Below, in pieces: positions 1-64,000 of a DNA stretch of 64,000 nt (positions are counted from its first letter, which is position 1; each line of letters begins with the position of its first letter). Location of the stretch: the IMG/VR virus record IMGVR_UViG_3300034418_008897, positions 1 to 64,000 of that record. One strand, 5' to 3'. The position numbers and the translations under genes are program-made. Under the pieces are notes generated by a model, which ran no database searches, had not been told where the DNA came from, and saw nothing but the letters and a program-made list of their open reading frames with translations. The stretch comes from a virus.

Positions 1-3000
1 GATTTCTTTTACAATTTTTAATTCTTGCTCTAAATCTTTTACTTCTTCTAATTCACCTTCTTCTTTCTTTTCTTCGATCTCTAATTCTAAATCTTCTTCA
101 CTTTTCCCAGACAAATTAATATCAAATTCAATTTCTACGGGGTCTTCTGTATTTAAATTTAATATTAAATTTTCTTCGTTATTTAATAAACCTTTTTCTT
201 CTTTTATTTTTAATATTTCGTCGTTAATCTCAGCTTTATCAGAAATAGTTATATCTTCAATGTCAGATAATTTATTCATTAAAATATCGAACCCTCTAGG
301 AGTAACTTCTTGATTAGCTAGTTGGATGAATTCAGATTTTATTGTAGCTACATATTTTTTGTAACCCTCTTCATTATTAGCTTCATTTTCTATATCAGCT
401 GTATTATCAACTAGTTCATTAAAATATTTATCTGTAAAAATCACTTTATCCTGATCAACAGAACTTATAGCTTTATCTATACTGTTTTTCCAAGATTCTA
501 GGTTAGTAGTATCATCTCCTCTTTGAGTAGCTCTATTAATAAATGTTTCTTTATCTATAGATATTATTTTATCAAAGTCTTTTGCATTTTCTCTTAAAAA
601 TAACATATCAGAAACCACAAGAAATTTATTTGTTTGCTTTGCTTCAATTAAAGCCTCACCCCAATATTTCCTCATAAGGTCGCTAAATTTTTCTTCATTT
701 TTAGGATCCTGTTTACGCCATTCATTTAAACCCTCACTGTTTTGTTTATCTATAGGCAGCTCTAATTCTTCTGCGATTTTTGGTTTAAAGTCTGTATCAA
801 AGTCTAAAACAGTGTCAGGATTATTTTCTTTAAAAGTAGTTTTACCTAAGCCTGGGTGCCCCCAAATAATTTTATCTTGGGGTTCTAAATAGTCAGTATA
901 GGTAATAGGTTCAACGTCTTCTGCTTTTTTAACAATATAAGTAAATTCGTCTTCTTTCAATAATTTATTAGAAGCTATACCGTCTTCGTAAGCATTACCA
1001 TAGTCATCAAATACTATAGCTTTATTTACACCTTTATTATTATCAAAAATAATCTTTCTATCTCCATCCCATTTTTTAACTATATAAGACACTCCTTTGA
1101 TTTTTATTTCTGTGCCTTCAGAAATCTCAGCTAAATATTTTTCTAGTAATTCTCTAGCTTTTTCTTTTTTAGCCAAGTTTTCCTCAATTCTTCTTTTTTC
1201 TGCCTCTTCTTTTTCTTTTTCTTCTTCTGCTCTTAATTTAGAATCTTTTTTAACAGCTTCTGCGTTTATAGGTTGTATGGTAGAATACATAGCTATTTTT
1301 AAATCTTTTGCTTCACGAGCTAAACTTTCATCCAATGATTTATCTACTATGAAAATATCATCTGAAATTACAGAATTTAATGTTCTACTAGTTTCATTAT
1401 GTATATAAGAAAAATATCTTGCTCTTCCTATAGTTGTAGCTAATTTAGAAGCAGCTGCTTTTTCTTTAATAGAAGCGTTAGCCCCATGAGATGCAAAAGA
1501 ATCTCCTATATCCTCTTTAGTAACAATAGAAATAACGTAATCAAATTCTTGTCCTTGAACAGAATTATGAGTAGTTAATTTAAAATTATCTCTGTAAGAC
1601 TTTATTAACGTACCTAATTTAGTATCTTCAGCTGGCACATCTTGCAAAGAAGGTAAAATTATACCAATTTTAAATGGCTCTGAATCTCCTTCTTTTATAG
1701 CATCTTCTATATTACGTTGTATATTATTTATGAATTCTTCATCATTAAATAAGTCTTGTCTAGTTTTACCTTTTTCTGAAAATTTAATACCACCTAATAA
1801 TTTTTCATCTGTGCCTTGAACATAACCGTAGCTGGAAGTAATATTATCAACGTTATTATCTGCTGTAAATAATACTTTTAAATTTTCCTTATTTTCTTTT
1901 AAAATTTTATTTCGTACAAATATATTTATGGATTCTATACGAGTCCTAAAATTATAAATTAATTTAGGAGTTCTAAAAAAGCCTATAGCAGCAGATAAAT
2001 TTTTAGGTTCTCCGTCTTTACTGTAGTATCCATTTTGAGATGGATCTCCTGTAAAAATAATTCTTAAAGCAGGTTCATTTGTTTTTTCCCTTGCTTTATT
2101 TATATCTTCTACTTTTTGCAGTAATTTAGCTAAGTCAGTTTTATTTTTATAATCTACTTTTTTAGCATCTTCACGAGTATATTCTAAGTAAGTAGCTTCA
2201 TCAAAAACAATAGCATTTATATCTTTTGTGTTTTCTATTTTAGATAAAAATCCTAGTAGTTTTTTAGGTGTCCATTTACCATTAACAACCTCTTCCGAGT
2301 GAAATGAATGCTCACTAGTAGAAACACCAAATTTTTGCATTGTTTTACTTAATATATCAACTTGTTCAGGTTGATTAGAAGCCAATAAAACTTTACCTTC
2401 ATTTATTATTTGAGCTATTTTTAAAGCAGTTCCTAATACATAAGAAGATTTACCTGAACCTTGCACACCGTAAACTACAGCTGCATGCCTATTTCCTTCT
2501 TCATTATTGTACGCGTAATCTATAAATTTAGAGCCTGCATCAGAAGTTAACTGAGCTACTAGCTCCATAATAACAGTATCTTGTTCTCCAGTAGAAGTTT
2601 CTGGTCCCTCAGATTCTTGTAATATTTTATTATATTCGCTATAAAATAATTCTCTGTTTAGTTCTAAAGTTATAAATGCATTTTTTATTTTTTCTTTTTT
2701 TGCTGTGTCTGCTAAAGGAGAATTATTTTCTGTTAAAGCTGATACATATATAGTGTAAGCATCTATTATTTTACTTTTTTCTTCTGATGATAAATTAAAT
2801 AATAAAGATTTTACAGCTGTAACTTTTTCAAAGTTTGCTATTATATCTTCATCAAGTTTAAAACGTTCATCTTGAGTTCTTTCAGCCGTCCAATTTGTGT
2901 AATCTTTTATTATTTCGTTACTACCTAAATCAGTTGCATCTAATAAACTTAATAATTCATCCTCTTCTTTTTTCATAGCAGAGATCATACTATCTTTATG

Positions 3001-6000
3001 TATAGTAGCGCCGCCCTTTAAATTTTCTTTACCTTCTTTTGCTAATTCTTCTAAGGATTCTAATCTGTTTTTTAAATCTTTTAAAAAAACATAGCTTTCA
3101 GATAAAGCATTTACTTTTCCAGATAAAATAGAAAATTCTTTTTCTTCTTCTTTAGTTTTATTTTCTTTGTTAAATAATTCTGCGTATTTATTATTATCTT
3201 GTATTAAAGAACCAAAAGTAGATGCATTTAAATTAGGATATAACTTTTTTAAATTGTCATAGGCTAAAACTCCTTTAGTAGTATTGGTTTTAATTTTTTC
3301 TTCTCCTGTGTCTAAGTCAATGTAAGAAAAAGAATTAGATTGTAATAAAAAATCAACTTGTTCTAAACGGGCCTTTACTTGAAATAAAGCAGATTGGACT
3401 TCTTCTAGAGAGTTAAAAGTGTTTATATTAGGGTTTTTTATTCTTTCGTCATTTTTTTGTTTTTCTAAAGCTTCAATTATATCTTTTAAATTATTAGAAC
3501 TTTTTAATTTATTTTTATCTCCGCTAAACCCTTTAATTAAATGCTCTACACTTTTAGCTCCCTTTAAGTAATCTAATTCCTCTAAGTCAACTAAATTTTC
3601 TTTATTTTTAGTTAGAGCATGTAATTCCTTTAAAAGTAAATAATCTTCACTTTCAAAATTTAAATATTCATTATATTTAGCTAAACCTTTTATTCTATTT
3701 AAAGTAATTTTATCATATAAATTTATTTTTATTTGTTCAACTAAAGCTCTAAAATCTACTAAAGTATTAGACTCTGAATTTAATAAATCCTCTAATTTTT
3801 CTTCATAACTTATAGGTATACCATATTCATCAATTAATTCAGGTAATAATTGGTCAGCCGTCAACCCTACTAAGTTCAATAACGGTGTTTTTAATGGGTC
3901 ATTAAACTCAACAGCTTCTAGTTCTTTGATAGTTTCTGCTGACTTTATATCAAAATCAATTTTGTTTTTATAAAAATTTTGAGCTAGAAATAAGTATCTA
4001 TTTTTTGCATCTTCACTTGTTAATGAATTATACTCCGGTGATTTTGTAATGTTTTCTACACTATAAAACTCTTCTGCTTTTTTAGTTAACTTTTCTTTAA
4101 AATTTTTTATACTTTTTTCTGGGGATTCATAATTTTCGTATAAATCTGTGATTTTGTCCTTAGCTTTTTGAGATAAATAAACTATTTTACCTTCCTTTAA
4201 TAAGTGAGTAATAGTATCTATATTAGATAAATCATTTTTTAGTTCACTTATTAGCTTGTCGTTTTCTTTTATTACATTCGCTATTTCTTCAAAATTTTCT
4301 TCAGAAGCTTCAATTTCCTCTTCAGAATTTTGTATTAAATTATACAATATATTCTTACCAAATTTTTCTTGCATGTCTTCAGATAGATTATCATAATCTA
4401 AAGAAGTACCTTTTGATAAAGCTTCAAAGAAATATTTAGACGCAGACTTACCAGTTTTTATATCGTTAAGCTCTTTTTCTATTTCTACTAATCTTTCTAC
4501 ACTAGCAGTATCCATATTATAAGCAGTAGCAAAATTATCTATTTTTTGTTTCTGCTCATCTTCTGTTAATTTAGGATCATAAATAGTTCTAGAACCATTA
4601 GGATTACTACTAGGTTCAGCTCCTGCTGTAGCCATAATATCTAAGTACTCTCTACTTAAATCTTTAATATCTTTTACTAAAGAGTTGTCAGTTAGAGCCT
4701 TTACTATTTCTGGTTTATTTTTAGCAATTTGTTTAAATATATCTACACCGCCTAAAGCATTTATAACAGAATTAACGTACTCGTATTGTTGCAATAAAAT
4801 ATCTTTAGTGGCATCATTCATACTTTGCAACTTATTATCTTCAGTTACAGGTATAAAAGTTTGAGTTTCAGGGTCATAAACTGTACTAAGTTTAGTATCT
4901 GCTAATTTACCTTCTTTATGTAATTTATTTATAGCATCTTTATAAGCCTCTCCTTGACCAGACATAGCATAATCAAGCATACTTTCTTTAACTTCATTTT
5001 GGTGAGGTTCGCCTAATATTTTTCTAAATCCCGGGGCTTTAGTTATTGCACCACCAATAAAACCACCCACAGCACTACTAGTTATACCTTCTTTAAAATA
5101 CTCCCAATAACCAGGATCGTAAGGACTTAAAAAATGTCCTTCTCTACCACCTTCTGCTTCCCAAGGAAACATATGTTTTAAAGCTTGGAATCCTTGTTTT
5201 ACTGCTTCTTCTGATAAAAATTCAGCTGTTTCTTCTGCTGCTTCTTTAGTACCAGATTCTAAAACACCTAAAATACCAGGGGCAGTTTTAGCCCAGTTTT
5301 CTGAAATGCTACTTAATTTAGAAGTATTTTTAGCTATATTACCCATAGTTTTACTAAAAATATTTTTAGTAACTTTACCGGCTGTTTCATCTAATATAGC
5401 TTTTTTAGCTGATTCCTCACTAGCTTCATCTGCCATTCTAAGACCGCTGATAATAGTTTTATGTAAACCGTCTATTTCCGGCTTCATAACTTTCATTACT
5501 GATTTAGCAGTAGCCCAAGATTCATAAGCATTTTGTAACGGGTTCATAAACTTATTAACTAACAACATAGAACCAAAAACACCTGTATATAAAGTAGCAG
5601 CTTCTCTAGCACTAAAACCAGCCGCCAAAGCAGATTGGTAAGTGTCTTTAGCACCGTACAAACTCATACCAACTATAGATCCTGTTGCAGCAGCTTTATT
5701 ATATAAAGACCCTGTTTGTAATGCTCTTAAAGCAGCTTTAGAACCTAACCCGGCCCCAGCTCTTAAACCATAACTAGTCAAAGCTACAGCCGAAGAAGCC
5801 ATAGCACGACCAGACAGTAATTGTAAAATTACATCTGAAACCAACCCAGCAGCAGCATCCCAACTGCCTAAAGCGCTACCTTCTCTTGTTTCAGCAGCAG
5901 GTTTAATAGTAGCTAAGTTTGTTCTAAGTAATACAGGAGCCCAGTCTTCTGCTGCTTCATTACCTCTAATAAAACTATCTGCTGCAGCCCCTAAATTTAT

Positions 6001-6870
6001 AACTGTACCTTCTATACCAGAAGCAAAATTTAAAAGAGATCTAGGAACAAAATCGAAAGCACCTGCTTCTCTAGAAGTTCTAGGGTTATAAATATCCCAA
6101 ATAGATGCTGTTTCTAAATGAGCGCTATCTAAATATTCTCCTTCTAGTATGGCTTGATATCCAGGTTTCATTTTAGATCCTTCTTGAGTAGACCCTTCTC
6201 TGTAAGCCCAACCCATTACTTTTTTCCCATTTACTAAAAAAGAAGGATTGTCTATAGCATAATAAGCACCGCTAGCATCATCATCTGAAAAATAAGCAAC
6301 TGCTTCGTTTATTAAGTTTGATATTTTAGTAAAAGGGTTATCTGTAGGTAAGTTAGGGTGAGCAAATCTATAAGAGTTCATTACTTCTTCTTTACTAGGC
6401 ATTTTATGTGCTTTACCATCAGAAGTAAAAAATATATCAGAATCTGCATGTGCTTTAAATATATCTACAGTAGGAGCAGTTATTTCTCCAAATAAAACTC
6501 TAGCTCCGTCTAAACTAGCATCCGTTGCTCTTACATCAGTCATTACTTTTCTTTCTTTATGACCTGTTAAGTAACCCATACCAGGCATAGCAAAGTATTC
6601 AGATGTAGCAAAAACATTAAATTTACCCTCCCTATAATTTTGATAATCTTTAGCTAATACGTTGTAATCAGCTTCTATTTTATTTTTATATTCATCGCCA
6701 AACTCATTTTTATAAGCTTCAACAATCTGTGGGTCTTGTAAATAATCTTCTTTAGGTTTTAAATCAAATTCTTGTTCTGGGTTGTTATTTAAAATATCAG
6801 CGTAATTTCCCGACATTTGATTCAAAGTTCTTTCGTAAAACCAATCTTTACTTTTAATATTTTCTGGCAT
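1..6870 (-). CDS. Giant (>2290 aa, runs off the window) virion cargo/polyvalent protein with an Ala/Gly hydrophobic region, an SF1 helicase and a P-loop kinase domain; may be the virion RNA polymerase-associated polyprotein
   Basis: ATG at 6870 (MPENIKSKDWFYERT...). The frame was spot-translated at several points and is open at position 1; the track lists no minus-strand ORF here, consistent with no stop. Helicase motifs: VYGVQGSGKSS (~2440-2480), IVFDEATY (~2190-2215), IIFTGDPSQ (~2035-2065), THNSVQGQEFDYV (~1535-1575), ATTIGRAR (~1415-1440). Kinase: IIWGHPGLGKTT (~835-870). No RNAP catalytic motif seen inside the window. Confidence 0.85.
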   Translation of the reverse strand, partial: MPENIKSKDWFYERTLNQMSGNYADILNNNPEQEFDLKPKEDYLQDPQIVEAYKNEFGDEYKNKIEADYNVLAKDYQNYREGKFNVFATSEYFAMPGMGYLTGHKERKVMTDVRATDASLDGARVLFGEITAPTVDIFKAHADSDIFFTSDGKAHKMPSKEEVMNSYRFAHPNLPTDNPFTKISNLINEAVAYFSDDDASGAYYAIDNPSFLVNGKKVMGWAYREGSTQEGSKMKPGYQAILEGEYLDSAHLETASIWDIYNPRTSREAGAFDFVPRSLLNFASGIEGTVINLGAAADSFIRGNEAAEDWAPVLLRTNLATIKPAAETREGSALGSWDAAAGLVSDVILQLLSGRAMASSAVALTSYGLRAGAGLGSKAALRALQTGSLYNKAAATGSIVGMSLYGAKDTYQSALAAGFSAREAATLYTGVFGSMLLVNKFMNPLQNAYESWATAKSVMKVMKPEIDGLHKTIISGLRMADEASEESAKKAILDETAGKVTKNIFSKTMGNIAKNTSKLSSISENWAKTAPGILGVLESGTKEAAEETAEFLSEEAVKQGFQALKHMFPWEAEGGREGHFLSPYDPGYWEYFKEGITSSAVGGFIGGAITKAPGFRKILGEPHQNEVKESMLDYAMSGQGEAYKDAINKLHKEGKLADTKLSTVYDPETQTFIPVTEDNKLQSMNDATKDILLQQYEYVNSVINALGGVDIFKQIAKNKPEIVKALTDNSLVKDIKDLSREYLDIMATAGAEPSSNPNGSRTIYDPKLTEDEQKQKIDNFATAYNMDTASVERLVEIEKELNDIKTGKSASKYFFEALSKGTSLDYDNLSEDMQEKFGKNILYNLIQNSEEEIEASEENFEEIANVIKENDKLISELKNDLSNIDTITHLLKEGKIVYLSQKAKDKITDLYENYESPEKSIKNFKEKLTKKAEEFYSVENITKSPEYNSLTSEDAKNRYLFLAQNFYKNKIDFDIKSAETIKELEAVEFNDPLKTPLLNLVGLTADQLLPELIDEYGIPISYEEKLEDLLNSESNTLVDFRALVEQIKINLYDKITLNRIKGLAKYNEYLNFESEDYLLLKELHALTKNKENLVDLEELDYLKGAKSVEHLIKGFSGDKNKLKSSNNLKDIIEALEKQKNDERIKNPNINTFNSLEEVQSALFQVKARLEQVDFLLQSNSFSYIDLDTGEEKIKTNTTKGVLAYDNLKKLYPNLNASTFGSLIQDNNKYAELFNKENKTKEEEKEFSILSGKVNALSESYVFLKDLKNRLESLEELAKEGKENLKGGATIHKDSMISAMKKEEDELLSLLDATDLGSNEIIKDYTNWTAERTQDERFKLDEDIIANFEKVTAVKSLLFNLSSEEKSKIIDAYTIYVSALTENNSPLADTAKKEKIKNAFITLELNRELFYSEYNKILQESEGPETSTGEQDTVIMELVAQLTSDAGSKFIDYAYNNEEGNRHAAVVYGVQGSGKSSYVLGTALKIAQIINEGKVLLASNQPEQVDILSKTMQKFGVSTSEHSFHSEEVVNGKWTPKKLLGFLSKIENTKDINAIVFDEATYLEYTREDAKKVDYKNKTDLAKLLQKVEDINKAREKTNEPALRIIFTGDPSQNGYYSKDGEPKNLSAAIGFFRTPKLIYNFRTRIESINIFVRNKILKENKENLKVLFTADNNVDNITSSYGYVQGTDEKLLGGIKFSEKGKTRQDLFNDEEFINNIQRNIEDAIKEGDSEPFKIGIILPSLQDVPAEDTKLGTLIKSYRDNFKLTTHNSVQGQEFDYVISIVTKEDIGDSFASHGANASIKEKAAASKLATTIGRARYFSYIHNETSRTLNSVISDDIFIVDKSLDESLAREAKDLKIAMYSTIQPINAEAVKKDSKLRAEEEKEKEEAEKRRIEENLAKKEKARELLEKYLAEISEGTEIKIKGVSYIVKKWDGDRKIIFDNNKGVNKAIVFDDYGNAYEDGIASNKLLKEDEFTYIVKKAEDVEPITYTDYLEPQDKIIWGHPGLGKTTFKENNPDTVLDFDTDFKPKIAEELELPIDKQNSEGLNEWRKQDPKNEEKFSDLMRKYWGEALIEAKQTNKFLVVSDMLFLRENAKDFDKIISIDKETFINRATQRGDDTTNLESWKNSIDKAISSVDQDKVIFTDKYFNELVDNTADIENEANNEEGYKKYVATIKSEFIQLANQEVTPRGFDILMNKLSDIEDITISDKAEINDEILKIKEEKGLLNNEENLILNLNTEDPVEIEFDINLSGKSEEDLELEIEEKKEEGELEEVKDLEQELKIVKEI

Positions 6871-6895
6871 ATCTTGTTATATTATTATATTTATA

Positions 6896-8986
6896 TTATT
6901 CTAGATTAGATAAATTTACACCTATAGGGCTTATTGAAGTTTTTCCTGGATTTTCTAATTGTTGTTGTAAACTCATTTGTTGTTTTGCAACATAAGAATC
7001 CATCATTTTTGAATTAGATCTTGCAGGTATAACTATTTTATAGGCAAAAACTTCAGGTTCATCTGGGTTGTTGACCCAACCTACAATCAAAGGATCATAG
7101 TCTAAAGTTTTATCTGGTTGTACTATTTTACCTAAAAAAAGATCTACCATATCTGACATCGGCTTTACTAAATTTTCTTTTGTTACAGGAACATCATCAT
7201 CAAAAAATTTAGATGTGGAATAAGCAGTAGCTATATAAACTCTTTTTATTGTTACATTTTCTGGTAAAAAAGATTTTAATATTTTTTGATATTCTTGCTC
7301 ATAAGCTTCTGTTCCTTTTTCTGCGGTTATATTTTTAATTTTATTTGCATACTTTAATTTTTGTTCTTTTGACATAGTTAGATCAAAAACACTACCGTCA
7401 GCATTAATAGGTAAATAAGCCCCTTTTAAAGTATTTTTGTCTATAATACTACCACTTAATAAATCAACATGACTATCCCAAGGATCACTACCTGATACTT
7501 GACTAGCCCTTATATTAGTTGAACCTATAGTAGCTTTTGATAAATCAGCAATTTTATTAAATTCAGTTTCATTTTTTAAATAAACCTTATTTCTTTTTTG
7601 GTTATTAGCATCTGCTTGTATATAATCTTTTGCTTCATTAGCATCTGTATTATAGTATGCTGCTTGTATATATTTATTTCCTTTTAAAACATTTAACCCA
7701 TCTATAGTCTGCAATTCAAACTCATTAGCATCAGACCAATCCTTACCAGGACCTTCTAACTTAACTGCTCCAGTTAATTCTGCTATAGCCCCCGCTTTAA
7801 CTACTTCAGTATCATAAATTTTAGTGTAATCACCAGGCATAGTTACTTGGTAACGTTTTAAATATTCGTATTGTAAAATATTAGTTATTTGTTTTTCTTT
7901 TTCTTCTTCCGTTTTAGCATAAACTTTTTCATACTCACCTGTAGGATTTCCATATTCATCTAGTATAGGATCTCCTTTTTTGTATATTAATTCTTTATTT
8001 CCGTTTTCATCTAAAATAGGCTTTCCGTTTTCATCTTTTTTAATTTCCATTAAAGGCATAAAAGCTAATTTAGCATCAAAATATTTTTTAACTTTAGGGT
8101 CCATATTTTGCAATAAGCTTTGAAAAGCAAAATCTATATTTGTTTCATTAGTTCTTTTTCCTCTACTTTGTGTAAAATTCTCTAATATTTGACCAGTAGC
8201 ATCTGCTTTACCCCCTTGTGTAATTTTTGAAATATTATCAGTAAATCCTACATCGTTAAATGCTTTATCTATCCATTCATTTTTAATATATCTATAACTA
8301 ACACCATCTCTAAGGTTACTAATTATATCTCTATCACCTCTAAAATTAATATCTTCTGCCCTTAAATTAGCAACATCTTTATAAGTTAAAAGCTTAATTA
8401 ACTTCCATTGATCTCCTCCTTTTCTAAGTTCTTCAGGTGTTAAGTAAGAATAAGTTGATTTTTTATTACCTTCTTCATCCTCAATTAGAACACTAGCTAA
8501 AAATCTACCTTGATCATCGTAGTAATCAGAATTAGCTCCGTCTTGTTCATTTAAAGCTTTTATATTTTCTTTGTAAGCTTCTTCTTGAGCAAGATCGACC
8601 CTTTGTTGGGTATTTAAATAATATTCGTATTTACTTCTCAACTCAAAGTATTTATCTGTCTTTTCAAAACCATCTACATTATTTAGACCCCATTGAATTT
8701 CATCAAATAGTTGTTTAGCTTTTGTTTGAGTATCAAAATTATCTATAGGCAACCCCACAGCTTCAGGGTATTTCATTTCAGGTAATTTACTGCTTTTTTC
8801 TTTTTTATCACTAGCTGTTTTAGCAGTACTAGCTTTATATTTTTGTAATAAAGCAGAAGGATCATAAGGAGTATAAGGTATAGGCTGTATTTGATAAGTA
8901 GCGTAAAACGGTATATCTCCCCCTGTTTGAAATTTATTTATTTTTCTTCTCTTGATTTCTCTGTTTGAACGGAATAATAACGACAT
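6896..8986 (-). CDS. Putative ejected cargo protein (696 aa), tagged N-terminus
   Basis: Long ORF directly before the giant cargo gene, as in crAss-like cargo clusters; starts MSLLFRS...KINKFQTGG. Confidence 0.6.
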   Translation of the reverse strand: MSLLFRSNREIKRRKINKFQTGGDIPFYATYQIQPIPYTPYDPSALLQKYKASTAKTASDKKEKSSKLPEMKYPEAVGLPIDNFDTQTKAKQLFDEIQWGLNNVDGFEKTDKYFELRSKYEYYLNTQQRVDLAQEEAYKENIKALNEQDGANSDYYDDQGRFLASVLIEDEEGNKKSTYSYLTPEELRKGGDQWKLIKLLTYKDVANLRAEDINFRGDRDIISNLRDGVSYRYIKNEWIDKAFNDVGFTDNISKITQGGKADATGQILENFTQSRGKRTNETNIDFAFQSLLQNMDPKVKKYFDAKLAFMPLMEIKKDENGKPILDENGNKELIYKKGDPILDEYGNPTGEYEKVYAKTEEEKEKQITNILQYEYLKRYQVTMPGDYTKIYDTEVVKAGAIAELTGAVKLEGPGKDWSDANEFELQTIDGLNVLKGNKYIQAAYYNTDANEAKDYIQADANNQKRNKVYLKNETEFNKIADLSKATIGSTNIRASQVSGSDPWDSHVDLLSGSIIDKNTLKGAYLPINADGSVFDLTMSKEQKLKYANKIKNITAEKGTEAYEQEYQKILKSFLPENVTIKRVYIATAYSTSKFFDDDVPVTKENLVKPMSDMVDLFLGKIVQPDKTLDYDPLIVGWVNNPDEPEVFAYKIVIPARSNSKMMDSYVAKQQMSLQQQLENPGKTSISPIGVNLSNLE

Positions 8987-9040
8987 ATTCTTATATAAAA
9001 GTTTAAAAGATTATATTAAAAGTGGTAATATTTTTAAAGT

Positions 9041-9068
9041 AAAAACCCCAGACCGAAGTCTAGGGTTT
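9041..9068 (-). terminator. Intrinsic terminator with cUUCGg tetraloop
   Basis: Minus strand AAACCCTAGAC-TTCG-GTCTGGGGTTTTT, just after the stop at 9097. Confidence 0.8.
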
Positions 9069-9096
9069 GTTATCTCTCAGTAAAAATTTATAGTTT

Positions 9097-10323
9097 TTAT
9101 ACTTTAAAATTTGACTTTAATTTTGTGTAGTTTTCTTTTGCTGAATTTAATTCCTCTAAAGCCTGTTGAATTTTTTCAGGTTCATATTTTTGAGCATAAA
9201 CGTAATTATTTTTTGCCTTTAAATAATTATCATAAGCTAATTGTTGATCCATTAGTTGGCTTTCTGCTTGGTATTGTTTAGAAACTAATTTATTTTTCCA
9301 AACTCTATCTTGTAAATTTGCAAAAACAGTACCTAGATTTTGATATAATTGGCTGAATCTATTTTGTTCAGCTTGTGCTTCTGCAATATCTGCTTGATAT
9401 CTAGCTTGTTCATTAAGATTTTCTGCGTCTGTTCTATAAGCTTCGTTTTGAGCTATTTGTGCTTTTTGTTCATTTACAGCTTCATTGTAAGCTTTTAATT
9501 CGTTTACATTGAAAAGATTTTCTCTAGCAGCTAGTTCTCCTTTGGCTTTTTGAAGGTTAGCTTCTGTCATAGTATTAAGAATACCTGCTAATACTGGGTC
9601 ACTAGTTAATTTAGGGGTTCTAACTTTAGATATTGCTTCATTTTCAGCCCAAGTATTTAGCTTTCTAGGAGCTAAGACTTCATTTACAGGGCCTTTCATA
9701 GCTTTTACTTTCATAGGTTTAACACTAGCCACAGGGTTTTTAAACGCTTTGTAAGCTAAAATTCCTTGTGCAATATCTCCAAAACCTATAGGTATGTTAG
9801 GAGTATTTTCTCCTATAAACCTGCCAGCATCACCTGCCCCCTTTGTTATTAATCTACCTGTATTACCTGCTAATCTTTTAGCATTATCTAGAAGAGAAGG
9901 GTTTGTTGGTTGGTCTCCCGATAACTCTAATCCAGGTGCTGTCCACACTTTATCTCTTCTAGGTAACTCATCTACAGCGGGTTTTCTAGAAAGGCCTCTA
10001 CGAGGTAAATCTAAATAACTTCTATCTGCTAAAAATGGATTACCTAAAGTTAAATCACTTTTGTAAGGACCATCACCAGCAAATTTATATTCAGACATAT
10101 CTCCAGAATAAGGAAATAATTTTTCTCCGGGCTGAAGATTAACTCTCCCACTATTAGATTCTGGTAATGTCAATGAATTAGTATAATATTGTTGCCAATT
10201 ACTTCCAGAGCTAGGCTGAGAGAAAAAATAACTAGAAGGTATGTAGTTTAATTTAGGTTTAGGAATTAAACTACTCAACCCTCCGTCAGCTTTTAATACT
10301 AATTTTTTATTACTTTTATACAT
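9097..10323 (-). CDS. Putative ejected cargo protein (408 aa), coiled-coil C-terminus
   Basis: N-terminal KKLVLKADGG variant of the tag; Gln/Ala/Asn-rich helical C-terminal half; lies in the cargo cluster. Confidence 0.55.
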   Translation of the reverse strand: MYKSNKKLVLKADGGLSSLIPKPKLNYIPSSYFFSQPSSGSNWQQYYTNSLTLPESNSGRVNLQPGEKLFPYSGDMSEYKFAGDGPYKSDLTLGNPFLADRSYLDLPRRGLSRKPAVDELPRRDKVWTAPGLELSGDQPTNPSLLDNAKRLAGNTGRLITKGAGDAGRFIGENTPNIPIGFGDIAQGILAYKAFKNPVASVKPMKVKAMKGPVNEVLAPRKLNTWAENEAISKVRTPKLTSDPVLAGILNTMTEANLQKAKGELAARENLFNVNELKAYNEAVNEQKAQIAQNEAYRTDAENLNEQARYQADIAEAQAEQNRFSQLYQNLGTVFANLQDRVWKNKLVSKQYQAESQLMDQQLAYDNYLKAKNNYVYAQKYEPEKIQQALEELNSAKENYTKLKSNFKV

Positions 10324-10373
10324 ACTTAACCCGTTAGAAGTAATCTTCTTTAATTTTTATATTTACTATAATA

Positions 10374-10679
10374 TTATAGTAATTTACCCCCTTTACGGAA
10401 TACTGGAGTTTCGTAGTTCATACGACCACCGTTTCTCATAGCTGGTTGAGCTTCTTGTGCTCCTCCCATCATTTCTAACAACATATCACAAATAGCTACA
10501 GCAATTTGAGGATCTCTTGTCTCAGCATACTGCATCAACATTCCTTCAATATCTGGTCCTTGTTGTGTTGGAGCTTCAGCCATTTCTGGAGCAGCAGCTT
10601 CTGGAGCCATTTCTCCACCCATTTGAAATTTACCAACTTTATTTTGTGTTCCGTAAACTTTTAAATAATCTTTTGACAT
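10374..10679 (-). CDS. Small (101 aa) internal virion protein carrying three tag copies
   Basis: KFQMGG, AMRNGG and VFRKGGKLL; has its own AT-rich upstream region. Confidence 0.6.
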   Translation of the reverse strand: MSKDYLKVYGTQNKVGKFQMGGEMAPEAAAPEMAEAPTQQGPDIEGMLMQYAETRDPQIAVAICDMLLEMMGGAQEAQPAMRNGGRMNYETPVFRKGGKLL

Positions 10680-10761
10680 TTTTGTTAAATTTGAAAATTT
10701 ATAATTTATTATATTAATATTTATTTAATTTAAAAGGTAATATTAAAATTTTGATAATTTT

Positions 10762-11028
10762 TTAACCCCATGATACAGCAGCTAAATCTGTTAATAATTG
10801 AGCGCTTCCTGATTTAGGGTCTTCAGCTGTAATTAAAAATCCCTCATCAAATCTAGTTTGACCTGTAGTAATTAATTTTGTTCTTAAACAAGGATACCCG
10901 AAAGAACCATTAATTTCTTTTTTAGCATAAACTGTATAAGTGTTATTACCGGATTCATAAGTAGCTAAAGGCTTAACCGAATCTTGGTTATAAGTAGCTG
11001 TTAATATATCTATAAGTTCTCTGTACAT
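10762..11028 (-). CDS. Hypothetical protein (88 aa)
   Basis: ORF packed in the operon; no recognisable motif. Confidence 0.55.
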   Translation of the reverse strand: MYRELIDILTATYNQDSVKPLATYESGNNTYTVYAKKEINGSFGYPCLRTKLITTGQTRFDEGFLITAEDPKSGSAQLLTDLAAVSWG

Positions 11029-11030
11029 AA

Positions 11031-11252
11031 TTATTTATTTTTATTTATATTATTAGTTTTTTGAGCGTGGAATAAAGCTTGACCGCTAAAAGCAACTGAT
11101 GTAATAACACAAGCTATTTCTAATTTAGGGTAATCTTCTAAATAATCACCTAACAATAATGCTGAACAAACAGCAGCCAATGTAGTAGCTAATCTACCTA
11201 ATATTTTATGTATTTTTGGGGTAGGGGCTTTTATTTTTTCTATTAGTTTCAT
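11031..11252 (-). CDS. Small two-TM membrane protein, holin-like
   Basis: Basic N-terminus (KIKAPTPK), hydrophobic segments LATTLAAVCSALLLG and IACVITSVAFSG, basic tail. Confidence 0.55.
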   Translation of the reverse strand: MKLIEKIKAPTPKIHKILGRLATTLAAVCSALLLGDYLEDYPKLEIACVITSVAFSGQALFHAQKTNNINKNK

Positions 11253-11263
11253 TTTAATTTCTT

Positions 11264-11569
11264 TTATTTCTTTTGAAGCTCTTCTAATATTTTAACAAAT
11301 GTTTCGGCTTGATTTGCTATAGTTTTTTCAGTATGCTGCACAGCTCTTCTTAACTCCGTATAGTGAAGATCCATAATTGTCTTTAAATTATTAATCTCTT
11401 GGGGTATACGATCTGTAATAGTTTCTATTTTTTCTTCGTGTTTTGTTTGTATCTTTTCTAAGCTATTATTTTTTTCCTCTAACTTAGAGAATCTATCATA
11501 TAATTTACCTAAGAAAAAAGAAACAATTAAAACCAGACCTGTAATTGTGTGTTGATAAATGTTTTCCAT
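11264..11569 (-). CDS. Single-TM coiled-coil membrane protein
   Basis: N-terminal TM (ITGLVLIVSFFLG) followed by heptad-like coiled coil. Confidence 0.55.
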   Translation of the reverse strand: MENIYQHTITGLVLIVSFFLGKLYDRFSKLEEKNNSLEKIQTKHEEKIETITDRIPQEINNLKTIMDLHYTELRRAVQHTEKTIANQAETFVKILEELQKK

Positions 11570-11612
11570 TTTTGTTAAAATAAGTTTCTAATTTTATTTT
11601 CTTATTTTCTTA

Positions 11613-12272
11613 TTAATTAGTTACGTAATCTTGTTCTTGATTATCGTGTATATCTAGTATTTTTAAAATAGATTCAGCTAATCCATTAGTGTCCCCCTTT
11701 TTAAATTTATCTATAAGTTCTTTAGTATGTTCTCTACTGAAAATAGTAACGCCAGAATCTATATTAGCAACTACATAACCATTTTCATCTAGAACCTGTA
11801 GTCTATCTTCTTCAGGTTTTACATCATCTATTTTTACTTTGTAGATTTTTTCTCCGACTAATTCAAAAGAACCACCTTCTTTAAATTTTCTTACACCTTT
11901 AGCTTGCACATCTAAATGCTCAAATGGTTCTATTTTTTGCCCTACTCTAAGATTTAACTCCTCTACAACTCCTTGATTTAATTCTAAAACCATTGCGCTA
12001 TTGTACATAGCAGGAACACCGGTTTTATCATTTTTATTTAAAGAAGCTGTTTGTAATATTGTCCAATTTTCATCTAAAAATAAAAAATCTAAACCAAAAT
12101 TCATATCTTTCATTACCATATGAACTCTCATAGGTTGAGGGAAAATAAATAACATACCCTTACGTTCCCCTAAATAATCTAAACCAGATAAACCTTTAGC
12201 CTGAGCCTCTGGAGTATCTGCAATAGCTACATCAAAACGAATGTTTTTTATTTTTAAAGGGTATAATGTCAT
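11613..12272 (-). CDS. DUF192-family domain fused through the tag (RKFKEGG) to a C-terminal domain
   Basis: VAIADTPEAQAKGLSG...GMLFIF...MKDMNFGLDFLFLDE...VLELNQG matches DUF192. Confidence 0.75.
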   Translation of the reverse strand: MTLYPLKIKNIRFDVAIADTPEAQAKGLSGLDYLGERKGMLFIFPQPMRVHMVMKDMNFGLDFLFLDENWTILQTASLNKNDKTGVPAMYNSAMVLELNQGVVEELNLRVGQKIEPFEHLDVQAKGVRKFKEGGSFELVGEKIYKVKIDDVKPEEDRLQVLDENGYVVANIDSGVTIFSREHTKELIDKFKKGDTNGLAESILKILDIHDNQEQDYVTN

Positions 12273-13831
12273 TATAATAAAGATTTAGAATAATCGTATG
12301 TATTTTTTTCCAATTCTTCATGTAAAAACTTACCCAGCTCTTCTATGGCTTTTTTATCCCCAGCTTTAGCTTTTTTTCTAAGCTCTTGTATTACTTGGCT
12401 GGAAGCAGCGTTTACCATAAGCTCTAGGCTTTCAACTTCAGCTAATTTTTCAGCCCCGCCTTTTTTCATTTTTACAACTGGTAGTCCTTTATCTCCTTTT
12501 ACACCTGTATTATTTTCTTCTTCGTGGGAAGGACCTGCTAAAATTACATTTTCTTTTTTTAAATCCAGTTCCCCACCTCTTTTAAATATAGGTTTGCAAC
12601 CACAAGATGATTTAACAGCTTTACCGCCTTTTTTAAATTTTATTTTACCACCGCAAGAGCAATTAGGTTTTGCTTCTATTTTACCACCTTTTTTATAACT
12701 GGTAGGCATTATATTTCTTTTTTGCTCTTTTTGAGAAGCTATTTGTAAAATGTTAATAACTATTTTTGGGTCTATATTTAATTTAGCAGAGATTTTTTCT
12801 GGTTCATTACCATCTTTATATAAACTAACAACAGTACTAATAGCTTGTTTTTGTTGGTCTTCAGTTAAAGAAGATAAATCCAAATATTCTTTTTTAGGAA
12901 CATTTTCCCCTGTTACATTATTTACAAGCAAAGAGCTCTGCATTTTTTGGTAAGGGTTTTTAAATGTAGGTATTTTAGGTAAAGTTGGCATTGCTAATTT
13001 ACCACCTTTTTTAAACATAGGTTGTTGTTCTAACCCTTGTATTTGTTGCATTTTATATCTATCCCTTGCTTGAATACCATATTTAGTGTTTTGTTTCTTT
13101 ATAAGCTCATTGGCTCTATTTATAGCATCTTTCTGCTGGTTTCTTTCTTCTAACACTTTTTTCTTTTTAATAGATCCACCAATAACACCGCCTATAGCAC
13201 CACCAACAGCTCCTATAGCACCACCAACAAGACTACCTACACCAGGTAGTATCATACCACCAATAGTAGAACCCGCAGACATTCCTTTACCAGCCCATTC
13301 CAAAGCTTGAGAACCTACATAACCTTTTAAATTATCTCTTTCTAAAGCTTTATCTTCTAATTTTTGACCAGCAAATCCCATACCAGCCCCAGCCAATCCT
13401 ATACCTAAGCTTGCAGCGGCAGTACCCACAGTACCAACTTTACCAATACCAGTAGCAGCTTTTACAGCTCCGTCTTTACCTATTTTTAAACCAGTAGCTA
13501 TTTTAGTACCAGCTTTTGCAGTTTCTCTGGCTGCGGCTAAAGCTTTTGCTCCAGCTATTGCAGTAGTAGTTGCTTGGCTTATAGCTTGTTGTTTATCTCT
13601 CTGTACTTTATAAGGATCTACTTTATATTCAGGTTTAGCAATTTGTGCTTGTTCTACAAATCCTGATGGATCATTAGTGATTGGCGTTGTGCTAGGTATA
13701 CTACTAGAATAAGAAAAATTATTATTCTTTTTCTTTTCACTCGGCTTATATAAAAGCGGAGATGACCCCGAACCGCCATAAGGGCTGATTGTAGGGTACA
13801 TTGATCCAGCGTTAAATCTGTTGTTATTCAT
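12272..13831 (-). CDS. Cargo protein with glycine-zipper TM segments (putative ejection-channel protein) and four tag copies
   Basis: GSLVGGAIGAVGGAIGGVIGG zipper; MFKKGG, YKKGG, KFKKGG, IFKRGG; GPSHE and AEVE motifs near the C-terminus. Confidence 0.65.
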   Translation of the reverse strand: MNNNRFNAGSMYPTISPYGGSGSSPLLYKPSEKKKNNNFSYSSSIPSTTPITNDPSGFVEQAQIAKPEYKVDPYKVQRDKQQAISQATTTAIAGAKALAAARETAKAGTKIATGLKIGKDGAVKAATGIGKVGTVGTAAASLGIGLAGAGMGFAGQKLEDKALERDNLKGYVGSQALEWAGKGMSAGSTIGGMILPGVGSLVGGAIGAVGGAIGGVIGGSIKKKKVLEERNQQKDAINRANELIKKQNTKYGIQARDRYKMQQIQGLEQQPMFKKGGKLAMPTLPKIPTFKNPYQKMQSSLLVNNVTGENVPKKEYLDLSSLTEDQQKQAISTVVSLYKDGNEPEKISAKLNIDPKIVINILQIASQKEQKRNIMPTSYKKGGKIEAKPNCSCGGKIKFKKGGKAVKSSCGCKPIFKRGGELDLKKENVILAGPSHEEENNTGVKGDKGLPVVKMKKGGAEKLAEVESLELMVNAASSQVIQELRKKAKAGDKKAIEELGKFLHEELEKNTYDYSKSLL

Positions 13832-13871
13832 AACAGTTATATTCTATAGTATATATATAGTATTTTTATTT

Positions 13872-14387
13872 CTAAAGTACAGGGTATTTAATCCCTTCGT
13901 TTATAATAAAATTTTTATTATCTAATTTAGATTTTAATTCCCGCCAATTGTAGCTAGAACCATCTTCTTTTTTTAATTGAAAATGCGGATAATCTTTAAA
14001 TGATTTCCAATCTCCGCCCCATTCCCAGCCTTTCGACTTGAAATAATCAACTACTTCCATCCAATCAGCTTTGCCATCTTTATCACCGTCTTTTCTAAGA
14101 GACCAAGATGCCTCTTCAAAAGTCCCATTGCCATCATTATCATACAACAACACAATATCAAAAGCTAAGCCATAGTTGTGAATTGACTGACCACCTTTAG
14201 CATTAGTCACTTTAGGTCTTTTAGCATAAAGCTTATCCTGTTCTTCAATAGAACGATATACATAAGCAAACCTTAATCTAACACCCTTACCTAATAACTT
14301 GTTATTACACTCTGTGTACTCTGCTAATAATTTTTCTCTAAAATCTGGGTGAAAGGTATTTATTCTGTCTAATGTTATTTTGTCCAT
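13872..14387 (-). CDS. Endolysin, peptidase M15 family (L-Ala-D-Glu peptidase type)
   Basis: YRSIEEQDKLY...VTNAKGGQSIHNYGLAFD...WGGDWKSFKDYPHFQ with Zn ligands H, D, H. Confidence 0.92.
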   Translation of the reverse strand: MDKITLDRINTFHPDFREKLLAEYTECNNKLLGKGVRLRFAYVYRSIEEQDKLYAKRPKVTNAKGGQSIHNYGLAFDIVLLYDNDGNGTFEEASWSLRKDGDKDGKADWMEVVDYFKSKGWEWGGDWKSFKDYPHFQLKKEDGSSYNWRELKSKLDNKNFIINEGIKYPVL

Positions 14388-14388
14388 A

Positions 14389-14940
14389 TTATTTTATAAT
14401 TAGTGCCCCTGTTAATATTAATACTATAACCGATAAAGTCTTTTTAATTTTTTTATCTTTCTTGTTAGAGTTAACTAATTCTTTATTTTCTTGTTTTTGT
14501 AAATCTATTATTTCCCTTTGATCTACAATAATAGTGTCTAGTTTATTAACTAAATCCTCATAGTACACTATAGTAGTGTTTTGATCTTTTATTATACTGT
14601 CTTGGTTATTTATTATAAGTGTTTGTTCATTAATAACTTCTTCTTGTTTGTTTACCAATAAAGTAGTATCATTATTAACTTTTATAACTTCTAATTCTTT
14701 TTGTAAAGAATCTAATTTACTTTTGTAATGATCAGTTTCTTTTTTAGAGGATTTTATATTATTCTTTAAATCTTCAATCTTTGATTTTAATTTTTTACTT
14801 TCTTCAGTATTAAAATTTATTTTTTGCTCTTTTTCTATAATTTTTTCTTCTACTTTTACAACTACTTTTTCTTTTTTACAGCACAGCAAAAATAATAAAA
14901 TTAAACCTAATAAAATTATAATTATATCTTTTATTTTCAT
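14389..14940 (-). CDS. Spanin-like protein with N-terminal signal/TM + Cys, long coiled coil and C-terminal TM
   Basis: MKIKDIIIILLGLILLFLLCCKK...coiled coil...TLSVIVLILTGALIIK; adjacent to the endolysin. Confidence 0.55.
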   Translation of the reverse strand: MKIKDIIIILLGLILLFLLCCKKEKVVVKVEEKIIEKEQKINFNTEESKKLKSKIEDLKNNIKSSKKETDHYKSKLDSLQKELEVIKVNNDTTLLVNKQEEVINEQTLIINNQDSIIKDQNTTIVYYEDLVNKLDTIIVDQREIIDLQKQENKELVNSNKKDKKIKKTLSVIVLILTGALIIK

Positions 14941-14975
14941 ATTATTAAATACTAAACCTAATTAATTTAGGAGAT

Positions 14976-15302
14976 TTATTTTGTTTTTAATTCATGGATA
15001 GCTTGAATGATTCTAAGTTCCATCTGAGACATTTCTTGTTTTAATTCAACAATAGAAGCGTCATGTTTGCTGCGGTTATGTTCTACCTGTTGTTTTAAAT
15101 TTTCAATTCTAGTATGAATTATATCATTAGATTTCTGCTCACTTTGTTTAAGGTCACCATGTTCTTTGTTAATAGCTTCTTGTTTAACTTCAAGAATATC
15201 AACTTTATTTTTAACTTTAAACCAGAAGCCAGCAGCACCAATAACACCTGATATAAGTGATATTAAAGCTCCTAACCCTATTGTAATTGAATTTATTTCC
15301 AT
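14976..15302 (-). CDS. Single-TM coiled-coil membrane protein in the lysis cluster
   Basis: ATG at 15302 (MEINS) preferred over the track start at 15323; TM ITIGLGALISLISGVIGAAGFWF followed by coiled coil. Confidence 0.6.
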   Translation of the reverse strand: MEINSITIGLGALISLISGVIGAAGFWFKVKNKVDILEVKQEAINKEHGDLKQSEQKSNDIIHTRIENLKQQVEHNRSKHDASIVELKQEMSQMELRIIQAIHELKTK

Positions 15303-15381
15303 ATCTAAAATTTTAAAAAACAAATATACTATAATATAAAAATTTTATTGGGCTTTTTAACTTAATAATTTCGTGTCGTAG

Positions 15382-15768
15382 TTATTCTTCAATTAAGCAA
15401 ACATCTAATAAAGGTTCAATTACTACAGCTTCTAATTTTAAATCATTAAGCTTATCAATACCAAACTTATAGAAGTCAATACTAACTTCTTCGTTTAAAA
15501 TATCATCCCATAAAGTAGTAGCTTCTTTCTCGTCTTTCCAATCAATTACTGTAATACCATTTTGATTTTTTGTAGAAACTTTTCCCTCTTCATCAATTTT
15601 TGCTAAATTTTTAATTAGTTCTTCTTTTGTTTCATTAATATCCAAAATAAAAGGTTTAACTAATTTTAAGTTTTTAGAGATTGGATACCAAGCAGAAGTC
15701 TTTTGTTGACTTAAATAAGTAAGTGATTCATTAATAGTTAACACTTCTTTTTTCTTTAACTTAATCAT
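15382..15768 (-). CDS. Hypothetical protein (128 aa)
   Basis: Clean ORF with its own AT-rich upstream region. Confidence 0.6.
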   Translation of the reverse strand: MIKLKKKEVLTINESLTYLSQQKTSAWYPISKNLKLVKPFILDINETKEELIKNLAKIDEEGKVSTKNQNGITVIDWKDEKEATTLWDDILNEEVSIDFYKFGIDKLNDLKLEAVVIEPLLDVCLIEE

Positions 15769-15862
15769 ATTATATAATTTAAATTATTTACTTTCTTTTT
15801 ATTTTTTTTTAACATCTTGTCATTTAATATATAATAAAAAACTATTTTGTTATATAGGTAAT

Positions 15863-16156
15863 TTACTTATTATTTTTCTTTTTTACAAAATAAGTATAAT
15901 GAAATACAGCTGCCCATAAAAACAAAATAGCCAACCCAATATTCATTAATATTTCAGTAAATGGTGGCCTACTTAAAGTAATAAAGTTAAATAAAGCACC
16001 TGCTGATACTAAAGCAAGACCTGATTTAACAATCCATTTTTGTACTATACCAAACTTAGCAGTTACATCTAATCTACCAAATACAAATACCATAAAGGCA
16101 CTCACGCTTAAACAAATAACAACATTGCAAAAAGCATTAATTAACGTTAGTGTCAT
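15863..16156 (-). CDS. Three-TM membrane protein, holin-like
   Basis: Three hydrophobic segments and a basic C-terminus (KKKNNK). Confidence 0.6.
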   Translation of the reverse strand: MTLTLINAFCNVVICLSVSAFMVFVFGRLDVTAKFGIVQKWIVKSGLALVSAGALFNFITLSRPPFTEILMNIGLAILFLWAAVFHYTYFVKKKNNK

Positions 16157-16436
16157 CTTTCTTTTTATTTAAAAATTTATTACTAAAAAATTCTACTCCT
16201 TTCAATCCTAAAAAGCCTAATATAAAAGCAACAGACATCTGATACTTTACATCTACACGAGATAAATCCATTACTAATGGAGTAATGTAATTAGCAGATG
16301 CGACTCCTGAAACTATAGAAAAGAAAGTAGTCTTTAAATTAATAGTAGCTGTCTTACCTATAAGAAGTAAAGAACCAAATAAACCTGCAACAGATATACC
16401 TATGTTTATACCTATATTTTCTAAAATTTCTTTCAT
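16137..16436 (-). CDS. Holin-like three-TM protein
   Basis: ISVAGLFGSLLLI / SIVSGVASANYITPLV / VAFILGFLGLKG; charged C-terminus. Confidence 0.65.
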   Translation of the reverse strand: MKEILENIGINIGISVAGLFGSLLLIGKTATINLKTTFFSIVSGVASANYITPLVMDLSRVDVKYQMSVAFILGFLGLKGVEFFSNKFLNKKKDDTNVN

Positions 16437-16440
16437 TATA

Positions 16441-16671
16441 TTAAATTATTGCGTTTTCAATAATTGCATCTCCCTTATATATCGAACCCTCTAGGGTAGA
16501 TATTATTGTAAAGTTAGTTAAATAAGATTGAATTAAATTATCCATAGCCTGTTTTGTTTCTAAAACATTATCATAAACAAAACTTAAAACTTGATCATTA
16601 TGTTTTACTTCATAAACAACCTTTGTGCCTTTTGTATTTAATTCATTTTCTAATGCTATAAAATCTGCCAT
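16441..16671 (-). CDS. Small protein ending the fibre array (possible assembly chaperone)
   Basis: 76 aa acidic ORF, coupled to the upstream fibre genes. Confidence 0.45.
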   Translation of the reverse strand: MADFIALENELNTKGTKVVYEVKHNDQVLSFVYDNVLETKQAMDNLIQSYLTNFTIISTLEGSIYKGDAIIENAII

Positions 16672-16674
16672 ATC

Positions 16675-17322
16675 TTAATATTTTAATTGTAAATGAGGTC
16701 TTACACTACTTCTATTTACACTTGTTGGTTTAACTGTATCTGAATATTGATACGCACCTTTGTTCGTACTTGCACTTGTGCTGTCCGTATCCCAAAACGG
16801 ATAATTTGTTGAATCATAAGCACCGTCATTATTAATCCACATAAATACTACGTTGTCTGTACCATTATAACAAAAGTTAGTAGAAAAAGTTAAGTCTTTC
16901 CAACCTGCTGCCGATGTCTGAAACCAACTTGAATCAAATACAGTCGTTTCATCTGAAACTGGTAAAAAAGCATTTACACCATTAAGAGTTAAACCACTTC
17001 CAAATGTACCACTTGTGTTAATAGTTGAAGCTGGTAACTCTGTAGCAGTAGTATGATACATCTTAATAGTCTGATTTAATTGTGTTATACCTGAAGGTTC
17101 TGTATAAGCTTTTTCAAGTAACAATCCTGTAAACTGTTTAGCTGCACCTAATTCAGCAGCTGTCATTAACCAAATTCCTAATGAGTAATTGTAATATCCT
17201 GAGTATGGAACATAATGTAATACAGTTCCTGCACCATTAATATATGTAGTGGTTGTACCTGTAACAGGAGCACAACGAGGTGATCTTGAACCCTGATTAA
17301 AAAATTGTCCTAAGTGTATCAT
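16675..17322 (-). CDS. Fibre-tip/adhesin-like protein (215 aa)
   Basis: Thr/Ser/Tyr-rich beta protein directly after the 1052 aa fibre; PYSGYYNYS...AAELG...WKDLTFSTNFCYNGTDNV. Confidence 0.55.
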   Translation of the reverse strand: MIHLGQFFNQGSRSPRCAPVTGTTTTYINGAGTVLHYVPYSGYYNYSLGIWLMTAAELGAAKQFTGLLLEKAYTEPSGITQLNQTIKMYHTTATELPASTINTSGTFGSGLTLNGVNAFLPVSDETTVFDSSWFQTSAAGWKDLTFSTNFCYNGTDNVVFMWINNDGAYDSTNYPFWDTDSTSASTNKGAYQYSDTVKPTSVNRSSVRPHLQLKY

Positions 17323-17325
17323 ATT

Positions 17326-20300
17326 TTATTGATAATCTTGTGCGTAATTTCCAAATAAATTAATACCATCATAATAAAATACAATAGTATCAATAGCAAA
17401 TGGACTTGTAGTAATAGTAGGTGCTGTACCTCCTGGCCATTTAACAGAACCTCCTGATACTATATAAGTTCCAATATCTACAAAGTTTGCTGATTTTTGA
17501 ATAACCTTTAAGAAGTAAGTTCCACCTGATTGCATATTAGTGAATGTTAAAATTATATTTGCTGTAGCATTAGTCAAATCTAACACCATACTGTTACCGT
17601 TATCACAATTAAAAGTAGCAAGGTTAGTTGTTACTCCTGTAGAGTGTTGAGGAGAATAGAATTGACCATCACTTCTAACATTACCACCAAACCTATTAAG
17701 CTCAGAACCTACTTGGTATACACCATAAACATTAGTTGCTGTACCTTGAATACTAAAAGGCTCTATTCTAATACCTGAAACTGTACCTACAGTATCTCCT
17801 GAAGAGACTCTTAACATTCTAATATGGAAACCATTTGCAAGACCATGATCGTATTGAGTAGCAAAGTCTAATGAATACCCATTTAATGAATCTGAAGTAA
17901 CGTTTAAAAAACTACCTGTAACAGCGTGTATTGATGAAAATGCACCTTTAACTGTAGGTTGTGCAGTTAAACTTAATTGAGACTTTATAGGTGAATATAA
18001 TCTTGTTGCCAAATCATTATCAGAAACAAAACCTGAAACTTGAAAAGTTTGTTTAGAACCACCTGTATGAACACCTATATTCTTAGATATAAGAACTCTA
18101 TCTCCATCATCCTGCATTATTCCATTTACTAAAGTATTAGTAGTTGAATCCCATTTAGGAATTACATTTGCAGTATAACTACCAACGAGTGCATAACCTG
18201 CTGTAGAGTGGTCTCCCCAACCGTATGCTATATCCCATTGACCTACTTTAGGATCTGTAATAGTATTAACACCCATGTCAATATTAAACAAGTTAGCATC
18301 TAATGTACCACCTAATTGTGGGGTTGTATCATCTATTAAGTTAGACATACCACTAACTGCAGGTGTTTGCCAAGAAGCGTTACCGTTTGAATCAGAAGTA
18401 AGGACTTTTCCTGCTGCCTGTAAACCATCAACTAATTTAAGAGAGTAAGCGTTTCCTGAACCACCGTTTGAAGCTTCAAAATATCCGCCAACATTATCAG
18501 ATGAACTATCAATAGAAACTATTGAGTAAACACCATATTGCTTATTAGTTACACCTGTAAAAGTACCTGTAAGTGAAGATAAGTATCCAATATTAGAATC
18601 AGCTACACCATAACCGTTTCCAATATTTGTAACAACACCATTAATTGTTGTTGTAGAAGCAGTTGAAAGACCATACAATTGGAAAGCAGCACCTGTTACA
18701 ATAGAAGTAGTTGAAGAACTACTTATATGTAAACCTACTTGCTTAGATGTAGAAGCAAAAAGCACCGTACCTGGCGAAGGGGCTGTTCCATCTAAACCAA
18801 TATTACCTAATCCATTATCTCTAATAGAGCCACTCTCTAAAGTATTTGTAGTACTGTTCCAACGTGGAACGCGAGTGTCTGAGTAAGTACCTACCTTAGC
18901 GTAAGTTCCTAAATCTGTAACATCAGCCTCTGTAATATCTGCCCAATTAGCTTTACCATCTGACGTAACAGATTTTAAAAACTTACCTATTCCTTGCGTA
19001 CCATCACTTAATCTAACTGAATAAGGATTAGTACCATTAGCTATAAATACACCACCAACGTTTTCAAGAGTAGACCCTGTAGCTACGGCAACTATACCGT
19101 TATTTGTACCTGAATTAATTCCTTGAGTAGATAATTGAAGAGCAGAAGCATTTGATCCCCCTGAATAAGAATTTATATTATACTGTGTGAACTGTAAAGG
19201 ACTTGATATTCTTAAAGTGTTATTTGCATCAGGACTTACATTGATACCTAATGTTGTACCATTATCTCTAATTAATGAATCACCTAATGTACTTCCATCA
19301 GGAGTCCATCTAGCGACATAATTATTAGTGCCTGAACCTTCTGTAAAAGTATTTGTTGTTAAATATGTATGTTGTGCATTTGTTAAATGAAAATATTCTC
19401 CACCAGTCCCACCTTGTATCCCTGAAAGATCATTATGAGCAGTTACATTTGTCGATTTAAATACTAAATCAAATGCAGAATCTACTGATACAGGAGAACT
19501 ATTTCCTTGTTGACAAATTACTCTACCAACAAGTATAGTATGTGATTCTACTAATTCAGGTATAGAAGGAGAAGCTTCTAATTCGGCCGCAGCTAAAGAG
19601 TTATGTTCTTGTCTACCTATAACTTCATATAAATGACTACCAGATTCTATACCTTTATAATACCAATTTGTTACATATTTACCAGAACCTAATGCAACTA
19701 GATTAGTTCCATTATCGTAATTAGTGTTATTAGCAATTCCTGATCCTGCCCCAGTTACAGTTCTATCCCATACTCCTGCTGTATGATAATTAGAAAAAAG
19801 AACATCATCCCAGCTATTAATTGCTGGTGTAATTTCTCTATTAGCGCCATTCCAAATATCTCCAGCAGCAATATTTACTTGAAGTGGGTCATTACCACCT
19901 GTAGTTATTCCTAAGCCACTAGCCCTTTCAAATTTATTAGTTTCATATATTCTATGTAATAATTTATTACTTAAACCAGAACCTTCAAATCCCCAGTCTA
20001 AAATATGTAAAAAATTACCTGCTCTATATAATGTTATATATTTTGCTCTATCTGATCTATTATAATCAGGCTCTGATGTTGTAATAACCCATTGTGGAGA
20101 CCCTAAATTATAATCTAAATATATATAATTTGTTGATTCATCAGTAAGAGCAGTTAATTCAGTGCCTGTTGTACCACCTGCAACTGTATAATTATTAGCA
20201 ACTCCTGTCCAATTTTGATCGTTATAAAGAGTAACATCTACCGTAGGTATAGTAAGAGTACCATCTAAATTATCTGTCCATGTAGAACCAGTATGCAAAA

Positions 20301-20484
20301 TACCATTCGACCCTAAACCATTAAGTTGTATTCCTAATGCTACCCAATTAGACCCATCATAATAATAATTTATACCTGTGCTGTTATCAATTGCTTGATC
20401 ACCAATTGTTGCACTATGTACAGGTACAGAATCGCACATGTAAACTGTAATTCCTTGTTCTAATTTTGAATATACTATTGCCAT
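17326..20484 (-). CDS. Long tail fibre (1052 aa) with internal repeats
   Basis: G/S/T/N-rich; AHNDLSGIQGG..GEYFHLT, DTTPQLGGTLD, GKVLTSDSNGNASW and C-terminal VKWPGGTAPTIT...DTIVFYYDG are typical fibre modules. Confidence 0.8.
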   Translation of the reverse strand: MAIVYSKLEQGITVYMCDSVPVHSATIGDQAIDNSTGINYYYDGSNWVALGIQLNGLGSNGILHTGSTWTDNLDGTLTIPTVDVTLYNDQNWTGVANNYTVAGGTTGTELTALTDESTNYIYLDYNLGSPQWVITTSEPDYNRSDRAKYITLYRAGNFLHILDWGFEGSGLSNKLLHRIYETNKFERASGLGITTGGNDPLQVNIAAGDIWNGANREITPAINSWDDVLFSNYHTAGVWDRTVTGAGSGIANNTNYDNGTNLVALGSGKYVTNWYYKGIESGSHLYEVIGRQEHNSLAAAELEASPSIPELVESHTILVGRVICQQGNSSPVSVDSAFDLVFKSTNVTAHNDLSGIQGGTGGEYFHLTNAQHTYLTTNTFTEGSGTNNYVARWTPDGSTLGDSLIRDNGTTLGINVSPDANNTLRISSPLQFTQYNINSYSGGSNASALQLSTQGINSGTNNGIVAVATGSTLENVGGVFIANGTNPYSVRLSDGTQGIGKFLKSVTSDGKANWADITEADVTDLGTYAKVGTYSDTRVPRWNSTTNTLESGSIRDNGLGNIGLDGTAPSPGTVLFASTSKQVGLHISSSSTTSIVTGAAFQLYGLSTASTTTINGVVTNIGNGYGVADSNIGYLSSLTGTFTGVTNKQYGVYSIVSIDSSSDNVGGYFEASNGGSGNAYSLKLVDGLQAAGKVLTSDSNGNASWQTPAVSGMSNLIDDTTPQLGGTLDANLFNIDMGVNTITDPKVGQWDIAYGWGDHSTAGYALVGSYTANVIPKWDSTTNTLVNGIMQDDGDRVLISKNIGVHTGGSKQTFQVSGFVSDNDLATRLYSPIKSQLSLTAQPTVKGAFSSIHAVTGSFLNVTSDSLNGYSLDFATQYDHGLANGFHIRMLRVSSGDTVGTVSGIRIEPFSIQGTATNVYGVYQVGSELNRFGGNVRSDGQFYSPQHSTGVTTNLATFNCDNGNSMVLDLTNATANIILTFTNMQSGGTYFLKVIQKSANFVDIGTYIVSGGSVKWPGGTAPTITTSPFAIDTIVFYYDGINLFGNYAQDYQ

Positions 20485-20486
20485 AA

Positions 20487-20807
20487 TTAACTATTTAATA
20501 ATTGTGTACACAATAAACTAACAGCATCTACAATTGGTTTATCATCACCTAAATCACTCACTTCTAATCTTACTACATCACCTTCATTCGGTTCTAAATC
20601 CCATGTATTACTTTCTGCTGTATGAACAATATATTTAATATCCGCAACTTTAGTTAATGCAAAAGTCTTAAGATTATCTAATACTGTTTTTTGTTCTGTT
20701 GTTAATTCAGAGTAGAATCGTGGAGTAGGGGTTAATTCTTCATTATCAGCAATAATCATTAACACTCCATCACTATCTCTATATACTATTTGTTTTACTG
20801 TTTCCAT
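20487..20807 (-). CDS. Small acidic protein (putative fibre chaperone)
   Basis: Follows the 671 aa spike; shares Y.ELT.EQKTVLDN with the 93 aa protein at 22852. Confidence 0.5.
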   Translation of the reverse strand: METVKQIVYRDSDGVLMIIADNEELTPTPRFYSELTTEQKTVLDNLKTFALTKVADIKYIVHTAESNTWDLEPNEGDVVRLEVSDLGDDKPIVDAVSLLCTQLLNS

Positions 20808-20833
20808 GTGTTAAATATATTAACTTTTATTTA

Positions 20834-22849
20834 TTAAAAATCGTAACTTGTATCTTCATAAGTTGTACCTCCAACTAAAATGTTTGGTGCGTATGCTGTT
20901 CCGTAGGTTGTATCTGAAAAAGTATCTGCTAATCTAAACCCTGCTGCACCGTTTGTAACTACTCCAAAATTCATAACATCTTGTGCTGTCCCAGTATTAG
21001 ATGTTATTTGTAATGGTGCTAACCCATTTGCCACTTTTAAATATGGTTGTCCTTTTAATATGACTGTTGAAGTATCTGATTGCTTCCATATTAAACCTGA
21101 TTTTGAACCTGCTTGTGAGCATATAATCTTACCACCGTCTACAAACAGTTTACCACCAGCACTTACTTTTATTGCAGGTGTAGTTGTACTATTTTCAGTT
21201 CCAATTTTTCTAAAAAGTTCTATTGTACCACCATTAAGATTTACAGTTCCTGTTAAAACAGAAGTGTACCATTGACTATATGACCAACCTAAATAACAAT
21301 TACTTGGGATATTTAATGTACCTGCTAAATTACCTATAAACTTACAGAAAAATCTACCTGTAACAGTCATTTCACAACCTGCACCTATAGTAACTCCTGT
21401 ACAATTCTCCCCGCTAAAAGAGTCATAATTTCCAGAATTTTCAATATATAACTTACATGTACCACTTAATGATATACCTGATATACCATTTGCTATAGTG
21501 TTACTTCTCCCAGGTGTTATTATACCGATTGATGAACTTGCACCAATATAAGTACCTTGAAATGCAAGAACATTTACTAAACTATTATTGGTTATTGTAC
21601 CTATTGTTGTACCGCTAAATACAGCAAACCCAGTTGAACCTGAACCTGAGCCACCACTAACATTGATATTTGTATATCTTATATTACCGCTAAATACTGA
21701 ATCAGAGTAGCCATTGCCAGACTGTGCTTCTAGCGTAGTTCCGGACATATCACCTGTAAAATTCAATCCTGCAGTATAGTTGAATATATTAATACTTCCT
21801 ATTACTTTATCATTAACTGTTGCACCTGTTGATGTAGATTTAAAATCAAAAGCATTAACTGATGAAGGAGTTTGTGTTATACCCCAAGAATATAAATATC
21901 CCCTATTAATAGATATTCCACCAAGTAAGCCATATTTATTACCCTTCCAGTATATATTTCCATTAGTGTCAAACCATGCGATAGAACCTAGATTTGCTAT
22001 AAAATTAGGACAGTCTATGTTAATTGTATTAAAACTTTGTACACCGAAAAAGTATAATTGGTTACCTGTACCAATAGAGTAATAATCATGTAATGTAATT
22101 GATATGTCTGCTGTTCCTGATACTGAATTACTGTAATACAACACAGAAGAACTACTTGTCCCTTTTAAATATCCACCATTAACTTTAAAATTAACATTTG
22201 ATACGGATAATCTTTCAAACAATCTACCTGAAAATGCTATAGTAGAACTACCAAAATCATAACTAATTGCTTCTTTATACCAATTTCCAGTAGCAACAAA
22301 ACTACCGTTTAAAACTAACGTATAAGCCTTGTACCAAGTTAATGTTGTTCCTACAACAGTTGATGTAGTTGCTTTAGAAATTGTTATAGTGTTTAAATCG
22401 CCCCCCTCATTTCCCTTAGAAACAATTGTTGTACCATAAGCAACACCACTACCAACAATATACATACCTACTTCTAATGTAGCATTATCAGCATCTGAAA
22501 TACCACTAATAGTAGTATTAGTGTTAGTATTACCAGTAATAGTTGCTGTATTGTTAATTTGTGTTAAAGCGTATTCAGGTGTTAAGAAAGGTTTTGACAG
22601 ATCACCGCTAGTAGCCTCATCAACTCCACTTACTGAATCTACATATAAAATTTGAGCTTGTGAAGTAGATGTTTCAGGTGCATAAGCTCCTATTACAACT
22701 CCATTAGTATCTTTATAATTTACTATTTCTGTTGCTATATCATAAAAATAAGTGTCATTAGGAACACTAGCCCAGTCTGCTGAATCAGCTGTAGTATGAG
22801 TGTATTTAACACCCGCTACCATTTTTGTTGTTATTGCAGTTACTGCCAT
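20834..22849 (-). CDS. Tail spike, right-handed beta-helix (putative depolymerase)
   Basis: ILYVDSVSGVD...GDLSKPFLTPEYAL beta-helix entry motif followed by G/N/S/T/I repeats. Confidence 0.7.
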   Translation of the reverse strand: MAVTAITTKMVAGVKYTHTTADSADWASVPNDTYFYDIATEIVNYKDTNGVVIGAYAPETSTSQAQILYVDSVSGVDEATSGDLSKPFLTPEYALTQINNTATITGNTNTNTTISGISDADNATLEVGMYIVGSGVAYGTTIVSKGNEGGDLNTITISKATTSTVVGTTLTWYKAYTLVLNGSFVATGNWYKEAISYDFGSSTIAFSGRLFERLSVSNVNFKVNGGYLKGTSSSSVLYYSNSVSGTADISITLHDYYSIGTGNQLYFFGVQSFNTINIDCPNFIANLGSIAWFDTNGNIYWKGNKYGLLGGISINRGYLYSWGITQTPSSVNAFDFKSTSTGATVNDKVIGSINIFNYTAGLNFTGDMSGTTLEAQSGNGYSDSVFSGNIRYTNINVSGGSGSGSTGFAVFSGTTIGTITNNSLVNVLAFQGTYIGASSSIGIITPGRSNTIANGISGISLSGTCKLYIENSGNYDSFSGENCTGVTIGAGCEMTVTGRFFCKFIGNLAGTLNIPSNCYLGWSYSQWYTSVLTGTVNLNGGTIELFRKIGTENSTTTPAIKVSAGGKLFVDGGKIICSQAGSKSGLIWKQSDTSTVILKGQPYLKVANGLAPLQITSNTGTAQDVMNFGVVTNGAAGFRLADTFSDTTYGTAYAPNILVGGTTYEDTSYDF

Positions 22850-22851
22850 TT

Positions 22852-23133
22852 TTAAATATTATTAGATGTTATAAAATTATCTAAAACTGTTTTTTGTTCC
22901 GCAGTCATAGAATCGTAATCTAATTCTACAACACTTTCAGGAATACCCATTTTTATATTATAGAATTTTATTATTCTTTTAATCGGTTGATTAACATTAA
23001 TTGTTAATAAATCTTGCGTGTCCATAAAAGTAGATTCAAATGTAGTGTCATTAAAAGTTGTGCCTGCTTGTTGTTGCATATCAGCATCGTATCTATATAC
23101 AACATTTTCTATTATGTCAAATTTTTCTGTCAT
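22852..23133 (-). CDS. Small acidic protein (putative fibre chaperone)
   Basis: Follows the 423 aa spike; LDYDSMTAEQKTVLDNF. Confidence 0.5.
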   Translation of the reverse strand: MTEKFDIIENVVYRYDADMQQQAGTTFNDTTFESTFMDTQDLLTINVNQPIKRIIKFYNIKMGIPESVVELDYDSMTAEQKTVLDNFITSNNI

Positions 23134-24404
23134 TATATTAAAATATTACCTTGTGAATCACTTGTGTTTGTAATTGTCTGTGTTACATTTGCTGTATTAA
23201 CAGGTGTAGTTGAACCAATAAATGTGTTATTAGCGATTGCAGAAGTTGTTCCACCTGATGCTGTTAAACAGTATGCACTAGCATCAGAAACTTGTAGTAC
23301 ATTATTCTGAATATAGCAAAATGTTGCACCAACTGTACCACCAATTGCATGACCACCAGCATTTGCCCAACCAGATTTAATTGTACAATTTTGTATAGTT
23401 CCTAATCTGCCAGTTAATGCAACATTTGAAGTTGATTCTATAACTGAATTTCTTAATATACAAGAACCTGCAAAAAATGTATAATAACCAACACCTGATG
23501 AAGACTTTACATGGCAATTATCTAATTGACTAGACGAAGCACCATAATTACTTGTTGAAATGCCTATAGAATTTTTAAAAGCTCCACCACCTAGACCAGC
23601 ACCACTTGTAGATATACCGACAGAATTATACCCAAAATTACTAACAATACCACTTCCACTTGTTGAACGCCCTATACAATTAGATACAACACCATTACAA
23701 GTTATAGCTGTCACAGATATAGATATACCAGTACAATCATAACAATTACCAGTAGGGTTAGTTATACCTGAACCTGTACCATAACTTTCAGCAAAACAAT
23801 TATACATTGTAGAACTAACTGTTCCTGTTAATGCATTACCATATGCTCTAACATTTAATCCTTTAATTGTACATCTAACAACAACACCTGTACCATAGTC
23901 ATTATCACAATACACACTACTAAATTCAACAACAGATATATCAAAATTTGAATAAAAACAATAACCTGTTTCGCCTATTGCTCTCCCTGTTCTTAGAACA
24001 TTAAGATTTTTAACTTTACATCTTGTTGAATTAGGTACAGTAAAAGCATTAGTTGCATCATCAACACTTAAAGTGTATGTATGACCATTACCATTTATTG
24101 TAACTTCATTTTTTAATGTTATTGTAACACTACCAGTTTCCTCAACATCAGCAAACATTTCAATAGTATCGCCGCTAACTGCCGCAGCCATTGCAAGAGT
24201 TAATGTTGCATAATAAGTGTATTTACCATTTCCGTCAGATATACCAAAAACACCTGTAGGTATTAAAGTAGAAACTAAACCACTGTTAACACCACCATTA
24301 GCATCTACTCCTAATAGTTTTACTATAGGATCTGCAGAGTAATCTTGCTCTATTAAAGCAGTGTTTACTTTTAATAACCCTTTTATATATTTAACTAAAG
24401 ACAT
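23133..24404 (-). CDS. Tail spike, beta-helix with Cys/Gly/Ser repeats
   Basis: YATLTLAMAAAVSGDTIEM entry motif; repeated (N/D)(C/S)xGxSxSG turns. Confidence 0.7.
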   Translation of the reverse strand: MSLVKYIKGLLKVNTALIEQDYSADPIVKLLGVDANGGVNSGLVSTLIPTGVFGISDGNGKYTYYATLTLAMAAAVSGDTIEMFADVEETGSVTITLKNEVTINGNGHTYTLSVDDATNAFTVPNSTRCKVKNLNVLRTGRAIGETGYCFYSNFDISVVEFSSVYCDNDYGTGVVVRCTIKGLNVRAYGNALTGTVSSTMYNCFAESYGTGSGITNPTGNCYDCTGISISVTAITCNGVVSNCIGRSTSGSGIVSNFGYNSVGISTSGAGLGGGAFKNSIGISTSNYGASSSQLDNCHVKSSSGVGYYTFFAGSCILRNSVIESTSNVALTGRLGTIQNCTIKSGWANAGGHAIGGTVGATFCYIQNNVLQVSDASAYCLTASGGTTSAIANNTFIGSTTPVNTANVTQTITNTSDSQGNILI

Positions 24405-24406
24405 AA

Positions 24407-24664
24407 TTATAATTCTTTAAAATATTTTAGTATATTATCTTCTATATATAAATCACCTGGTAAAAATTTAGGCTTAATATCTAAAGTAATCTCTGAAGGA
24501 AAAATTATTTCTTTCTCACCTTCTAAAACTATCTCTTCCCCTAAATAGTTATATATAGTTTCACCAACAATAAAAGCTATTTGTAGTTCTTTATTTGCTA
24601 AATAATCTAATCCTTCCTCTAAAGAATTGAATTTTAATAATATTATGAATTCTTTTTCTAACAT
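24407..24664 (-). CDS. Small acidic protein (putative fibre chaperone)
   Basis: 85 aa ORF directly after the 767 aa spike. Confidence 0.45.
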   Translation of the reverse strand: MLEKEFIILLKFNSLEEGLDYLANKELQIAFIVGETIYNYLGEEIVLEGEKEIIFPSEITLDIKPKFLPGDLYIEDNILKYFKEL

Positions 24665-24665
24665 A

Positions 24666-26969
24666 TTAGTAAATTAAATCTGTTAATATTGTTATTTCTC
24701 CTAATAAATTTGTTATCGTATAATTTGTATTTACTAAAGTATTAGATGATATAACTGAATTAGTACCTGCATATTCTATGCCGTCCCCTGTATTTGAATA
24801 AATACTAGAGTTTAAAATCTGTAAATCTCCGTTGTTAGTTGAGTTTGTTAAAGTATTATTTGTACCTAAATTTACTATATTACTGTTTAATATTGCAACA
24901 TTTAAATATTTACCATCAGCTCCAACATTTACATCACTATTTAATTTTAAAACAGTATTTATAAAGCTTAAGCTAGATAAAGTTGTAGAAGTGTTGTTAT
25001 ACAATTCTGCTCCTGTCACTGTAGATTCTATATTAGAATTAGTGAACAAAGTAATAGATCCGTTTTTAGTGTCGGTTAAAGAAGCAAACTTACCTTCTAT
25101 ATTACCTTTAAAAATAACTTTATTATTTGCACCGAAATTTATAAATAAAGTATTTGTAGTATCAGTAGTACCTTCTACTTTAATATTACCTTCTATATTT
25201 ATACTATTATTAGAACAGTAACCAGATCCAAAAGCACCATTTGCGCAATGTACAATAGTTTTGCCACTTCCTGTGTTAGTTTTTAAAATTATATTTCCTT
25301 TGTAATTTATTACACTATTAGGGCCTATCATTTCAAAAAGAGAACCACCAAAACTATTTTCATAAGCTTCTTCTAAATCTCCGTAGATATTTAAAACAAA
25401 ATCTGATAAAGAAGATGGATCGAATACTTCAGTTATTACGCCATTACCATAAGTAGCTGTATTTCTATCAAAAAGTATTTTATCTATTTTTATATTTATG
25501 TTTTTATGTTTAACCTCTCTAAGCCTTATTAAGTTTTTAGTTAAGTTAGAACAATATTTACCTGTAAAATTAATAATAGAAGAATCAGAAAAAGTTGATC
25601 TTATATAAAAAGGGTAACCAAATCCTACTATACTAACATAATTATAATATCTTCTTTCCGTATTTATATTTATAAATACTTCAGCGTCAGTACCAGCACC
25701 CATAATAAAATACATAGAACCAGCTCCACCGTTACCGCCAGAATAACTAAAATATTCTTCTTGACAATTTATATTTAAATTGATAGAAGTAGCAGCAGTA
25801 TTACTTTTTACTATAGTAATAATATCATTATGGTCACTATATAAAGTTTTTAATTCTACATTAAAAGTATAACCACCGTCAGTAGCTGCGTCGCTAAGTA
25901 AAAAATAACCTTTACCGTTGCTACTATCAGGACCGTTACCATAGTTATAAAATTCTAAATAACCTTCTACAGTACAAGTTTCCCCTGAAACAACTCTACA
26001 ATCAAATAAAGATAAATTTTCCCCAGCAGAATTTTCGTTATGAATTTCTATTTTACAATTAGGTTCAAAGTAATAAGTAACTCCATCTTTCCATAAATCT
26101 ATCTCTGCTTGTCTTCCATTCCATTGATTAGAAGTAGAGTTTCTATTATCGTAAACAATAGTCTGAGAGAAAACATAAATTAAATCTCCTGAAGTAGCTG
26201 CAGTTTTAGCTGCGTATAAAGTAGCATAAGGGTAATTAATATTTCCTTTTTGTGCTAAAGAATTGTCCCCATTTTCAGAAACGTATAATATATTTCCTAA
26301 GTTTAAATATTTAAGATCTTTAAATACTATATTATCAGTATTAACTACAGGTAACTCTGTTATTTGTTCATAAATTCTACCTGTACTTTCTACTTTCCAT
26401 AATCTGAAATAAAACTCACTTGTTTTATTCGAGATTCTTGTTAATATCCAACCTTCAGTAGCTCCATCACCAATTCTAGTTAATTCATAATCCCCATTAT
26501 AAAATTGAGAGGTTTGATCTTTTACCAATACTTTCATACCTAAAAAAGGCGTTACACCTTGTAAAGTAGGGAAAATATCTGTTCCTAATGCATTAAGAGA
26601 GTTATTAGAAATATTAAAAGGGCCGATTAATTCCCCCACAGTCTCTACATCTACATAAGCTAAAGAAGGACTATAATTTGCTTCTACAAAATTAAAAGAT
26701 CTATTTGAATAGTCTATACCGTTAGCTTGTATATTAACTGGGTACGTAATACTAGCAGGTAAAACGCCTGTAGAAGATTCTTTCCAAATGTATTCTTGTT
26801 CTTCTTCTACTACATAAACTTTCATACCTTCATAATATCTAAAAGCCTCAAAATTTGAGGCCCCTAAATCAATTAATTCAGCTAAAGTATTAAATACTAG
26901 TCTATCATCAATAGGAGTTTGACTACCAACCCTCCAACCAGTAGATATAATTTTTTTGTTATCGTCCAT
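24666..26969 (-). CDS. Fibre/spike: PIDDR anchor + VLVKDQ domain + beta-helix
   Basis: GSQTPIDDRLVF; MKVLVKDQTSQFYNGDY; ILYVSENGDNS...YPYATLYAAKTAATSGDLIYV; Asn/Ile-rich beta-helix. Confidence 0.72.
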   Translation of the reverse strand: MDDNKKIISTGWRVGSQTPIDDRLVFNTLAELIDLGASNFEAFRYYEGMKVYVVEEEQEYIWKESSTGVLPASITYPVNIQANGIDYSNRSFNFVEANYSPSLAYVDVETVGELIGPFNISNNSLNALGTDIFPTLQGVTPFLGMKVLVKDQTSQFYNGDYELTRIGDGATEGWILTRISNKTSEFYFRLWKVESTGRIYEQITELPVVNTDNIVFKDLKYLNLGNILYVSENGDNSLAQKGNINYPYATLYAAKTAATSGDLIYVFSQTIVYDNRNSTSNQWNGRQAEIDLWKDGVTYYFEPNCKIEIHNENSAGENLSLFDCRVVSGETCTVEGYLEFYNYGNGPDSSNGKGYFLLSDAATDGGYTFNVELKTLYSDHNDIITIVKSNTAATSINLNINCQEEYFSYSGGNGGAGSMYFIMGAGTDAEVFININTERRYYNYVSIVGFGYPFYIRSTFSDSSIINFTGKYCSNLTKNLIRLREVKHKNINIKIDKILFDRNTATYGNGVITEVFDPSSLSDFVLNIYGDLEEAYENSFGGSLFEMIGPNSVINYKGNIILKTNTGSGKTIVHCANGAFGSGYCSNNSINIEGNIKVEGTTDTTNTLFINFGANNKVIFKGNIEGKFASLTDTKNGSITLFTNSNIESTVTGAELYNNTSTTLSSLSFINTVLKLNSDVNVGADGKYLNVAILNSNIVNLGTNNTLTNSTNNGDLQILNSSIYSNTGDGIEYAGTNSVISSNTLVNTNYTITNLLGEITILTDLIY

Positions 26970-27655
26970 TAGTAAACTAATTTATAGCGGTAAACAGCTG
27001 GTGTTAATGCTAGTTTTGAAACATATATTTTTCTGCTATTAGAAGCATCTACTATTGTATTAAATTCGCTTAATACACTAGAATCAGTATTATCTGAAAT
27101 ATCTAATAAAGTACCGAAAGAATCAGGTACTACAATAACAATTCTACCTGTATTAACTGCTGTAATAGTAAACAAATTAATAGACTGTAACTGAGATAAA
27201 TCCGTCAAAGTACCTTCTATAGCTGGTGTTAAATCTCCAGGAATAGTGATATCATCACCAGGTAGAGCTAATTGACCAACTAAAGTTTTAGCCAATACAG
27301 TTACATTTACTGTAGCATTAGTAGTAAAGTTAGAACCATTAGCATCTTGATAATCTATAATTAATGTATAAGTATAAACACCAACTGTAGTAGGCTCTGC
27401 AAGTAAAACATGGCTAATAGTATTACCAAATCCTGAAATTAAAGAAACATTAGAAGAATCTCTTAAATCCCAAGTAATGCTTACTCCATCATTAGGAGTA
27501 ATAACACCATCTATAGTAACAGAAATAGGAGTATCTGATTCATAATAATAGTCAGGTGTAGCTGTCAATATAGCAGTAGGTGCAGCAAAGCCACTCACGC
27601 TATTACTAGAAAAGCTATTATCTAAAATATTTTTTAATTGTCTTGCGCTAATCAT
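26969..27655 (-). CDS. Ig-like adaptor/structural protein, paralog of 29246..29944
   Basis: Beta-rich; C-terminal GRIVIVVP..FG.LLDISD resembles GRIYIVMP.GT.PIVSVTE. Confidence 0.55.
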   Translation of the reverse strand: MISARQLKNILDNSFSSNSVSGFAAPTAILTATPDYYYESDTPISVTIDGVITPNDGVSITWDLRDSSNVSLISGFGNTISHVLLAEPTTVGVYTYTLIIDYQDANGSNFTTNATVNVTVLAKTLVGQLALPGDDITIPGDLTPAIEGTLTDLSQLQSINLFTITAVNTGRIVIVVPDSFGTLLDISDNTDSSVLSEFNTIVDASNSRKIYVSKLALTPAVYRYKLVY

Positions 27656-27656
27656 T

Positions 27657-29204
27657 TTAAGAAAGTTTTTTTATAGTTAAAGTTCCACCATAACCTGACA
27701 TATTTTCAAGAGTAGAATAAGCCGAACCTAAATAACAAGATATAGCTTCTCTAGTAGTCATTTTTATTAGATATTTAACTGTCATAGTATAGTGTTGAGT
27801 GCCAGCCTCAGAAAATTGACCTGCAGGACTGTATATAGCTTTTAAACCAGAAAAACCTGCAGGATAAGCAGTAGAGCTAGTTATCACATCAGTAGATTTA
27901 ACTAAATTTATATAAAAAACCGGTTGAGCATCGTTAGTACTATAAAATTTACAATCATATTCTATTTCAAACAAAGTACCATTTACAGAGTCTACCCATT
28001 TAGGTTTAAAACTATAAGCCGAAGTAATTCCGTTTATAGTATCAAAATCAAAATAAGAATCTAAATTACCAGTTGCTGTTCTGCTAAACCTTAAAGCATT
28101 AACACTATCGTTGAAATCACCTACTGGTACTTGCTCTAAGGCATATTGAGTTACCATGTCTTTAGGAGACTCTATCATAAACCAATTTGAAGGATCTGAT
28201 CCGTTTAAACCTGCAGGTAACATCCATATACCAAAATTTAAAGGTTGGCCTATAGACAAGCCTTTTGATGGTGTCATATTAACATACCTATCTTCATTAA
28301 CTATAGTAGTTATTTCTGGAAATGGCGGCGATGGAGGTTGTGGCGGTGTACATAAATCAGCTAAAAAAGTAGCTGTATTTGATGCAGCTGAATTTAATCT
28401 TAAAGTACTCCAAGTTATAGAAATTTCATTTTTAGGATAAGGTTTTATAGTAATTATATCATTAGTAAGGTCTATTCTTTCACTAGGAGCAACAGTTAAA
28501 TTATTTTGTTTAGTTTCATTTAAAATTTTACCTTGATTAGCAGATAAAGCGGTATTAATAGAAGTACTAGTTAAACTATCTTCTACAACTAAGCTTAATA
28601 CTGTATTAACCCAGTCGGTAGACTTAATAAATTGAGTAGCTGAAACTTGTACTATAGCTGTGTCTTGTTTTTCAAAAGTAACAGATTCATTTCCTACAGT
28701 ACGACCTCTTAAATCCATATTGAAGCCATCTTCTATTACAATTTTACCTGTATTAGCAGATGTATAATCTTCATGCTTTAAAGTCAATGTTTGCCCTACA
28801 CCTGTAAAGAAAGTTAGTTTTACATCGTCTGGGAAATTAGTAATAGTTTGTACCGAAGCAGTTGTACCACCTACAATATTTACTAAAACAGAATCACACA
28901 GCTCTATACTAGGAGAAACTAAATTTAAATCTAAATTTGTAGTTAAAGGTGTTATATTTAAAGTACCAGTAACTAATCCCGCAGAAGATTGTTTTACCCA
29001 GATTAAAAACCCAGGATTATTAGGGTCTTCTTCTACTCTATAGTTAGAATTATCCTCTTGTACATATATAGTTGCCCCTAAAAATAGAAAATTATCAGGG
29101 GTCATAGGATTAGGTAAGTCTGCGATAAGAGCTAAAGGAGCTAATCTACTGTCTAAAGGACTAGCTTTTTTAAGGTCAAAATCGTTATATATTTCTGCAG
29201 GCAT
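27657..29204 (-). CDS. Fibre protein with PLDSR anchor
   Basis: FDLKKASPLDSRL; VEDSLTSTSINTALSANQGKIL is a common phage fibre repeat. Confidence 0.68.
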   Translation of the reverse strand: MPAEIYNDFDLKKASPLDSRLAPLALIADLPNPMTPDNFLFLGATIYVQEDNSNYRVEEDPNNPGFLIWVKQSSAGLVTGTLNITPLTTNLDLNLVSPSIELCDSVLVNIVGGTTASVQTITNFPDDVKLTFFTGVGQTLTLKHEDYTSANTGKIVIEDGFNMDLRGRTVGNESVTFEKQDTAIVQVSATQFIKSTDWVNTVLSLVVEDSLTSTSINTALSANQGKILNETKQNNLTVAPSERIDLTNDIITIKPYPKNEISITWSTLRLNSAASNTATFLADLCTPPQPPSPPFPEITTIVNEDRYVNMTPSKGLSIGQPLNFGIWMLPAGLNGSDPSNWFMIESPKDMVTQYALEQVPVGDFNDSVNALRFSRTATGNLDSYFDFDTINGITSAYSFKPKWVDSVNGTLFEIEYDCKFYSTNDAQPVFYINLVKSTDVITSSTAYPAGFSGLKAIYSPAGQFSEAGTQHYTMTVKYLIKMTTREAISCYLGSAYSTLENMSGYGGTLTIKKLS

Positions 29205-29245
29205 AATTTATTATTTGAATTTTTATATTAAAAATAACTCTATAT

Positions 29246-29944
29246 TTAAGAGAAATTTATTGTGAAGTATTTCAGGTTAGTACCAGTTAATTGAGTATCC
29301 CATTTTAAAATATAATAAGTAAAAGAACCACTGACTATAATATTAAAATCAGAAACAGGATAAATAATACCATTACTCTCTGTAACTGAAACAATAGGAG
29401 AAGTCCCTACAGGCATAACAATGTAAATTCTACCAAATATAGAATTTGTCATAGAAAAAGTTAAATTGGTATTTGCTTGTTTTGATAATCCTGTAATATC
29501 TGGAGTAAGTGAATTAGCTTTTACACCATAATACATAGGTAAAACAGCTGTCATAGTGTGGCTACCGTTTAATACAATATCTGGATCAACTCCATTTGAT
29601 AAAGTAACAGTTGTTGTAACTACAAAAGTAGAACCTACTGCGCCTAAAATAATTGTAGTCGATGCTCCTGTTAAAGTATCTGTACTTCCTATTGTATCAG
29701 GCGCTCCATTAGGATAACTGATTACGTGGCTGCTTGCTTGAACTGAGTAACCAGAAGGTATATTTACTACAGTAGAAGTATAAGCAATGCTCCCGTTATA
29801 GTTTTCTTCTAATTCGTTAACACCTAAAGAGTTAGTCAATACTACTCTAGGTACTACATTGCTACCGCCACCGCTACCACCGCTACCACCGCCGGCTTTT
29901 AGTATTAGTTCTGAAATTGTTAAATCATAAATGTTAGATTCCAT
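29246..29944 (-). CDS. Ig-like adaptor/structural protein
   Basis: GGGSGGSGGG linker, Thr/Ser/Val-rich beta domain, PMYYG motif. Confidence 0.55.
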   Translation of the reverse strand: MESNIYDLTISELILKAGGGSGGSGGGSNVVPRVVLTNSLGVNELEENYNGSIAYTSTVVNIPSGYSVQASSHVISYPNGAPDTIGSTDTLTGASTTIILGAVGSTFVVTTTVTLSNGVDPDIVLNGSHTMTAVLPMYYGVKANSLTPDITGLSKQANTNLTFSMTNSIFGRIYIVMPVGTSPIVSVTESNGIIYPVSDFNIIVSGSFTYYILKWDTQLTGTNLKYFTINFS

Positions 29945-29956
29945 TGTTCTATTTTA

Positions 29957-32900
29957 TTAATTAAATGAATAAACAAAAGACGATAATATAGCTTGTATAG
30001 TTACATAATCGTACCCTTCGTAAGTAAATTTTATTTTTATTGCTTTATCTCTAATGTCAACGCCTTTATCGTTTTTACCAGCTTCTATATAAAGATGGTC
30101 CTCTATATATTCCATATTTTGCTTTATAATACCAAAGTCAATAGTGTTAAAAGTAAAACCAGCCGGTAAAGTACCTGATATATTATTACCATTTTGATCT
30201 AAAATTTCATTGTAAAATACACCATTTGAATCCTGAACTTTTTTTCCTATTATGTAAATTACCCCTGCAAATACAACATAACCGCCTTCTAACCTTTCTA
30301 CTTCTTGTTCACTCATATCAGCAATATTTATAACTGCATTACTAGATAAAGTAGATGTTGTTATATTCCAACCAACAGAAGGCTCTAGCTCTTGTCTTTG
30401 TTTTAATTTTTGTTCATAATCATTGTTATTACTCAAAAAGTTATCGTAATCAAAATCATTTTCTAATAAAGTATAAGTAACTCTACCAGGGAAAGCTCGG
30501 TTAGAAATAACCATTAAGCTATTTATTACTTTTTGAACAGCAGATTTATCTACTAAAACAAATTCAAAAATAAATTGTTCTTGATTTCCATATATATAAG
30601 AATAAGGAACCTTATCAGAAAAATGTTTCCATATACTTTCTCTATCTGCAATAGCATTAAAAGAATATAGATTATTTTCTATATTAAACATCCATAAAGG
30701 GTTCCAAGATAATTTAGATACCCATTTTTGTAAAGTTTCATTATAATAAATAGAAGCTATTTTATTTTTATCGCAAATACTTTCATAAGTACCTATATAT
30801 AAATTTTCTTCTCCTTCCCTAACTTTTCTATTGATTTCTGCTTCAGCCCTTCCTCTATTAATTTCAAATTCCCCTTCAGCCCTTTCTGCAGCATTATTTA
30901 AAAATTGATTAGCGCCAAATACTTCTGCAGATTGACTAGTATTACTAACTTGCACCTTATTATTTATGTAATCTAAAGCAGGGCCTAAAGCAGGATTATA
31001 TGTTTCTGCTTTGGTTGTATCTCTTACAGTTGTATCTTTTACGGTTGTAGTTCTTACTATTTCTGTTTCCTTACAAGAACCTAACACATCAGTAGTAAAT
31101 TTGCCGTTTTCTAGGTTCATATAAGAAAATACAACATCATTACGTTCTCTATCGTAGTTAGCTTTTACATAATTACGAGCTGGAGAATTGTTTATCCTCT
31201 TTTTATATTCTTTTAATACAGATTGTACAGCAAAATCACTGATAATTTCTAAGCCGTACTGGCTATTAATTCCCACAACACGCCAAATTCTGTTTTTTCT
31301 TAAATCACAACCGTATATAGCTTGATCTGTTTTTATAATACTAAATTGCTGGTCACTACCATATTCTGTAGATATAACTTGCATTTTAGGAGCTAGTACT
31401 TCAGCGTTGTCTATAAATACCCCGCCGTCTTGTTGTGATAACATTGTTTTTTGGTTGATAGGTATCACACCAACACCTTGCTCAAATATACAATAAACAT
31501 TGTTATTATGTGTAATAAGCTTGGTTATTTGACCAAATTGTCTATTGTAGTCTTTAAAATTTAATCCAGAAAAATCTAAATAACCATTTTCAAAACTACC
31601 TGATACACTCGCTTCAGAAACATAAACTCTATTACTAAAATCTAAATTAAACACAGGCGATCTATCGTTTAAAGCCACTGAGAATTTGTCGTGTATATTA
31701 TCATTATAACCAAAGTTATAAGCTGAAGATTCTCTTTGCCTAGAATCTCTAATACTATTTATAGATCTAACTGGGTAAAAACTTCTACCTTGCCCATATA
31801 TACTAAGTTCGGTCGCAACACTTTTATCTTCTATTCTTAAATTTACATTGTAATTATTTTCAGTTACTAATGGCATTACAAAACCCTTTTCTATTAATCC
31901 TGTAGAACGATTTCCATCAGTGTATCCAGTAGGATCTGTAGCAATTGGGTTTTCTTGTATACCTAAACCAAGCATTATATTTTTATATATATGCGCTATA
32001 TAACAATCCCCGGAATATAAACTGACTTCAGTTAATGTATTTAAATCATCTAAAGTATATCTTTCAGTAATAGCGTAGTAGGCTTCCGTGCTTGACAAAG
32101 AATTATATTTATTTTTCCAATTAGTTTGAGTTAAAACCCCATCCATGGAATCATAAACATTAGTTAATACGCCTAAGTTAAAGCCATTAAATTGAACTTG
32201 CCATACATAATCTTGGATATCATTACCAGTTAATCCTTGCCCATTGCCTTTACCAACGTTTGAAAAAGTATTTATATTTTTCACTCTATAAGGGTCATTT
32301 TCCAAAGGTACAACTAAGGCATTATCCCCTTGTTTGGCTTTTATACCTATATAATCAGAATATTGAGTATTAGAGCTGAATAATTCAGAAGCAATATTTG
32401 TGCCCGTAGAGACAACATTACTAGGCCAACTTGGCTCAAAAGTTGCTGGATTTTGACTAGCAGAAGCAGCATAATAAATATTTCTATCTTCTTTAGCAGA
32501 GAATTGCCTAGCTCCAAAAGCATCTTGATCATAGCCTATATAAGATAAATTATAAGTGTTATCACTTATTAAATCTAAAGGGTTAGTAAAATTACTTTTA
32601 AAATTTTCTAAGTTTAAAACTTTTATTGGGGTTACCTCAGCGGGATCAACACTTATACTAGGCCCAAAAGAGTAAGAAGAAATTTTTAACTTATTAAGCA
32701 CAGGTGTTTGAACAATAAAGACATTAGAAGTATAACCATTAATTTGTTTTAAGTTACTGTGGTTAGATTTTTTTCTAACATGATAAACACCAAAATTTAT
32801 TGCTATCTGTAAATCTGTATTTAAAGGTGTATTAGGTGTTATATAAGGAAAAGTACTGTTAGCTTTTAATTTAGGTGCAAAATTACCGTCCTGTGTTTCC

Positions 32901-35335
32901 CAGTTGTCATAAGCTGTTATCCTTGTATATTTGCTGTATACTATTTGATTAGCACTATTTACTTCTATATAAAGATAAAATCGTTCTCTCTGATTATTAT
33001 TGTTGCCCCCTGGATCAAATTTATTAACTGCATTTATTCTCCATTTTTGAACGGTAACACCAGTACCAGCAGTAGTTGAAGATTGGCCTAAATAATTCCA
33101 GTTACCTATCAAATCTTCTATTTCCATTCCATTATTACCGACATTACCAGCAGAAGAAGCACCATAAGGAACTAATTGTACATTATTTAATGCGGTATTT
33201 CCACCAGAAACAGCATTAGGCGCAACTATACTATTTGCTTTTATAGGGTCTGTTACGCCATTAAAAAATAATCCTTTCTGGCTGCTGTTGAAAGTAGTAG
33301 CCATTATAGCAGGGTCAGCTAATTGGTCAGCAGCATAAAAAGCCCAATACATCTCTGGAAGCCCCCCATTAAATTCATTTTGCCCAGTATTTGCGTAACT
33401 CCAATCTTGTGCTGGATAAATTTGACCTTGTTTAGATATAGGCACATGATTATTTACATCATCAGTACTATCTTTAGTTATTTCTTGAATTCTACCTGGG
33501 CAAGGTAATATTTTCAAAGGCACTTCTTTTATATCATTGTAAGCTCCAGCGCCTATAGGACCATCAATATCAGCTATAAACTCTCTGTCATCTAGTCCAC
33601 CTGTGTACCACTCTGTGTAAGAAGTATTATAATCATATCTACCAGTGTTTCTTATTTTTTGATTTACAGGTAACCTATTAGTGTTTGTAGTAAACCCTTG
33701 TACTATACAATCTCTTTTACGTTCTTTCCTAGTAAAAAAGAAACCTGTAGTTTCATTTTGAACCACGGTACTACTCTTTAAAGGAGTTAAATCTATATCA
33801 AAATATTTTATTTCTGTAGTATCTGCATCAAAATTACCAGTAGAATTTTTAAACATAGTTCTGTTTTTATAAGTACGATATATACCTAATCTATTTTCAG
33901 AACTATTTGTTTTAAACCCATTATCGCCAAAATTGTCACCTGAAGTATAAACAAAATTACCATCATAATTATCACCGCCCCTTATAGGCAACGCAGGAGA
34001 TAGAGTACCGTCTTTCATCATAAATACTATACCTAATTCATATGTTTCCCCCGCCCAATAACCTAATTTATTATATACATTATCAGGTTTAGCATAACCT
34101 TCGCCTAAACCTTTTATTAATAAATCTTCGCTTTTTTCTTTTACTTTTAATTGTAAAGCTACTGTTCTTAAGTCTTCGTAGTCATTTAAATTTGTGGTAA
34201 CATTCCCCAATAATAATCGATCATCATATTGAGTCATTGTTTTTACTGTATTAATAGAAGAATAAGTTAAGTTTAAATTGTTTCTATCATATAATATACT
34301 GTCTTCGTTACCATAAATAGTAATACTTATACTTTGAGTAGGAGAGGTTATATTGTTAGGTATATCATATATATCAACAATCTCGTATACTAAAGTAGAA
34401 GGGCTGACTAAATCTTGTCCTTCTGAATAATAAACTTTAATACCTGAAAATTTTGTATCTAGATTAGATAAAGTAAATTTTACAGCTTTTCCTGTGTTTT
34501 CATCATTATTAGCGCCTATATTATCATAAGCAAAAATAACTAACCTAGATTCTTCTACAACATCAGTTAAAGAACCGTCGCTATCTATATATCTAAAATA
34601 AAATCTACGCCCACCACCTTTATGAGCTCCGCCTGGAAATACGCCATCAAATTGTAATTTTAATATTTGACTAGTAGTTTTAATTAATTTAGTAGCGTCA
34701 AATTCTAAATTAGAATAAGTATTGGTGTCTTTCTTTTGTCTTCTATTTGCAATAGCAGCCCTTTTACCGTCTTCATGTAATTTAAATCTACTATTCACTA
34801 GTCTTACAGGGTTATAATCATCTGTAAAAATTATATTAATAGATTCATCATAAGAAGGTTGCAATTCTATTTCTATTAACCTATCAGCTTGAAAATTTAA
34901 TTTAGCTGTTCTAAAAGGGCTTTGGTGAGAAATATCAGTTGAAGCTAAAGGATTAGTACCACTATAAAAATTATGCAAAGGAGCATAGGCTTGTACTAAA
35001 GGAAAATATTCTTCAGGATCTTGAGAATTATTTATAGCCGTCCAATCAGGGCTAGGAAAAGTACCTATTTCACCTGAGATAAAAGTACCATCATTATGAA
35101 ATTTACCAGATAATATATAAGCAATATTTTCATGAACTGCTACTCCTAAAGGTCTATAATCTTTAGTCAAACTAGAAAATAGATCTGTACCCTTCATATT
35201 TTGAAGAATTAACTGGTTAGCTCCATCTGTTGTTAATGCGGCATTAATAGCATCAACCATAGTATCTGCTTTAGCATTTAATGGGTGCGCATCAGTATTT
35301 AATTCTGTAAATGTATTAAACGTAGAATTGCTCAT
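29957..35335 (-). CDS. Tail stabilisation/muzzle protein (P22 gp10-like, crAss type)
   Basis: 1792 aa; N-terminus NTFTELNTDAHP...DAINA and NKLGYWAGETYELGIVF fit crAss-like muzzle proteins; position after the ring and HU/IHF genes. Confidence 0.8.
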   Translation of the reverse strand: MSNSTFNTFTELNTDAHPLNAKADTMVDAINAALTTDGANQLILQNMKGTDLFSSLTKDYRPLGVAVHENIAYILSGKFHNDGTFISGEIGTFPSPDWTAINNSQDPEEYFPLVQAYAPLHNFYSGTNPLASTDISHQSPFRTAKLNFQADRLIEIELQPSYDESINIIFTDDYNPVRLVNSRFKLHEDGKRAAIANRRQKKDTNTYSNLEFDATKLIKTTSQILKLQFDGVFPGGAHKGGGRRFYFRYIDSDGSLTDVVEESRLVIFAYDNIGANNDENTGKAVKFTLSNLDTKFSGIKVYYSEGQDLVSPSTLVYEIVDIYDIPNNITSPTQSISITIYGNEDSILYDRNNLNLTYSSINTVKTMTQYDDRLLLGNVTTNLNDYEDLRTVALQLKVKEKSEDLLIKGLGEGYAKPDNVYNKLGYWAGETYELGIVFMMKDGTLSPALPIRGGDNYDGNFVYTSGDNFGDNGFKTNSSENRLGIYRTYKNRTMFKNSTGNFDADTTEIKYFDIDLTPLKSSTVVQNETTGFFFTRKERKRDCIVQGFTTNTNRLPVNQKIRNTGRYDYNTSYTEWYTGGLDDREFIADIDGPIGAGAYNDIKEVPLKILPCPGRIQEITKDSTDDVNNHVPISKQGQIYPAQDWSYANTGQNEFNGGLPEMYWAFYAADQLADPAIMATTFNSSQKGLFFNGVTDPIKANSIVAPNAVSGGNTALNNVQLVPYGASSAGNVGNNGMEIEDLIGNWNYLGQSSTTAGTGVTVQKWRINAVNKFDPGGNNNNQRERFYLYIEVNSANQIVYSKYTRITAYDNWETQDGNFAPKLKANSTFPYITPNTPLNTDLQIAINFGVYHVRKKSNHSNLKQINGYTSNVFIVQTPVLNKLKISSYSFGPSISVDPAEVTPIKVLNLENFKSNFTNPLDLISDNTYNLSYIGYDQDAFGARQFSAKEDRNIYYAASASQNPATFEPSWPSNVVSTGTNIASELFSSNTQYSDYIGIKAKQGDNALVVPLENDPYRVKNINTFSNVGKGNGQGLTGNDIQDYVWQVQFNGFNLGVLTNVYDSMDGVLTQTNWKNKYNSLSSTEAYYAITERYTLDDLNTLTEVSLYSGDCYIAHIYKNIMLGLGIQENPIATDPTGYTDGNRSTGLIEKGFVMPLVTENNYNVNLRIEDKSVATELSIYGQGRSFYPVRSINSIRDSRQRESSAYNFGYNDNIHDKFSVALNDRSPVFNLDFSNRVYVSEASVSGSFENGYLDFSGLNFKDYNRQFGQITKLITHNNNVYCIFEQGVGVIPINQKTMLSQQDGGVFIDNAEVLAPKMQVISTEYGSDQQFSIIKTDQAIYGCDLRKNRIWRVVGINSQYGLEIISDFAVQSVLKEYKKRINNSPARNYVKANYDRERNDVVFSYMNLENGKFTTDVLGSCKETEIVRTTTVKDTTVRDTTKAETYNPALGPALDYINNKVQVSNTSQSAEVFGANQFLNNAAERAEGEFEINRGRAEAEINRKVREGEENLYIGTYESICDKNKIASIYYNETLQKWVSKLSWNPLWMFNIENNLYSFNAIADRESIWKHFSDKVPYSYIYGNQEQFIFEFVLVDKSAVQKVINSLMVISNRAFPGRVTYTLLENDFDYDNFLSNNNDYEQKLKQRQELEPSVGWNITTSTLSSNAVINIADMSEQEVERLEGGYVVFAGVIYIIGKKVQDSNGVFYNEILDQNGNNISGTLPAGFTFNTIDFGIIKQNMEYIEDHLYIEAGKNDKGVDIRDKAIKIKFTYEGYDYVTIQAILSSFVYSFN

Positions 35336-36089
35336 ATTTCTCTTTATGTATACGTTGTAATCGTTTTTTAACTACTTTTTTCATAATAGCATCATGAAAT
35401 CTTCCTAATGCTCTAAAAAATCTTACTTCACCTGTTTTATCTATAAATCTTACTTCTTCGCCTCTTTTAAGCTCCTCTAGTAAAAGATTAAAACAATGTA
35501 CAACAAGTTTTTTTACTTTATCTTCTTGAATATAAGAAAAGGTATCATAAAGGTACGGTAAAAAATAATCTATACTCCTTGGTCTTACTGAAAATTTTTC
35601 TCCGCTATTAGCGTGTGCTACCATATTATTATATATGTCTTTAGGTACATATATTTTTAATTCTTTTTTCTTTTGTCTAGGTGCAAACCTAAAAGTTAAA
35701 TAAGGCACAGTGTTATTGGTTTGTGTCATATCCACGTAGCCTAATTTACCATGCTTTACTTTACTCCTAACAATAGCATCATTTAATTCTCCAACAAAAA
35801 TAACAGCTTTACTATTACCTGGAAATTTAAATGAACATTTACCTGTTGCTACTTCCCACAATATAGCTTGCAATAAAGTATTAAATATTTTTCTAATTAA
35901 GGCAGGGTTGTCTTTACAACTATAAAAATTTCTTATTCTTCCTTTAGGAGCAGTTTTCTTTTTAACTAAATACTCTTTACAAGTTTGTCTGTCAGAAGGA
36001 AAGATATCTTTAGATGTCAACATTAAAGTTGTATCATATTCTGATCTTTTATATCCTTTTCCTTTTTCATTTATACCATAAAAAGGCAT
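35316..36089 (-). CDS. HU/IHF-like DNA-binding protein, probably two degenerate domains
   Basis: LIRKIFNTLLQAILWEVATGKCSFKFPG and VKKLVVHCFNLLLEELKRGEEVRF fit the HU helix-helix-strand pattern; IHF-like genes sit next to the muzzle gene in crAss-like phages. Confidence 0.55.
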   Translation of the reverse strand: MPFYGINEKGKGYKRSEYDTTLMLTSKDIFPSDRQTCKEYLVKKKTAPKGRIRNFYSCKDNPALIRKIFNTLLQAILWEVATGKCSFKFPGNSKAVIFVGELNDAIVRSKVKHGKLGYVDMTQTNNTVPYLTFRFAPRQKKKELKIYVPKDIYNNMVAHANSGEKFSVRPRSIDYFLPYLYDTFSYIQEDKVKKLVVHCFNLLLEELKRGEEVRFIDKTGEVRFFRALGRFHDAIMKKVVKKRLQRIHKEKYEQFYV

Positions 36090-36853
36090 TATTGTAGGGG
36101 TTTATAACTTGAATTAAAAACTTTTCTATTATGAGTTGTCATAGCAGAAAATACTCTATTCCATTGGTTTTGTGTAATATATTCTGGTATTTTAGCAGCA
36201 GCCATTAATCTCCCTGCTTCTTGCTTAATATAAGGTAATATAGAAGCTGCCCCCGGGTCTCTCATAAATAGTTTCTTTTGAGTATCTATAAAAGCTAATT
36301 GAGCCGCAATAGCTTCAGCTTCTTTTCTGTATAATAAAGGGTTATTATCATCGTCTACACAAATACCTCTATAAATACAAGTACCACTGAAACCTATTAA
36401 TTCTTCTGTAAATTGCAAGGATTTATTTCCACCTTTATCTCCAATTAAATTATAAGGCATATAAGAACCTAGAGGATGTAGCTCGCTATTTTGCGGTAAT
36501 GGTACTCTTGTATAAGTTGGGTCATTTACTACATCCGCTAAATAACCGTTGGGTGAAATATTAGAATCAGAATACAGTAAAGTAAAGTCTCCTTCTGCTC
36601 CAGTAATACTATTACCCTCATTACTAGAAACCGCTTCAATAAATTCTACGTTGCAAGGTAGCTCTACAATACCAGATTGTGGTACAGTAAATTTAAAAGT
36701 ATAAATACCTGTAGCTATATTACCTATAGATCTAAAAACGTTGTAAGCACGCTCTAAATAATCATCTGGTTGCATTTCTATATCATACAAATCTCTAAGT
36801 AAATACTTAGGATACATAAAATCATAAAATGGAGAAGCTGCTTGTTCTTGCAT
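36089..36853 (-). CDS. Tail ring/tubular protein (P22 gp4-like, crAss type)
   Basis: IVELPCNVEFIEAVS...YRGICVDDDNNPLL..KEAEAIA; synteny. Confidence 0.65.
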   Translation of the reverse strand: MQEQAASPFYDFMYPKYLLRDLYDIEMQPDDYLERAYNVFRSIGNIATGIYTFKFTVPQSGIVELPCNVEFIEAVSSNEGNSITGAEGDFTLLYSDSNISPNGYLADVVNDPTYTRVPLPQNSELHPLGSYMPYNLIGDKGGNKSLQFTEELIGFSGTCIYRGICVDDDNNPLLYRKEAEAIAAQLAFIDTQKKLFMRDPGAASILPYIKQEAGRLMAAAKIPEYITQNQWNRVFSAMTTHNRKVFNSSYKPLQ

Positions 36854-36857
36854 ATTT

Positions 36858-37478
36858 TTATTTTTTGTATATTAAACTATTTAAAATACCGCCTTTTTTC
36901 CATAATTCAGTACAAGCTAAATGTCTTGCTGTACCTGGTTTCGCAGTACTACATTTATGTCTTGCTTTAAAAGCTTTTCTTTTGGAGTCTACATTATTTA
37001 CATAACGTTTATCTCCTGCATGGACTAGTTTCTTTTTACCATCTATACAGTAAAGCTTCATAATTTTTTTATGCTTACGGGTAGATCTTTTAGTTTGACC
37101 GCATTTCATATCTGATTTTACAGACCCGCCCTTTTTATATAGCAACATTCCTAATTTAGCTTTTGAAACTTTTTTACCCATACCTTTATTTTTCTTTTCG
37201 GATATTTTCTTTTTTAAATTTTTACCTTTAGGCATATTAGGAGTTTTTGAGCTGACTTTTTTACTGGGTCTACAATACTCAGTTTTACCACCTGAACCGC
37301 AATCTTCACCAGAAATTTTATCTTTCCATTTTTCGTCTCCCCATCTTTTTAAATCCGACCCTTTTTTAGTTTTTCTTACATCTCCTTTAGACTTTCTACA
37401 TTTAGCAATAAGTTGACTACGCCTAGCAGAGTTGGGCATTTTAGCAGCAAATTTTTTATAACAAGCATCTTTACTCAT
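36858..37478 (-). CDS. Highly basic Cys-containing protein, two small domains joined by the tag
   Basis: Very Lys-rich; LKRWGDEKW..CG..YCRP and KLVHAGD.RY...AFKARHKC...LAC.ELW domains; MLLYKKGG linker and LWKKGGIL end. Confidence 0.65.
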   Translation of the reverse strand: MSKDACYKKFAAKMPNSARRSQLIAKCRKSKGDVRKTKKGSDLKRWGDEKWKDKISGEDCGSGGKTEYCRPSKKVSSKTPNMPKGKNLKKKISEKKNKGMGKKVSKAKLGMLLYKKGGSVKSDMKCGQTKRSTRKHKKIMKLYCIDGKKKLVHAGDKRYVNNVDSKRKAFKARHKCSTAKPGTARHLACTELWKKGGILNSLIYKK

Positions 37479-38044
37479 TACTTAGCTAATTCAGCCATCT
37501 CGTTATCTAAAAACCTTAAAGCAGTAGCATCTGTACCAAATGCTTCTAGCTTGTCTAACCAAGTTTGCATTTTAGTAAGCTCTTCATGTTGTTCTTTAAC
37601 ATATTTCAAAGCAAGCTCATATAACATATGATCTCCATGAGACATTGCTGCAGATGCTAATTCTTTGCATTGTTTAGTGATCTCTACCTCATGCTCATAA
37701 GATTTTTGTATAATATCTGGTAATCCTTTATAATCAGAAATTATCTTAGGCATTTCTCTTATTTCAGGTTGTATACCTAAACCTAAAAGATAAGCTCTAG
37801 CCCAATCTACATGGGCCATTTCTTCATGAGCATATTTATGCCATAAAGCCCCAGCTCCAGTATAACCTAAATTATCTAAAAACATGTACATATCTTCATA
37901 CATTCGAGAAGACTTTTCTTCTTCTTGAGCGCGAAAATTTAACATATCTATACAATGCTCGCTAATCAAACTATTTTTGATTAACTTTTTTTCAGTTTTA
38001 TCTCCTGTTGGAGTGTCGTTATTTAAAATCTCTTTTAAAGCCAT
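37478..38044 (-). CDS. Ferritin (non-heme FtnA-like)
   Basis: Ferroxidase-centre pattern: EEEKSSRMY, AHEEMAH, YEHEVEIT, YVKEQHEE; four-helix length. Confidence 0.88.
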   Translation of the reverse strand: MALKEILNNDTPTGDKTEKKLIKNSLISEHCIDMLNFRAQEEEKSSRMYEDMYMFLDNLGYTGAGALWHKYAHEEMAHVDWARAYLLGLGIQPEIREMPKIISDYKGLPDIIQKSYEHEVEITKQCKELASAAMSHGDHMLYELALKYVKEQHEELTKMQTWLDKLEAFGTDATALRFLDNEMAELAK

Positions 38045-38046
38045 AA

Positions 38047-38742
38047 TTATTGAACTATATCATTTTGTTGATTAGGTAAAGGTTGTACATTTAATTGTCT
38101 AAAGTATCTAATATACTTCTCAGTTAAAGTATCTATAATAGCCATTTGCATATGTAAAGGAGCTGGATATTCTTTATCTAAAGCGTCAGGGTCTAAAGCT
38201 AAAATATCCATTGGGTGATTAAACATTGCTCTTAAAGAAACATATTTAAGTGGGTTATACTTGCCTAAGTTAAAGAAATAAATAGTATTTTTACCATTGT
38301 GGTTCATAGATGTATCTACCCAAGCAAAAGGTTTATGGGCAGTTCTTATTCTCACCCTGTGATTTTGAATATCATCTGTATTATAATAAACAGCAAATTC
38401 TTCTTGTTTATTTGCTAACCCTAAAAACTCTATAGCACTGTCATCAGGAGTGGCTAATAAAGTAGGCACTTCTATAGCAGGCACTTGTGAGTCACAATTA
38501 GGAATAAAACTACAAATAGTTGAAGCTAAATCTTTTTGCTCTAATATTATATTATCAAGTGTTTGTATTAAATATTTACTATTTAGTTTAAAAGTAGTAG
38601 AATATTTATTTACAAAATCAGCCCTAGCTAAGTCTATTTCATCATATAATTGCTCTATACTGAAAGATTGATCGCTGATGTTACCAGATAATCCATCTGC
38701 CACTCTATTTCTAATACTACTAGCAAGTTCTAAAGAAGTCAT
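38047..38742 (-). CDS. Tail ring protein (crAss type)
   Basis: ELASSIRN...FSIEQLYDEIDLARA, VSLRAMFNHP...EYPAP; synteny. Confidence 0.6.
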   Translation of the reverse strand: MTSLELASSIRNRVADGLSGNISDQSFSIEQLYDEIDLARADFVNKYSTTFKLNSKYLIQTLDNIILEQKDLASTICSFIPNCDSQVPAIEVPTLLATPDDSAIEFLGLANKQEEFAVYYNTDDIQNHRVRIRTAHKPFAWVDTSMNHNGKNTIYFFNLGKYNPLKYVSLRAMFNHPMDILALDPDALDKEYPAPLHMQMAIIDTLTEKYIRYFRQLNVQPLPNQQNDIVQ

Positions 38743-38793
38743 AAAAATCTTATTTATGAAATATAATATAAAAGATAAGCCGAAAAACTAAGT

Positions 38794-38828
38794 AAAATAA
38801 AAAACCCCCTTAACTTAATAAGAGGGCT
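38794..38828 (-). terminator. Intrinsic terminator after the 339 aa gene
   Basis: Minus strand GCCCTCTTA-TTAAGT-TAAGGGGGT followed by TTTTTATTTT. Confidence 0.7.
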
Positions 38829-38854
38829 TAGTATATAGGTTGTTAGTATTCCTA

Positions 38855-39874
38855 TTATGCGATAAAAGCAGCGCTTGTAGCAACAGAAGAACCATCAGCT
38901 AAAATTAATACTTCTGATGTTTCTTGAGCTAAAGTTAAAGGCGCAGCAGTTACAGTAGCAGTTAAATCAGCTAAAGCAGCAGCTCTTAAAATAGCAACAG
39001 CAGCTAATTTATCAGCAGCACCGTTAGCAGCCAAACAAGTCGCTTCATTCATCCAAAGAACGAACTCGTGAGTAGCTGGTAATGGACCGTGGTCTGCAGC
39101 GATAGTAGAGATTTTTTCTGTGTAAGGAGCAGAAACTTTAAAATATAAAGCACTATAAGTTCCTCTTAAATCAACTCTAGTATCAGCTGTATCAACTCCG
39201 TATGGATCAACATTTCCTGGAGTAGCCATTCTAATAGACTCTTCTAAGAATTTACCTAATCCTTCACCTTCGAAAGCAGTAGCAACAGTTGCGTTTAAAG
39301 CTAAAGCTACCCAATTTTGAGAACCAATTCCTTGCGCACTTCTTCTGATTTCAACTCTTTTAAAAGAAACTGATTCGTATCCAGATAAAGTAGTTAAACG
39401 GATATCAGCTGCACCATTAGATGCTACTGAAAAAGGAAAAGCAGCAGTTGGGAATTCAGCAATAAAGTCAGTGTAAGCAGTAACTAAAGCTGTACGAATA
39501 TCAGCAGCAGCAACAGCAGCTAAAGGCTTAGTTGTTAAAGAAAAAGTTCTTGTTCTTCCTAATTTAGAAGCAACTGCTAATTCTGATTGGTAGCGAGTAG
39601 TATCTACTTCAACTCTCAACTCAACAACTTCACCAATAGCAATACCTGCAGGAGCAGTTACAGTAAAGTCTTTACTTTCGTTAACAGCAGCTCTACCTCT
39701 ACGTAATTGGATATCAGTAATAGCTGATAATTCGAAGTGTCCGAAACCTTCGATTAATAATTTGTCTGTTGCAGCTACAGCAGCAGCAGTCGTTCTTTCA
39801 ACACCTGCGCTAGAAAATACTCTTACGCTATCAGGAGTGTTGATAACTCTTTGTTTGTCAGATAATGTAAACAT
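38855..39874 (-). CDS. Abundant structural protein, probably the auxiliary capsid (decoration) protein
   Basis: Ala-rich; MCP-like high-expression codons (GCT, ATC, TTC, CGT); own leader and terminator; sits between ring genes as in crAss-like phages. Confidence 0.55.
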   Translation of the reverse strand: MFTLSDKQRVINTPDSVRVFSSAGVERTTAAAVAATDKLLIEGFGHFELSAITDIQLRRGRAAVNESKDFTVTAPAGIAIGEVVELRVEVDTTRYQSELAVASKLGRTRTFSLTTKPLAAVAAADIRTALVTAYTDFIAEFPTAAFPFSVASNGAADIRLTTLSGYESVSFKRVEIRRSAQGIGSQNWVALALNATVATAFEGEGLGKFLEESIRMATPGNVDPYGVDTADTRVDLRGTYSALYFKVSAPYTEKISTIAADHGPLPATHEFVLWMNEATCLAANGAADKLAAVAILRAAALADLTATVTAAPLTLAQETSEVLILADGSSVATSAAFIA

Positions 39875-39997
39875 TTGTTTAATTAATTTTTTGTGTAACT
39901 TGTACCAGTGTAATTACACGGTTTATAAAAAAAGGAGCTGGTATCCCCTAAAACTACTGTAATATTACAATTTTATTTTAATATATAAGGTAAATTA

Positions 39998-40759
39998 TCA
40001 CGTAGTGCTTTGATTTACTTGAACATGTGTATTTAATCTAGGATCAGAACTGTTCTCTAAAATTAATTTTACAACTCTTTTGATAATTTCGTTGCAAACA
40101 TACTCTGGAAATTCTAATACCGCAGACGTATCTACTGGTACGTCTCTTTGACCTACAGTAAGATTAACTACTTCTGGTTTTTTTAAATAATCTAAACTTA
40201 CTTCAGTAATGTTAAATTTTTTACTGTCACCATAATAAAAAGTTAAATTAGGTAAAACAGAACCGGCAGAGCCATCTGTAAAATCATGAAATACTCTACT
40301 TGCACTTGGCTTTAAATAAGCATTGTTTATAATACCGTTTGCAGTATGACTATTTAATTTTTTAGATGGTTTAGTGTCTTCATGTCCTTTTGGGTAGCAT
40401 TTATAAGGGAATTTAGCAACTGTAGTTACGTTAGTTCCTACCATATGCCAATAATTATCAGGTGCTGGAAATTTAATAAAATCTGAACTATACCTTTTAC
40501 CTGTAGTAATGTTTAAAATTACTGCAGGGTTAGAAGAATAATAGCCTGTATTATTAGAAATAATAAAGGTATTAGGTACAATTAATGGGCTGATATCATC
40601 CGTTATTTGTTGGCTTACTTGAAATTTATTATATCTTTCATTTATATACTCTTGAATACCTTTATTAATAAAATAATTATAATCATCAAGATGTAAAGAA
40701 GGGGCTTTTGCCTTCCTTAATTCTCTTAATATATTTTCATAAGCCCCTTTTACAGTCAT
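39998..40759 (-). CDS. Tail ring protein (crAss type)
   Basis: ELRKAKAPSLHLDDYNYFINKG...LDYLKKP...EFPEYVCNEIIKRVVKLILENSSDPR. Confidence 0.7.
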   Translation of the reverse strand: MTVKGAYENILRELRKAKAPSLHLDDYNYFINKGIQEYINERYNKFQVSQQITDDISPLIVPNTFIISNNTGYYSSNPAVILNITTGKRYSSDFIKFPAPDNYWHMVGTNVTTVAKFPYKCYPKGHEDTKPSKKLNSHTANGIINNAYLKPSASRVFHDFTDGSAGSVLPNLTFYYGDSKKFNITEVSLDYLKKPEVVNLTVGQRDVPVDTSAVLEFPEYVCNEIIKRVVKLILENSSDPRLNTHVQVNQSTT

Positions 40760-40775
40760 TTTAATTACGTTTTAA

Positions 40776-41639
40776 TTATTTTCCCTCTTCTAATTTCTTT
40801 TTTCTTGCTTCTTGAGCTAATTCAATAGGAGTTTGTTTTTTCTCTGTAGTTGGTTTAGCTATAGCTTTTTTAGAATTATAATAATCAGGATCTACATCTC
40901 TTTCTAATAACTCTAAAATATCTTCATTTTGTTGTAAAAAAGCAATAGCTGACTCATCAGATAACCCTAAAATAGTAGTACCATATTTAATTACTCTTGT
41001 TTCTGGGTCTTCAATAATGAAACGTGCTTTTTTAGCTTTTAAATACAACAAATTAATTTTCATTGATTTATCTCTATAAATACGTTCAATAGTCTTAGGT
41101 TCTGTTTTTGCTTTTTCTAATAAAAACTCTTCAACAGTATCTGGATTTTCACCTTCCATATCAAAACCTAATAACAAAGCTCTATTAACATGGTTAGATC
41201 GAGGATCATTAATAACTAATTCCATAGCTTTAAAAATGTCCATTGACTTTTTGTTTTTAATCTGAGACTCTCTACCTTCGATATGAACATAGAATAAAGC
41301 TTTAGAAGATTGAGCTTCCTCAAAAGACATAGCTATTTCCGGACAATGCTTTAACCATTGCCATGTTATTTTATCTACTTCCGTATTTAAATCTAAAATC
41401 AAACCGTCTTTTAAAACTAATTTAGTATTTAAATGCGGGTCTACTTTATTACCCACTGTTACATAATATTCTCTGGCTTCTTTATCTCGATCAGATAATC
41501 TTTCTACACCAGCCCACCAGTTTGTCATAGGGTCATATGCTGGTTGTACAGTATGTTTAGTAGTTTTGTAAACCGCTTTAATTTCTATAACTCTATCTGT
41601 TACAGTTCCATTTTCTAATTGTTCAATTTCTGTTATCAT
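40776..41639 (-). CDS. Conserved crAss-like protein downstream of the MCP
   Basis: ILDLNTEVD...WQWLKHCPEIA, YGTTILGLSDESAIAFL; synteny. Confidence 0.6.
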   Translation of the reverse strand: MITEIEQLENGTVTDRVIEIKAVYKTTKHTVQPAYDPMTNWWAGVERLSDRDKEAREYYVTVGNKVDPHLNTKLVLKDGLILDLNTEVDKITWQWLKHCPEIAMSFEEAQSSKALFYVHIEGRESQIKNKKSMDIFKAMELVINDPRSNHVNRALLLGFDMEGENPDTVEEFLLEKAKTEPKTIERIYRDKSMKINLLYLKAKKARFIIEDPETRVIKYGTTILGLSDESAIAFLQQNEDILELLERDVDPDYYNSKKAIAKPTTEKKQTPIELAQEARKKKLEEGK

Positions 41640-41700
41640 ATTTACATATTTTATTATTATGGTATAATATACTTAATATTTTTTAAAAAATAAGGGGAAT

Positions 41701-41730
41701 AAAATAAAAAGGGCAGCCTAAGCTACCCTC
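41701..41730 (-). terminator. Intrinsic terminator after the MCP
   Basis: Minus strand AGGGTAGC-TTAG-GCTGCCCT followed by TTTTATTTT. Confidence 0.8.
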
Positions 41731-41756
41731 TTTTGTATTTTTTATTTCACTGTTAA

Positions 41757-43172
41757 TTAAGCGATTCTTGCTTCTTGTACAATGAAAGATTTGTAAGGAT
41801 TGAATACAACAGCTCCAGAGTATCCTAATAAGTGGTATTCTGAACCGTGAACTCCTGTAGAAACTTCTCCTGAAGTTTTTCCATCAGCTCCACCCATTCC
41901 ATGTAAGTTACCAGAAATCATTTCTGATCCTTCTAATGTGAACGTAGCAACGTTTGGACGTCCTGAAGATAAATCAGCACCAGTATCTAAGAAAATACCG
42001 TATCCACCTTCTGGGTACTCTTGAGAAAGTACTCTATCTGGCATAAAAGAGATAGTGTTTCCTTGGAAGTGGTAAGTATCAAACTCAGCACCAACTTTAA
42101 CTTTTCCACCAGCTGCTTTAGAGTAGAAGTATGCTCCATCTGCTGAAGATTGGAAACGTAATTCAGAACTCATCAATTTACCAACTTGGTCGTAGAAACG
42201 CTCGTTACAAATAACTGCGTAAATGTTTCCTGTTGGAGCATCAGATTTTTCACGCATAGTAGCTAATACGTCATCTAATACGTCGATAGTCAAGATAGAG
42301 TAAGAGAATTTATCACAGTATCTTTCGATTTGTGGAATAACTCCGTCTCCCATTGGAATATCGCGTCCATGATCATCTTGATCTAAACATTTACCGTTAA
42401 CATCGTAGTTAGTTTCAGAGAACAAACAGTTTTGCTCACGAGAAATTAAGAAAGTATCTAAACATTCTTTCTCTTTTTTATTCATCTTGTAATAAGAAGA
42501 AGAATCTTTACTATCTTTTCCAGTTTGGATATAAATATCTTCCATCATTGCGAAATCAGCTGACCAAGAAGTAGAAGCTCTTTGACGAGATAAGTAGTTA
42601 CGGTGAGTTTCAGTGTTAGAAATCCACTTAGTATAACCTCTTTCAGATAATTCTGGGTGGTAATTTGAACGATAACGAGTATCTTTACCAGCAGCAGCAT
42701 AAGCAGTGTTGATAGTCTTAGACATATCATTACCAACTAATACCACTTTGTATTCCCAACGAGATTGAGATAATTTCTTAGGAGTAGAAACAACGAATAA
42801 TTGTTGTTTATTATCCAATGTGAAAGTATCGTTTTTATCGTAGTATCTTTCAGCTAAGATAATAGACTCTACGTTTTTGTTAGCTCCATCTCCAGAAATA
42901 GAACCCACGATTCTTACTTTTTTAATAAAGTTTACGTCGATATTCCACTCAATAACCATAGAGTTAATTGGTGTGAAAGATCCTGAACCTTTTTTAGGGT
43001 TGTAATAAACGTTTTTTAACGCGTCTGTCAACGTAGCTAAAGCTAGTTGTTTGTACATAGTAACTACAGTACCTAATTTATGAGGCTTAGCTCCTAATAA
43101 AGTACCGAAATTTTGTACAGTTTTTGTGTCGCCTAGATGCTGAACGACTGAATTTCTGTCTACAATTTTCAT
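41757..43172 (-). CDS. Major capsid protein (crAss type, HK97 fold)
   Basis: 471 aa; RYRSNYHPELSERG, GRDIPMGDGVIPQIER, KVGAEFDTY..QGN; strong codon bias; downstream terminator; follows the scaffold gene. Confidence 0.88.
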   Translation of the reverse strand: MKIVDRNSVVQHLGDTKTVQNFGTLLGAKPHKLGTVVTMYKQLALATLTDALKNVYYNPKKGSGSFTPINSMVIEWNIDVNFIKKVRIVGSISGDGANKNVESIILAERYYDKNDTFTLDNKQQLFVVSTPKKLSQSRWEYKVVLVGNDMSKTINTAYAAAGKDTRYRSNYHPELSERGYTKWISNTETHRNYLSRQRASTSWSADFAMMEDIYIQTGKDSKDSSSYYKMNKKEKECLDTFLISREQNCLFSETNYDVNGKCLDQDDHGRDIPMGDGVIPQIERYCDKFSYSILTIDVLDDVLATMREKSDAPTGNIYAVICNERFYDQVGKLMSSELRFQSSADGAYFYSKAAGGKVKVGAEFDTYHFQGNTISFMPDRVLSQEYPEGGYGIFLDTGADLSSGRPNVATFTLEGSEMISGNLHGMGGADGKTSGEVSTGVHGSEYHLLGYSGAVVFNPYKSFIVQEARIA

Positions 43173-43266
43173 TTTGCTTTTGTTTTGTGGATGGTAGTGC
43201 CACCCTTTGTTTATAATTAATTAATACTTCCTTAAATTAAAAGATTTTTAAACTTTAAGGGAAAAT

Positions 43267-44433
43267 TTAAAAATCACTGTGTAAATCATCTAAATCTACA
43301 AAATTTTCTTTTCTAATAGGTTCTTCTTTACTAGACCCTGAAGTGCTATTGTTATTTATACTCCCACTTATTGGTCTAGAAGGCATACCATTTAAAGCTT
43401 CATTTTTACCGTTTTGATAAGCTTTAGCAATTTCTTTTTTATAATATTGTTCTAAATTGTCGAAATAAGCTTCTCCATTTTTATACATCCAAGCAGCTTT
43501 AAATAAAGTTTTAGGATCAGAAAAAACTTCTTCCATAAATAAAGAGTCTCCATATTCATTAGTCTCTAGTAAATCATGTAAGATATTATTTTTATCTTCA
43601 TCACTAACTTTAAAACCGGCAATATCGTTAATATCTTGTACTACGGTTACAATAGTAGACCTTTGTTCTTCCAACATATTATTGAACTCTTCTTGTTGTT
43701 GTAATTCTACGGTTCTATTAATTTCTTCTTGTTGTTTTGTAAATTGCTCTCTTAGGCGATTTACATTTTTTTCATACAATTTACTCTCTTTCTGCCTAGT
43801 AAGTTCTTCCGCTAAATCTTCTTCTGAAGCTTCTGGGTCACTTTCTTTTAGCCATCTCATCATAACTGCATCGTCAGCCATACTAGAAAAATCTGTAGAA
43901 TTAGATTCGTTAAAAGCTAAAATTTGCTCTACCCTTGCTTGTGCTAATGATTCAATAGATTGTTGTAGCGGTTGGTTTTGCTGTCTTAACCAGTTAATTA
44001 AACCTATTTCTTCTTCATCTAAACCATATCTAGACTCAATATCTGGAGAAGATGTAGCAGATAAATCTTGTAAAATATTGAATTTTTCTGATTCTGTTAA
44101 CTCATTGAAATGTTTAGCCTCACCATCTTCAAAGTTAATCATACCCCCTACAATCCCATACTTAGATAAAAATTGTTCAATACCTGGTGTATTATCATCT
44201 ACTTGAGACTCTCCTTCAGCTCCTATTTGGCTTCTGTCTGAACTTGTTTGGTCACTTTGACTATCTTTTTCATTGCTTGCACTAGTTTCAGAGGCACTTT
44301 GCCCTTCGGCTGTTTTTTCAGTTCCTTCTGTGCTTTCTGCATTTACTTCAGATGTAAATTGCGTTCCTTCTTGTGTTCCTTCTTGAGCGTCATCATCGTT
44401 ATGTAACGCGTCAAGGTTTAATTCTTCACTCAT
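43267..44433 (-). CDS. Acidic scaffold-like protein
   Basis: Very acidic, disordered N-terminus, coiled coil, SDPKTLFKAAW; immediately upstream of the MCP. Confidence 0.65.
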   Translation of the reverse strand: MSEELNLDALHNDDDAQEGTQEGTQFTSEVNAESTEGTEKTAEGQSASETSASNEKDSQSDQTSSDRSQIGAEGESQVDDNTPGIEQFLSKYGIVGGMINFEDGEAKHFNELTESEKFNILQDLSATSSPDIESRYGLDEEEIGLINWLRQQNQPLQQSIESLAQARVEQILAFNESNSTDFSSMADDAVMMRWLKESDPEASEEDLAEELTRQKESKLYEKNVNRLREQFTKQQEEINRTVELQQQEEFNNMLEEQRSTIVTVVQDINDIAGFKVSDEDKNNILHDLLETNEYGDSLFMEEVFSDPKTLFKAAWMYKNGEAYFDNLEQYYKKEIAKAYQNGKNEALNGMPSRPISGSINNNSTSGSSKEEPIRKENFVDLDDLHSDF

Positions 44434-44494
44434 ATTATCTTATTTATTTGTTATTAACTTTCTTATTATAAAGAAAAAATTTTAATCTTTCTAG

Positions 44495-44926
44495 TTAGTT
44501 TGTACTGTCACTAGCAACCCTTAAGTAAAATTTACCATTTATAATAGTTCCAAACCAAACTTGTTTCTTACCTGCTGTTACAGTATAAGAGTTTGTGGTA
44601 TTAGCCGGATCATCTAAAAATACATACTCAGGAGAAAAGTTAAAAACTTTGTCTAAAGTATTATTAGAATTATCTAAAACAAAACTATGTAAACTTCTAT
44701 TTTCAGCTTTAGTAGGATAAGTAAAACTTACCGGCAATCCATTACCTATAGGTGAAATATAATGTATATAAGAATGGTCATGCATTAGATTAGGAGTAAT
44801 AACTGAACTATTATCTGTGATTAATATCTGTCTGCTATCTGTGTCAGGTTTGTTAAAAATCTGCATAGCTCTAGGATTCCTAGTTGATTGTCCTAGTATA
44901 GTGTTATTTAATTGCGTGTTTGGCAT
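44495..44926 (-). CDS. Hypothetical structural protein
   Basis: ATG at 44926 (MPNTQ) avoids the overlap with the upstream gene; beta-rich. Confidence 0.5.
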   Translation of the reverse strand: MPNTQLNNTILGQSTRNPRAMQIFNKPDTDSRQILITDNSSVITPNLMHDHSYIHYISPIGNGLPVSFTYPTKAENRSLHSFVLDNSNNTLDKVFNFSPEYVFLDDPANTTNSYTVTAGKKQVWFGTIINGKFYLRVASDSTN

Positions 44927-44949
44927 AATATATTTATTTAAAATTTTCT

Positions 44950-45384
44950 TTATTGGTAAATTCCGCTGCCTGTATTCCAAGGACTACTACCTAAACTAGT
45001 CGGAGTTCCTGTTGGAGGTACGTAAGGACTTCTACCAGGAATTCCTGTGGGTGGTACGTAAGGACTTACTGTGGGTGGAGCAGGATTAACATGATAATTA
45101 GTTTTATCTATTGTTTTGTTTCTTACTTTTTTACAAGGGTTTTTATCTATGGCTTCTCTTAAGCACATTAATAAAGCCTCGTCTTCTCTAGGATTACTAT
45201 GATCGTTGTTTTCAAAATAATCAATAATCCCAGAAATAATTATAGCTTGAGCATATAATTTATCTAGATATTTAGAAGCCCCCATATAAGGTTCTTGCTG
45301 GGCTAAATTAAATTGTATATCCCCTAATAACAATCTACCATTTTCTATGGTATTAATATAATCATCTGTGTAATTTAATAGCAT
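44950..45384 (-). CDS. Hypothetical structural protein with Pro-rich repeat tail
   Basis: Helical N-terminal part; SPYVPPTG twice. Confidence 0.55.
   Translation of the reverse strand: MLLNYTDDYINTIENGRLLLGDIQFNLAQQEPYMGASKYLDKLYAQAIIISGIIDYFENNDHSNPREDEALLMCLREAIDKNPCKKVRNKTIDKTNYHVNPAPPTVSPYVPPTGIPGRSPYVPPTGTPTSLGSSPWNTGSGIYQ
45006..45067. repeat. Two-copy repeat, 36 bp period, encoding SPYVPPTG
   Basis: ttcctgttggaggtacgtaaggactt (45006) and ttcctgtgggtggtacgtaaggactt (45042). Confidence 0.8.
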
Positions 45385-45392
45385 AAATTTTA

Positions 45393-46472
45393 TTATTTAC
45401 AAGTACAACCATTATCATAAATACACATTTGGCATAAAGCCCTAGAACTTTCTAGGATACATTGTGCTTCATGATATATTTCAGAATTAAATTGGACATA
45501 AGCCCCTAATCTTTTTTGCATTAGTTTTTGATAATGTAAAATAGAAGATGACCCAAAAGAAGGATGCTCACAACAATTACATTGTTTTTTCAATTCTTCT
45601 AATATAGCTTTATTTAATTCAACAGTAACTAAATGTTGCGTTTCTATATAATATATAGGGTCCCCTGGTAATGTTGAGTCTGTATATCCTCTCATAAAAT
45701 CTAACCATTCTTCAAAGTTAGGATTAGGAGACCAATTTGTTGTATCTGGCATCATTAAACCAGGATTGTTGGGGTCTGGAACTAAAGAACCACCAGAGCC
45801 TGTGCGGTTAATGTAGAATTTACTTTGTGGTTCATAATAAACAATAGATCCTGTTGCAGCTCCATTTAAAACTGGGTCAACTACAGACCACTTTTTACAA
45901 GCAATAACATAACTAGTGTACCAACCGTCCAAGTAGATTCTATTATTTTCAACATTAGCTGGTAAAAATGAAGTTAAATGTGGCGCTCTATAAAAAGCTG
46001 TGTAAGCAGGTGTTCCTGGTGCAATATTAGCTTGAGCAGTTAAAAATTGTTTAACTACTGTAAAACCTTGGCTATAATCAAAAGGAAAATTAGCGTAATC
46101 AGCTGGATCTGTTAAATTTGCTAATTCTGGATTATAAGTAAATTCACTAGGTTTATAAGACCATTCATTTGAGTTATTATAACCAGGGATTTGATTTAAA
46201 TCGGCCTCTGCCCCTGATTCAATCAATACAGTTTCAACCATCTGACCTGTCGAACAGTTTTTACCATTATAAGTCAAAAAAGTTTTTTTCACCATATCAG
46301 TACCTATTTGATAAGGTAAAATGTTATAATCTAAGTTATAATCAACTAAGTTTAAAGTTTGGCTAGGCTCATCCCAAGTCAAACTTATGTTTTCCAATGT
46401 TGGATTGACCCTAAACACAGGATCCATTAAACCACCACTAGTTGCCAAAGATTCTACTACTCTAATATCCAT
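45393..46472 (-). CDS. Structural protein with Cys-rich C-terminus (possible tail hub)
   Basis: CNCC...C..C....GCTCK C-terminus; between portal and scaffold. Confidence 0.5.
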   Translation of the reverse strand: MDIRVVESLATSGGLMDPVFRVNPTLENISLTWDEPSQTLNLVDYNLDYNILPYQIGTDMVKKTFLTYNGKNCSTGQMVETVLIESGAEADLNQIPGYNNSNEWSYKPSEFTYNPELANLTDPADYANFPFDYSQGFTVVKQFLTAQANIAPGTPAYTAFYRAPHLTSFLPANVENNRIYLDGWYTSYVIACKKWSVVDPVLNGAATGSIVYYEPQSKFYINRTGSGGSLVPDPNNPGLMMPDTTNWSPNPNFEEWLDFMRGYTDSTLPGDPIYYIETQHLVTVELNKAILEELKKQCNCCEHPSFGSSSILHYQKLMQKRLGAYVQFNSEIYHEAQCILESSRALCQMCIYDNGCTCK

Positions 46473-46474
46473 AA

Positions 46475-47125
46475 TTATTCTATTGTTCTATATATAACAT
46501 CTTGTGCTTCATCATTTAAAATCCAGTTACCCACACCTTCTAATTTATAAGCGTAAGGCACTGTGCTTTTTTCTCTAGTTACAGTTTTATTACCATCTTT
46601 ATCTGTAGTAATTACAGTAACATATTTATAAATAGCATCTTTAAACTCTTTTGTTGGAGAGTTTTCTTCAAGTTCTATTTTTGGTTTTAATTCTTTAGAA
46701 GGAGAAATCTCAACAATAGATAAAGCCGCCCTCATTGGCATCTTATCTACTTTAGGCTTTTCTTTTTTAACTTCTTCAATTTTTGGAACAGAAGCTGCAA
46801 CAGTTTTTAAAACTACTTTTTTAGGTTGCTTTATATCTTCAAAACTGCTTATATTAAACGGTTGATTATTTTTAGCTTCTAACCTTTTAATAGCTGGTAC
46901 TATAACAGTAGCCTCATAAGATCTATTTTTTTCAGTATAATCTTGGTATGCTTTAACTTTTTCCTCTTGAGTATTTAAAGTTTTTAATTTAGATTCTAAT
47001 TCTTTAAAATAATTAAAAACTTTTGCGCTATCCGCTTCACTTTCTTTTAAGCCAGTTAAAGCTATGGGGTCTGTTGTGTAATAAACCCCGCTTGTACCAC
47101 TCTGATATTTTTTTAGTAGTGACAT
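46475..47125 (-). CDS. Tagged hypothetical protein (216 aa)
   Basis: Starts MSLLKKYQSG; abuts the portal stop. Confidence 0.6.
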   Translation of the reverse strand: MSLLKKYQSGTSGVYYTTDPIALTGLKESEADSAKVFNYFKELESKLKTLNTQEEKVKAYQDYTEKNRSYEATVIVPAIKRLEAKNNQPFNISSFEDIKQPKKVVLKTVAASVPKIEEVKKEKPKVDKMPMRAALSIVEISPSKELKPKIELEENSPTKEFKDAIYKYVTVITTDKDGNKTVTREKSTVPYAYKLEGVGNWILNDEAQDVIYRTIE

Positions 47126-49495
47126 TTATAAATTATTTTTTATTTCCCTTGCATTACCCGCTACATTTTCTGCATATAACTGCTCTCTTTCTAAACGAAC
47201 TACTTCTTTATCTTTCTCTACTTCAGCTGTAGCTGTTTTTTCATCTAAATCTAATCTTCTTTCGCTGATTTTAATTCGTTCTTCAGATTCTTTTTTACGA
47301 ATCTCCAGATCTTGCATTTTATATTCTCTATCTGATTTTTCAAGTTTTTCTTTTTCTTTTTGGGTTTTTTCTAGCTCTGTTTGCAATTGTTTAGCTTGCT
47401 CAGAAAGTTGCTCCAATTGTTGAGCCATTTGTTGCAGTTGATTATTCTCTTCTTTTTTCTTTTTAATACTTTCTGACAATAATAGATTAGCTTCTGTGAT
47501 AGAGTCAGTCATCATCAATTTCATCAATACCTCGTCTTCTATAGAGCCTTTACCTGCTAATTGAGGCGCAAGAGCGTTCAATTTTTCTAATTTTAAGTTT
47601 TCTTTACTAGAATTTACTAATTGAATATTGAAATCAGTAAACCTAAAGTTTTCTGGAGAAGCATTAAATAAAATGTTTCTATGGCCAACTATATAAGCTC
47701 CTTTCTTACCTTCTTTATAAGTAATTTTAGCTTGGTTTAATAAATCAATCAAAACAAATTTTCTACTATCAAAAACTAATTCAAATAAATCTTTTGTAAT
47801 TAAAGATGTTTGTTTAATACCAGTTTTAACATTTGTGACTGCATCTCTTTGTTCAGCAGCTGCATACATATATCTGTTTATACCTGTAACAATATCAGCT
47901 TGTGCTTGTATAGATTCTAAAACAACATTTAATTGTTGTATAATATTTCCATTTAAAGAACCTCTGAAATCCCCATAATGTTGGAATAAACCAGCTCCTT
48001 CTTCTGTTGGGTCGTATAATTCTAATCCTTGTTTACGGAAAGCTACAAATTTAAGTAATCTTTCCATAAAATCTTGCCCTAATACTTTTGGTATAGCAGC
48101 TAAATTAACACGAGAGCCATCTACACCTGCGTTAGCAATTAAATTATCTCTAAAGAAAGTAATTACATCATAAGAATTTTGTAAGTCTTCTAGAGACAAC
48201 GCTACTGAATATGGCCTAGTATTTCTATCGTTATAACCAACTCCATTTATAGATAAAGTAGTTTTCCAAGGCGCACTTATACTTCTAGGTGGATTTTTAC
48301 TCTTACCTAAATTTAAATAAATGTCCCAACCAATTCTAACTCCTTCATACCTATCTAACCTATAGCCTTTCTTATTAGGTTCGCCGTAACCAGCATCTTT
48401 TCCACCTCTGAGGTCTTTATCTAAAACTTCGCTGTAATATTTGCTCTTTTTTATGGTTTCTACTACTTGATAGCTTTCTTTATCTTCTCCCGCAATTTCT
48501 ACTTCATTGTTCGCTAACCATTCTACATGGTATACAGGTAAAGTATCCCACATAGAATTCAAATGTTGGTTGTAGGTAGTATTCGCAGCTAATTCATAAA
48601 TCCTATCCAACTGCCTTGGGTCCCTAATAACTTGAGCGCCTGATGAATCTGATTTACCGTATAAAATAGTTTTTTGTTCGTCAGTCATTACATGACCCCA
48701 TTTATTTAAAATAGCTGTTCTAGTCATATAAGTCCTGTGAACTACTGCAGTTACATTAGGTTCGTTTCCGTTAGATAAAAACTGAAAGTTTGTATTTTTA
48801 CTAAAAAATACATTTTCAGGTTTACATATTTCTAATTTTGGGTCTTCCCCTTCTCGGTCTATATAAGTTCTATAATAAGCTTCCCCCGTTATTAATAAAT
48901 CTAAAAGATATTGTTTTAGTTTTTGTTTTAAATCTATAGTAGGGTCTTGCTCAAAAAATTTAATTAAAGATTGAGCTGCAATTTCGTATTGAGAAACAAA
49001 ATCACTATTTAATGTTTTATTCAAATTTTCAATGAAGCTTTCTTCATAAGCTGTTTTAGGGCTTTCTTTACCGGCTTTTATTGCTTCTGTTGTATCTTTT
49101 TTAAATTGCTCTAACTTTTTTAATATTTCTTCGCTTTTCTTTTTCATCTTTTGCGCTTCTATATTATTTATAGTTTGAGCGTCATTCATAGAAATGCGAT
49201 AGGTATACTCTTCATCTAAGAATATACCTATTAATACATCTATTTTAGTTTTTACTAGAGGAGTCATTTTTACAGACATAGGAGTTTCTATGCCAAAAAC
49301 TTGCTCTAAATATGCAAATTCTTCTTTATCCCGCACACCATCATATAAATTTCTAGCTTTTCTGATGTGTTCTTTTTCTCTAACTAAAGCAGAAATATAA
49401 AAATCAACGCTTTGACTTAAATAGTCAAATTTTGATTTATCCTCTTCAGATATAGAAACATCTTCAATGTGGTAGTAACGTTGTATAAGACTCAT
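47126..49495 (-). CDS. Portal protein (crAss type)
   Basis: 789 aa; KARNLYDG.RD.EEF, TPLVKTKIDVLIG, DLLITGEAYY, EQRDAVTNV; C-terminal coiled-coil barrel. Confidence 0.88.
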   Translation of the reverse strand: MSLIQRYYHIEDVSISEEDKSKFDYLSQSVDFYISALVREKEHIRKARNLYDGVRDKEEFAYLEQVFGIETPMSVKMTPLVKTKIDVLIGIFLDEEYTYRISMNDAQTINNIEAQKMKKKSEEILKKLEQFKKDTTEAIKAGKESPKTAYEESFIENLNKTLNSDFVSQYEIAAQSLIKFFEQDPTIDLKQKLKQYLLDLLITGEAYYRTYIDREGEDPKLEICKPENVFFSKNTNFQFLSNGNEPNVTAVVHRTYMTRTAILNKWGHVMTDEQKTILYGKSDSSGAQVIRDPRQLDRIYELAANTTYNQHLNSMWDTLPVYHVEWLANNEVEIAGEDKESYQVVETIKKSKYYSEVLDKDLRGGKDAGYGEPNKKGYRLDRYEGVRIGWDIYLNLGKSKNPPRSISAPWKTTLSINGVGYNDRNTRPYSVALSLEDLQNSYDVITFFRDNLIANAGVDGSRVNLAAIPKVLGQDFMERLLKFVAFRKQGLELYDPTEEGAGLFQHYGDFRGSLNGNIIQQLNVVLESIQAQADIVTGINRYMYAAAEQRDAVTNVKTGIKQTSLITKDLFELVFDSRKFVLIDLLNQAKITYKEGKKGAYIVGHRNILFNASPENFRFTDFNIQLVNSSKENLKLEKLNALAPQLAGKGSIEDEVLMKLMMTDSITEANLLLSESIKKKKEENNQLQQMAQQLEQLSEQAKQLQTELEKTQKEKEKLEKSDREYKMQDLEIRKKESEERIKISERRLDLDEKTATAEVEKDKEVVRLEREQLYAENVAGNAREIKNNL

Positions 49496-49501
49496 CTTTT
49501 A

Positions 49502-50089
49502 TTATAATGTATATAAAATATCAAACTGATTAACTGTTTTCAATTTACAATCACTTTCATTTAGTATAAGATTTCCACAAAATGGATCAAAAGCTACAAC
49601 AGTGCCTTTTTTATATTTTTTAGCTTCTGGACCACAAGAAATAACTTCACCTTTTTGAGTTAAAGCTGATCTTGGATCTTCTTTACTATCATCATAAATA
49701 CCGTCTTTTACAAGACCTTCACCTATAATCTTAACTAAAATTCTATCACCTGTTGGTTTTACTGTTTCTTCTGTCATATTTTCAAAATTACTTGTTACTT
49801 TGGCCACTATATCATGACCTCTAATTATCTTACAGTATCCATCTGTAGTTGGAACTCCATAACCTGCAAACTGAGAAAAAATAATATTTTCTCCCTCTTT
49901 CAGTTCAGGACACTGGCTTTCTTCAGTTGCTTTATCTCCTAACTTTAAAGCACTACCGTAATAGTACTCAATATTACTTTTAGTAGCAACTGGACCAGAA
50001 CCAATATAGATTTCTCCATTTAAATTAGGTAATTCTGTTACTTCAGCTAAAACGTTAAACCCTTCTGGTTTAATTGTTAATTTCTCCAT
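49502..50089 (-). CDS. Co-chaperonin with two tandem GroES (Cpn10) domains
   Basis: IKPEGFNVLAE...LKEGENIIFSQFAG...IIRGHDIVAKV and VKPTGDRILVK...GEVISCGP...KKGTVVAF...VNQFDILYTL. Confidence 0.85.
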   Translation of the reverse strand: MEKLTIKPEGFNVLAEVTELPNLNGEIYIGSGPVATKSNIEYYYGSALKLGDKATEESQCPELKEGENIIFSQFAGYGVPTTDGYCKIIRGHDIVAKVTSNFENMTEETVKPTGDRILVKIIGEGLVKDGIYDDSKEDPRSALTQKGEVISCGPEAKKYKKGTVVAFDPFCGNLILNESDCKLKTVNQFDILYTL

Positions 50090-50150
50090 ATTGACTTATT
50101 TACATATTATAGAAGTATATTAACAATTAAAACATACAGTTTAAGGTAAA

Positions 50151-52424
50151 TTAATCATACATATATTTAGGGTTTTTAGGGTCTGTCATATCTATCCACC
50201 TAACCCCACCATGTCTATTGAAAGATTGCGCATCATTTCTAATTTGGTTTTTAAAAGCTTTTTCTTCGCTGTTTTGGTTAGGAATAACACCGTATCTTTT
50301 TATTTTTTTACCATTAACATATTCAGAATAGTACCCAAATAATTGCAAACCTTCTGTTGCTTTTTCTGGTGGTTTAGCTTCTCTACCCATAAGATCTTCA
50401 TCAGACAGCTCACATAATCCCATAGCAATAACAAAATCGTATTTTGTTCTGTCTTCTCTATTGTAATCTTGTAATTGCTCTAATAATTCAGGAAACCAAA
50501 TAATATCGTAAAAATCATCTATATAAGCCTTTATTTTTTGGTCCATATGGTCAATTATGGGACCAGCAGCTGTAGTACCTATAAGATTAGTATGTTTGTT
50601 TGGATCGGCATTTTGTAAATTAATAGATGGCCTTTTCTTTAGTAAGTGATAGAAGCCTTGATCTCTAAACCAACTTACAATACCTATTTTAGTGTATTCT
50701 ATATTTACTTCAGCATTAAAATAATAAGCTAATTTTAAAGCATTGTCCCAATCATCTCTTACATTGTCGGATCTTTTGTTATATTTAGCCACATATATAT
50801 TAGAAGTAGTTCTAAAATAACCTTTAGACAAAATCCTTTTCTTTACTAATATTGCTAATTCTGATCCTTTTCTATTATCTTTTGCATAAGATGAATCTGC
50901 TAAACCTTGGTCAATACTATCACAACCAGCAACATATAAATTAGACATAGGTTCTTTTTCGTCGTCCGCCGCGTCTTCTGATAACCAGTGAGGGTGCTCT
51001 AAAATTTCTACATCCCCAACAGGGCTAGGGTTCCAGGTAACACCTATAATTTTACCGTTTTCAGCCCTTTGCCATTTTAAAAATCCTTTACCTGGTTTTG
51101 GGCAATCTGGGTTATGAGAAATATTTATACGTTGAGTGGCTATTTTATCTTGGTTGAATATATTAGTACCTCTTCTAGTAAATACTTCTTTAATATTCAT
51201 AGGGTATTCTTGCAGTAAACCAGAATAAGTTTCAGGTTCATTTTTAGCTGCTTCTCTTTCTTTATTTACTTGCTCTGTAGCAAGTTCTACATCAGGGCAA
51301 CCAGTTACTTCCCAAGTACCAGCTCTTTTAATATGAGTTGGGCAAAAGAAACCTGATTCTATTTCAAAGTCGTTAGTTTCTAAAATTTCATGGGCCCTAG
51401 GATTACAAAATATACCTTCAGCTTCGTCATTCTCTATAGTACCACCAGTACCAGAATAAAGCACTTGACATTTTTTAATACTACCCATTACATACCATGA
51501 ACCACGACTTTCTCTTTTACAAGCCCCTAAAGACCCTTTTTGGTGGGAAGGCGGGAAAGCTGCAAACTCTTCTATTAATTGCTTAGTTGGACGCTTACCC
51601 CTTGTTTTACCGGCGTTTTTACCGTAGATGATTTTTTCATATTTACTTAAATGACCTCTATCTTCTGTAGTACCGTCGGGTAATTCTACCCTTTCTCCTG
51701 CATATTTCATATCAGAAGAGTCTGTAATAAGTTTTAATTTTAAAGGTCTATGTAAAGCTTCTATAGCATTTAACCCGGATTCTATTTTATTCCAAGCCTC
51801 GTTTGTTGTTTCTTCATTGGTAGAAGATACCAAGATATGGCTTTCAACCATAAGTCTAAACTCACGGTCTAATATACAGTTGTACATGAAAGATTTACCT
51901 ACACCACGACCACCCATAATGGCCGCATCTTTATTGTTTAAATAAGCTTTCCAACAATAATCAAAGAAGTATCTATCTATATTACTGTATTGAGGGTGAG
52001 AGGTTGTAAAGTCTTCTGTTGGTTTTCCATCTATATAAATAGGAACAGGAAAAACAAAAATATTTAACCAGTAAACAAAAAATGGATTATAATATTCACC
52101 ATCAATAAATACTCCATCGTAGCAGTAATCTATTAAAGGCTTATACCATTCTTCCATATCTAAGCTGTCTGGGTGAAAACTAGGTATATTTCTCCAAGCT
52201 GTTAATTCTTTAGGCAAAGGCCTGTACACTAAATAATCAGTTAATTTTATTTCTTCATGGCCGGTAGGAACACCAGTTAATCTTTTAGGGGCATTAGTAA
52301 CTTCAAATTCGCCATTCCATATTCTACCGTGCTCATCCTTTCTAAGAAAATCTAAGTCAAAAGGGTCATACTCATTTTTTACTCCAAAAAGTTCTGGTAT
52401 TTTATCTACATTAACTGTTTTCAT
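50151..52424 (-). CDS. terL: Terminase large subunit
   Basis: Walker A GGRGVGKS, Walker B LIEEFA, GTGG, QEYP, nuclease YVAGCDSIDQG and YDFVIAMGL. Confidence 0.92.
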   Translation of the reverse strand: MKTVNVDKIPELFGVKNEYDPFDLDFLRKDEHGRIWNGEFEVTNAPKRLTGVPTGHEEIKLTDYLVYRPLPKELTAWRNIPSFHPDSLDMEEWYKPLIDYCYDGVFIDGEYYNPFFVYWLNIFVFPVPIYIDGKPTEDFTTSHPQYSNIDRYFFDYCWKAYLNNKDAAIMGGRGVGKSFMYNCILDREFRLMVESHILVSSTNEETTNEAWNKIESGLNAIEALHRPLKLKLITDSSDMKYAGERVELPDGTTEDRGHLSKYEKIIYGKNAGKTRGKRPTKQLIEEFAAFPPSHQKGSLGACKRESRGSWYVMGSIKKCQVLYSGTGGTIENDEAEGIFCNPRAHEILETNDFEIESGFFCPTHIKRAGTWEVTGCPDVELATEQVNKEREAAKNEPETYSGLLQEYPMNIKEVFTRRGTNIFNQDKIATQRINISHNPDCPKPGKGFLKWQRAENGKIIGVTWNPSPVGDVEILEHPHWLSEDAADDEKEPMSNLYVAGCDSIDQGLADSSYAKDNRKGSELAILVKKRILSKGYFRTTSNIYVAKYNKRSDNVRDDWDNALKLAYYFNAEVNIEYTKIGIVSWFRDQGFYHLLKKRPSINLQNADPNKHTNLIGTTAAGPIIDHMDQKIKAYIDDFYDIIWFPELLEQLQDYNREDRTKYDFVIAMGLCELSDEDLMGREAKPPEKATEGLQLFGYYSEYVNGKKIKRYGVIPNQNSEEKAFKNQIRNDAQSFNRHGGVRWIDMTDPKNPKYMYD

Positions 52425-53022
52425 TGTCTCGTCTTCTTACTAAACTACCTCTTTCTATGAGTGACGAACCTTTATTACCCCTAACTCTACCGGAATTTTC
52501 CATCTTTTTAGCAGCGTTCATAACACTGATTTTCAATGTCATTAGTTTACCTATATTTTCCGCTAATTTAGATAATATGGTTTCATTAGAAGCGAAACTA
52601 ACTACACCAGTAGATTCGTTAACATTCCTAATTATTTCTATTTCTTCTTCTTCTAGTTTAGTACGGGCTTCATCTATCTTTTTATCGATAGCCAATACAG
52701 CTCTTTCAGCAGAAGTTTCGTTGAAAAAGTTGTAAGCATCAATAGCCGCGTCTATTAATTTTTGTTCTTCAGCTGTAAATTTATCTTTTTTACCGGCAAA
52801 AGCCCTAACCATAGCTTGTTCAGGCTTCATACGATAATCTAGATCCCTCATAATATTGTCTTCTGACAAATCACAACAATAATAGACATAAATTAACATA
52901 CGGTTTCCTAAATCTTCTGATTTTTTCTTTTTCCCGTATGCTAATATATTGTTGAATTCTTCTATTAATACTATATTGGGATCTATACAAACTTTGCTGT
53001 TATGTACAGTAAACTTTAGCAT
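52411..53022 (-). CDS. Helical protein overlapping terL (candidate small terminase)
   Basis: Overlaps the terL start; helical, with a basic C-terminal GRVRGNKG; function inferred from position only. Confidence 0.45.
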   Translation of the reverse strand: MLKFTVHNSKVCIDPNIVLIEEFNNILAYGKKKKSEDLGNRMLIYVYYCCDLSEDNIMRDLDYRMKPEQAMVRAFAGKKDKFTAEEQKLIDAAIDAYNFFNETSAERAVLAIDKKIDEARTKLEEEEIEIIRNVNESTGVVSFASNETILSKLAENIGKLMTLKISVMNAAKKMENSGRVRGNKGSSLIERGSLVRRRDNENS

Positions 53023-53243
53023 AATTTTTCTAAATCTTTTGAGCTAAAAGTTCTCTCTTGATACAACCCATCTTTTGTAAACCAAAAACAAGTTATACCT
53101 AATAAAATAGGTTTTTTAATAGCAGTGTCCTCTTTTGTAGGGCGGATTTTGCTAATTTTTTGCACAACCATTGTAGGTTTATGCGGGAGATCTTGTTTTA
53201 ATTGCACTAAGTCTCCTGTGTGGAAGTAAACGTGTAAACTCAT
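53016..53243 (-). CDS. DUF2158/YodC-like small protein
   Basis: FHTGDLVQLK...PTMVV...CFWF..DG.YQE.TF...DL. Confidence 0.75.
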   Translation of the reverse strand: MSLHVYFHTGDLVQLKQDLPHKPTMVVQKISKIRPTKEDTAIKKPILLGITCFWFTKDGLYQERTFSSKDLEKLC

Positions 53244-53307
53244 ATTATCTTATTTTCTTTATTTATAAAGATATTATAAGACAAATATTTTAAATTTTCA
53301 AGTTAAT

Positions 53308-53490
53308 CTAAATTTTATATTTATCCCATTTACTATCTTCTTCCATCTGCGGTCTGTGTAATCTTGCAATAGTAGTCTCTTTATAAGTTTTGTGTAAAGG
53401 ATCTTTTTTAATTTTAGGTTCTACAATTTTTTTATTGTCATCGTAAACTTCAAATCCTTCGTCGCTGTCGTGTAGATCGTCTAAGTTCAT
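53308..53490 (-). CDS. 60 aa protein starting with the scaffold's LDDLH motif
   Basis: MNLDDLHDSDE; coupled to the upstream gene. Confidence 0.6.
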   Translation of the reverse strand: MNLDDLHDSDEGFEVYDDNKKIVEPKIKKDPLHKTYKETTIARLHRPQMEEDSKWDKYKI

Positions 53491-53491
53491 T

Positions 53492-55228
53492 TTAATTTTG
53501 TTTTTGATAGATAATTTTACCGTTTTTTATTTGTTTTATTATATTACCTTTCGAGTCAAAAAAATCTATTACTCTAGAATCTGCCCCTAAAGTATTATCT
53601 AAAACTTCTTGCTCTCTAGATACAGGGTTTGTTCTTCTTGAAATATAGGGCTCAAATCCTTCTTCTATAGTAGTCTTTATAAATCTATCTTTATAATTAG
53701 AGTTAGTTTCTATGCTTTTTTTCATTAAGTCTCTTGCTGATTTTTCCCTTAATCTAGTTGCTTCTTTTAATTGATTAAACTCATCTAAATTTCTAGGCAT
53801 ACCAAGGCGAACAGAGTTAAAACTTTGAGGTTTTTCAACAGAAAGAAGAGTTGGTTGTTTTGCTTTTTTAATTGGGTATTTTAAAGCCATTACAGCAACC
53901 GGGTCTATCATTACATCAGCGATGGTATTAGTAACAGGATTATTTATTCCTTTGCTTTGTAAATAAGAACTTGGAGTTAAATGTTTGTTATTTGTAAACG
54001 CAGACATCATCATGTTTTGAGGAATGCTAAACATATCTAATAAAGTAGTATTATTAGATAATTCTATTTTTTCTGTACCAGGTTTATTATTTCTTAAATT
54101 ATCTTCGTAAATTTTATTTTTAACATCTTCTTCTTGTGCAGGTATAGCATTTTTATTTAACTCTGCTGCACGTTTACCATCTGGATCTTTAATTGGAACA
54201 TATCCGTTTGTTTTTCCAGGAATATTAATCATCCAACCAAATGCACCTTTCTGGTACCTTACACCTGGTCTACTTGGGTAGGTGTAGGTAACTGGACTTG
54301 TGCCATTTTGGTATTTTTTAATGTATAAAATTCCGCCTTTGCGAGCCATCATTATTTTATTTTTATTATTTGTATTAGCAATAGTATTAAAAATTTCTAA
54401 TAAATCATTGTCATTAAATCTCTGCTCTAATTGTTCAAGTTGATTTCTCCCATTTATACCTTTCATTTTAGCTTTTATTTTTTCTAAAATTTCCGGGGTC
54501 ATTGTTTCTGTATAAGGATCGAAAATGTTATTATCTTTTGCAAATTGCAATATTGCATCTTTTCTAGCACTTATTTCTTCTAATCTACCTAAATAATTTA
54601 ATTCCTTCAAGTTATTAATAATATGTTGCTTGCCTTGGTCGGTTTTTAAAAAATCTTCATAAGGCATCGACATAAAGAAATTATTTTCTTGTTCATATTT
54701 TAATTTAGCGTTTTGTGCTAATTTTGTGTCTTTAAAAAGCTCATATGCTTTATAAGGATTATTGTAATCAAATATAATTGCTTTTGCTTCAGGCATTTTT
54801 TCTGGCGTTGCAATTTGCCACTTTTGGTAATCATATTTTGGGAATGTATGGCCAGTTTCATTACTATTAGACATATGTCTATATTCATGAGTTTTAACAT
54901 AAGGATTATAATCTGGCATATTTGTAAACAAAGTAACATTTCTTTTACCTTCATAATAATTAGGGCTAGGATTAGCTTCCCCTAATACATTTGATAAAAT
55001 AGGAGGTTCATTTGTTTCAAAATCATTTAAATTTTTTAACCTTTCAGTTATTATTTCATCTGCTTTCAGTTGTAATTCTTCTTTATTTAAATTTGGAAAA
55101 TCTTTACTTAAAGAATTCAGTAATAATTCTTTGTGTTTAGGTGAATTAAACCAACCTTCTAAATATTCTTTTGAGTCGCTTGGGCTAACTAAAGTATTAC
55201 CTTTTTGATATTTTTTTAATAATGCCAT
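53492..55228 (-). CDS. Tagged two-module protein: zincin-like HExxH metallopeptidase + second module
   Basis: Starts MALLKKYQKG; THEYRH and a later EEISAR; internal MARKGGILYIKKYQNG junction. Confidence 0.7.
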   Translation of the reverse strand: MALLKKYQKGNTLVSPSDSKEYLEGWFNSPKHKELLLNSLSKDFPNLNKEELQLKADEIITERLKNLNDFETNEPPILSNVLGEANPSPNYYEGKRNVTLFTNMPDYNPYVKTHEYRHMSNSNETGHTFPKYDYQKWQIATPEKMPEAKAIIFDYNNPYKAYELFKDTKLAQNAKLKYEQENNFFMSMPYEDFLKTDQGKQHIINNLKELNYLGRLEEISARKDAILQFAKDNNIFDPYTETMTPEILEKIKAKMKGINGRNQLEQLEQRFNDNDLLEIFNTIANTNNKNKIMMARKGGILYIKKYQNGTSPVTYTYPSRPGVRYQKGAFGWMINIPGKTNGYVPIKDPDGKRAAELNKNAIPAQEEDVKNKIYEDNLRNNKPGTEKIELSNNTTLLDMFSIPQNMMMSAFTNNKHLTPSSYLQSKGINNPVTNTIADVMIDPVAVMALKYPIKKAKQPTLLSVEKPQSFNSVRLGMPRNLDEFNQLKEATRLREKSARDLMKKSIETNSNYKDRFIKTTIEEGFEPYISRRTNPVSREQEVLDNTLGADSRVIDFFDSKGNIIKQIKNGKIIYQKQN

Positions 55229-55252
55229 ATTATTATATATATTATAAATATT

Positions 55253-55438
55253 TTATTTTTTCAAGTTATGTATAGAATCTATTATATAATTTAAACAAGT
55301 ATCATTATATTTAACGTAATATTTAGCAAATTTTGTTAAGTTATTTATATTTTCCGGGCTAGCATCTGCCATATCCCCTTTTAAAACTTCAGGTAAATCA
55401 AAATTCATATTACTTATTTCCTTTGTTATAATTTTCAA
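55253..55438 (-). CDS. Hypothetical small protein
   Basis: Fills the gap between two payload genes; start uncertain. Confidence 0.4.
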   Translation of the reverse strand: MKIITKEISNMNFDLPEVLKGDMADASPENINNLTKFAKYYVKYNDTCLNYIIDSIHNLKK

Positions 55439-57626
55439 GGTCTTTTTTTACTCTGTCCATATGTCTTTTTGCCATATAGCCTAGAGGAATACTTGTTGCG
55501 CCAAGCAAACCAGCAGCCCCCTTTATAAACTTATTATTTGAAGCTTTATCCCAGTCTCTAAGCACATCCATTTGCTTTGTATTAGCTGCATTTTTAGTAC
55601 CCAACATAGTTAATTTAGCTGTTGTTTTTTGATTATCTCCTAAAGTACCTGGAGAAAATTCTTCAATAGTTTCAATAAGCTTATTGCCTTTATGATCAAA
55701 AAATTCACCTGAATCGTTGTAATATATTCTATTTTTCAAATCAAAAGGTTTACCACCTGTTAAAGAAGAAACTTCAAAATCTCTGACTTTATTAGGTAAG
55801 AATTTCATCTTTTTTAATGGTTGTAAATCCCATGTATCTGTAAAATCAATAAATTTTCTACCTTGCTCATCTACACCTTTTGTAATCCAACCATTACCAT
55901 GCACACCACCAAAATTTAATTCTTTTTCAATTTCCATAGTACCAAATGATTTTTTAGGATTATCTATTATTTTTTGCAGTTTATTCTTCTCTAATTTAAA
56001 ATCATTCAGCGCTAATGTATTATCTGCGTTTTTAGAGAAAGTATTAAACTCAGGTTCTAATCCGTTGTATAATCTCCAAGAATCAAATCTATTTTTAGTA
56101 GCGTAAGTTTTTGGCTTAAACTTCAAAGCTTTAGGTGTTATTACTTCTAATGGGGCTCCAGCTACTGTAAATAAATCATAACCTATAGGAGTTATAGATC
56201 TATTAACAATTTTACCTAACAAATTATTTTTAGCTTGCTTTGTATAGGTTTTCATTATTTCTTTTTGTCTCTCAGGACTAAATCTAAAACCAAAACCTTC
56301 ATATTTATTTGTAAATTGATTCCATTTAGCATCATTATATTTTCTTTTTAAACCTTTTAAAAAATCACCTTTGGGGGCAACAATATCTTCTCCAAGATTA
56401 ATTAAATCTTGTGGAGCTACATGAGAAGCTACTCCATGAATAAAATCTACCTTATTTACATTTATATTTTTAAGTTCTGGATTTAATTTTACTAAAGATT
56501 CATATACAACATTTAATTCAACTGGCTCTACAAGTCCTGCTTGAGATCTTCTAGCAAATTCATTTAATCTATTAACATCAACTCCTTCTGGTAAAACATA
56601 GTCATGCCCAAATTGAGGATTTACAAGTTTTGATTTTTTAATAGAAGGTTCAAATTTTTTAGTAACAAAATTATAATAGGAATCAGAATTCTTTTTAATA
56701 GCATCCACTGCTCTATAATGTACAGGATCTATACCTACTTGAGTCTTAGCAGATTGTAAATTATATTTTGGAAATTTATATTCAAAATTAGGTGAGCCTG
56801 GTAGTTGTTTAGTAAAATTATTAGCTAATAAACCCCTAGCATCATCTGCATATTTACCTAATACTTTACCGCCTAATCTTACCACATCAGGAGCCTTGTA
56901 TAATAATCCTGCAGGAGCTGTAACTATACCCGGCAAAGAAGCTGCATTTAAAGTATTTGGTGTGTATCTACCTGATAAAGCATCTCCTAATGTAGTAGGT
57001 TGATCGGCATTAGTAGCATATTTCATAACAAATGAACCTGGTATATCTGCAAAAGAAAGAGCATCAGCAGCATTTCCTAATTTTTGCATTACACCTTTAG
57101 GGTAGTAATATTTCGCTTCTTCAGCTGGAGTTAATCCTTTTATATCAGGTGTAAAAGTCGGTCCTTGCTTTCCTGTTAAATTTAAGAAGCTGTTAGCTGC
57201 GGATACTGCTCCACCTTTGGTTCTTGCCCACAATGAAGGCTCTATATATTTAGCATATTTAGAGTTAGGCATTGCTTTAGAAAGAATCTTAGCGTTAACT
57301 AAGTTATTCATTATAGACTCTCTATCTGTAAGATCTATATTATTTTCTTTAGCATACTGCTCTATAACATAATTATTTCTATCATAATCATATCGATTGT
57401 GTATCCTTTGTTCAGCTTGCTCAGGAAAATTTCTTTCGTTTACATTAAATAAATTTTGTAGTCCTTTATTACCTTTGTTTAAGTAATTATCTTTTTCATT
57501 TATAAGGTAATCACGATAAGGATTTTTAGAATTATAATCATTATAATACCTAGTTAAAGGAGTTATAGATGTTTCCTTTAACGTCTTTCCTTTTTGGTAT
57601 TTTCCTATTTTATTATATAACATCAT
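55410..57626 (-). CDS. Tagged multidomain protein (738 aa), unknown C-terminal domain
   Basis: Starts MMLYNKIGKYQKG; central Ala/Gly hydrophobic stretch; globular C-terminal domain (DTWDLQP, GGKPF); hydrophobic tail. Confidence 0.7.
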   Translation of the reverse strand: MMLYNKIGKYQKGKTLKETSITPLTRYYNDYNSKNPYRDYLINEKDNYLNKGNKGLQNLFNVNERNFPEQAEQRIHNRYDYDRNNYVIEQYAKENNIDLTDRESIMNNLVNAKILSKAMPNSKYAKYIEPSLWARTKGGAVSAANSFLNLTGKQGPTFTPDIKGLTPAEEAKYYYPKGVMQKLGNAADALSFADIPGSFVMKYATNADQPTTLGDALSGRYTPNTLNAASLPGIVTAPAGLLYKAPDVVRLGGKVLGKYADDARGLLANNFTKQLPGSPNFEYKFPKYNLQSAKTQVGIDPVHYRAVDAIKKNSDSYYNFVTKKFEPSIKKSKLVNPQFGHDYVLPEGVDVNRLNEFARRSQAGLVEPVELNVVYESLVKLNPELKNINVNKVDFIHGVASHVAPQDLINLGEDIVAPKGDFLKGLKRKYNDAKWNQFTNKYEGFGFRFSPERQKEIMKTYTKQAKNNLLGKIVNRSITPIGYDLFTVAGAPLEVITPKALKFKPKTYATKNRFDSWRLYNGLEPEFNTFSKNADNTLALNDFKLEKNKLQKIIDNPKKSFGTMEIEKELNFGGVHGNGWITKGVDEQGRKFIDFTDTWDLQPLKKMKFLPNKVRDFEVSSLTGGKPFDLKNRIYYNDSGEFFDHKGNKLIETIEEFSPGTLGDNQKTTAKLTMLGTKNAANTKQMDVLRDWDKASNNKFIKGAAGLLGATSIPLGYMAKRHMDRVKKDLENYNKGNK

Positions 57627-57628
57627 TT

Positions 57629-60142
57629 TTAATTTTGTTTTTTATTCCAAGGGTTATAAAGTAAAGATCCTAAACCTATTGGAGCTAATGCCTTATATAT
57701 ATTAGGGTTAGTCATGTCAAACATTCCATTATTACCTATTAAAGATTTAAGTCTATTGTTACCTTTAAAGAATATTACATCATCCCCTATATCTTCTCCT
57801 GGTTTTAACTTTAAAGAATTATCATAATTATCTACAACATTTTTAGCTGTAAAAGAATCGAACCCTTGTTTTTTATATCTTTCTGCTAATTTATTAGTAG
57901 TAAGAGGCGAAGTTTCACGAGCATTAGGATCTAAAAAATCATTTTTTTGGATTGTCATATCTTTTTTATAAGGGGCAGATTCAGGTAAAGATTTTAAATA
58001 TTTTTCTGCTGCTTGTTTTGATCTAAATGTATTTCCTTCTGGAGACAGCATATTACCAAAAGCATCATATTGCATACCTTCTTTATTATTAGAACCTACG
58101 ACATAACCACTTTTCTTACCTATCCAACTATTTCCTTTATAATCTACAGATTTATTTTTACCTAAATTTGCTCCTAATTCTAGCACCTTACCTTTATCCC
58201 CAGCATAAGTTTTAGCTATGTTTTTGTTAGTAGTCGTAAAAATTAGGTCAGGGTATAAATTTCCACTAGTTAATCTTTCTGCTTTACTTAAATCAAATTC
58301 TGTTAAATCTCTAGCTGGAGTTCCGTGGTATAGTACATTTTTATACATATTTTCAGCTTGTTTTTCCCCCCCTGCAAATCTTGTTAAATTTTTAGATTTC
58401 ATTTGGACAAACTGTTCTGGACTACCGTTGAATTTAGTACCGTCACTATATTTCATCCATGTTCCATCAGCTTTAGCTTGTTGCTCAATAGCATTATACT
58501 CTTGCATTAAAGCTTTATTTTCTGGTATTTCTTTATTCCATTTACCCCAATCTATTTCAGATTTAAAATCTTGAGTAGGTAATAAATCAGATAAGTATTT
58601 ATTTGTATTGATTACTTTAGATTTATCTGCTTTTGCTACTACTTCATCTATACTGTTTTTCCATTCTGTTATATCGTATTTAGCACCGCGTTTTTCTATT
58701 CTTTTTACAAACTCATCTTTTGGTATATTTATAATTTTATCAAAAGAGTCTAAATTATTCCTTAATAAGTTTGTATTTGATGTAAACAATACTTGCCCTT
58801 TACTTTTAGCTTCTTTTTTAACTTCATCAAATAAAGACTGCATCATTTGATTATATTCTTTATTCCATACTTCATTACCTCCGTTCTTTACTTGATATGT
58901 AGAAATATTATACTTTTTTGCAATATCATTTACTGAATTATTTATAACATCTGCATAGTCATCATCTAAAGATAAAAACCTATTGTCACCGGCTTGCTTT
59001 AAATAACTTTTACCTATAGTTGGATGACCAAATATAATTTCATCTGTGTTATTTATTACCGGTTCAAAAACACTTCCTGTAGCTTGCCCTACATCTTGAG
59101 CTTTTGCTCCTACAACTGCTTTATTATAAGCTTTTCTAACAATTGGATTATATTTTGCACTAGCTGGGTTTAATTGAGGCACTAACACAGATCTGAAATC
59201 GTTAGCTACACTAGTTGGAGTGGAACTAATCCTAGGAATTATTTTATTACCTATAATATTGTTTAATTTAGAAGAGTTGCTTAACCTCATAGTTTCCAAA
59301 GCAGCGCTTTCTCCCATGTTCATTAACCTACCAGAACGACCAATTAATTTAGTACCTGGTATAAGATCTAAAGCCGTAAATGCCGTTGAAGTTAAAGCAT
59401 TTTGCCAATCCTCCATTTTACCGCTTTTTATTGCTTTTCTTATGTCCTCTTCAGTGTAAAGAGCATCATTACCAGCATTAATTAAAGCAGTAGTTGGGTG
59501 TAAATATGAAGCTGCGTTTAAACCTTTTAAAACAGTGTTATTATCAAAAACGGGATCTGAAAATCCAGGCGATCTTTCCATAGCACTATAATTCATAGGC
59601 ATATTGAAAGGCCCAGGTTTTAAAAAATAAGCTGTTGCTACTAGAGGGTTTCTAATTATGTTTCCAGCTTTATCTGCCCAAGTATATTCAGGAGCCGATT
59701 GTATTGTCCCAGGATCTTTCGGATATACCATTGCTGGTATATAACTATCTATTTTGTTTGTATCTAATAGGATTTTAGCTTTATCTTCTTCAGACAACCA
59801 ATTAGCATTTTTAATTTTATCTACTACTATAGATCTTTCAGCAGCTCTTCTTTTTGAACCCTCTTCAACTATATTAGCAGCTGTATTAGCTATAAGTAAA
59901 TTTTTTGGTTGAGTTGATTCAGCAACTTCTACTCTAGGTAAAGAATTAAAATTAGCTGTATTAAAATTAGAATAAGGTATAGCGTTCTTATTTAATTCTG
60001 CTGTTCTTTGTTCTACATTTCCAGCAGTTAATGGTAAATATTTACCATTAATTTCTTTAAACCATTTATCTCCTTCTTTCTTATAATTGTGGTTATTATA
60101 TCTATAATACCCGCCGTCTTGATATTTTTTTAATAATGCCAT
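57629..60142 (-). CDS. Tagged polyvalent protein: P-loop kinase + ADP-ribosyltransferase-like (ART-PolyVal type) domain
   Basis: Starts MALLKKYQDGG; IIFGHPTIGKS; VLYHGT...FD...IFTT.NK.IAKTYA...GFDS...KSLIGNNGMFD..NPNIY. Confidence 0.72.
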   Translation of the reverse strand: MALLKKYQDGGYYRYNNHNYKKEGDKWFKEINGKYLPLTAGNVEQRTAELNKNAIPYSNFNTANFNSLPRVEVAESTQPKNLLIANTAANIVEEGSKRRAAERSIVVDKIKNANWLSEEDKAKILLDTNKIDSYIPAMVYPKDPGTIQSAPEYTWADKAGNIIRNPLVATAYFLKPGPFNMPMNYSAMERSPGFSDPVFDNNTVLKGLNAASYLHPTTALINAGNDALYTEEDIRKAIKSGKMEDWQNALTSTAFTALDLIPGTKLIGRSGRLMNMGESAALETMRLSNSSKLNNIIGNKIIPRISSTPTSVANDFRSVLVPQLNPASAKYNPIVRKAYNKAVVGAKAQDVGQATGSVFEPVINNTDEIIFGHPTIGKSYLKQAGDNRFLSLDDDYADVINNSVNDIAKKYNISTYQVKNGGNEVWNKEYNQMMQSLFDEVKKEAKSKGQVLFTSNTNLLRNNLDSFDKIINIPKDEFVKRIEKRGAKYDITEWKNSIDEVVAKADKSKVINTNKYLSDLLPTQDFKSEIDWGKWNKEIPENKALMQEYNAIEQQAKADGTWMKYSDGTKFNGSPEQFVQMKSKNLTRFAGGEKQAENMYKNVLYHGTPARDLTEFDLSKAERLTSGNLYPDLIFTTTNKNIAKTYAGDKGKVLELGANLGKNKSVDYKGNSWIGKKSGYVVGSNNKEGMQYDAFGNMLSPEGNTFRSKQAAEKYLKSLPESAPYKKDMTIQKNDFLDPNARETSPLTTNKLAERYKKQGFDSFTAKNVVDNYDNSLKLKPGEDIGDDVIFFKGNNRLKSLIGNNGMFDMTNPNIYKALAPIGLGSLLYNPWNKKQN

Positions 60143-60147
60143 AATAC

Positions 60148-61953
60148 TTATTTTGCAAAGTTTTTAGCAAAATTAGCCTTCTTGACCATCTTACTACTAT
60201 ATTTATTCTTATTAGCTAAAATATGGCTAGCTGCTTCTTGAACATCCATGCCCATTTTTGTAGCTTGCGCTTTAAATGTACCTTTCTTTTCAGGATCTAT
60301 TTTTATAGTATTTCCTTTTTTATATAAAAGACCACCTTTTTTAAAAATTGCAGTTTGAGGTATACTCTTACCTGCTGTTGATCTTATATAATTATCTAAA
60401 TTATACATGGTTTTATTTACATACTTATTTTTTGTGGCATCACCACGCAATAGTACACCTGGACTACGCCAAGCAGTTGCCCATCTTTCTTCAGGGCTTA
60501 ATTCTACATTACCCTCTGCTTGCCTATAAACTTCACCGTTTTTTACACTGTATAAATTGCCTTGATTGGGGTAGTATTTTTCTACTTCTTTTCTTAATAA
60601 AGCAGTTTTATATTGATCATCAACGTCATAATTTAAGAATACTCTTTTACCATTAGGTAGCATATAATAACCATCAAATGTTTCATCTGGTTTTTGAAAT
60701 GAACTACCTCTTAAATCCCTGGAAAAGAATTGCTTAGGTGAAGACCACATACCAGGAGCTTCTTTACTTTTAATAACCCTAGGATTTTCATTACCCCTAT
60801 TATATAAGCTCTTAGAAGATTTATCCAATTGGCTCAAATATATCATAGAAGCTAAACCAGCTTTATAAGGATCTTTTAAATCAGATCTAGATCTAATACC
60901 ATATTTATCCGCTATACTCGCTAACCTAGGGTCGTTAAAAATATTATCTGGGTTTATTTGAGTCATACCTATACTACTACCTACTAATTCTGAAGCATAC
61001 CCTTTGATTCCCTTCAAAGATTTACCGCCTTTGGTTTCGGTCATAGCAGTTGCGGTTAAAAAGTTAACCATTTGTTTGTATTTATCTGGGTCTAAATTTA
61101 AATCTTTAGCTAAATTATTTGCGTGTTGAACTAAAGCTAAAGTAAAATTACCTAAATCATGAGTTAAATATTTTTCCCCCTCACTACTATTATTTACTGC
61201 TTTTTCAAAACCAACTGATTTTTTAATTTTATCATAAGGATTTTGCACTTCAAAATCGTAGGATTTATTTTGCTCATCAAAAAACTTTTGAAAAAATTCT
61301 CTATTTAAATTTAAATTTTCTTCTGGTGCTATAACTGTTTGCAAATTATATTTTTTCCACACTTCTCTAGCTTCTGATAAAGTATATAATTTTTTATCAT
61401 AAGCATCCATTAATATAGATTCCCCAGTATCTTTATCCCATCCTACTTTGATCATAGTATGGTTAGAATTTTTATAGCCTTTGGCTTTAGAATAACCATA
61501 TGGGTGCATATCTTGATCAGGTCCCCATAAATAAAAAGTACCTACAGGGGTATCTAAATCAAAATTTTCATTTCTATTTTCATCTAAAATATTGTAAAAA
61601 GTCTTACCACTATCTGCGTATACCCCTGCTAAATCCCAACTGTCTACAGATCCCTTGTAATCACCTTTTAAATAAGGGTATTTTTCTATTTGTTCTGGTG
61701 TTGGTTGAGTAGATGTTGTCAATAAACCTCTAGCGTTTTCTATATCACCTATAGTTTTTACTCCAGGAATATAACCTAAACCTTTAGTATATAACAAACA
61801 AGCGTCCCCTTTACAATTACCCAGAGTACCTTCTAACATATTATCTCTAAAAAAGTCAGAATTAGCTCTGTCTTCTGCAGTATAAATTACTTTATCTATG
61901 CGAGTATTAAATCCTTTACCTGGTTGAAATTTTTTTACTTTGTTATATAGCAT
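60148..61953 (-). CDS. Tagged dual cell-wall hydrolase (papain-like Cys/His domain + lysozyme/SLT-like domain) with basic C-terminal module
   Basis: Starts MLYNKVKKFQPG; GDACLLY...DSWDL...NHTMI; ATAMTETKGG...SIGMTQI...DLKDPYKAGLASMIYL; IFKKGGLLYKKG precedes the last module. Confidence 0.6.
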   Translation of the reverse strand: MLYNKVKKFQPGKGFNTRIDKVIYTAEDRANSDFFRDNMLEGTLGNCKGDACLLYTKGLGYIPGVKTIGDIENARGLLTTSTQPTPEQIEKYPYLKGDYKGSVDSWDLAGVYADSGKTFYNILDENRNENFDLDTPVGTFYLWGPDQDMHPYGYSKAKGYKNSNHTMIKVGWDKDTGESILMDAYDKKLYTLSEAREVWKKYNLQTVIAPEENLNLNREFFQKFFDEQNKSYDFEVQNPYDKIKKSVGFEKAVNNSSEGEKYLTHDLGNFTLALVQHANNLAKDLNLDPDKYKQMVNFLTATAMTETKGGKSLKGIKGYASELVGSSIGMTQINPDNIFNDPRLASIADKYGIRSRSDLKDPYKAGLASMIYLSQLDKSSKSLYNRGNENPRVIKSKEAPGMWSSPKQFFSRDLRGSSFQKPDETFDGYYMLPNGKRVFLNYDVDDQYKTALLRKEVEKYYPNQGNLYSVKNGEVYRQAEGNVELSPEERWATAWRSPGVLLRGDATKNKYVNKTMYNLDNYIRSTAGKSIPQTAIFKKGGLLYKKGNTIKIDPEKKGTFKAQATKMGMDVQEAASHILANKNKYSSKMVKKANFAKNFAK

Positions 61954-61968
61954 ATCTTTTTTTTTGTT

Positions 61969-62862
61969 TTATTTTTTATACAATAAACCGCCTTTTTTGA
62001 ATTTGTAAGTTTTAACAGCTTTAGCATATTGTCTTTCAAACTCAGGGTTAGATTTATATAAAATTTTATTTACATAATCTCTAGTTTCTCTAGGTAGCTC
62101 GTTCATCCACTCTTTCCCTTTATAAATATCTACGCCTTTTTTCTTTTGTTCATTCAAATATTCTAAAAAATTACCTCTTCCATGGTTGTAAGCTGCTAAA
62201 GTTTTAGCTAACCTTATCTCATTAGATTGATTAGGTTTATTAATGAAAGATGCATTATACAAATCAGTCATGTACCATTTCTGAATCTTAGCACTAACTT
62301 CAGGATCATATAAACTATCTGTAGATTTTATTATTCCTGCTTTTACAGCATCCCCCTTTACATCAGGCATTATTTGCGCTAAGCCAGCAGCACCAGCGGG
62401 AGATACTGATTTAGGGTTAAAGCTAGATTCTTTAAATTGTTGTCTTAATAAAAAATCATTAGTGAATATTTCAGAATTTACTTTAGGCTCTGCTTTAGGC
62501 TCAGGTTTAGCATCTGATACAAGTTTAGGCTCAGAAGAATCTTTAATATATCTTTCTGGTTTTTCTGGTTCACCAAAGAAAGACTTACCATAAGCAGGTA
62601 CATCTGTTCTTAGTTGTGTAGATGGTAATCTAAGCTCATCATTTAACTTTGATTTGCGAGATCCATCGGGGTCTTTTATAGCTACATAGTAACCATTAGT
62701 ACTTTCATTCTTTATAAACCAATCATCAAAAGCATCTTTCATATAAGTAGATCCTGGTCTTTCAGGGTGTACATATATTTTTTTATCGAAAATATCTGCT
62801 TCATTTATAGTTCTACCTGGAGCTTTAGGTTTTGGTTTTTTATCGTTGTACAATAAAGACAT
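61969..62862 (-). CDS. Tagged lytic transglycosylase (SLT domain)
   Basis: ATG at 62862 (MSLLYN) preferred; KESSFNPKSVSPAGAAGLAQIMP, LAAYNHG, LPRETRDYVNKI; ends FKKGGLLYKK. Confidence 0.9.
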   Translation of the reverse strand: MSLLYNDKKPKPKAPGRTINEADIFDKKIYVHPERPGSTYMKDAFDDWFIKNESTNGYYVAIKDPDGSRKSKLNDELRLPSTQLRTDVPAYGKSFFGEPEKPERYIKDSSEPKLVSDAKPEPKAEPKVNSEIFTNDFLLRQQFKESSFNPKSVSPAGAAGLAQIMPDVKGDAVKAGIIKSTDSLYDPEVSAKIQKWYMTDLYNASFINKPNQSNEIRLAKTLAAYNHGRGNFLEYLNEQKKKGVDIYKGKEWMNELPRETRDYVNKILYKSNPEFERQYAKAVKTYKFKKGGLLYKK

Positions 62863-62870
62863 AATTAAAA

Positions 62871-63125
62871 TCAATTCATTAAACTAAATTTTTGTCTGTA
62901 AGCTAATTTCTTACTAACTACCTCATTATCAGCAATTTCTCTTACAGAACAAAATATAATATTTTCTTCTCCATACTTATCATACATATTTTGTATAGCT
63001 TCTACAGGATGTTTTCCTTCTCTTAAAAGCTTAAGATGTACAGAAACACTAGCATTAAAATCTTGAGTAGTATTAATGTAGATGTACTCATCTTGTATAC
63101 TAGTTATGTAGTAAAGAGTTGCCAT
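62871..63125 (-). CDS. Degenerate GIY-YIG-like protein
   Basis: TLYYIT...YIYINTT...HLKLLREGKH....IQ.MYDKYGEENIIF. Confidence 0.6.
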   Translation of the reverse strand: MATLYYITSIQDEYIYINTTQDFNASVSVHLKLLREGKHPVEAIQNMYDKYGEENIIFCSVREIADNEVVSKKLAYRQKFSLMN

Positions 63126-63142
63126 AGAAATTTATAGTAAAT

Positions 63143-63179
63143 AAAAAAGAAAAAACCAGAATAAATTAATATCCTGGCT
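63143..63179 (-). terminator. Intrinsic terminator
   Basis: Minus strand GCCAGGATA-TTAATT-TATTCTGGT followed by TTTTTCTTTTTT. Confidence 0.65.
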
Positions 63180-63205
63180 GAAATTTTTATATGTAAAATA
63201 ATAAA

Positions 63206-63952
63206 TTAAAATCTATATTTTAAACCTGCTCTGATATTATAATTAGAGTCGTATTTACCTTTATCATATCTACCTTCTAAATTACCTGATAATTTAGGCG
63301 TGAAATATTTTTCGGCATTAATATTAGCGCCTACTCTGTAGTTTTCATTCTTACCTAGACCTTTTTCAGCGGAAGCAGAAACCCCTAAATAACCATTCTT
63401 CAAAGGCACTCCTTTATTAACATTATAGCCTAAAGAAAAGCTAGGGCGGCTTATACCTTTATATGTCACAAATTCAGGAAATCCGGGTGCACTAGGTATT
63501 TTATCCATAGCGTAGTTAGCCTCAGCCTTGACCCCTAGGGACCCTAAATTTTTAGGTAAGTCTTTGTATAAACTAGACTCGAACCTATTAAACTCTTCTA
63601 TCTGCGGATATTGTTCTATTATTTTTTCACCATTTTTATCTACATCTTCATAAATTCTCATTCTCTTTGCCTTCTCAAGGCTAGCCATACCATCAACTCT
63701 AAAACCTTTAGGCAAAGCAGCACCAGCACCACCCATTTTCATATAGTCATTGGGAGCTTCTAATCTTTCTTCATGGCTCCACCCATAAGCAGTAGGATTC
63801 CATCTACCAACAGGAGCTGATAAATTTATCCTAGGTTCTTCTTTTTCTACTAAAGGGCTGGTATTCATAAACTTATGTTTAAGGTCTAAATCCTTTATAT
63901 AGGAATTTATAGTACCTTCTGTTTGATATTTTTTAGTATATAGTAAAGACAT
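63206..63952 (-). CDS. Tagged protein with outer-membrane beta-barrel-like C-terminal half
   Basis: Starts MSLLYTKKYQTEG; amphipathic strands; ends YNIRAGLKYRF. Confidence 0.6.
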   Translation of the reverse strand: MSLLYTKKYQTEGTINSYIKDLDLKHKFMNTSPLVEKEEPRINLSAPVGRWNPTAYGWSHEERLEAPNDYMKMGGAGAALPKGFRVDGMASLEKAKRMRIYEDVDKNGEKIIEQYPQIEEFNRFESSLYKDLPKNLGSLGVKAEANYAMDKIPSAPGFPEFVTYKGISRPSFSLGYNVNKGVPLKNGYLGVSASAEKGLGKNENYRVGANINAEKYFTPKLSGNLEGRYDKGKYDSNYNIRAGLKYRF

Positions 63953-64000
63953 AATTATTTTTTATTATATAATATTCCTCCTTTGTTAAACTTATAACTA

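What the first reader, a model, noticed from the sequence alone, without database searches (positions are those of the whole stretch)
415..59045. The same P-loop kinase domain occurs in the giant cargo ORF and in the ART-containing payload protein, 58 kb apart
Seen: giant ORF (~415-875) KIIWGHPGLGKTT...LDFDTDF...EAKQTNKFLVVSDMLFLRENAKDFDKIISIDKETFINRATQRG...SWKNSIDKAISSVDQDKVIFTDKYFNEL versus 837 aa ORF (~58575-59045) EIIFGHPTIGKSY...LSLDDDY...EAKSKGQVLFTSNTNLLRNNLDSFDKIINIPKDEFVKRIEKRG...EWKNSIDEVVAKADKSKVINTNKYLSDL. This is direct evidence of domain exchange between the canonical cargo cluster and the tagged array, and supports both being one functional class. The substrate is unknown; the layout resembles NMP/shikimate-type kinases.
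Basis: seen in the sequence. Interest (0 to 1): 0.7.

Follow-up and report, generated by a model that had tools for sequence, protein, structure and literature searches.

The report
Shared kinase module in crAss-phage cargo proteins
Two very different proteins of this crAss-like phage carry old, separately inherited copies of one undescribed kinase-type enzyme module that crAss-like phages shuffle among their giant, probably injected proteins, often placing it directly in front of an ADP-ribosylating enzyme.

Summary
Giant ORF aa 1999-2153 (window 412-876, minus strand) and 837-aa ORF aa 366-520 (58583-59047, minus strand) align at 34% identity over 193 aa (E 2e-20). With the Walker A stretch removed the E-value is still 1e-18.

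The domain folds as a P-loop kinase (pLDDT 87.5; every structural neighbour is a kinase of this class, best Z 8.7). It has GHPxxGK[ST], DxD[YF] and an RxxxR lid, all intact in both copies. No Pfam, NCBIfam or PDB-sequence family covers it.

About 260 sequence clusters exist. They sit at any position in proteins of up to about 7000 aa, in contigs with a crAss-type portal.

New here: the ART-PolyVal domain lies directly downstream of the kinase in about a third of the family members that have room for it.

The two window copies are deep paralogues. An AU test rejects their sisterhood (p 0.005), so this is not a recent exchange within the genome. The 35 other contigs checked each have one copy.

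Independent support for one cargo class: the giant ORF plus the tagged array have 0.03% Cys against 0.88% in the other ORFs. The mass-spectrometry-verified cargo of PhiCrAss001 shows the same depletion.

The substrate is unknown.

The parts
1..6870 (-). Giant ORF. 2290 aa are visible; the C-terminus is lost at the contig end. It contains no cysteine.
412..876 (-). Kinase-domain copy 1 (aa 1999-2153 of the giant ORF): GHPGLGKT, FDTDF, VSD, R..QRG, WK. All family invariants are present.
1381..2529 (-). SF1-helicase-like core of the giant ORF (aa ~1448-1830), about 170 aa upstream of the kinase. Only sub-threshold Pfam hits, plus recognisable Walker A, DEAT and QGxEFD motifs in the sequence.
   Evidence: AAA_12 E 2e-4, SLFN-g3_helicase E 3e-4, both below their cut-offs; sequence
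57629..60142 (-). 837-aa ORF with no cysteine. Order of parts: N-terminal tag, variable region, kinase, linker, ART.
58583..59047 (-). Kinase-domain copy 2 (aa 366-520): GHPTIGKS, LDDDY, TSN, R..KRG, WK. AF2 model pLDDT 87.5.
57719..58336 (-). ART-PolyVal domain (aa 603-808) with an insert of about 70 aa. The His motif (LYHGT) and the FTTT/AKTY motifs are conserved. The third catalytic position is not resolved.
   Evidence: The AF2 model of this part is poor.
60107..60142 (-). N-terminal MALLKKYQDGG-type tag, shared with eight other ORFs of the window. The giant ORF lacks it.

Best explanation
Shown: both stretches are intact copies of one undescribed P-loop kinase domain family of about 155-170 aa. 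Its motifs are Walker A GHPxxGK[ST], DxD[YF] after strand 2, S-[ND] after strand 3, an RxxxR lid, WK, and K...T..Y. The family is a self-contained, shuffled module of the giant or multi-domain proteins of phages with a crAss-type portal. The two copies in this genome are old paralogues that arrived or were kept separately. One sits about 170 aa after an SF1-helicase-like core in a giant ORF. The other sits in front of an ART-PolyVal domain in a tagged 837-aa protein.

Inferred, fairly strongly: both host proteins are virion cargo ejected into the cell. They are cysteine-free like the mass-spectrometry-verified cargo of PhiCrAss001, and they lie in the late/structural gene block.

Inferred, weakly: the domain is an active ATP-dependent phosphotransferase. 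The first Asp of DxD would hold Mg2+, the second would activate a substrate hydroxyl, and the lid arginines would hold the ATP phosphates. The substrate is probably a ribose or sugar hydroxyl of a nucleotide-like molecule or a nucleic-acid end. The kinase would act in the first minutes of infection, and in kinase-ART proteins it would act in concert with the adjacent ADP-ribosyltransferase.
For: Homology: E 2e-20, and E 1e-18 without Walker A.

Family size and placement: 262 clusters at E<=1e-3, 230 of them at E<=1e-10, in proteins of 97-6953 aa at any relative position.

Conservation: the catalytic-type residues are invariant or nearly so in 146 sequences and are present in both window copies.

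Fold: AF2 pLDDT 87.5. All top Foldseek and VIA matches are P-loop kinases: dephospho-CoA kinase Z 8.7, adenylate kinase 8.2, shikimate kinase 8.0, Clostridium thermocellum Pnk 7.3, T4 Pnk 5.8.

Profile comparison: the 146-sequence profile against T4 Pnk gives E 3.9e-4 with all four motifs aligned. E. coli CoaE gives 0.015. Adk and AroK align only at the P-loop.

Module behaviour: nothing outside the domain is shared with any other family member or locus. The phages closest by capsid protein (42% identity) carry a kinase only 28-29% identical to either window copy.

crAss link: a phrog_6547 portal is present in 24 of 35 kinase-bearing contigs, including 12 of 12 that are at least 90% complete. 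The only GenBank hits are three Suoliviridae.

ART link: 45 of 152 family proteins carry the ART, 35 of them directly downstream. ART-bearing members occur in every major kinase clade.

Cargo: Cys is 0.029% in the giant and tagged ORFs against 0.884% in the rest of the window (p 1e-18). In PhiCrAss001, gp45/46/47/49/50 have 0.096% against 0.97% in neighbouring proteins (p 2e-14). The cargo status of those PhiCrAss001 proteins comes from PMC10172136.
Against: No activity, substrate or packaging has been shown.

Structural Z-scores of 6-9 do not single out any kinase family.

Pfam gives only sub-threshold hits (AAA_18, AAA_24, nSTAND3, AAA_33).

Pairwise distances of kinase and ART in 30 adjacent pairs are barely correlated (Spearman r 0.12, 217 of 2000 permutations reach it). 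The pair is therefore not an anciently co-inherited unit, and functional coupling remains an inference from order and spacing.

More than half of the members with room for an ART lack one, including the whole subclade of the giant-ORF copy (0 of 9).

The giant ORF lacks the N-terminal tag of the array.

Cysteine depletion could have other causes.
Confidence: 0.55

Rival explanations
1. Polynucleotide 5'-hydroxyl kinase (T4 Pnk-like). It would phosphorylate 5'-OH ends of RNA or DNA in the freshly infected cell. This could repair host-cut tRNA or RNA, or create the 5'-phosphate that the neighbouring ART then ADP-ribosylates, giving a 5'-phospho-ADP-ribose cap.
For: Of the four reference kinases tested, T4 Pnk gives the best profile match (E 3.9e-4, 103 columns, Walker A / DDY / SD / KRxxxRG all aligned). 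C. thermocellum Pnk scores Z 7.3. The domain sits next to an SF1-helicase-like core in the giant ORF and directly after a 'DNA helicase' giant ORF in cr124_1. Other domains found in family proteins are AlkB-like, ThrRS-like and SpoT-like HD. ART-fold enzymes (Tpt1, PARPs) are known to ADP-ribosylate 5'-phosphate ends (PMC6182162, PMC9458441).
Against: hhalign probability is only 35%. Pfam AAA_33 is hit by 1 of 17 members, at E 0.06. The spacing differs: DxDY here against DDY in T4 Pnk. The Arg three residues after T4's catalytic Asp is Lys, Ala or Asn here. T4 Pnk reaches only Z 5.8 in structure. No 3'-phosphatase domain was seen, and no PF09414 RNA ligase in the 80 kb contig. Only one ligase family was searched, and the contig is 65% complete.
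Confidence: 0.2
2. Small-molecule kinase of the dephospho-CoA-kinase or NadR type. It would phosphorylate a ribose hydroxyl of NAD+, ADP-ribose, nicotinamide riboside or a nucleotide defence signal. That could supply or alter the ART's donor, lock its product, or destroy a host signal.
For: The best structural match is dephospho-CoA kinase (8dv0: Z 8.7, 158 aligned residues, rmsd 4.0). NadR scores Z 6.6. E. coli CoaE aligns over 115 columns including DxD and the lid (E 0.015). The direct fusion to an NAD+-using enzyme fits. ESM Atlas neighbours are small viral kinases and CoaE-type proteins; these are leads only.
Against: The Z-scores of the different kinase families are tied within about 1. 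No Pfam CoaE hit was found. Many family members have no ART at all. A virion-delivered enzyme present in a few copies is an odd way to change a metabolite pool.
Confidence: 0.15
3. Zeta-toxin-like kinase that phosphorylates UDP-GlcNAc to weaken the cell wall during entry. This is the role proposed for the P-loop kinase domains already described in polyvalent proteins.
For: Iyer et al. 2017 report zeta-toxin-like kinases in polyvalent and MuF-fused phage proteins (PMC5512222). The window's tagged array also contains a lytic transglycosylase (SLT, E 6e-17).
Against: No member of 17 scanned hits Pfam Zeta_toxin at E<=1. No zeta toxin appears among the 50 best structural matches shown in each list. 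The domain's usual partners are cytoplasm-acting (ART, helicase-like, AlkB-like, HD).
Confidence: 0.05
4. Not a kinase. It would be an ATP-binding or ATPase module, or a purely structural one, used for packing, unfolding or ejecting the giant proteins.
For: It is embedded in proteins that must be stored and threaded through the tail. Some kinase-fold proteins, such as Fap7/hCINAP (among the Foldseek hits), act as ATPases on RNPs.
Against: The invariant residues are the phosphotransfer set (P-loop Lys and Ser/Thr, DxD, two lid Arg). Stand-alone forms of 151-155 aa exist. There is no ATP inside a virion.
Confidence: 0.08
5. Recent duplication or exchange of the domain between the two genes inside this genome.
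For: Both copies are in one genome, which is unusual: 35 other contigs have one copy each.
Against: The copies are 34% identical. They lie in separate clades with support 99 and 100. The AU test rejects sisterhood (delta lnL 120, p 0.005). Each has closer relatives elsewhere: 67% identity to P0043 and 60% to P0015.
Confidence: 0.03

Closest known systems
T4 polynucleotide kinase (PseT), 5'-kinase domain, and PNK-like P-loop kinases
   Same: GxPxxGK[ST] P-loop, an acidic motif followed by Tyr after strand 2, S-D/N after strand 3, and a K-R-x-x-x-R-G lid. It is the best of four reference kinases in profile comparison (E 3.9e-4). It is a phage enzyme used against host defence.
   Different: DxDY here against DDY in T4. 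The Arg after the catalytic Asp is missing. There is no phosphatase domain. The structural Z is only 5.8. Pfam AAA_33 is not reached. The domain is embedded in giant proteins rather than being a free early enzyme.
Dephospho-CoA kinase (CoaE) and shikimate kinase, which are P-loop kinases with a DxD motif
   Same: These are the best structural matches (Z 8.7 and 8.0). They share the five-strand core, the DxD after strand 2 and a lid with arginines.
   Different: No sequence-family match. Sequence identity is 10-13%. The P-loop carries His-Pro. The biological setting is entirely different.
Polyvalent proteins of phages and conjugative elements (Iyer et al. 2017, PMC5512222), including their ART and zeta-toxin-like kinase domains
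   Same: Large multi-domain proteins encoded beside virion genes, with enzymatic domains shuffled in many orders and predicted to be packaged and injected. The ART of the 837-aa protein is the Pfam family named after them (PF18760).
   Different: The kinase here is not the zeta-toxin-like family, nor the Ser/Thr-type kinase described there. I found no mention of a P-loop-kinase-then-ART pairing or of crAss-like phages in the main text of that paper or of PMC9503650. Their supplementary architecture lists were not checked.
PhiCrAss001 cargo proteins gp45, gp46, gp47, gp49, gp50 (Bayfield et al. 2023, PMC10172136)
   Same: Large proteins encoded after the tail genes. They are almost free of cysteine (0.096% against 0.97%), as are the window's giant ORF and tagged array.
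   Different: There is no detectable sequence similarity to them. Packaging of the window's proteins has not been shown.
T4 Alt, a head-packaged ADP-ribosyltransferase
   Same: It is the precedent for an ART carried in the capsid and injected with the DNA.
   Different: According to PMC5512222, Alt belongs to the R-S-E clade, whereas the ARTs of polyvalent proteins belong to an H-Y-type clade. Alt has no fused kinase.

Membership tests
P-loop kinase class (KG division of P-loop NTPases) | Walker A GxxxxGK[ST] between strand 1 and helix 1 | tested here: met
   G-H-P-x-x-G-K-[ST] is invariant in 146 sequences and in both window copies. It is placed after strand 1 in the model.
P-loop kinase class (KG division of P-loop NTPases) | Lid helix with two arginines, R-x(2-3)-R (criterion taken from my own knowledge of Leipe, Koonin and Aravind 2003) | tested here: met
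   R481 (99%) and R485 (97%) lie on the helix after strand 4.
P-loop kinase class (KG division of P-loop NTPases) | Small five-strand parallel core of the kinase type, with no Walker B hhhhDE | tested here: met
   DSSP finds five strands. All top Foldseek and VIA matches are P-loop kinases, and 499 of 992 chains score Z>=5. S-[ND] stands at the end of strand 3 in place of DE.
DxD-motif P-loop kinases (shikimate, gluconate and dephospho-CoA kinase and relatives) | D-x-D directly after strand 2 | tested here: met
   D393 is 100% conserved. Position 395 is Asp in 79% and Glu in 14%. It aligns to the DAD of E. coli CoaE.
Polynucleotide kinase (T4 Pnk type, Pfam AAA_33) | Sequence-family membership | tested here: not met
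   AAA_33 is hit by 1 of 17 members at E 0.06, with the cut-off at 27 bits. hhalign against T4 Pnk gives E 3.9e-4 at probability 35%, which is suggestive only.
Polynucleotide kinase (T4 Pnk type, Pfam AAA_33) | Catalytic Asp followed three residues later by the Arg that binds the substrate phosphate (D35 and R38 of T4 Pnk; their roles are from my own knowledge) | tested here: inconclusive
   The Asp is present. The aligned position of R38 is Lys in 55%, Ala in 25% and Asn in 8%. The register is uncertain by one residue.
Zeta toxin (PF06414) | Sequence-family membership | tested here: not met
   No hit at E<=1 in 17 members.
Zeta toxin (PF06414) | Closest fold | tested here: inconclusive
   It is not among the 50 rows listed. 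Absence from these lists excludes nothing.
Dephospho-CoA kinase (CoaE, PF01121) | Sequence-family membership and closest fold | tested here: inconclusive
   It is the top structural match (8dv0: Z 8.7, rmsd 4.0, 158 aligned residues), but tied within about 1 Z with adenylate and shikimate kinases. There is no Pfam hit. hhalign gives E 0.015.
ART-PolyVal (PF18760), C-terminal part of the 837-aa protein | Score above Pfam's gathering cut-off | tested here: met
   37.9 bits against 31.2, E 3.8e-9, aa 603-808.
ART-PolyVal (PF18760), C-terminal part of the 837-aa protein | Complete catalytic triad (H, Y, acidic or polar third residue) | tested here: inconclusive
   The His (YHG) and the aromatic motif are conserved. 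The last strand reads differently from the family consensus, and the AF2 model of this part has pLDDT below 50.
Polyvalent proteins (Iyer et al. 2017) | Two or more unrelated effector-type domains in one polypeptide, encoded with virion genes | tested here: met
   Kinase plus ART in the 837-aa ORF, 8 kb from the portal. Helicase-like core plus kinase in the giant ORF.
Polyvalent proteins (Iyer et al. 2017) | Packaged in the virion and delivered to the host | not testable with these tools
   There is only indirect support: cysteine depletion like that of proven PhiCrAss001 cargo.

The most novel reading that the evidence does not exclude
The kinase-then-ART pair is a two-step end-modifying machine injected with the genome. 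The kinase puts a phosphate on a 5'-OH (or ribose OH) of a nucleic acid or nucleotide. The adjacent H-Y-type ART then transfers ADP-ribose onto that phosphate. The result would be a phospho-ADP-ribose cap that protects phage nucleic-acid ends or inactivates host RNAs or signals. ART-less copies, such as the one beside the helicase-like core in the giant ORF, would do only the first step.
Probability: 0.12. Interest if true: 0.85.

Novelty: new variant of a known kind. Interest (0 to 1): 0.55.

Why it matters
crAss-like phages are among the most abundant gut and environmental viruses, yet their giant virion proteins are almost entirely unannotated. This work does three things.
- It defines a compact, well-conserved enzyme family in those proteins that has no entry in Pfam or NCBIfam.
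- It shows that the family's preferred neighbour is an ADP-ribosyltransferase, which gives a concrete biochemical experiment: kinase plus ART on defined substrates.
- It offers a simple compositional marker, near-absence of cysteine, calibrated on the proven cargo of PhiCrAss001, for predicting which crassvirus proteins are ejected cargo.

If the kinase and the ART act in sequence, this would be a new type of injected modification system.

Tried and rejected
- **Family libraries.** Pfam, NCBIfam and PDB-sequence searches with single domains, with 17 members and with a profile returned nothing above threshold. A weak hit to 9m8o 'Gp15' (E 0.039) covers about 24 residues and was judged to be chance.
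- **ESM Atlas.** It did not hold the window's domain. A stand-alone homologue gave only leads: viral small kinases and CoaE-type proteins.
- **Similarity outside the kinase domain.** BLAST of the rest of both proteins found nothing, against family members, fetched loci or GenBank phages.
- **Relatives of the window.** A near-identical DNA search of the phage collection found no relative.
- **Two-domain model.** The kinase-ART AF2 model (mean pLDDT 59.9) left the ART part unusable, so the ART's third catalytic residue and the relative orientation of the two active sites remain unknown. Both structure-prediction jobs are now used.
- **Co-inheritance of kinase and ART.** A Mantel-type test gave r 0.12, not significant, so I do not claim the pair moves as one unit.
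- **The genome search with PF18760.** It did not even find the ART known to be in this contig, and the controls did not match either, so that call is uninformative.
- **Other families in the contig.** RNA ligase PF09414 and Macro PF01661 were not found, but the contig is only 65% complete.
- **Capsid similarity.** A capsid-protein match to the window was found in only 6 of 35 kinase-bearing contigs. The crAss link therefore rests on the portal family.

Full report
**Setting.** The window is the first 64 kb of an 80.5 kb IMG/VR virus contig estimated 65% complete. All large ORFs lie on the minus strand. Capsid, portal and terminase are recognised. The portal is distantly related to Crassvirales portals. 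The giant ORF (1..6870, minus strand) runs off the contig start, so its C-terminus is missing.

**Observation.** Giant ORF aa 1999-2153 corresponds to window 412-876. The 837-aa ORF aa 366-520 corresponds to 58583-59047. BLASTP aligns them over 193 residues at 34% identity, E 2e-20. With the N-terminal ~20 residues including Walker A removed from both, the remaining 123 residues still align at E 1e-18. The similarity is therefore not a P-loop artefact. The contig holds exactly these two copies.

**What the domain is.**
- A profile search of 1.84 billion cluster representatives found 262 proteins at E<=1e-3, of which 230 are at E<=1e-10. This is a compact family, sharply separated from other P-loop proteins.
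- In an alignment of 146 domains the following are invariant or nearly so: G-H-P-x-x-G-K-[ST]; D393-x-[DE]395-[YF]; K450, L452, S455, L460; F-D-K 467-469; F478, R481, R485; W494-K495; K509, T513, Y516 (P0002 numbering). Both window copies keep all of them.
- AlphaFold2 gives a confident model: pLDDT 87.5, five strands, and a lid helix carrying the two arginines.
- Foldseek and two VIA-align runs return only P-loop kinases: dephospho-CoA kinase 8dv0 Z 8.7 (158 aligned residues, rmsd 4.0), adenylate kinases 8.2, shikimate kinase 8.0, thymidylate kinases 7.6, C. thermocellum Pnk 7.3, T4 Pnk 5.8. No family stands out.
- Pfam, NCBIfam and PDB-sequence searches give nothing above threshold. Only phrog_4182, of unknown function, matches.
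- I fetched four reference kinases from annotated records and compared them with the 146-sequence profile. T4 Pnk scored best (E 3.9e-4, 103 columns, all four motifs in register). E. coli CoaE followed (E 0.015). Adk and AroK aligned only at the P-loop. This is a lead, not a family assignment.
- The class is settled: a P-loop kinase with a DxD motif and an RxxxR lid. The sub-family and the substrate are not.

**Where it occurs.**
- The domain sits at any relative position in proteins of 97 to 6953 aa, median 1193.
- In 56 IMG/VR loci it is mostly inside ORFs of 1300 to more than 4400 aa.
- A crAss-type portal (phrog_6547, the family that also matches the window's portal) is present in 24 of 35 kinase-bearing contigs, including all 12 that are at least 90% complete. 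It matched none of 14 control genomes.
- In 50,697 GenBank phage records three different queries find only three Suoliviridae crassviruses. There the domain lies near the N-terminus of a ~2000-aa protein that directly follows another giant ORF, annotated 'DNA helicase' in cr124_1. Several relatives are TAG-recoded.
- Outside the domain, neither window protein shares detectable similarity with any other family member, any fetched locus or any GenBank phage.
- The contigs closest to the window by capsid protein (42% identity) carry a kinase only 28-29% identical to either window copy.
- The domain thus behaves as a self-contained module whose history is uncoupled from that of the phages.

**Relation of the two copies.**
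- In a maximum-likelihood tree the giant-ORF copy lies in a 22-row clade (support 99; nearest relative 67% identical).
- The ART-protein copy lies in a separate 58-row clade (support 100). Its starred 5-row subclade otherwise consists of domains from proteins of 2832-3910 aa.
- Forcing the two window copies together costs 120 log-likelihood units (AU p 0.005).
- They are old paralogues, not the product of an exchange within this genome.
- Having two copies is unusual. The 35 other contigs searched each have one; one of them has its single copy split across the record ends.

**A recurrent partner.**
- The stretch just downstream of the kinase is conserved in many members. Pfam identifies it as ART-PolyVal in 7 of 10 short members tested, two of them above the cut-off. 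This is the same family found in the 837-aa protein (37.9 bits against 31.2).
- With an iterated HMM, 45 of 152 family proteins carry this ART. In 35 it is directly downstream, after a conserved linker of about 40 aa. In 4 it is directly upstream. In the remaining 6 it is further downstream.
- Of the 107 proteins without it, 48 are too short after the kinase to hold one.
- ART-linked members occur in every major kinase clade. The subclade of the giant-ORF copy has none (0 of 9).
- In IMG/VR loci about one in five kinase ORFs also holds the ART.
- Kinase and ART distances are hardly correlated among 30 adjacent pairs (r 0.12, not significant). The pairing is therefore not a single anciently co-inherited unit.
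- The strict order and spacing still argue for a functional reason.
- Other domains seen in family proteins are PP2C, AlkB-like dioxygenase, SpoT-like HD and ThrRS-like. This is a typical 'polyvalent protein' repertoire (PMC5512222).
- I found no description of a P-loop-kinase-then-ART pairing in the main text of that paper or of PMC9503650.

**Are both proteins cargo?**
- Homology does not link the giant ORF to known crassvirus cargo, and it lacks the N-terminal tag of the array. Composition does link them.
- The giant ORF has no cysteine in 2290 aa. At the background rate about 20 would be expected (P 1.6e-9).
- Together with the nine tagged ORFs there are 2 Cys in 6913 aa (0.029%). The other 29 large ORFs have 0.884% (Fisher p 1e-18).
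- As a calibration I computed the same for PhiCrAss001. The five proteins shown by mass spectrometry to be virion cargo (gp45, 46, 47, 49, 50; PMC10172136) have 0.096% Cys. The 26 neighbouring proteins have 0.97% (p 2e-14).
- Kinase-family proteins from other phages are equally poor in cysteine: 0.13% overall, and 0.088% in IMG/VR kinase ORFs against 0.37% in other long ORFs.
- This supports, but does not prove, that both kinase-bearing proteins of the window belong to the ejected cargo.

**Mechanism.**
- Shown: a conserved, intact phosphotransfer-type active site in a kinase fold.
- Inferred: an ATP-dependent kinase acting on a hydroxyl group in the newly infected cell. By analogy with DxD kinases (my own knowledge of shikimate and dephospho-CoA kinases), the first Asp would serve Mg2+ and the second would act as the general base.
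- The many conserved Lys and Arg residues suit an anionic, nucleotide-like substrate.
- Specific candidates in order of my preference: 5'-OH nucleic-acid ends, possibly feeding the ART, since Tpt1 and PARPs ADP-ribosylate 5'-phosphates (PMC6182162, PMC9458441); then NAD/ADP-ribose-type small molecules; then cell-wall precursors as for zeta toxins.
- None of these is tested.

**Verdict.** The kinase reading is right at the level of fold class. The 'domain exchange within this genome' reading is not supported, while module shuffling across crAss-like phages is. The 'one functional class' reading gains independent compositional support. The family and its ART pairing appear undescribed, and the substrate is open.

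Noticed in passing
window 1-6870, 6896-10323, 46475-47125, 53492-63952 (minus strand); L065 (PhiCrAss001 NC_049977 11000-60999): Near-absence of cysteine marks the giant ORF and all nine N-tagged ORFs (2 Cys in 6913 aa, against 0.88% elsewhere in the window). The mass-spectrometry-verified cargo proteins of PhiCrAss001 show the same (0.096% against 0.97%). This may be a general compositional marker of crassvirus ejected proteins.
   Followed up: partly
proteins P0005-P0154 (kinase-family representatives from other phages): 82 of the 144 that start with Met have a Cys at position 3-5 (M-x(1-3)-C), although cysteine makes up only 0.13% of these proteins. None carries the window's MxLLKKYQxGG tag. 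This may be an alternative N-terminal signal or processing site in other crAss-like lineages.
   Followed up: no
alignment A3; proteins P0005, P0007, P0062, P0115, P0133 and others: Short, highly conserved junction peptides flank the kinase in many relatives: LFESNPELAN.VYEALGF upstream (24 proteins) and TPQQKQQAQQLYSQYLDTIFP between kinase and ART (33 proteins). They may be linkers, cleavage sites or recombination joints.
   Followed up: no
window 1381-2529 (minus strand): The giant ORF holds an SF1-helicase-like core (Walker A GVQGSGKS, DEAT, GDPSQ, QGQEFDYV, GRAR motifs). It reaches only sub-threshold Pfam scores (AAA_12, SLFN-g3_helicase, Viral_helicase1).
   Followed up: partly
G017-G019, G024, G025, G027 (IMG/VR contigs behind L041-L043, L051, L054, L056): Kinase and portal genes contain 3-20 in-frame TAG codons, so these crAss-like relatives appear to be TAG-recoded. 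In G025 the capsid-protein match is split into three pieces with TGA and TAA between them.
   Followed up: no
P0161, P0171, P0036, P0039/P0040: Other family proteins combine the kinase with ThrRS-like (PF00587 + PF03129), SpoT-like HD (PF13328 + PF01966), PP2C and AlkB-like 2OG-Fe(II) oxygenase domains.
   Followed up: no
window 61969-62874 (minus strand): This tagged 301-aa ORF carries a lytic transglycosylase domain (SLT, E 6e-17).
   Followed up: no
G000 (own contig): the genome search with family PF18760 missed the ART domain that hmmscan finds above cut-off in the 837-aa ORF. The loose first pass of that tool can miss this family.
   Followed up: yes

Follow-up and report, generated by a model that had tools for sequence, protein, structure and literature searches.

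One short peptide motif, LLY-KK-YQ-x-GG / F-KK-GG (hereafter the tag), recurs at the termini and between the domains of dozens of unrelated late proteins in a freshwater crAss-like phage and its relatives. Circumstantial evidence suggests that it is probably a mark of virion cargo. A complete joint reads Phi-K-K-G-G / L-L-Y-K-K / Y-Q-x-G-G and is made of two halves, the right one being found at N-termini and the left one at C-termini. The window, that is the whole stretch of 64,000 nucleotides that was analysed, belongs to an 80.5-kb contig. A sequence-only reading had claimed about 13 tagged proteins in it; each motif instance it quoted was found at its coordinates on the minus strand, and the tag turned out to be more widespread, with 15 of the 57 minus-strand (late) ORFs of the contig tagged vs none of the 40 plus-strand ORFs (Fisher p = 1.4e-4) and more in about 15 related contigs. 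The tagged genes and their motifs are as follows.

53492..63952, minus strand: six tagged genes in an array that lies upstream of TerS/TerL (578, 738, 837, 601, 297-SLT and 248 aa)
Contig 63955-65379 and 65384-66121: the array continued outside the window by a 474-aa gene and a 245-aa gene, both tagged
63914..63952, minus strand: N-terminal tag MSLLYTKKYQTEG, 248-aa protein
62848..62862, minus strand: half-tag MSLLY at the N-terminus of the 297-aa SLT protein (start most likely the ATG at 62862), a 45-aa module coming next
61972..62001, minus strand: C-terminal tag FKKGG-LLYKK-stop, SLT protein
61918..61953, minus strand: N-terminal tag MLYNKVKKFQPG, 601-aa protein
60316..60345, minus strand: internal joint FKKGG-LLYKK(G), 601-aa protein
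60110..60142, minus strand: N-terminal tag MALLKKYQDGG, 837-aa protein, disordered in the AF2 model and followed by the same 45-aa module
57588..57626, minus strand: N-terminal tag MMLYNKIGKYQKG, 738-aa protein
55199..55228, minus strand: N-terminal tag MALLKKYQKG, 578-aa HExxH protein with weak zincin/SprT-like leads
54299..54343, minus strand: complete internal joint RKGG-ILYIKK-YQNG at the boundary between HExxH domain and 45-aa module, 578-aa protein
47096..47125, minus strand: N-terminal tag MSLLKKYQSG, 216-aa protein whose gene adjoins the portal gene
37125..37145, minus strand: internal joint LLYKKGG, 206-aa DUF5872 protein, corresponding to a gene boundary in the relative L021
36861..36902, minus strand: C-terminal tag WKKGGILNSLIYKK-stop, DUF5872 protein
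12455..13015, minus strand: five Phi-K-K/R-G-G copies, 519-aa protein
11871..11885, minus strand: FKEGG past the DUF192 domain, 219-aa protein (weakest instance)
10614..10679, minus strand: N-terminal tag ..NKVGKFQMGG, 101-aa protein (orthologues KHQMGG, KHQAGG)
10377..10400, minus strand: C-terminal tag FRKGGKLL-stop, 101-aa protein (orthologues FRKGGRLAV-stop, FKLGGKL-stop)
10279..10323, minus strand: degenerate N-terminal tag MYKSNKKLVLKADGG, 408-aa protein (orthologues MYRLIKKYQTGG, MLDYLKKYQTGG, MSQAIRKYQTGG)
8918..8986, minus strand: N-terminal tag MSLLF..IKRRKINKFQTGG, 696-aa protein

The five copies in the 519-aa protein correct an earlier count of four. Among the tagged proteins, Pfam thresholds were reached only by those with SLT, DUF192 and DUF5872 domains; the 578-, 601- and 837-aa proteins look multi-domain.

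By shuffling the 97 ORFs of the contig 2000 times, we found that K[YF]Q.[GE] is far above its Lys/Gly background in the first 25 aa, with 10 occurrences vs 0.06 expected (0/2000 shuffles reached 10), and occurs once outside them vs 0.65 expected. Also enriched, counted over the ORFs, are [FYWM][KR][KRE]GG (11 observed, 0.26 expected) and GG[LIV]L[YIN] (5 observed, 0.4 expected). N-terminally tagged proteins number 10 in the window and 2 beyond its edge. The MCP, portal, TerL, TerS-like, ring, muzzle, fibre and lysis proteins gave no tag, as the earlier reading had said of all but the TerS-like one; the giant RNAP-like ORF, an expected cargo, is also without it. Finally, in the AF2 model of the 837-aa protein the tag is unstructured (pLDDT < 50), whereas the adjacent module folds at about 80.

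Enrichment also extends to the related genomes. Across about 15 related contigs, 41 N-terminally tagged proteins were sorted into 22 or more groups with no BLAST relationship to one another, and the N-terminal motif is observed 42 times in the clade vs 1.24 expected; for C-terminal tags the counts are 9 vs 0.14 and 18 vs 4.5 expected. A protein tagged at one end tends to be tagged at the other as well (odds ratio 16, p = 2.6e-9, clade). The claim that the tagged proteins are unrelated holds at the BLAST level, except for a shared module of about 45 aa and one C-terminal module. Second, the tag is kept in orthologues of 25-45% identity, including those of MT835470, whose MCP is only 40% identical; the L019 orthologue of the 216-aa protein, for instance, starts with MILYKKYQTGG. 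Third, proteins fused here are split genes in relatives, with a tag kept on each piece and the LLY element on both newly made ends. Fourth, genes that gained tags are inserted at varied sites along the late operon: behind the portal gene, next to DUF192 and amid the ring genes. As a separate observation, the N-termini of a second lineage are basic, M..KVRIK..G[YF]Q, and its C-termini acidic, ..GYIVEEI-stop.

The link to virions comes from cargo protein 1 (gp45) of crAss001, which both mass spectrometry and cryo-EM have located in the particle (PMC10172136). The 601-aa protein ends in a module that follows the internal joint and is a separate 66-aa gene in L011; it matches a gp45-family module (hhalign probability 97.3%, E = 2.6e-11), and its GG-LLY-KK-GG aligns with GG-YLY-ED-GGG of the gp45 family. 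This module, GG-x-IHIK..KGxFT..FAxNxxxW, occurs in the 601-aa protein and in standalone genes of relatives, not in the 519-aa protein. Judged by profile and architecture, the latter is the probable counterpart of gp45 (PDB 7QOG): the best PDB match of its family profile is 7qog_M, gp45 residues 113-189 (E = 9.7e-7, in a compositionally biased region), and it shares with gp45 a G/A-rich transmembrane segment near the N-terminus and a Lys-rich stretch after it, the match resting on this biased segment and on a 16-residue GxSHEEN motif (hhalign E = 0.017). Whereas gp45 has a portal-binding domain, CARG1, PF25725 (crAss_CARG1) found no match in the contig, the 519-aa protein included.

Joints resembling the tag are present within gp45 itself. 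Aromatic-x(1,2)-GG is overrepresented in gp45 and gp47, whereas the structural proteins of crAss001 show no such enrichment; the CARG1 domain (424-555) opens at NAFGG, with FAYGG a few residues past its end, and the gp45 termini weakly resemble the tag (..NIFDTGG at the N-terminus, ..KKKKGLTYG-stop at the C-terminus). We know of no role proposed for these joints. A lysozyme/SLT module resembling the tagged SLT gene occurs in a gp45 homologue of another phage. In 147 related modular proteins, [FYWM]xxGG occurs 569 times vs 115+-11 expected (about five-fold), and at the three loci examined relatives of one of these proteins directly follow the muzzle gene. Since the modules of gp45 are linked by the same type of joint, the tag probably marks proteins carried in the particle. 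Unlike gp45, which is one 842-aa chain, the modules here are mostly separate genes, and their tags are K-rich and much more uniform.

Gene position points the same way. The giant RNAP-like ORF (1-6870) has the 696-aa gene directly upstream, and the 519-, 101- and 408-aa genes are likewise found on the stretch that separates it from the tail/lysis genes. In crAss001 the cargo proteins gp45 and gp46 are encoded upstream of the giant genes; the gp45 gene stands between these RNAP-associated genes and the muzzle gene, but here fibre and lysis genes intervene after the muzzle gene. The 408-aa family has no profile similarity to gp45, and BLASTP of crAss001 proteins against the contig ORFs gave no match for the 696-aa family (gp46), so that the cargo status of these two is positional only.

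Taking these observations together, the explanation we favour, at a little under even confidence, is that the tag is a portable terminal or joint motif marking the ejected cargo modules of the clade and serving as a flexible docking peptide. In gut crassviruses, comparable aromatic-x-x-GG joints connect the modules of cargo protein C1 (gp45); in the freshwater clade many modules have late genes of their own, and each retains joint halves at its termini. We infer that tagged proteins are present in virions and dock there: the tag may recruit each module into the procapsid or a cargo bundle via a common putative receptor, for which the candidates are the portal, other cargo, a small LDDLH protein encoded within the array or the acidic LDDLH termini of the scaffold-position protein.

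The diverse internal proteins of T4 have only their capsid-targeting sequence (CTS) in common (PMC3012670, PMC8442874). The likeness is that about 10 residues, as a short N-terminal peptide, are common to otherwise unrelated, fast-evolving proteins of a variable locus of one phage. The CTS gives a precedent for a peptide that suffices to bring proteins, foreign ones included, into the scaffolding core, from where they are injected. The tag would act similarly, but from either end: whereas the CTS is N-terminal only, the motif here is N-terminal, C-terminal and internal, the latter two significantly enriched. The CTS is also cut off by the prohead protease gp21, whereas none of Peptidase_S77, S78 and ClpP matched anything at E<=1 in the 80.5-kb contig, which takes in the entire head module from TerL to MCP. 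The two peptides have no sequence relationship, and K-T-Y-Q vs K-K-Y-Q is probably coincidence. Of the general address tag proposed by the sequence-only reading, what survives is a portable peptide-level mark on unrelated late proteins, absent from shell and tail proteins and tied by homology and gene position to the verified cargo gp45 and the cargo gene block. A simple T4-like N-terminal address does not fit, given the equally C-terminal and inter-domain copies, the motif's abundance within the large modular proteins that other crAss-like lineages encode in their cargo block, the untagged giant cargo candidate and the lack of a detectable prohead protease. The internal copies and this abundance suit a linker or a cleavage joint as well as an address.

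Cleavage is the first alternative, and we consider it rather unlikely. Phi-x-x-G-G, with the L-L-Y spacer, would be the recognition or cleavage site of a cargo-borne peptidase, the candidate being the tagged 578-aa HExxH protein, which would cut multi-module cargo and trim short propeptides from both termini. It could do so ahead of packaging, within the head or once injected, and such processing may coexist with an address function, as in T4. Several processing proteases of viruses and bacteria typically use GG-type sites, which speaks for this reading, as does the location of the motif exactly at domain boundaries where fused proteins are split genes in relatives. In p-crAssphage, KP06_gp45 carries the annotation of an RNAP-associated protein with a fused zincin, and processing of polyvalent phage proteins by built-in zincin-like peptidases has been predicted (Iyer et al. 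2017; PMC5512222). However, the zincin assignment of the HExxH-bearing N-domain is weak (no Pfam match, Atlas scores < 0.9, and weak SprT and LPD23 leads), and no prohead protease was detected in the contig. Moreover, conservation is strong even for terminal tags that have nothing to release, and a pure cleavage site does not need LLY on both new ends of split genes. The words "cleav" and "protease" are also absent from the main text of the crAss001 paper, which treats the tail and capsid segments of gp45 as one chain bridged by intervening residues (PMC10172136).

It is still less probable that the motif is a passive linker or relic, that is a favoured domain cap and Gly-Gly hinge of an ancestral modular, polyvalent-type cargo protein, whose terminal copies would be leftovers of gene splitting recognised by nothing. 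Such an origin is consistent with the disorder of the tag, with the interchangeable fused and split forms and with the strong abundance of the internal joint in large modular proteins of other lineages (569 vs 115 expected). Polyvalent proteins of phages and conjugative elements, which combine two or more effector-type domains in one polypeptide, deliver many such domains, among them peptidoglycan hydrolases and zincin peptidases, with the DNA (PMC5512222). The modular relatives found here are likewise large multi-domain proteins, whereas in this clade the domains are dispersed over an array of single genes with common end-tags; "linker" and "glycine" are absent from the polyvalent-protein paper (PMC5512222). 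Against a mere relic, terminal copies are kept where protein bodies are at 25% identity or unrelated, the N-terminal tag starts at residue 2-3 in most tagged genes, the L-L-Y, K-K, Y/F-Q and G-G specificity far exceeds the needs of a hinge, and genes inserted at different places gained tags.

We regard as very unlikely an address that acts after delivery, or after synthesis in the cell, by directing proteins to one host structure such as membrane, peptidoglycan, nucleoid or a host protein. The tag is basic and aromatic, and several tagged proteins are envelope-acting (SLT, and beta-barrel-like proteins according to the earlier reading), but the predicted activities (peptidoglycan, putative peptidase, NTPase-like, DUF5872, DUF192) imply differing destinations and thus make a shared one unlikely; the tags also have no signal-peptide-like hydrophobic core, and the ties to the cargo gene block and gp45 modules point to the virion.

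A nucleotide-level element that is incidentally translated (Shine-Dalgarno-like AAAGGAGG, a 5'-end translation enhancer or a cassette-shuffling recombination linker) has next to no likelihood: AAAAAAGGAGG can encode K-K-G-G and the motif flanks cassette-like genes in a variable array, but a distance of about 33 nt separates C-terminal tags from the next start codon, phages of 29-36% GC conserve the amino-acid motif, and codons vary freely among 27 distinct N-terminal tags (Gly GGG, GGT, GGC and GGA, Ser AGT/TCN, Leu TTA/CTN, Tyr TAT/TAC, Arg AGA/CGT), so that selection acts on the peptide.

Returning to docking of tagged cargo, a more specific form of it, a "cargo train", is speculative and in our view improbable. 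Proteins would link up end to end, a C-terminal half-joint engaging an N-terminal one on another protein, or both kinds of half would attach to one multivalent hub; either way the covalent module chain of gp45 would be reproduced non-covalently. By analogy only, the short terminal peptides of modular PKS/NRPS docking domains match intra-chain linkers of fused homologues; unlike these, the tags here are nearly uniform and not pair-specific. A changeable set of effectors could in this way be loaded and threaded single file through portal and tail. If true, a lineage-specific end code would make the injected proteome of crAss-like phages readable from sequence.

From its gene order, the window belongs to a divergent crAss-like phage from freshwater metagenomes, with a GC content of about 31% and all long ORFs on the minus strand. 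It makes up the first 64 kb of an 80.5-kb contig. Its MCP (41757-43172) is 21% identical to ICTV crassviruses and closer to two phage records from the human gut that carry no annotation (40% and 37%). The portal protein (47126-49495) has a match in crAss001 gp20, and the muzzle protein in gp44. A ferritin-like protein (188 aa, 37478-38044) is encoded among the ring and tail genes.

By inspecting the proteins of the contig, we found every instance of the short peptide tag listed by the sequence-only reading; the 519-aa protein does carry multiple copies, but five instead of the four claimed. Two more tagged genes lie directly past the end of the window, and eight consecutive tagged genes (53492-66121) precede the small and large terminase genes. 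Upon shuffling each protein, N-terminal K[YF]Q.[GE] was observed 10 times for 0.06 expected, with no enrichment away from the N-termini (1 for 0.65), while Phi-[KR]-[KRE]-G-G was found 11 times for 0.26 expected. Tagged ORFs represent 15 of 57 on the minus strand and 0 of 40 on the plus strand (p = 1.4e-4). In agreement with the sequence-only reading, no conserved head, ring, muzzle or fibre orthologue is tagged. The tagged proteins are also generally unrelated by BLASTP, as had been stated, except for a module of about 45 aa and one C-terminal module. Pfam matches among them are limited to DUF192, DUF5872 and SLT, and ten tagged proteins gave no useful match in PHROGs. Low-depth, scattered cover of the tagged genes by metatranscriptome contigs carries no weight as expression evidence, since DNA carry-over is possible.

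The tag has two forms that are halves of a single joint: M-S/A-L-L-Y/K-..-K-K-Y/F-Q-x-G-G at N-termini, and Phi-K-K-G-G-L-L-Y-K-K before the stop at C-termini. The whole joint is found inside the 578-aa protein (RKGG-ILYIKK-YQNG), and the 601-aa and 206-aa proteins contain it in merged form. Related genomes split genes at these places. In L011, what follows the joint of the 601-aa protein is encoded by its own 66-aa gene, which begins with MLLYKKGG, and the gene before it ends with FKKGGKLLYKK... In L021, the DUF5872 protein is made of two genes split at the internal LLYKKGG, with the LLY element on both new ends. Among 27 distinct N-tags, Gly, Ser, Leu, Tyr and Arg are each encoded by freely varying synonymous codons; therefore the constraint acts on the peptide, which rules out a Shine-Dalgarno-like, translational or recombination-linker role of the nucleotide sequence.

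TerL similarity (68-88% identity) led to sixteen relatives in IMG/VR. No match was obtained with a strict DNA pattern for MxLLYKKYQxG, a looser one for the N-tag gave 10 stretches, several of them spurious, and no related loci were found when taking the N-part of the giant RNAP-like ORF (1-6870) as the query. In two larger contigs, G001 and G003 (MCP 74-75%), many different proteins are tagged. Among 472 clade ORFs, we counted 42 N-tags (1.24 expected), 9 C-terminal Phi-K-K-G-G (0.14 expected) and 18 C-terminal LLY (4.5 expected), and proteins tagged at one end tend to be tagged at the other as well (odds ratio 16, p = 2.6e-9). Forty-one N-tagged proteins fall into at least 22 BLAST-unrelated groups. 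The tag is retained in orthologues of the 408-, 101- and 696-aa families whose remaining sequence is down to 25-45% identity: the 408-aa family carries MYKSNKKLVLKADGG, MYRLIKKYQTGG, MLDYLKKYQTGG and MSQAIRKYQTGG as N-tags, and the 101-aa family keeps tags at both ends. The late-operon insertion sites of tagged genes differ between genomes. Between the TerL and portal genes, all relatives also keep a gene for a 195-aa protein (49502-50089) whose N-domain is Cpn10/GroES-like. The tagged arrays that precede the terminase genes include, in L009, L011, L013, L021 and L023, an untagged gene for a patatin-like phospholipase (MK..GGG[IY]RG...), which the window lacks. In MT835492.1 (L005-L007), table 11 breaks up the structural genes, and the MCP falls into three pieces; this relative probably reassigns a stop codon.

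Mass spectrometry and cryo-EM identified gp45 (C1), gp46 and three RNAP-associated proteins as the cargo of the crAss001 virion, with residues 425-552 of gp45 contacting the portal and residues 214-245 the tail barrel (PMC10172136). By comparing profiles, we found that gp45-family proteins contain one or two copies of a module homologous to the post-joint module of the 601-aa protein (hhalign probability 97.3%, E = 2.6e-11); the GG-LLY-KK-GG of the tag aligns with GG-YLY-ED-GGG of the DAC15 gp45 homologue. With a profile of the 519-aa family, crAss001 gp45 ranks first in the whole PDB (E = 9.7e-7), over a G/A-rich transmembrane and Lys-rich segment, and a short GxSHEEN match lies within the portal-binding domain; the Pfam family of that domain (PF25725) has no match in the 519-aa protein or the contig.

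The gp45-family modules are themselves bounded by aromatic-x-x-GG: the CARG1 domain (424-555) starts at NAFGG, and FAYGG lies a few residues past its end. Among crAss001 proteins, only gp45 and gp47 are enriched in this pattern. Tag-like termini are found in gp45 (..IKRRGKMPPNIFDTGG at the N-terminus and ..KKKKGLTYG at the C-terminus) and in its cr85 homologue (..INRYDDGG, and YSKGGKLKKRRGGLTY before the stop), and an RNAP-associated protein of p-crAssphage starts with MDVLKFLQGG. The cr85 homologue also contains a lysozyme/SLT module that resembles the separate tagged SLT gene of the window. Moreover, the tagged 101-, 408- and 696-aa genes lie directly upstream of the giant RNAP-like ORF, the placement of gp45 and gp46. 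No similarity was detected between the 408-aa and gp45 families by profile comparison or between the 696-aa family and gp46 by BLASTP, and a gp45 homologue search returned only near-identical proteins among the matches listed. That the end-tags of split genes are linked to the gp45 joints suggests that these joints have a function. Between its joints, the gp45 family has a KKKPYPSV..DFAG..RSYPIPT..DA.DALRLAGLHG segment (crAss001 gp45 residues ~285-315); a 245-aa tagged protein just past the window aligns weakly to the region of p-crAssphage gp47 with this type of segment.

The 45-aa module follows the tag in four proteins:

59957-60142, window
54143-54352, window
62623-62862, window
2636-2824, relative L001

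A profile of tag plus module detected 339 representative proteins at E<=1e-3, mostly very large (many of 1000-2900 aa). In 147 of these representatives, [FYWM]-x-x-GG occurs 569 times versus 115+-11 in shuffles, and the consensus of this wider joint, which often stands directly before the module, is [YF]-[AKQ]-[DNE]-G-G-x-[LI]-[Y]. Pfam gave almost no matches for five large representative proteins, and cluster names were uninformative. In an AF2 model from an 8-sequence alignment, the module is predicted as four strands and a helix (pLDDT ~80), with tag residues 1-9 below 50 and the boundary at GG, which fits a flexible linear motif. Foldseek found no fold match for the module in the PDB. For the 519-aa protein, AF2 reached only pLDDT 34, and the model could not be used.

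In the three loci examined, from other crAss-like phages, the muzzle gene is immediately followed by a relative of one joint-rich protein, and then by two or three further joint-rich proteins. These proteins have common termini of their own: in another crAss-like lineage (L052-L064), where three or four such large proteins come after the muzzle gene, the N-termini are basic (M..KVRIK.LPQA.TG[YF]QV.G; MKRRVRIYK..G.G.Y.NKTAQFL) and the C-termini acidic (..EI..Y...GYIVEEI; ..F[IM]A.GGE[VI]E[YF]L). These termini look like a second, lineage-specific end code, and fused homologues have internal joints made of the same acidic element and [YF]Q.GG. Together, the wider-family joints and the shared termini in other lineages show that the duality between end-tag and joint is general to crAss-like cargo-block proteins; the window has an unusually uniform, Lys-rich and highly dispersed version of it.

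The most likely reading of these sequence patterns, to which we give roughly an even chance, is that the tag would be a docking mark of cargo modules, acting as the capsid-targeting sequence (CTS) of T4 does. Diverse T4 internal proteins have only the CTS in common, which places them in the scaffolding core (PMC3012670, PMC8442874). Three observations speak against a simple member of that system: the tag also acts from joints and C-termini, prohead proteases of the S77, S78 or ClpP type were not detected in the contig, and the giant RNAP-like ORF is untagged. The likeness of the tag to the K-T-Y-Q of the CTS was treated as a coincidence. A 193-aa domain is common to residues 1982-2163 of the giant ORF and residues 347-529 of the tagged 837-aa protein (57629-60142), at 34% identity (E = 6e-19); this region has a weak nSTAND3/phrog_4182 match. 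An acidic L-[DE]-D-L-H-[DSN]-[DE]-[DE] motif occurs at both termini of the scaffold-position protein (43267-44433, minus) and N-terminally in a small conserved protein inside the tagged array (60 aa, 53308-53490, minus), as well as in relatives L008, L009, L011, L012, L018, L020, L022, L023, L027 and G003; crAss001 gp31 has similar acidic ends. Because its charge is opposite to that of the basic tag, this motif is a possible receptor or adaptor.

The main rival, which may coexist with docking and which we consider rather unlikely, is a processing joint cut by a cargo-borne zincin. It would parallel a proposal made for polyvalent proteins (PMC5512222), and the candidate peptidase is the tagged 578-aa HExxH protein, for which there are weak leads only. 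A passive linker is less probable still, being hard to square with the conserved terminal copies. We dropped the idea of a transglutaminase-type Q/K cross-link, as the wider joint family does not conserve Q and we saw no enzyme of this kind.

Our literature search found no mention of the tag motifs in phages; both the tag and its connection to gp45 are new. Crassviruses, the most abundant phages of the gut, eject a large protein cargo. A sequence mark would let the injected proteome be predicted from genomes alone, here including lytic transglycosylase, putative metallopeptidase, NTPase-like and barrel-like proteins. It would also explain the variable gene arrays beside the terminase genes as exchangeable payloads, and offer a handle to load foreign proteins into such phages. 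A function of the gp45 joints would be directly testable in crAss001, a cultured phage.

Follow-up and report, generated by a model that had tools for sequence, protein, structure and literature searches.

The question raised by this locus is what a short peptide is doing in the middle of one phage protein, when parts of the same peptide stand at the ends of its neighbours. The window, by which we mean the whole stretch of 64,000 nucleotides that was analysed (positions 1 to 64,000 of the IMG/VR record IMGVR_UViG_3300034418_008897), contains a two-module, cargo-type gene of 578 aa, w578 (53492..55228, on the minus strand, like the other seams, tags and modules of the window given below), to which the HMMER matches fall into two groups ending or beginning at about residue 300-305. 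It has an HExxH peptidase module followed by a second module, and it lies upstream of the terminase gene in a crAss-like phage. Few known phages are as abundant as the crassviruses, whose cargo protein amounts to megadaltons; to our knowledge, they are without any described signal for loading or processing. A search of the main texts of papers outside the subscription journals, made with the tag and core peptide strings, found no phage paper describing the motif. The proteins of the window are called cargo here by gene position, enzyme types and analogy, and the word should be read as "putative cargo".

The seam and the tags of the neighbouring proteins

The seam covers residues 294-309 of w578, MARKGGILYIKKYQNG (54302..54349), and is composed of a left flank MARKGG, a core ILYIKK and a right flank YQNG. 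The preliminary description had reported at this place a junction between MARKGG and ILYIKKYQNG, and both the sequence and the coordinates are exact on the minus-strand ORF 53492-55228; the residues are as it gave them, while the bar that it drew after GG is an interpretation and not an observation. Across all six frames of the entire 80.5-kb record, the composite pattern GG[LIMV][LIMV]Y.{2,5}[YF]Q.G has a single match, at the w578 seam.

This seam is the overlap of a C-terminal tag (F-K-K-G-G-LLY-KK) and an N-terminal tag (M-x-LLY-KK-Y/F-Q-x-G), which are present on at least nine neighbouring proteins, far above chance. The two tags had been taken for halves of one motif, and they are indeed overlapping halves, the common core [IL]LY.KK being found in free N-termini and in free C-termini. 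Nine N-terminal tags are clear, on proteins with different domains and lengths of 216-837 aa, in which G(G) falls at about residue 10-13: MSLLYVQKFQIGG, MSLLYVEKFQKG, MSLLYTKKYQTEG (248-aa protein, 63914..63952), MSLLYNDKK (297-aa protein, core only, 62836..62862), MLYNKVKKFQPG (601-aa protein, 61918..61953), MALLKKYQDGG (837-aa protein, 60110..60142), MMLYNKIGKYQKG (738-aa protein, 57588..57626), MALLKKYQKG (w578 itself, 55199..55228) and MSLLKKYQSG (216-aa protein, whose gene comes directly after the portal gene, 47096..47125). The free C-termini, each closed by the stop codon, are FNKGGILYNKK (474-aa protein, 63958..63990, with the next tagged gene starting 2 nt further on), FKKGGLLYKK (the 297-aa protein, which has an SLT domain, Pfam PF01464; 61972..62001) and WKKGGILNSLIYKK (206-aa protein, 36861..36902). 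The 837-aa protein also has a tag-like C-terminus, GSLLYNPWNKKQN (57632-57670), and w578 ends in GKIIYQKQN (53495..53521), a degenerate tag by resemblance only.

Two other proteins carry internal seams: IFKKGG-LLYKK-GNT at residues 536-549 of the 601-aa protein, IFKKGGLLYKKGNT (60307..60348), and KLG-MLLYKK-GGS at residues 108-119 of the 206-aa protein (ORF 36858-37478; seam at 37122..37157). Elsewhere in the window, a right-flank element INKFQTGG lies near the N-terminus of a 696-aa protein (8918..8941; compare NIFDTGG, residues 15-21, in gp45 of crAss001), and a 101-aa protein (10377..10637) has VGKFQMGG at residues 15-22 and FRKGGKLL as its C-terminus.

As a control for chance, each of the 58 non-nested minus-strand ORFs (21,504 aa) was shuffled 1000 times. 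The right-flank pattern K[YF]Q.[GE] was observed 11 times, with 10 of the 11 matches in the first 25 residues (shuffled mean 0.74, maximum 5); [KRN][KRN]GG[LIK]L was observed seven times, four of them in the last 12 residues (shuffled 0.09); and the core pattern nine times, against 0.31 after shuffling. None of the 1000 shuffles reached any observed total, figures which are somewhat inflated, since every motif pattern was drawn up with the data in view. The observation of the seam is confirmed: it is real and non-random.

The tag can be described as a hydrophobic-basic core, [I/L]-L-Y-x-K-K or L-L-K-K, which is preceded by a left flank bulky-K/R-K-G-G when there is protein upstream, and followed by a right flank Y/F-Q-x-G(G) when there is protein downstream, so that an N-terminus consists of core and right flank, a C-terminus of left flank and core, and an internal seam of all three. 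In the AlphaFold model of w578, the pLDDT is below 50 over residues 1-16, which include the N-terminal tag, and over residues 285-310, stretches which lie between blocks at 81-94; the model comes from a shallow 23-row alignment and has a mean pLDDT of 67, and low confidence is not a proof of disorder. The seam is predicted to be an unstructured stretch.

The two modules and their free counterparts

On the N-terminal side of the seam lies a probable zincin-like metallopeptidase module (about residues 17-284, 54377..55180), whose HEYRH (54875-54889) and downstream glutamate helix EEISAR (54563-54580) align with the HExxH and the Glu of homologues. A structural comparison of the w578 model with VIA-align gave weak matches (best Z 4.3), most of them on a single long helix, residues 477-529; the rows spanning the N-terminal half are gluzincins only, also weak (Z 3.8-4.2), and support only the HExxH reading. 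No Pfam or PHROGs match was found for w578, nothing in the PDB at E <= 0.001 with Foldseek, and one chance-level row only when a profile of the family alignment was compared with PDB sequences. Likewise, tblastn of w578 and of a 1315-aa relative (P0008) against the phage collection gave no match, and the search for related loci with w578 gave no close orthologue. Modules homologous to those of w578 are found in proteins of up to 2989 aa.

The second module opens with a predicted small beta domain (residues 313-365, VTYTYPSRPG...AELNKNAIP, 54134..54292), whose strands have a pLDDT of 83-92. The same domain comes directly after the N-terminal tag in the 297-aa protein (54% identity) and in the 837-aa protein (residues 20-56, 45% identity, E 4e-4), and it has 85 matches in 67 proteins. 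The w578 seam therefore appears, from the alignments and the model, to separate a zincin-like peptidase module from a module which begins like free tagged proteins of the same genome. A stop codon lost by sequencing error was rejected as the origin of the 578-aa ORF: the seam has one core, and real gene boundaries are flanked by two.

We looked for the flanking modules as separate genes in the window and 17 related loci (298 ORFs). For all three internal junctions of the window, relatives encode a flanking module as a gene of its own which ends or starts at the motif, a check which had been proposed beforehand. Residues 1-302 of w578 correspond to a free 298-aa gene (P0033), tagged at both ends and finishing with SKKGGLLYKP before the stop, and free genes of 236 and 248 aa, both beginning with the tag, correspond to residues 301/303-361 (47% identity for residues 303-361 against the start of the 248-aa gene). 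The C-terminal module of the 601-aa protein, of about 52 aa (60148..60306, phrog_20603), is found free in one relative, L007, where residues 542-598 correspond to a 66-aa gene starting with MLLYKKGG, and is fused to other partners in two more, L003 and L008 (identities of 68%, 62% and 61%, respectively). In the case of the 206-aa protein, residues 3-115 correspond to a 131-aa gene (L017:866-1261, 71% identity) and residues 106-199 to the adjacent 100-aa gene (L017:1258-1560, 83% identity). Altogether, free-standing counterparts ending or starting at the motif exist for six of the eight internal cores flanked by GG or LG, which is six of all 14 matches to the pattern.

Each split gene has its own core: this is so for the pairs of 474 and 248 aa and of 297 and 601 aa in the window, and for those of 131 and 100 aa (L017), 87 and 66 aa (L007) and 298 and 296 aa (L003) in relatives. 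At the first of these boundaries, GGILYNKK and its stop are followed, after a gap of 2 nt, by MSLLYTKKYQ. Three fused seams have a Met directly before the core (GG-M-LLYKK-GG), as at free N-termini. Because relatives encode the flanking modules separately, with ends at the motif and with a core kept on each, we consider the junction to be a genuine fusion or fission seam, the order of the two kinds of event being unrooted. The earlier suggestion of a linker through which payload genes fuse and split is thereby borne out.

Possible roles of the tag

The reading which we favour, with belief and doubt in about equal measure, is that the seam between the two cargo modules is one copy of the end tag of this phage, that the 578-aa gene is a fusion, and that the tag is selected as a recognition handle. 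Where neighbouring cargo genes meet, the same core closes one and opens the next; loss of the DNA between these copies would give an in-frame fusion with both modules unharmed, of which the 578-aa gene would be a product, and a duplication bringing a stop and a start would give a split, again harming neither module. The tag would be kept by selection because it serves as a handle for recognising cargo modules, most likely by docking to the portal or to the particle interior during loading. We propose that the glycines act as hinges, which would allow the tag to work within a chain as well as at its two ends. A docking handle of this kind needs no cutting; if a cut is made, it may be expected two or three residues ahead of GG, on the model of T5 pb2, rather than behind it. 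A precedent for docking is the cargo protein gp45 of crAss001, in which a related stretch, AFGG-WLN-TQGG from residue 425, stands at the opening of the portal-bound domain. A tag that works at module ends independently of position would provide a sequence rule for predicting cargo genes and would explain how these genes fuse and split without damage. Two observations stand against a docking handle: the internal copy kept alongside the N-terminal one in fused proteins is unexplained by a pure loading handle, and the T5 precedent is a cleavage site, not a docking site.

A serious competitor, which we hold to be possible although somewhat doubtful, is that a protease acts on the seam and on the terminal tags, either while the particle is assembled or once injection has taken place, and so releases the modules. 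The candidate protease would be the adjacent zincin-like peptidase, another enzyme of the phage or one of the host, and fused and split genes would then give the same products, which fits the frequent and neutral-looking fusion and fission. We keep processing at this level because the tape-measure protein pb2 of T5 is cut two residues before a nearly identical composite, after R1127 in the sequence R / AEGG-MMY-PGVS-YQMG (Linares et al. 2023, PMC10038345). In the six frames of the 49-kb T5 genome, GG[LIMV][LIMV]Y.{2,5}[YF]Q.G occurs only at this cut site, and it occurs in none of 20,000 shuffles of pb2; the match is nevertheless post hoc and a single case. In lambda, about 14 kDa are removed from the glycine-rich C-terminal region of gpH, which carries FATGGF and YATGGY, but the site and the catalyst of this cleavage are stated as unknown (PMC12617516). 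Autoprocessing of polyvalent proteins by peptidases of the zincin type has also been predicted (Iyer et al. 2017, PMC5512222), and a GG follows the peptidase module within 26 residues in 38 of 60 matches, with Ala at GG-3 in 25 of these 38 and Lys at GG-2 in 22. This A-K-x-G-G tail is compatible with an autoproteolytic release and proves nothing.

Against cleavage, removing N-terminal tags of 10 residues and C-terminal tags of 5-7 residues would leave the conservation of the core unexplained, unless the core also targets. In addition, the 80.5-kb record (about 65% complete) has no match to the C39, S78 (PF04586) or C48 peptidases, and the modelled chain of crAss001 gp45 (residues 425-552) spans a GG-W step. 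The search of the record for the S77 peptidase (PF03420), also without a match, is uninformative because not one of the 14 control genomes gave a match with its control. As to a cut directly after GG, which the preliminary description had considered, it finds no support: the one mapped precedent available, pb2, is cut two residues before GG, and the gp45 chain continues across GG-W.

That the tag would be functionless, a neutral fusion scar or a recombination linker in which short conserved DNA at gene ends promotes the exchange of cassettes, we regard as improbable. The cores at adjacent gene ends do form AT-rich direct repeats of about 15 nt, which could favour deletions, and module shuffling is extensive. 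However, the residues are kept while the codons differ synonymously among copies (Ser as TCT, AGT, TCA or TCG; Leu as TTA, CTA or TTG), every split gene retains a complete core, and the right-flank matches are concentrated near protein starts, as counted above. Conservation at the DNA level was likewise rejected as the cause of the tags, since the codons vary. The motif is moreover conserved, with Trp for Leu, across representatives less than 50% identical. This Trp version (GG-WLDKY-xxGG) behaves likewise in distant phages: among 147 distant representatives, a core of the type G(G)W[LM]..Y is C-terminal in 24, initial in eight (for example MANWLDKYEQGG) and internal in eight, and three contigs of about 100-118 kb share a syntenic gene which has the core at both start and end, its length being 193, 479 or 1135 aa. 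Since split genes keep complete cores, codons vary synonymously and distant phages conserve the motif, we infer that the peptide itself is under selection; a "fusion scar", as the junction had also been called, implies neutrality, and the same facts speak against it. Recoding was rejected too, since the A-runs of Lys-Lys-Gly do not have the phase that a -1 slippery heptamer requires; the reading frame is continuous across the stop only in the gene pair of 297 and 601 aa.

Of much the same standing, and in our opinion slightly less probable still, is an internal translation start, by which the second module could be made alone from Met292/293, the seam being the start of a nested gene. Upstream of ATG ATG GCT the sequence is rich in A, as it is at the true starts of this phage; a Met stands directly before the core in the seam of the 206-aa protein and in two of the seams found in relatives; and Met is common in homologues at the hydrophobic position before A-K-x-G-G. 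This position, however, simply prefers hydrophobics (M, I, V, Y), and the seam of the 601-aa protein has no Met.

A double-glycine leader of the bacteriocin type is short and N-terminal, ends in G-G and is carried by a small exported peptide. A double-glycine processing site had been suggested for the junction; a leader of this type, cut by an exporter with a C39 peptidase domain, can be practically dismissed: it shares with the seam the G-G pair near the proposed cut and nothing else, as the motif is found at C-termini and inside cytoplasmically made phage proteins of 200-840 aa, with G-G placed terminally or internally in proteins of 206-601 aa, bulky-K-K precedes GG, and C39 (PF03412) is absent from the 80.5-kb record (about 65% complete), with a control that matched in seven of 14 genomes.

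Comparison with known systems

The capsid targeting sequence of T4 is an N-terminal peptide of about 10 residues, found on unrelated proteins which are packaged and injected, and it is enough for loading (PMC9026906). The window tag is similar in that a peptide of about 10 residues is shared by the N-termini of unrelated proteins. In T4, according to the same source, the targeting sequence is confined to the N-terminus, where the prohead protease gp21 cuts it off at L/I-x-E, and the protein Alt has propeptides at both ends; the window tag, in contrast, is also found at C-termini and inside chains, and it has no Glu-type site and no Glu at the expected place. For a protease of the gp21 type, the 80.5-kb record gave no match to PF04586 or, in the search with the uninformative control, to PF03420, and none of the genes between the portal (47126-49495) and the capsid protein (41757-43172) is annotated as a protease in PHROGs.

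Polyvalent proteins, in which unrelated effector domains are strung together with a zincin-like metallopeptidase as hub, are predicted to be delivered with the DNA and to process themselves (Iyer, Burroughs, Anand, de Souza, Aravind 2017, PMC5512222). With its putative zincin-like peptidase, its second module and relatives of up to 2989 aa, w578 fits this pattern. The available text of that paper deals with domains and has no conserved junction peptide and no mention of a linker, and the window phage differs in that its modules are mostly separate tagged genes.

The closest parallel within crassviruses is the cargo protein C1 (gp45) of crAss001, which is carried in the particle, where it was detected by mass spectrometry, and whose portal-bound domain was modelled by cryo-EM as residues 425-552 (Bayfield et al. 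2023, PMC10172136). We found bulky-x-x-G-G at its joints: NIFDTGG (15-21), SAYGG (206-210) just before the tail-barrel-bound helix 214-245, AFGG-WLN-TQGG (425-435), which opens the portal-bound domain, and FAYGG (559-563) just after that domain. The best BLASTP alignment among 14 window proteins joins residues 369-419 of gp45 to residues 543-598 of the 601-aa protein (37.5% identity), with a marginal E of 0.076. The differences are that gp45 is one long chain, whereas in the window phage, an uncultured metagenomic record, the modules are spread over many genes; and that the termini of gp45 lack the LLY.KK core of the window proteins. In the available text of the gp45 paper (PMC10172136), motif, cleavage, proteolysis and signal are not mentioned.

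Finally, T5 pb2 has in common with the w578 seam the series of GG, two hydrophobic residues, Tyr, a spacer of 2-5 residues and Y-Q-x-G, and in both proteins this composite separates an enzymatic end, a muralytic peptidase in the ejected pb2, from the rest. It differs in that pb2 is a ruler in the tail lumen of a siphovirus, while w578 is not a tape measure but bears a peptidase and is encoded upstream of the terminase, and in that T5 has a single such site and no family of tagged proteins. Through the resemblance to the pb2 cut site, podovirus cargo is connected with the maturation of tape-measure proteins, a problem still unsolved. We put forward, as a speculation that is rather unlikely to hold, that the proteins which tailed phages eject ahead of their DNA have their joints and ends marked by a single short code. 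It would consist of bulky-x-x-G-G, a hydrophobic or aromatic core and often Y/F-Q/E-x-G-G, would be common to crassvirus cargo and siphovirus tape measures (T5 pb2, perhaps lambda gpH), and would be read by a protease, possibly of the host, or by the portal or tail lumen. If this were true, fusion and fission at the code would be neutral, the patchwork of polyvalent cargo proteins would be explained, and the cutting of gpH and pb2, a question of decades' standing, would become approachable.

The tag, its flanks and its seams

The window covers bases 1-64000 of an 80,524-bp linear IMG/VR virus record, estimated to be about 65% complete; G+C is 31% and the minus strand carries every large ORF. 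The only phages matched by the terminase (50151-52424) are crAss-like (21-35% identity), a 471-aa ORF matches a major-head PHROG and an open ORF longer than 2290 aa continues beyond the left end of the window; together these indicate that the phage is a distant crassvirus. Genes of 245, 474, 248, 84, 297, 601, 837, 738, about 51-61 and 578 aa form an array on the upstream side of the terminase. Within this tagged array, the 84-aa gene (62871-63125, minus strand) is untagged and apparently kept in the corresponding position in relatives (L003:3456-3710, L008:1269-1526), with N- and C-terminal residues similar by eye. Between the terminase and the portal lies a 195-aa ORF (49502-50089, minus strand) whose residues 109-194 match a GroES co-chaperonin PHROG and which looks by eye like a tandem GroES-like duplication.

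Nine proteins carry the N-terminal tag M-[S/A/L/M]-(L)L(Y)-x-K-K-[Y/F]-Q-x-G or a near variant (weaker forms: three more), and three carry the C-terminal tag [F/W]-[K/N]-K-G-G-[I/L]-L-...-K-K (weaker forms: three others). Both share the core [I/L]-L-Y-x-K-K (or L-L-K-K), which is preceded by bulky-K/R-K-G-G when the protein lies upstream and followed by Y/F-Q-x-G(G) when the protein lies downstream. The preliminary description took the two tags for halves of one motif; the seam joining the two modules of the 578-aa protein (54302-54349, minus strand; residues 294-309, MARKGGILYIKKYQNG) indeed has the left flank, a single core and the right flank. Further seams lie in the 601-aa protein (60307-60348, minus strand, encoding IFKKGGLLYKKGNT; the positions first proposed for these two seams were exact) and in a 206-aa protein (residues 108-119, KLG-MLLYKK-GGS), whose C-terminus is WKKGGILNSLIYKK.

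As a control for chance, 58 non-nested ORFs (21,504 aa) were shuffled 1000 times within each protein. The right flank K[YF]Q.[GE] is observed 11 times against 0.74 expected, ten times in the first 25 residues, and the left flank [KRN][KRN]GG[LIK]L seven times against 0.09, four times in the last 12 residues; these totals were reached by none of the 1000 shuffles. The exact ratios are generous, as the patterns were written post hoc, and the effect is still very large. Synonymous codons differ among the copies of the tag (Ser TCT/AGT/TCA/TCG; Leu TTA/CTA/TTG). Hence, the conservation is at the protein level. It counts as shown, as do the motif, its position rules, its placement at module boundaries and the split and fused forms in relatives.

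Genuine gene boundaries hold a complete core in each of the two genes: the 474-aa gene ends with GGILYNKK and the 248-aa gene starts 2 nt later (MSLLYTKKYQTEG); the 297-aa gene ends with GGLLYKK and the 601-aa gene starts six codons on (MLYNKVKKFQPG). This means that a single-core seam is the expected leftover of a deletion between neighbouring cores; deletions of this kind would produce the fusions. At 61954-61971 (minus strand), five codons, including an A9 run, separate the TAA that stops the 297-aa gene from the in-frame start of the 601-aa gene; if this TAA were read through, the product would have a fused seam containing two cores.

Split and fused forms in relatives

The 578-aa protein, used as query in a full HMMER search, gave 147 other representatives; the stretches they match divide at its residues 299-314. 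We compared by BLASTP the tagged proteins of the window with the ORFs of 17 related loci, one reached through the 298-aa match P0033 and 16 through the terminase (68-88% identity). Residues 1-302 of the 578-aa protein match P0033 (start MSLLRKYQKGD, end SKKGGLLYKP), residues 303-361 correspond to the beginning of L007:3639-4385 (248 aa, MAILRKYQTGG...) and residues 301-361 to that of L009:4179-4889 (236 aa). In another relative, P0002, the C half (71% identity, residues 302-449) follows another partner, and its joint also differs (...GYVVEE-YQDGG). For the 206-aa protein, residues 3-115 match L017:866-1261 (131 aa, 71%; end AKTGGILYKS) and residues 106-199 match the adjoining gene L017:1258-1560 (100 aa, 83%; start MMRSTKGVILYKKGG). 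Residues 542-598 of the 601-aa protein match a free 66-aa gene (L007:2784-2984, 68%; start MLLYKKGG), and in both L003 and L008 this C-terminal module has different fusion partners. For each of the three seams, relatives do therefore encode at least one flanking module as a separate gene that breaks at the motif, which bears out the earlier suggestion that the tag is a place where payload genes fuse and split.

When 298 ORFs were compared all against all, 14 internal matches to the core pattern were seen, eight of them with a GG or LG flank. Six of these eight have a free-standing homologue with a terminus at the motif, and the remaining two are fused homologues of each other. None of the six cores lacking a glycine flank has a free-standing counterpart among the 298 ORFs, and one falls within a domain. 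Three fused seams read GG-M-LLYKK-GG, with Met at the position where the free gene starts.

The joined modules and the wider family

The N half of the 578-aa protein has HEYRH (residues 114-118) and, downstream, a Glu helix EEISAR (residues 217-222), which align with HE..H and P-T-E-T-R-A-R of homologues. When 48,161 chains were scanned for structural similarity, every row covering this half (about residues 1-300) was a gluzincin (neprilysin, ECE-1, PepO, Zmp1, tricorn F3, aminopeptidase N, DPP III), at Z of only 3.8-4.2; Foldseek with the same protein against the PDB gave no match at E <= 0.001. The N half is likely a zincin-like metallopeptidase. In a related contig (L003:1-9944), the tagged array holds at least four HExxH peptidase modules (298, 296, 402 and 616 aa), which makes for a strong excess of these peptidases among tagged genes; H-E-S-T-H is present in the next ORF (211+ aa).

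The C half starts with a small beta domain (residues 313-365), also found after the N-terminal tags of the 297-aa protein (54% identity) and of the 837-aa protein (45% identity, 40 columns, E 4e-4); by its sequence, the part behind the seam thus resembles the beginning of one of this genome's free tagged proteins. In an AlphaFold model built on a shallow 23-row alignment (mean pLDDT 67), pLDDT is below 50 at residues 1-16 and 285-310, and 81-94 and 83-92 in the blocks flanking the seam (residues 220-280 and 311-370).

The peptidase module has a G-G within the next 26 residues in 38 of 60 matches; of these 38, 25 have Ala at GG-3 and 22 have Lys at GG-2, and in nine the protein terminates at most 10 residues past GG. 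The matches without GG continue in 15 cases and terminate within 12 residues in seven. The small domain has a G-G within the preceding 12 residues in 58 of 85 matches (GG-3: Y 22, A 10, M 9, F 8). These counts indicate that the seam is the local form of a joint that is widespread, namely bulky-x-x-G-G followed by a hydrophobic core. Among the 147 representatives, a G(G)-W-[L/M]-x-x-Y-type core is C-terminal in 24 (e.g. GGWLNKYK) and N-terminal in eight (MANWLDKYEQGG and others; two further pattern matches, being starts of the small domain, were left out), and eight have an internal GG-core-[Y/F]-[Q/E]-x-G. A syntenic gene in three contigs (about 100-118 kb, 35% G+C; L021:10001-11440, L023:10001-10582, L034:10001-13408) starts with MANWLDKYEQGG and ends with GGWLNKYK; it encodes 193, 479 or 1135 aa, the longer versions having internal GGWLDK copies, as if modules had been inserted between two constant tags. 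A second recurrent peptide in P0002-P0148, E-L-T-x-x-E-I-x-x-Y-x-x-x-G-Y-x-V-E-E, is C-terminal in 32 of the 147 distant relatives and also occurs within chains; unlike the basic LLY.KK core, it is acidic. Recurrent N-termini there are MKKTP (n=16) and MYNKK/MYNKR (n=14).

Possible docking or cleavage, and known phage proteins

From sequence and one shallow structure model, our main reading, at about even odds, is that the seam peptide is a recognition handle doubling as a fusion/fission seam. The tagged proteins would be particle cargo, docked by the tag in analogy with the crAss001 cargo protein gp45, which is carried in the particle. The sequence of gp45 has NIFDTGG (residues 15-21), SAYGG (206-210), AFGG-WLN-TQGG (425-435) and FAYGG (559-563), and the available part of the cryo-EM paper (PMC10172136) places residues 214-245 in the tail barrel and 425-552 on the portal wing; on these ranges, both resolved pieces start at a bulky-x-x-G-G joint, the portal-bound domain with a W-type core. 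A short gp45 module after IAKDGG (residues 369-419) has a weak likeness to the C-terminal module of the 601-aa protein (phrog_20603; 37.5% identity, 56 columns, E 0.076). A 519-aa protein (12272-13831, minus strand) has a hydrophobic Gly/Ala-rich stretch, then five bulky-K-K/R-G-G repeats (13001-13015, 12683-12697, 12623-12637, 12572-12586 and 12455-12469, minus strand), a layout reminiscent of gp45 in its N half and of tape-measure proteins in their C-terminal part.

The main rival, possible but one we lean against, is a maturation cut at the seam, placed before G-G. It is favoured by the motif lying in the tail of the peptidase module, by the prediction of Iyer et al. 2017 (PMC5512222) that such peptidases autoprocess polyvalent proteins and by T5 pb2, whose cut PMC10038345 maps behind R1127, with a hydrophobic stretch on one side and a muralytic peptidase motif on the other. 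In the T5 record, this site has the sequence R / AEGG-MMY-PGVS-YQMG; the composite pattern matches once in T5 (49 kb, six frames), at this site, once in the phage's own record, at the 578-aa seam, and in none of 20,000 shuffles of pb2. C39, S78 and C48 peptidases were not found in the 80.5-kb record (about 65% complete). A cut directly after G-G, where the preliminary description set its bar, has no support: in pb2, R1127 precedes AEGG, and the modelled range of gp45 spans the G-G-W step.

A literature string search with the tag peptides, with subscription journals and supplements outside its scope, returned no phage paper; the parts seen of the polyvalent-protein paper (PMC5512222) do not discuss linkers, and those of the crAss001 paper (PMC10172136) mention neither cleavage nor signal. 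The present analysis adds the LLY.KK core in all three positions, gene pairs seen directly in split and fused form, and the agreement of the T5 site with the composite. Close to its C-terminus, lambda gpH has FATGGF and YATGGY; its cut site and catalyst are stated as unknown (PMC12617516). A docking handle and a maturation cut are compatible and can both be true by analogy with T4, whose capsid targeting sequence, according to the accessible part of PMC9026906, targets and is then removed.
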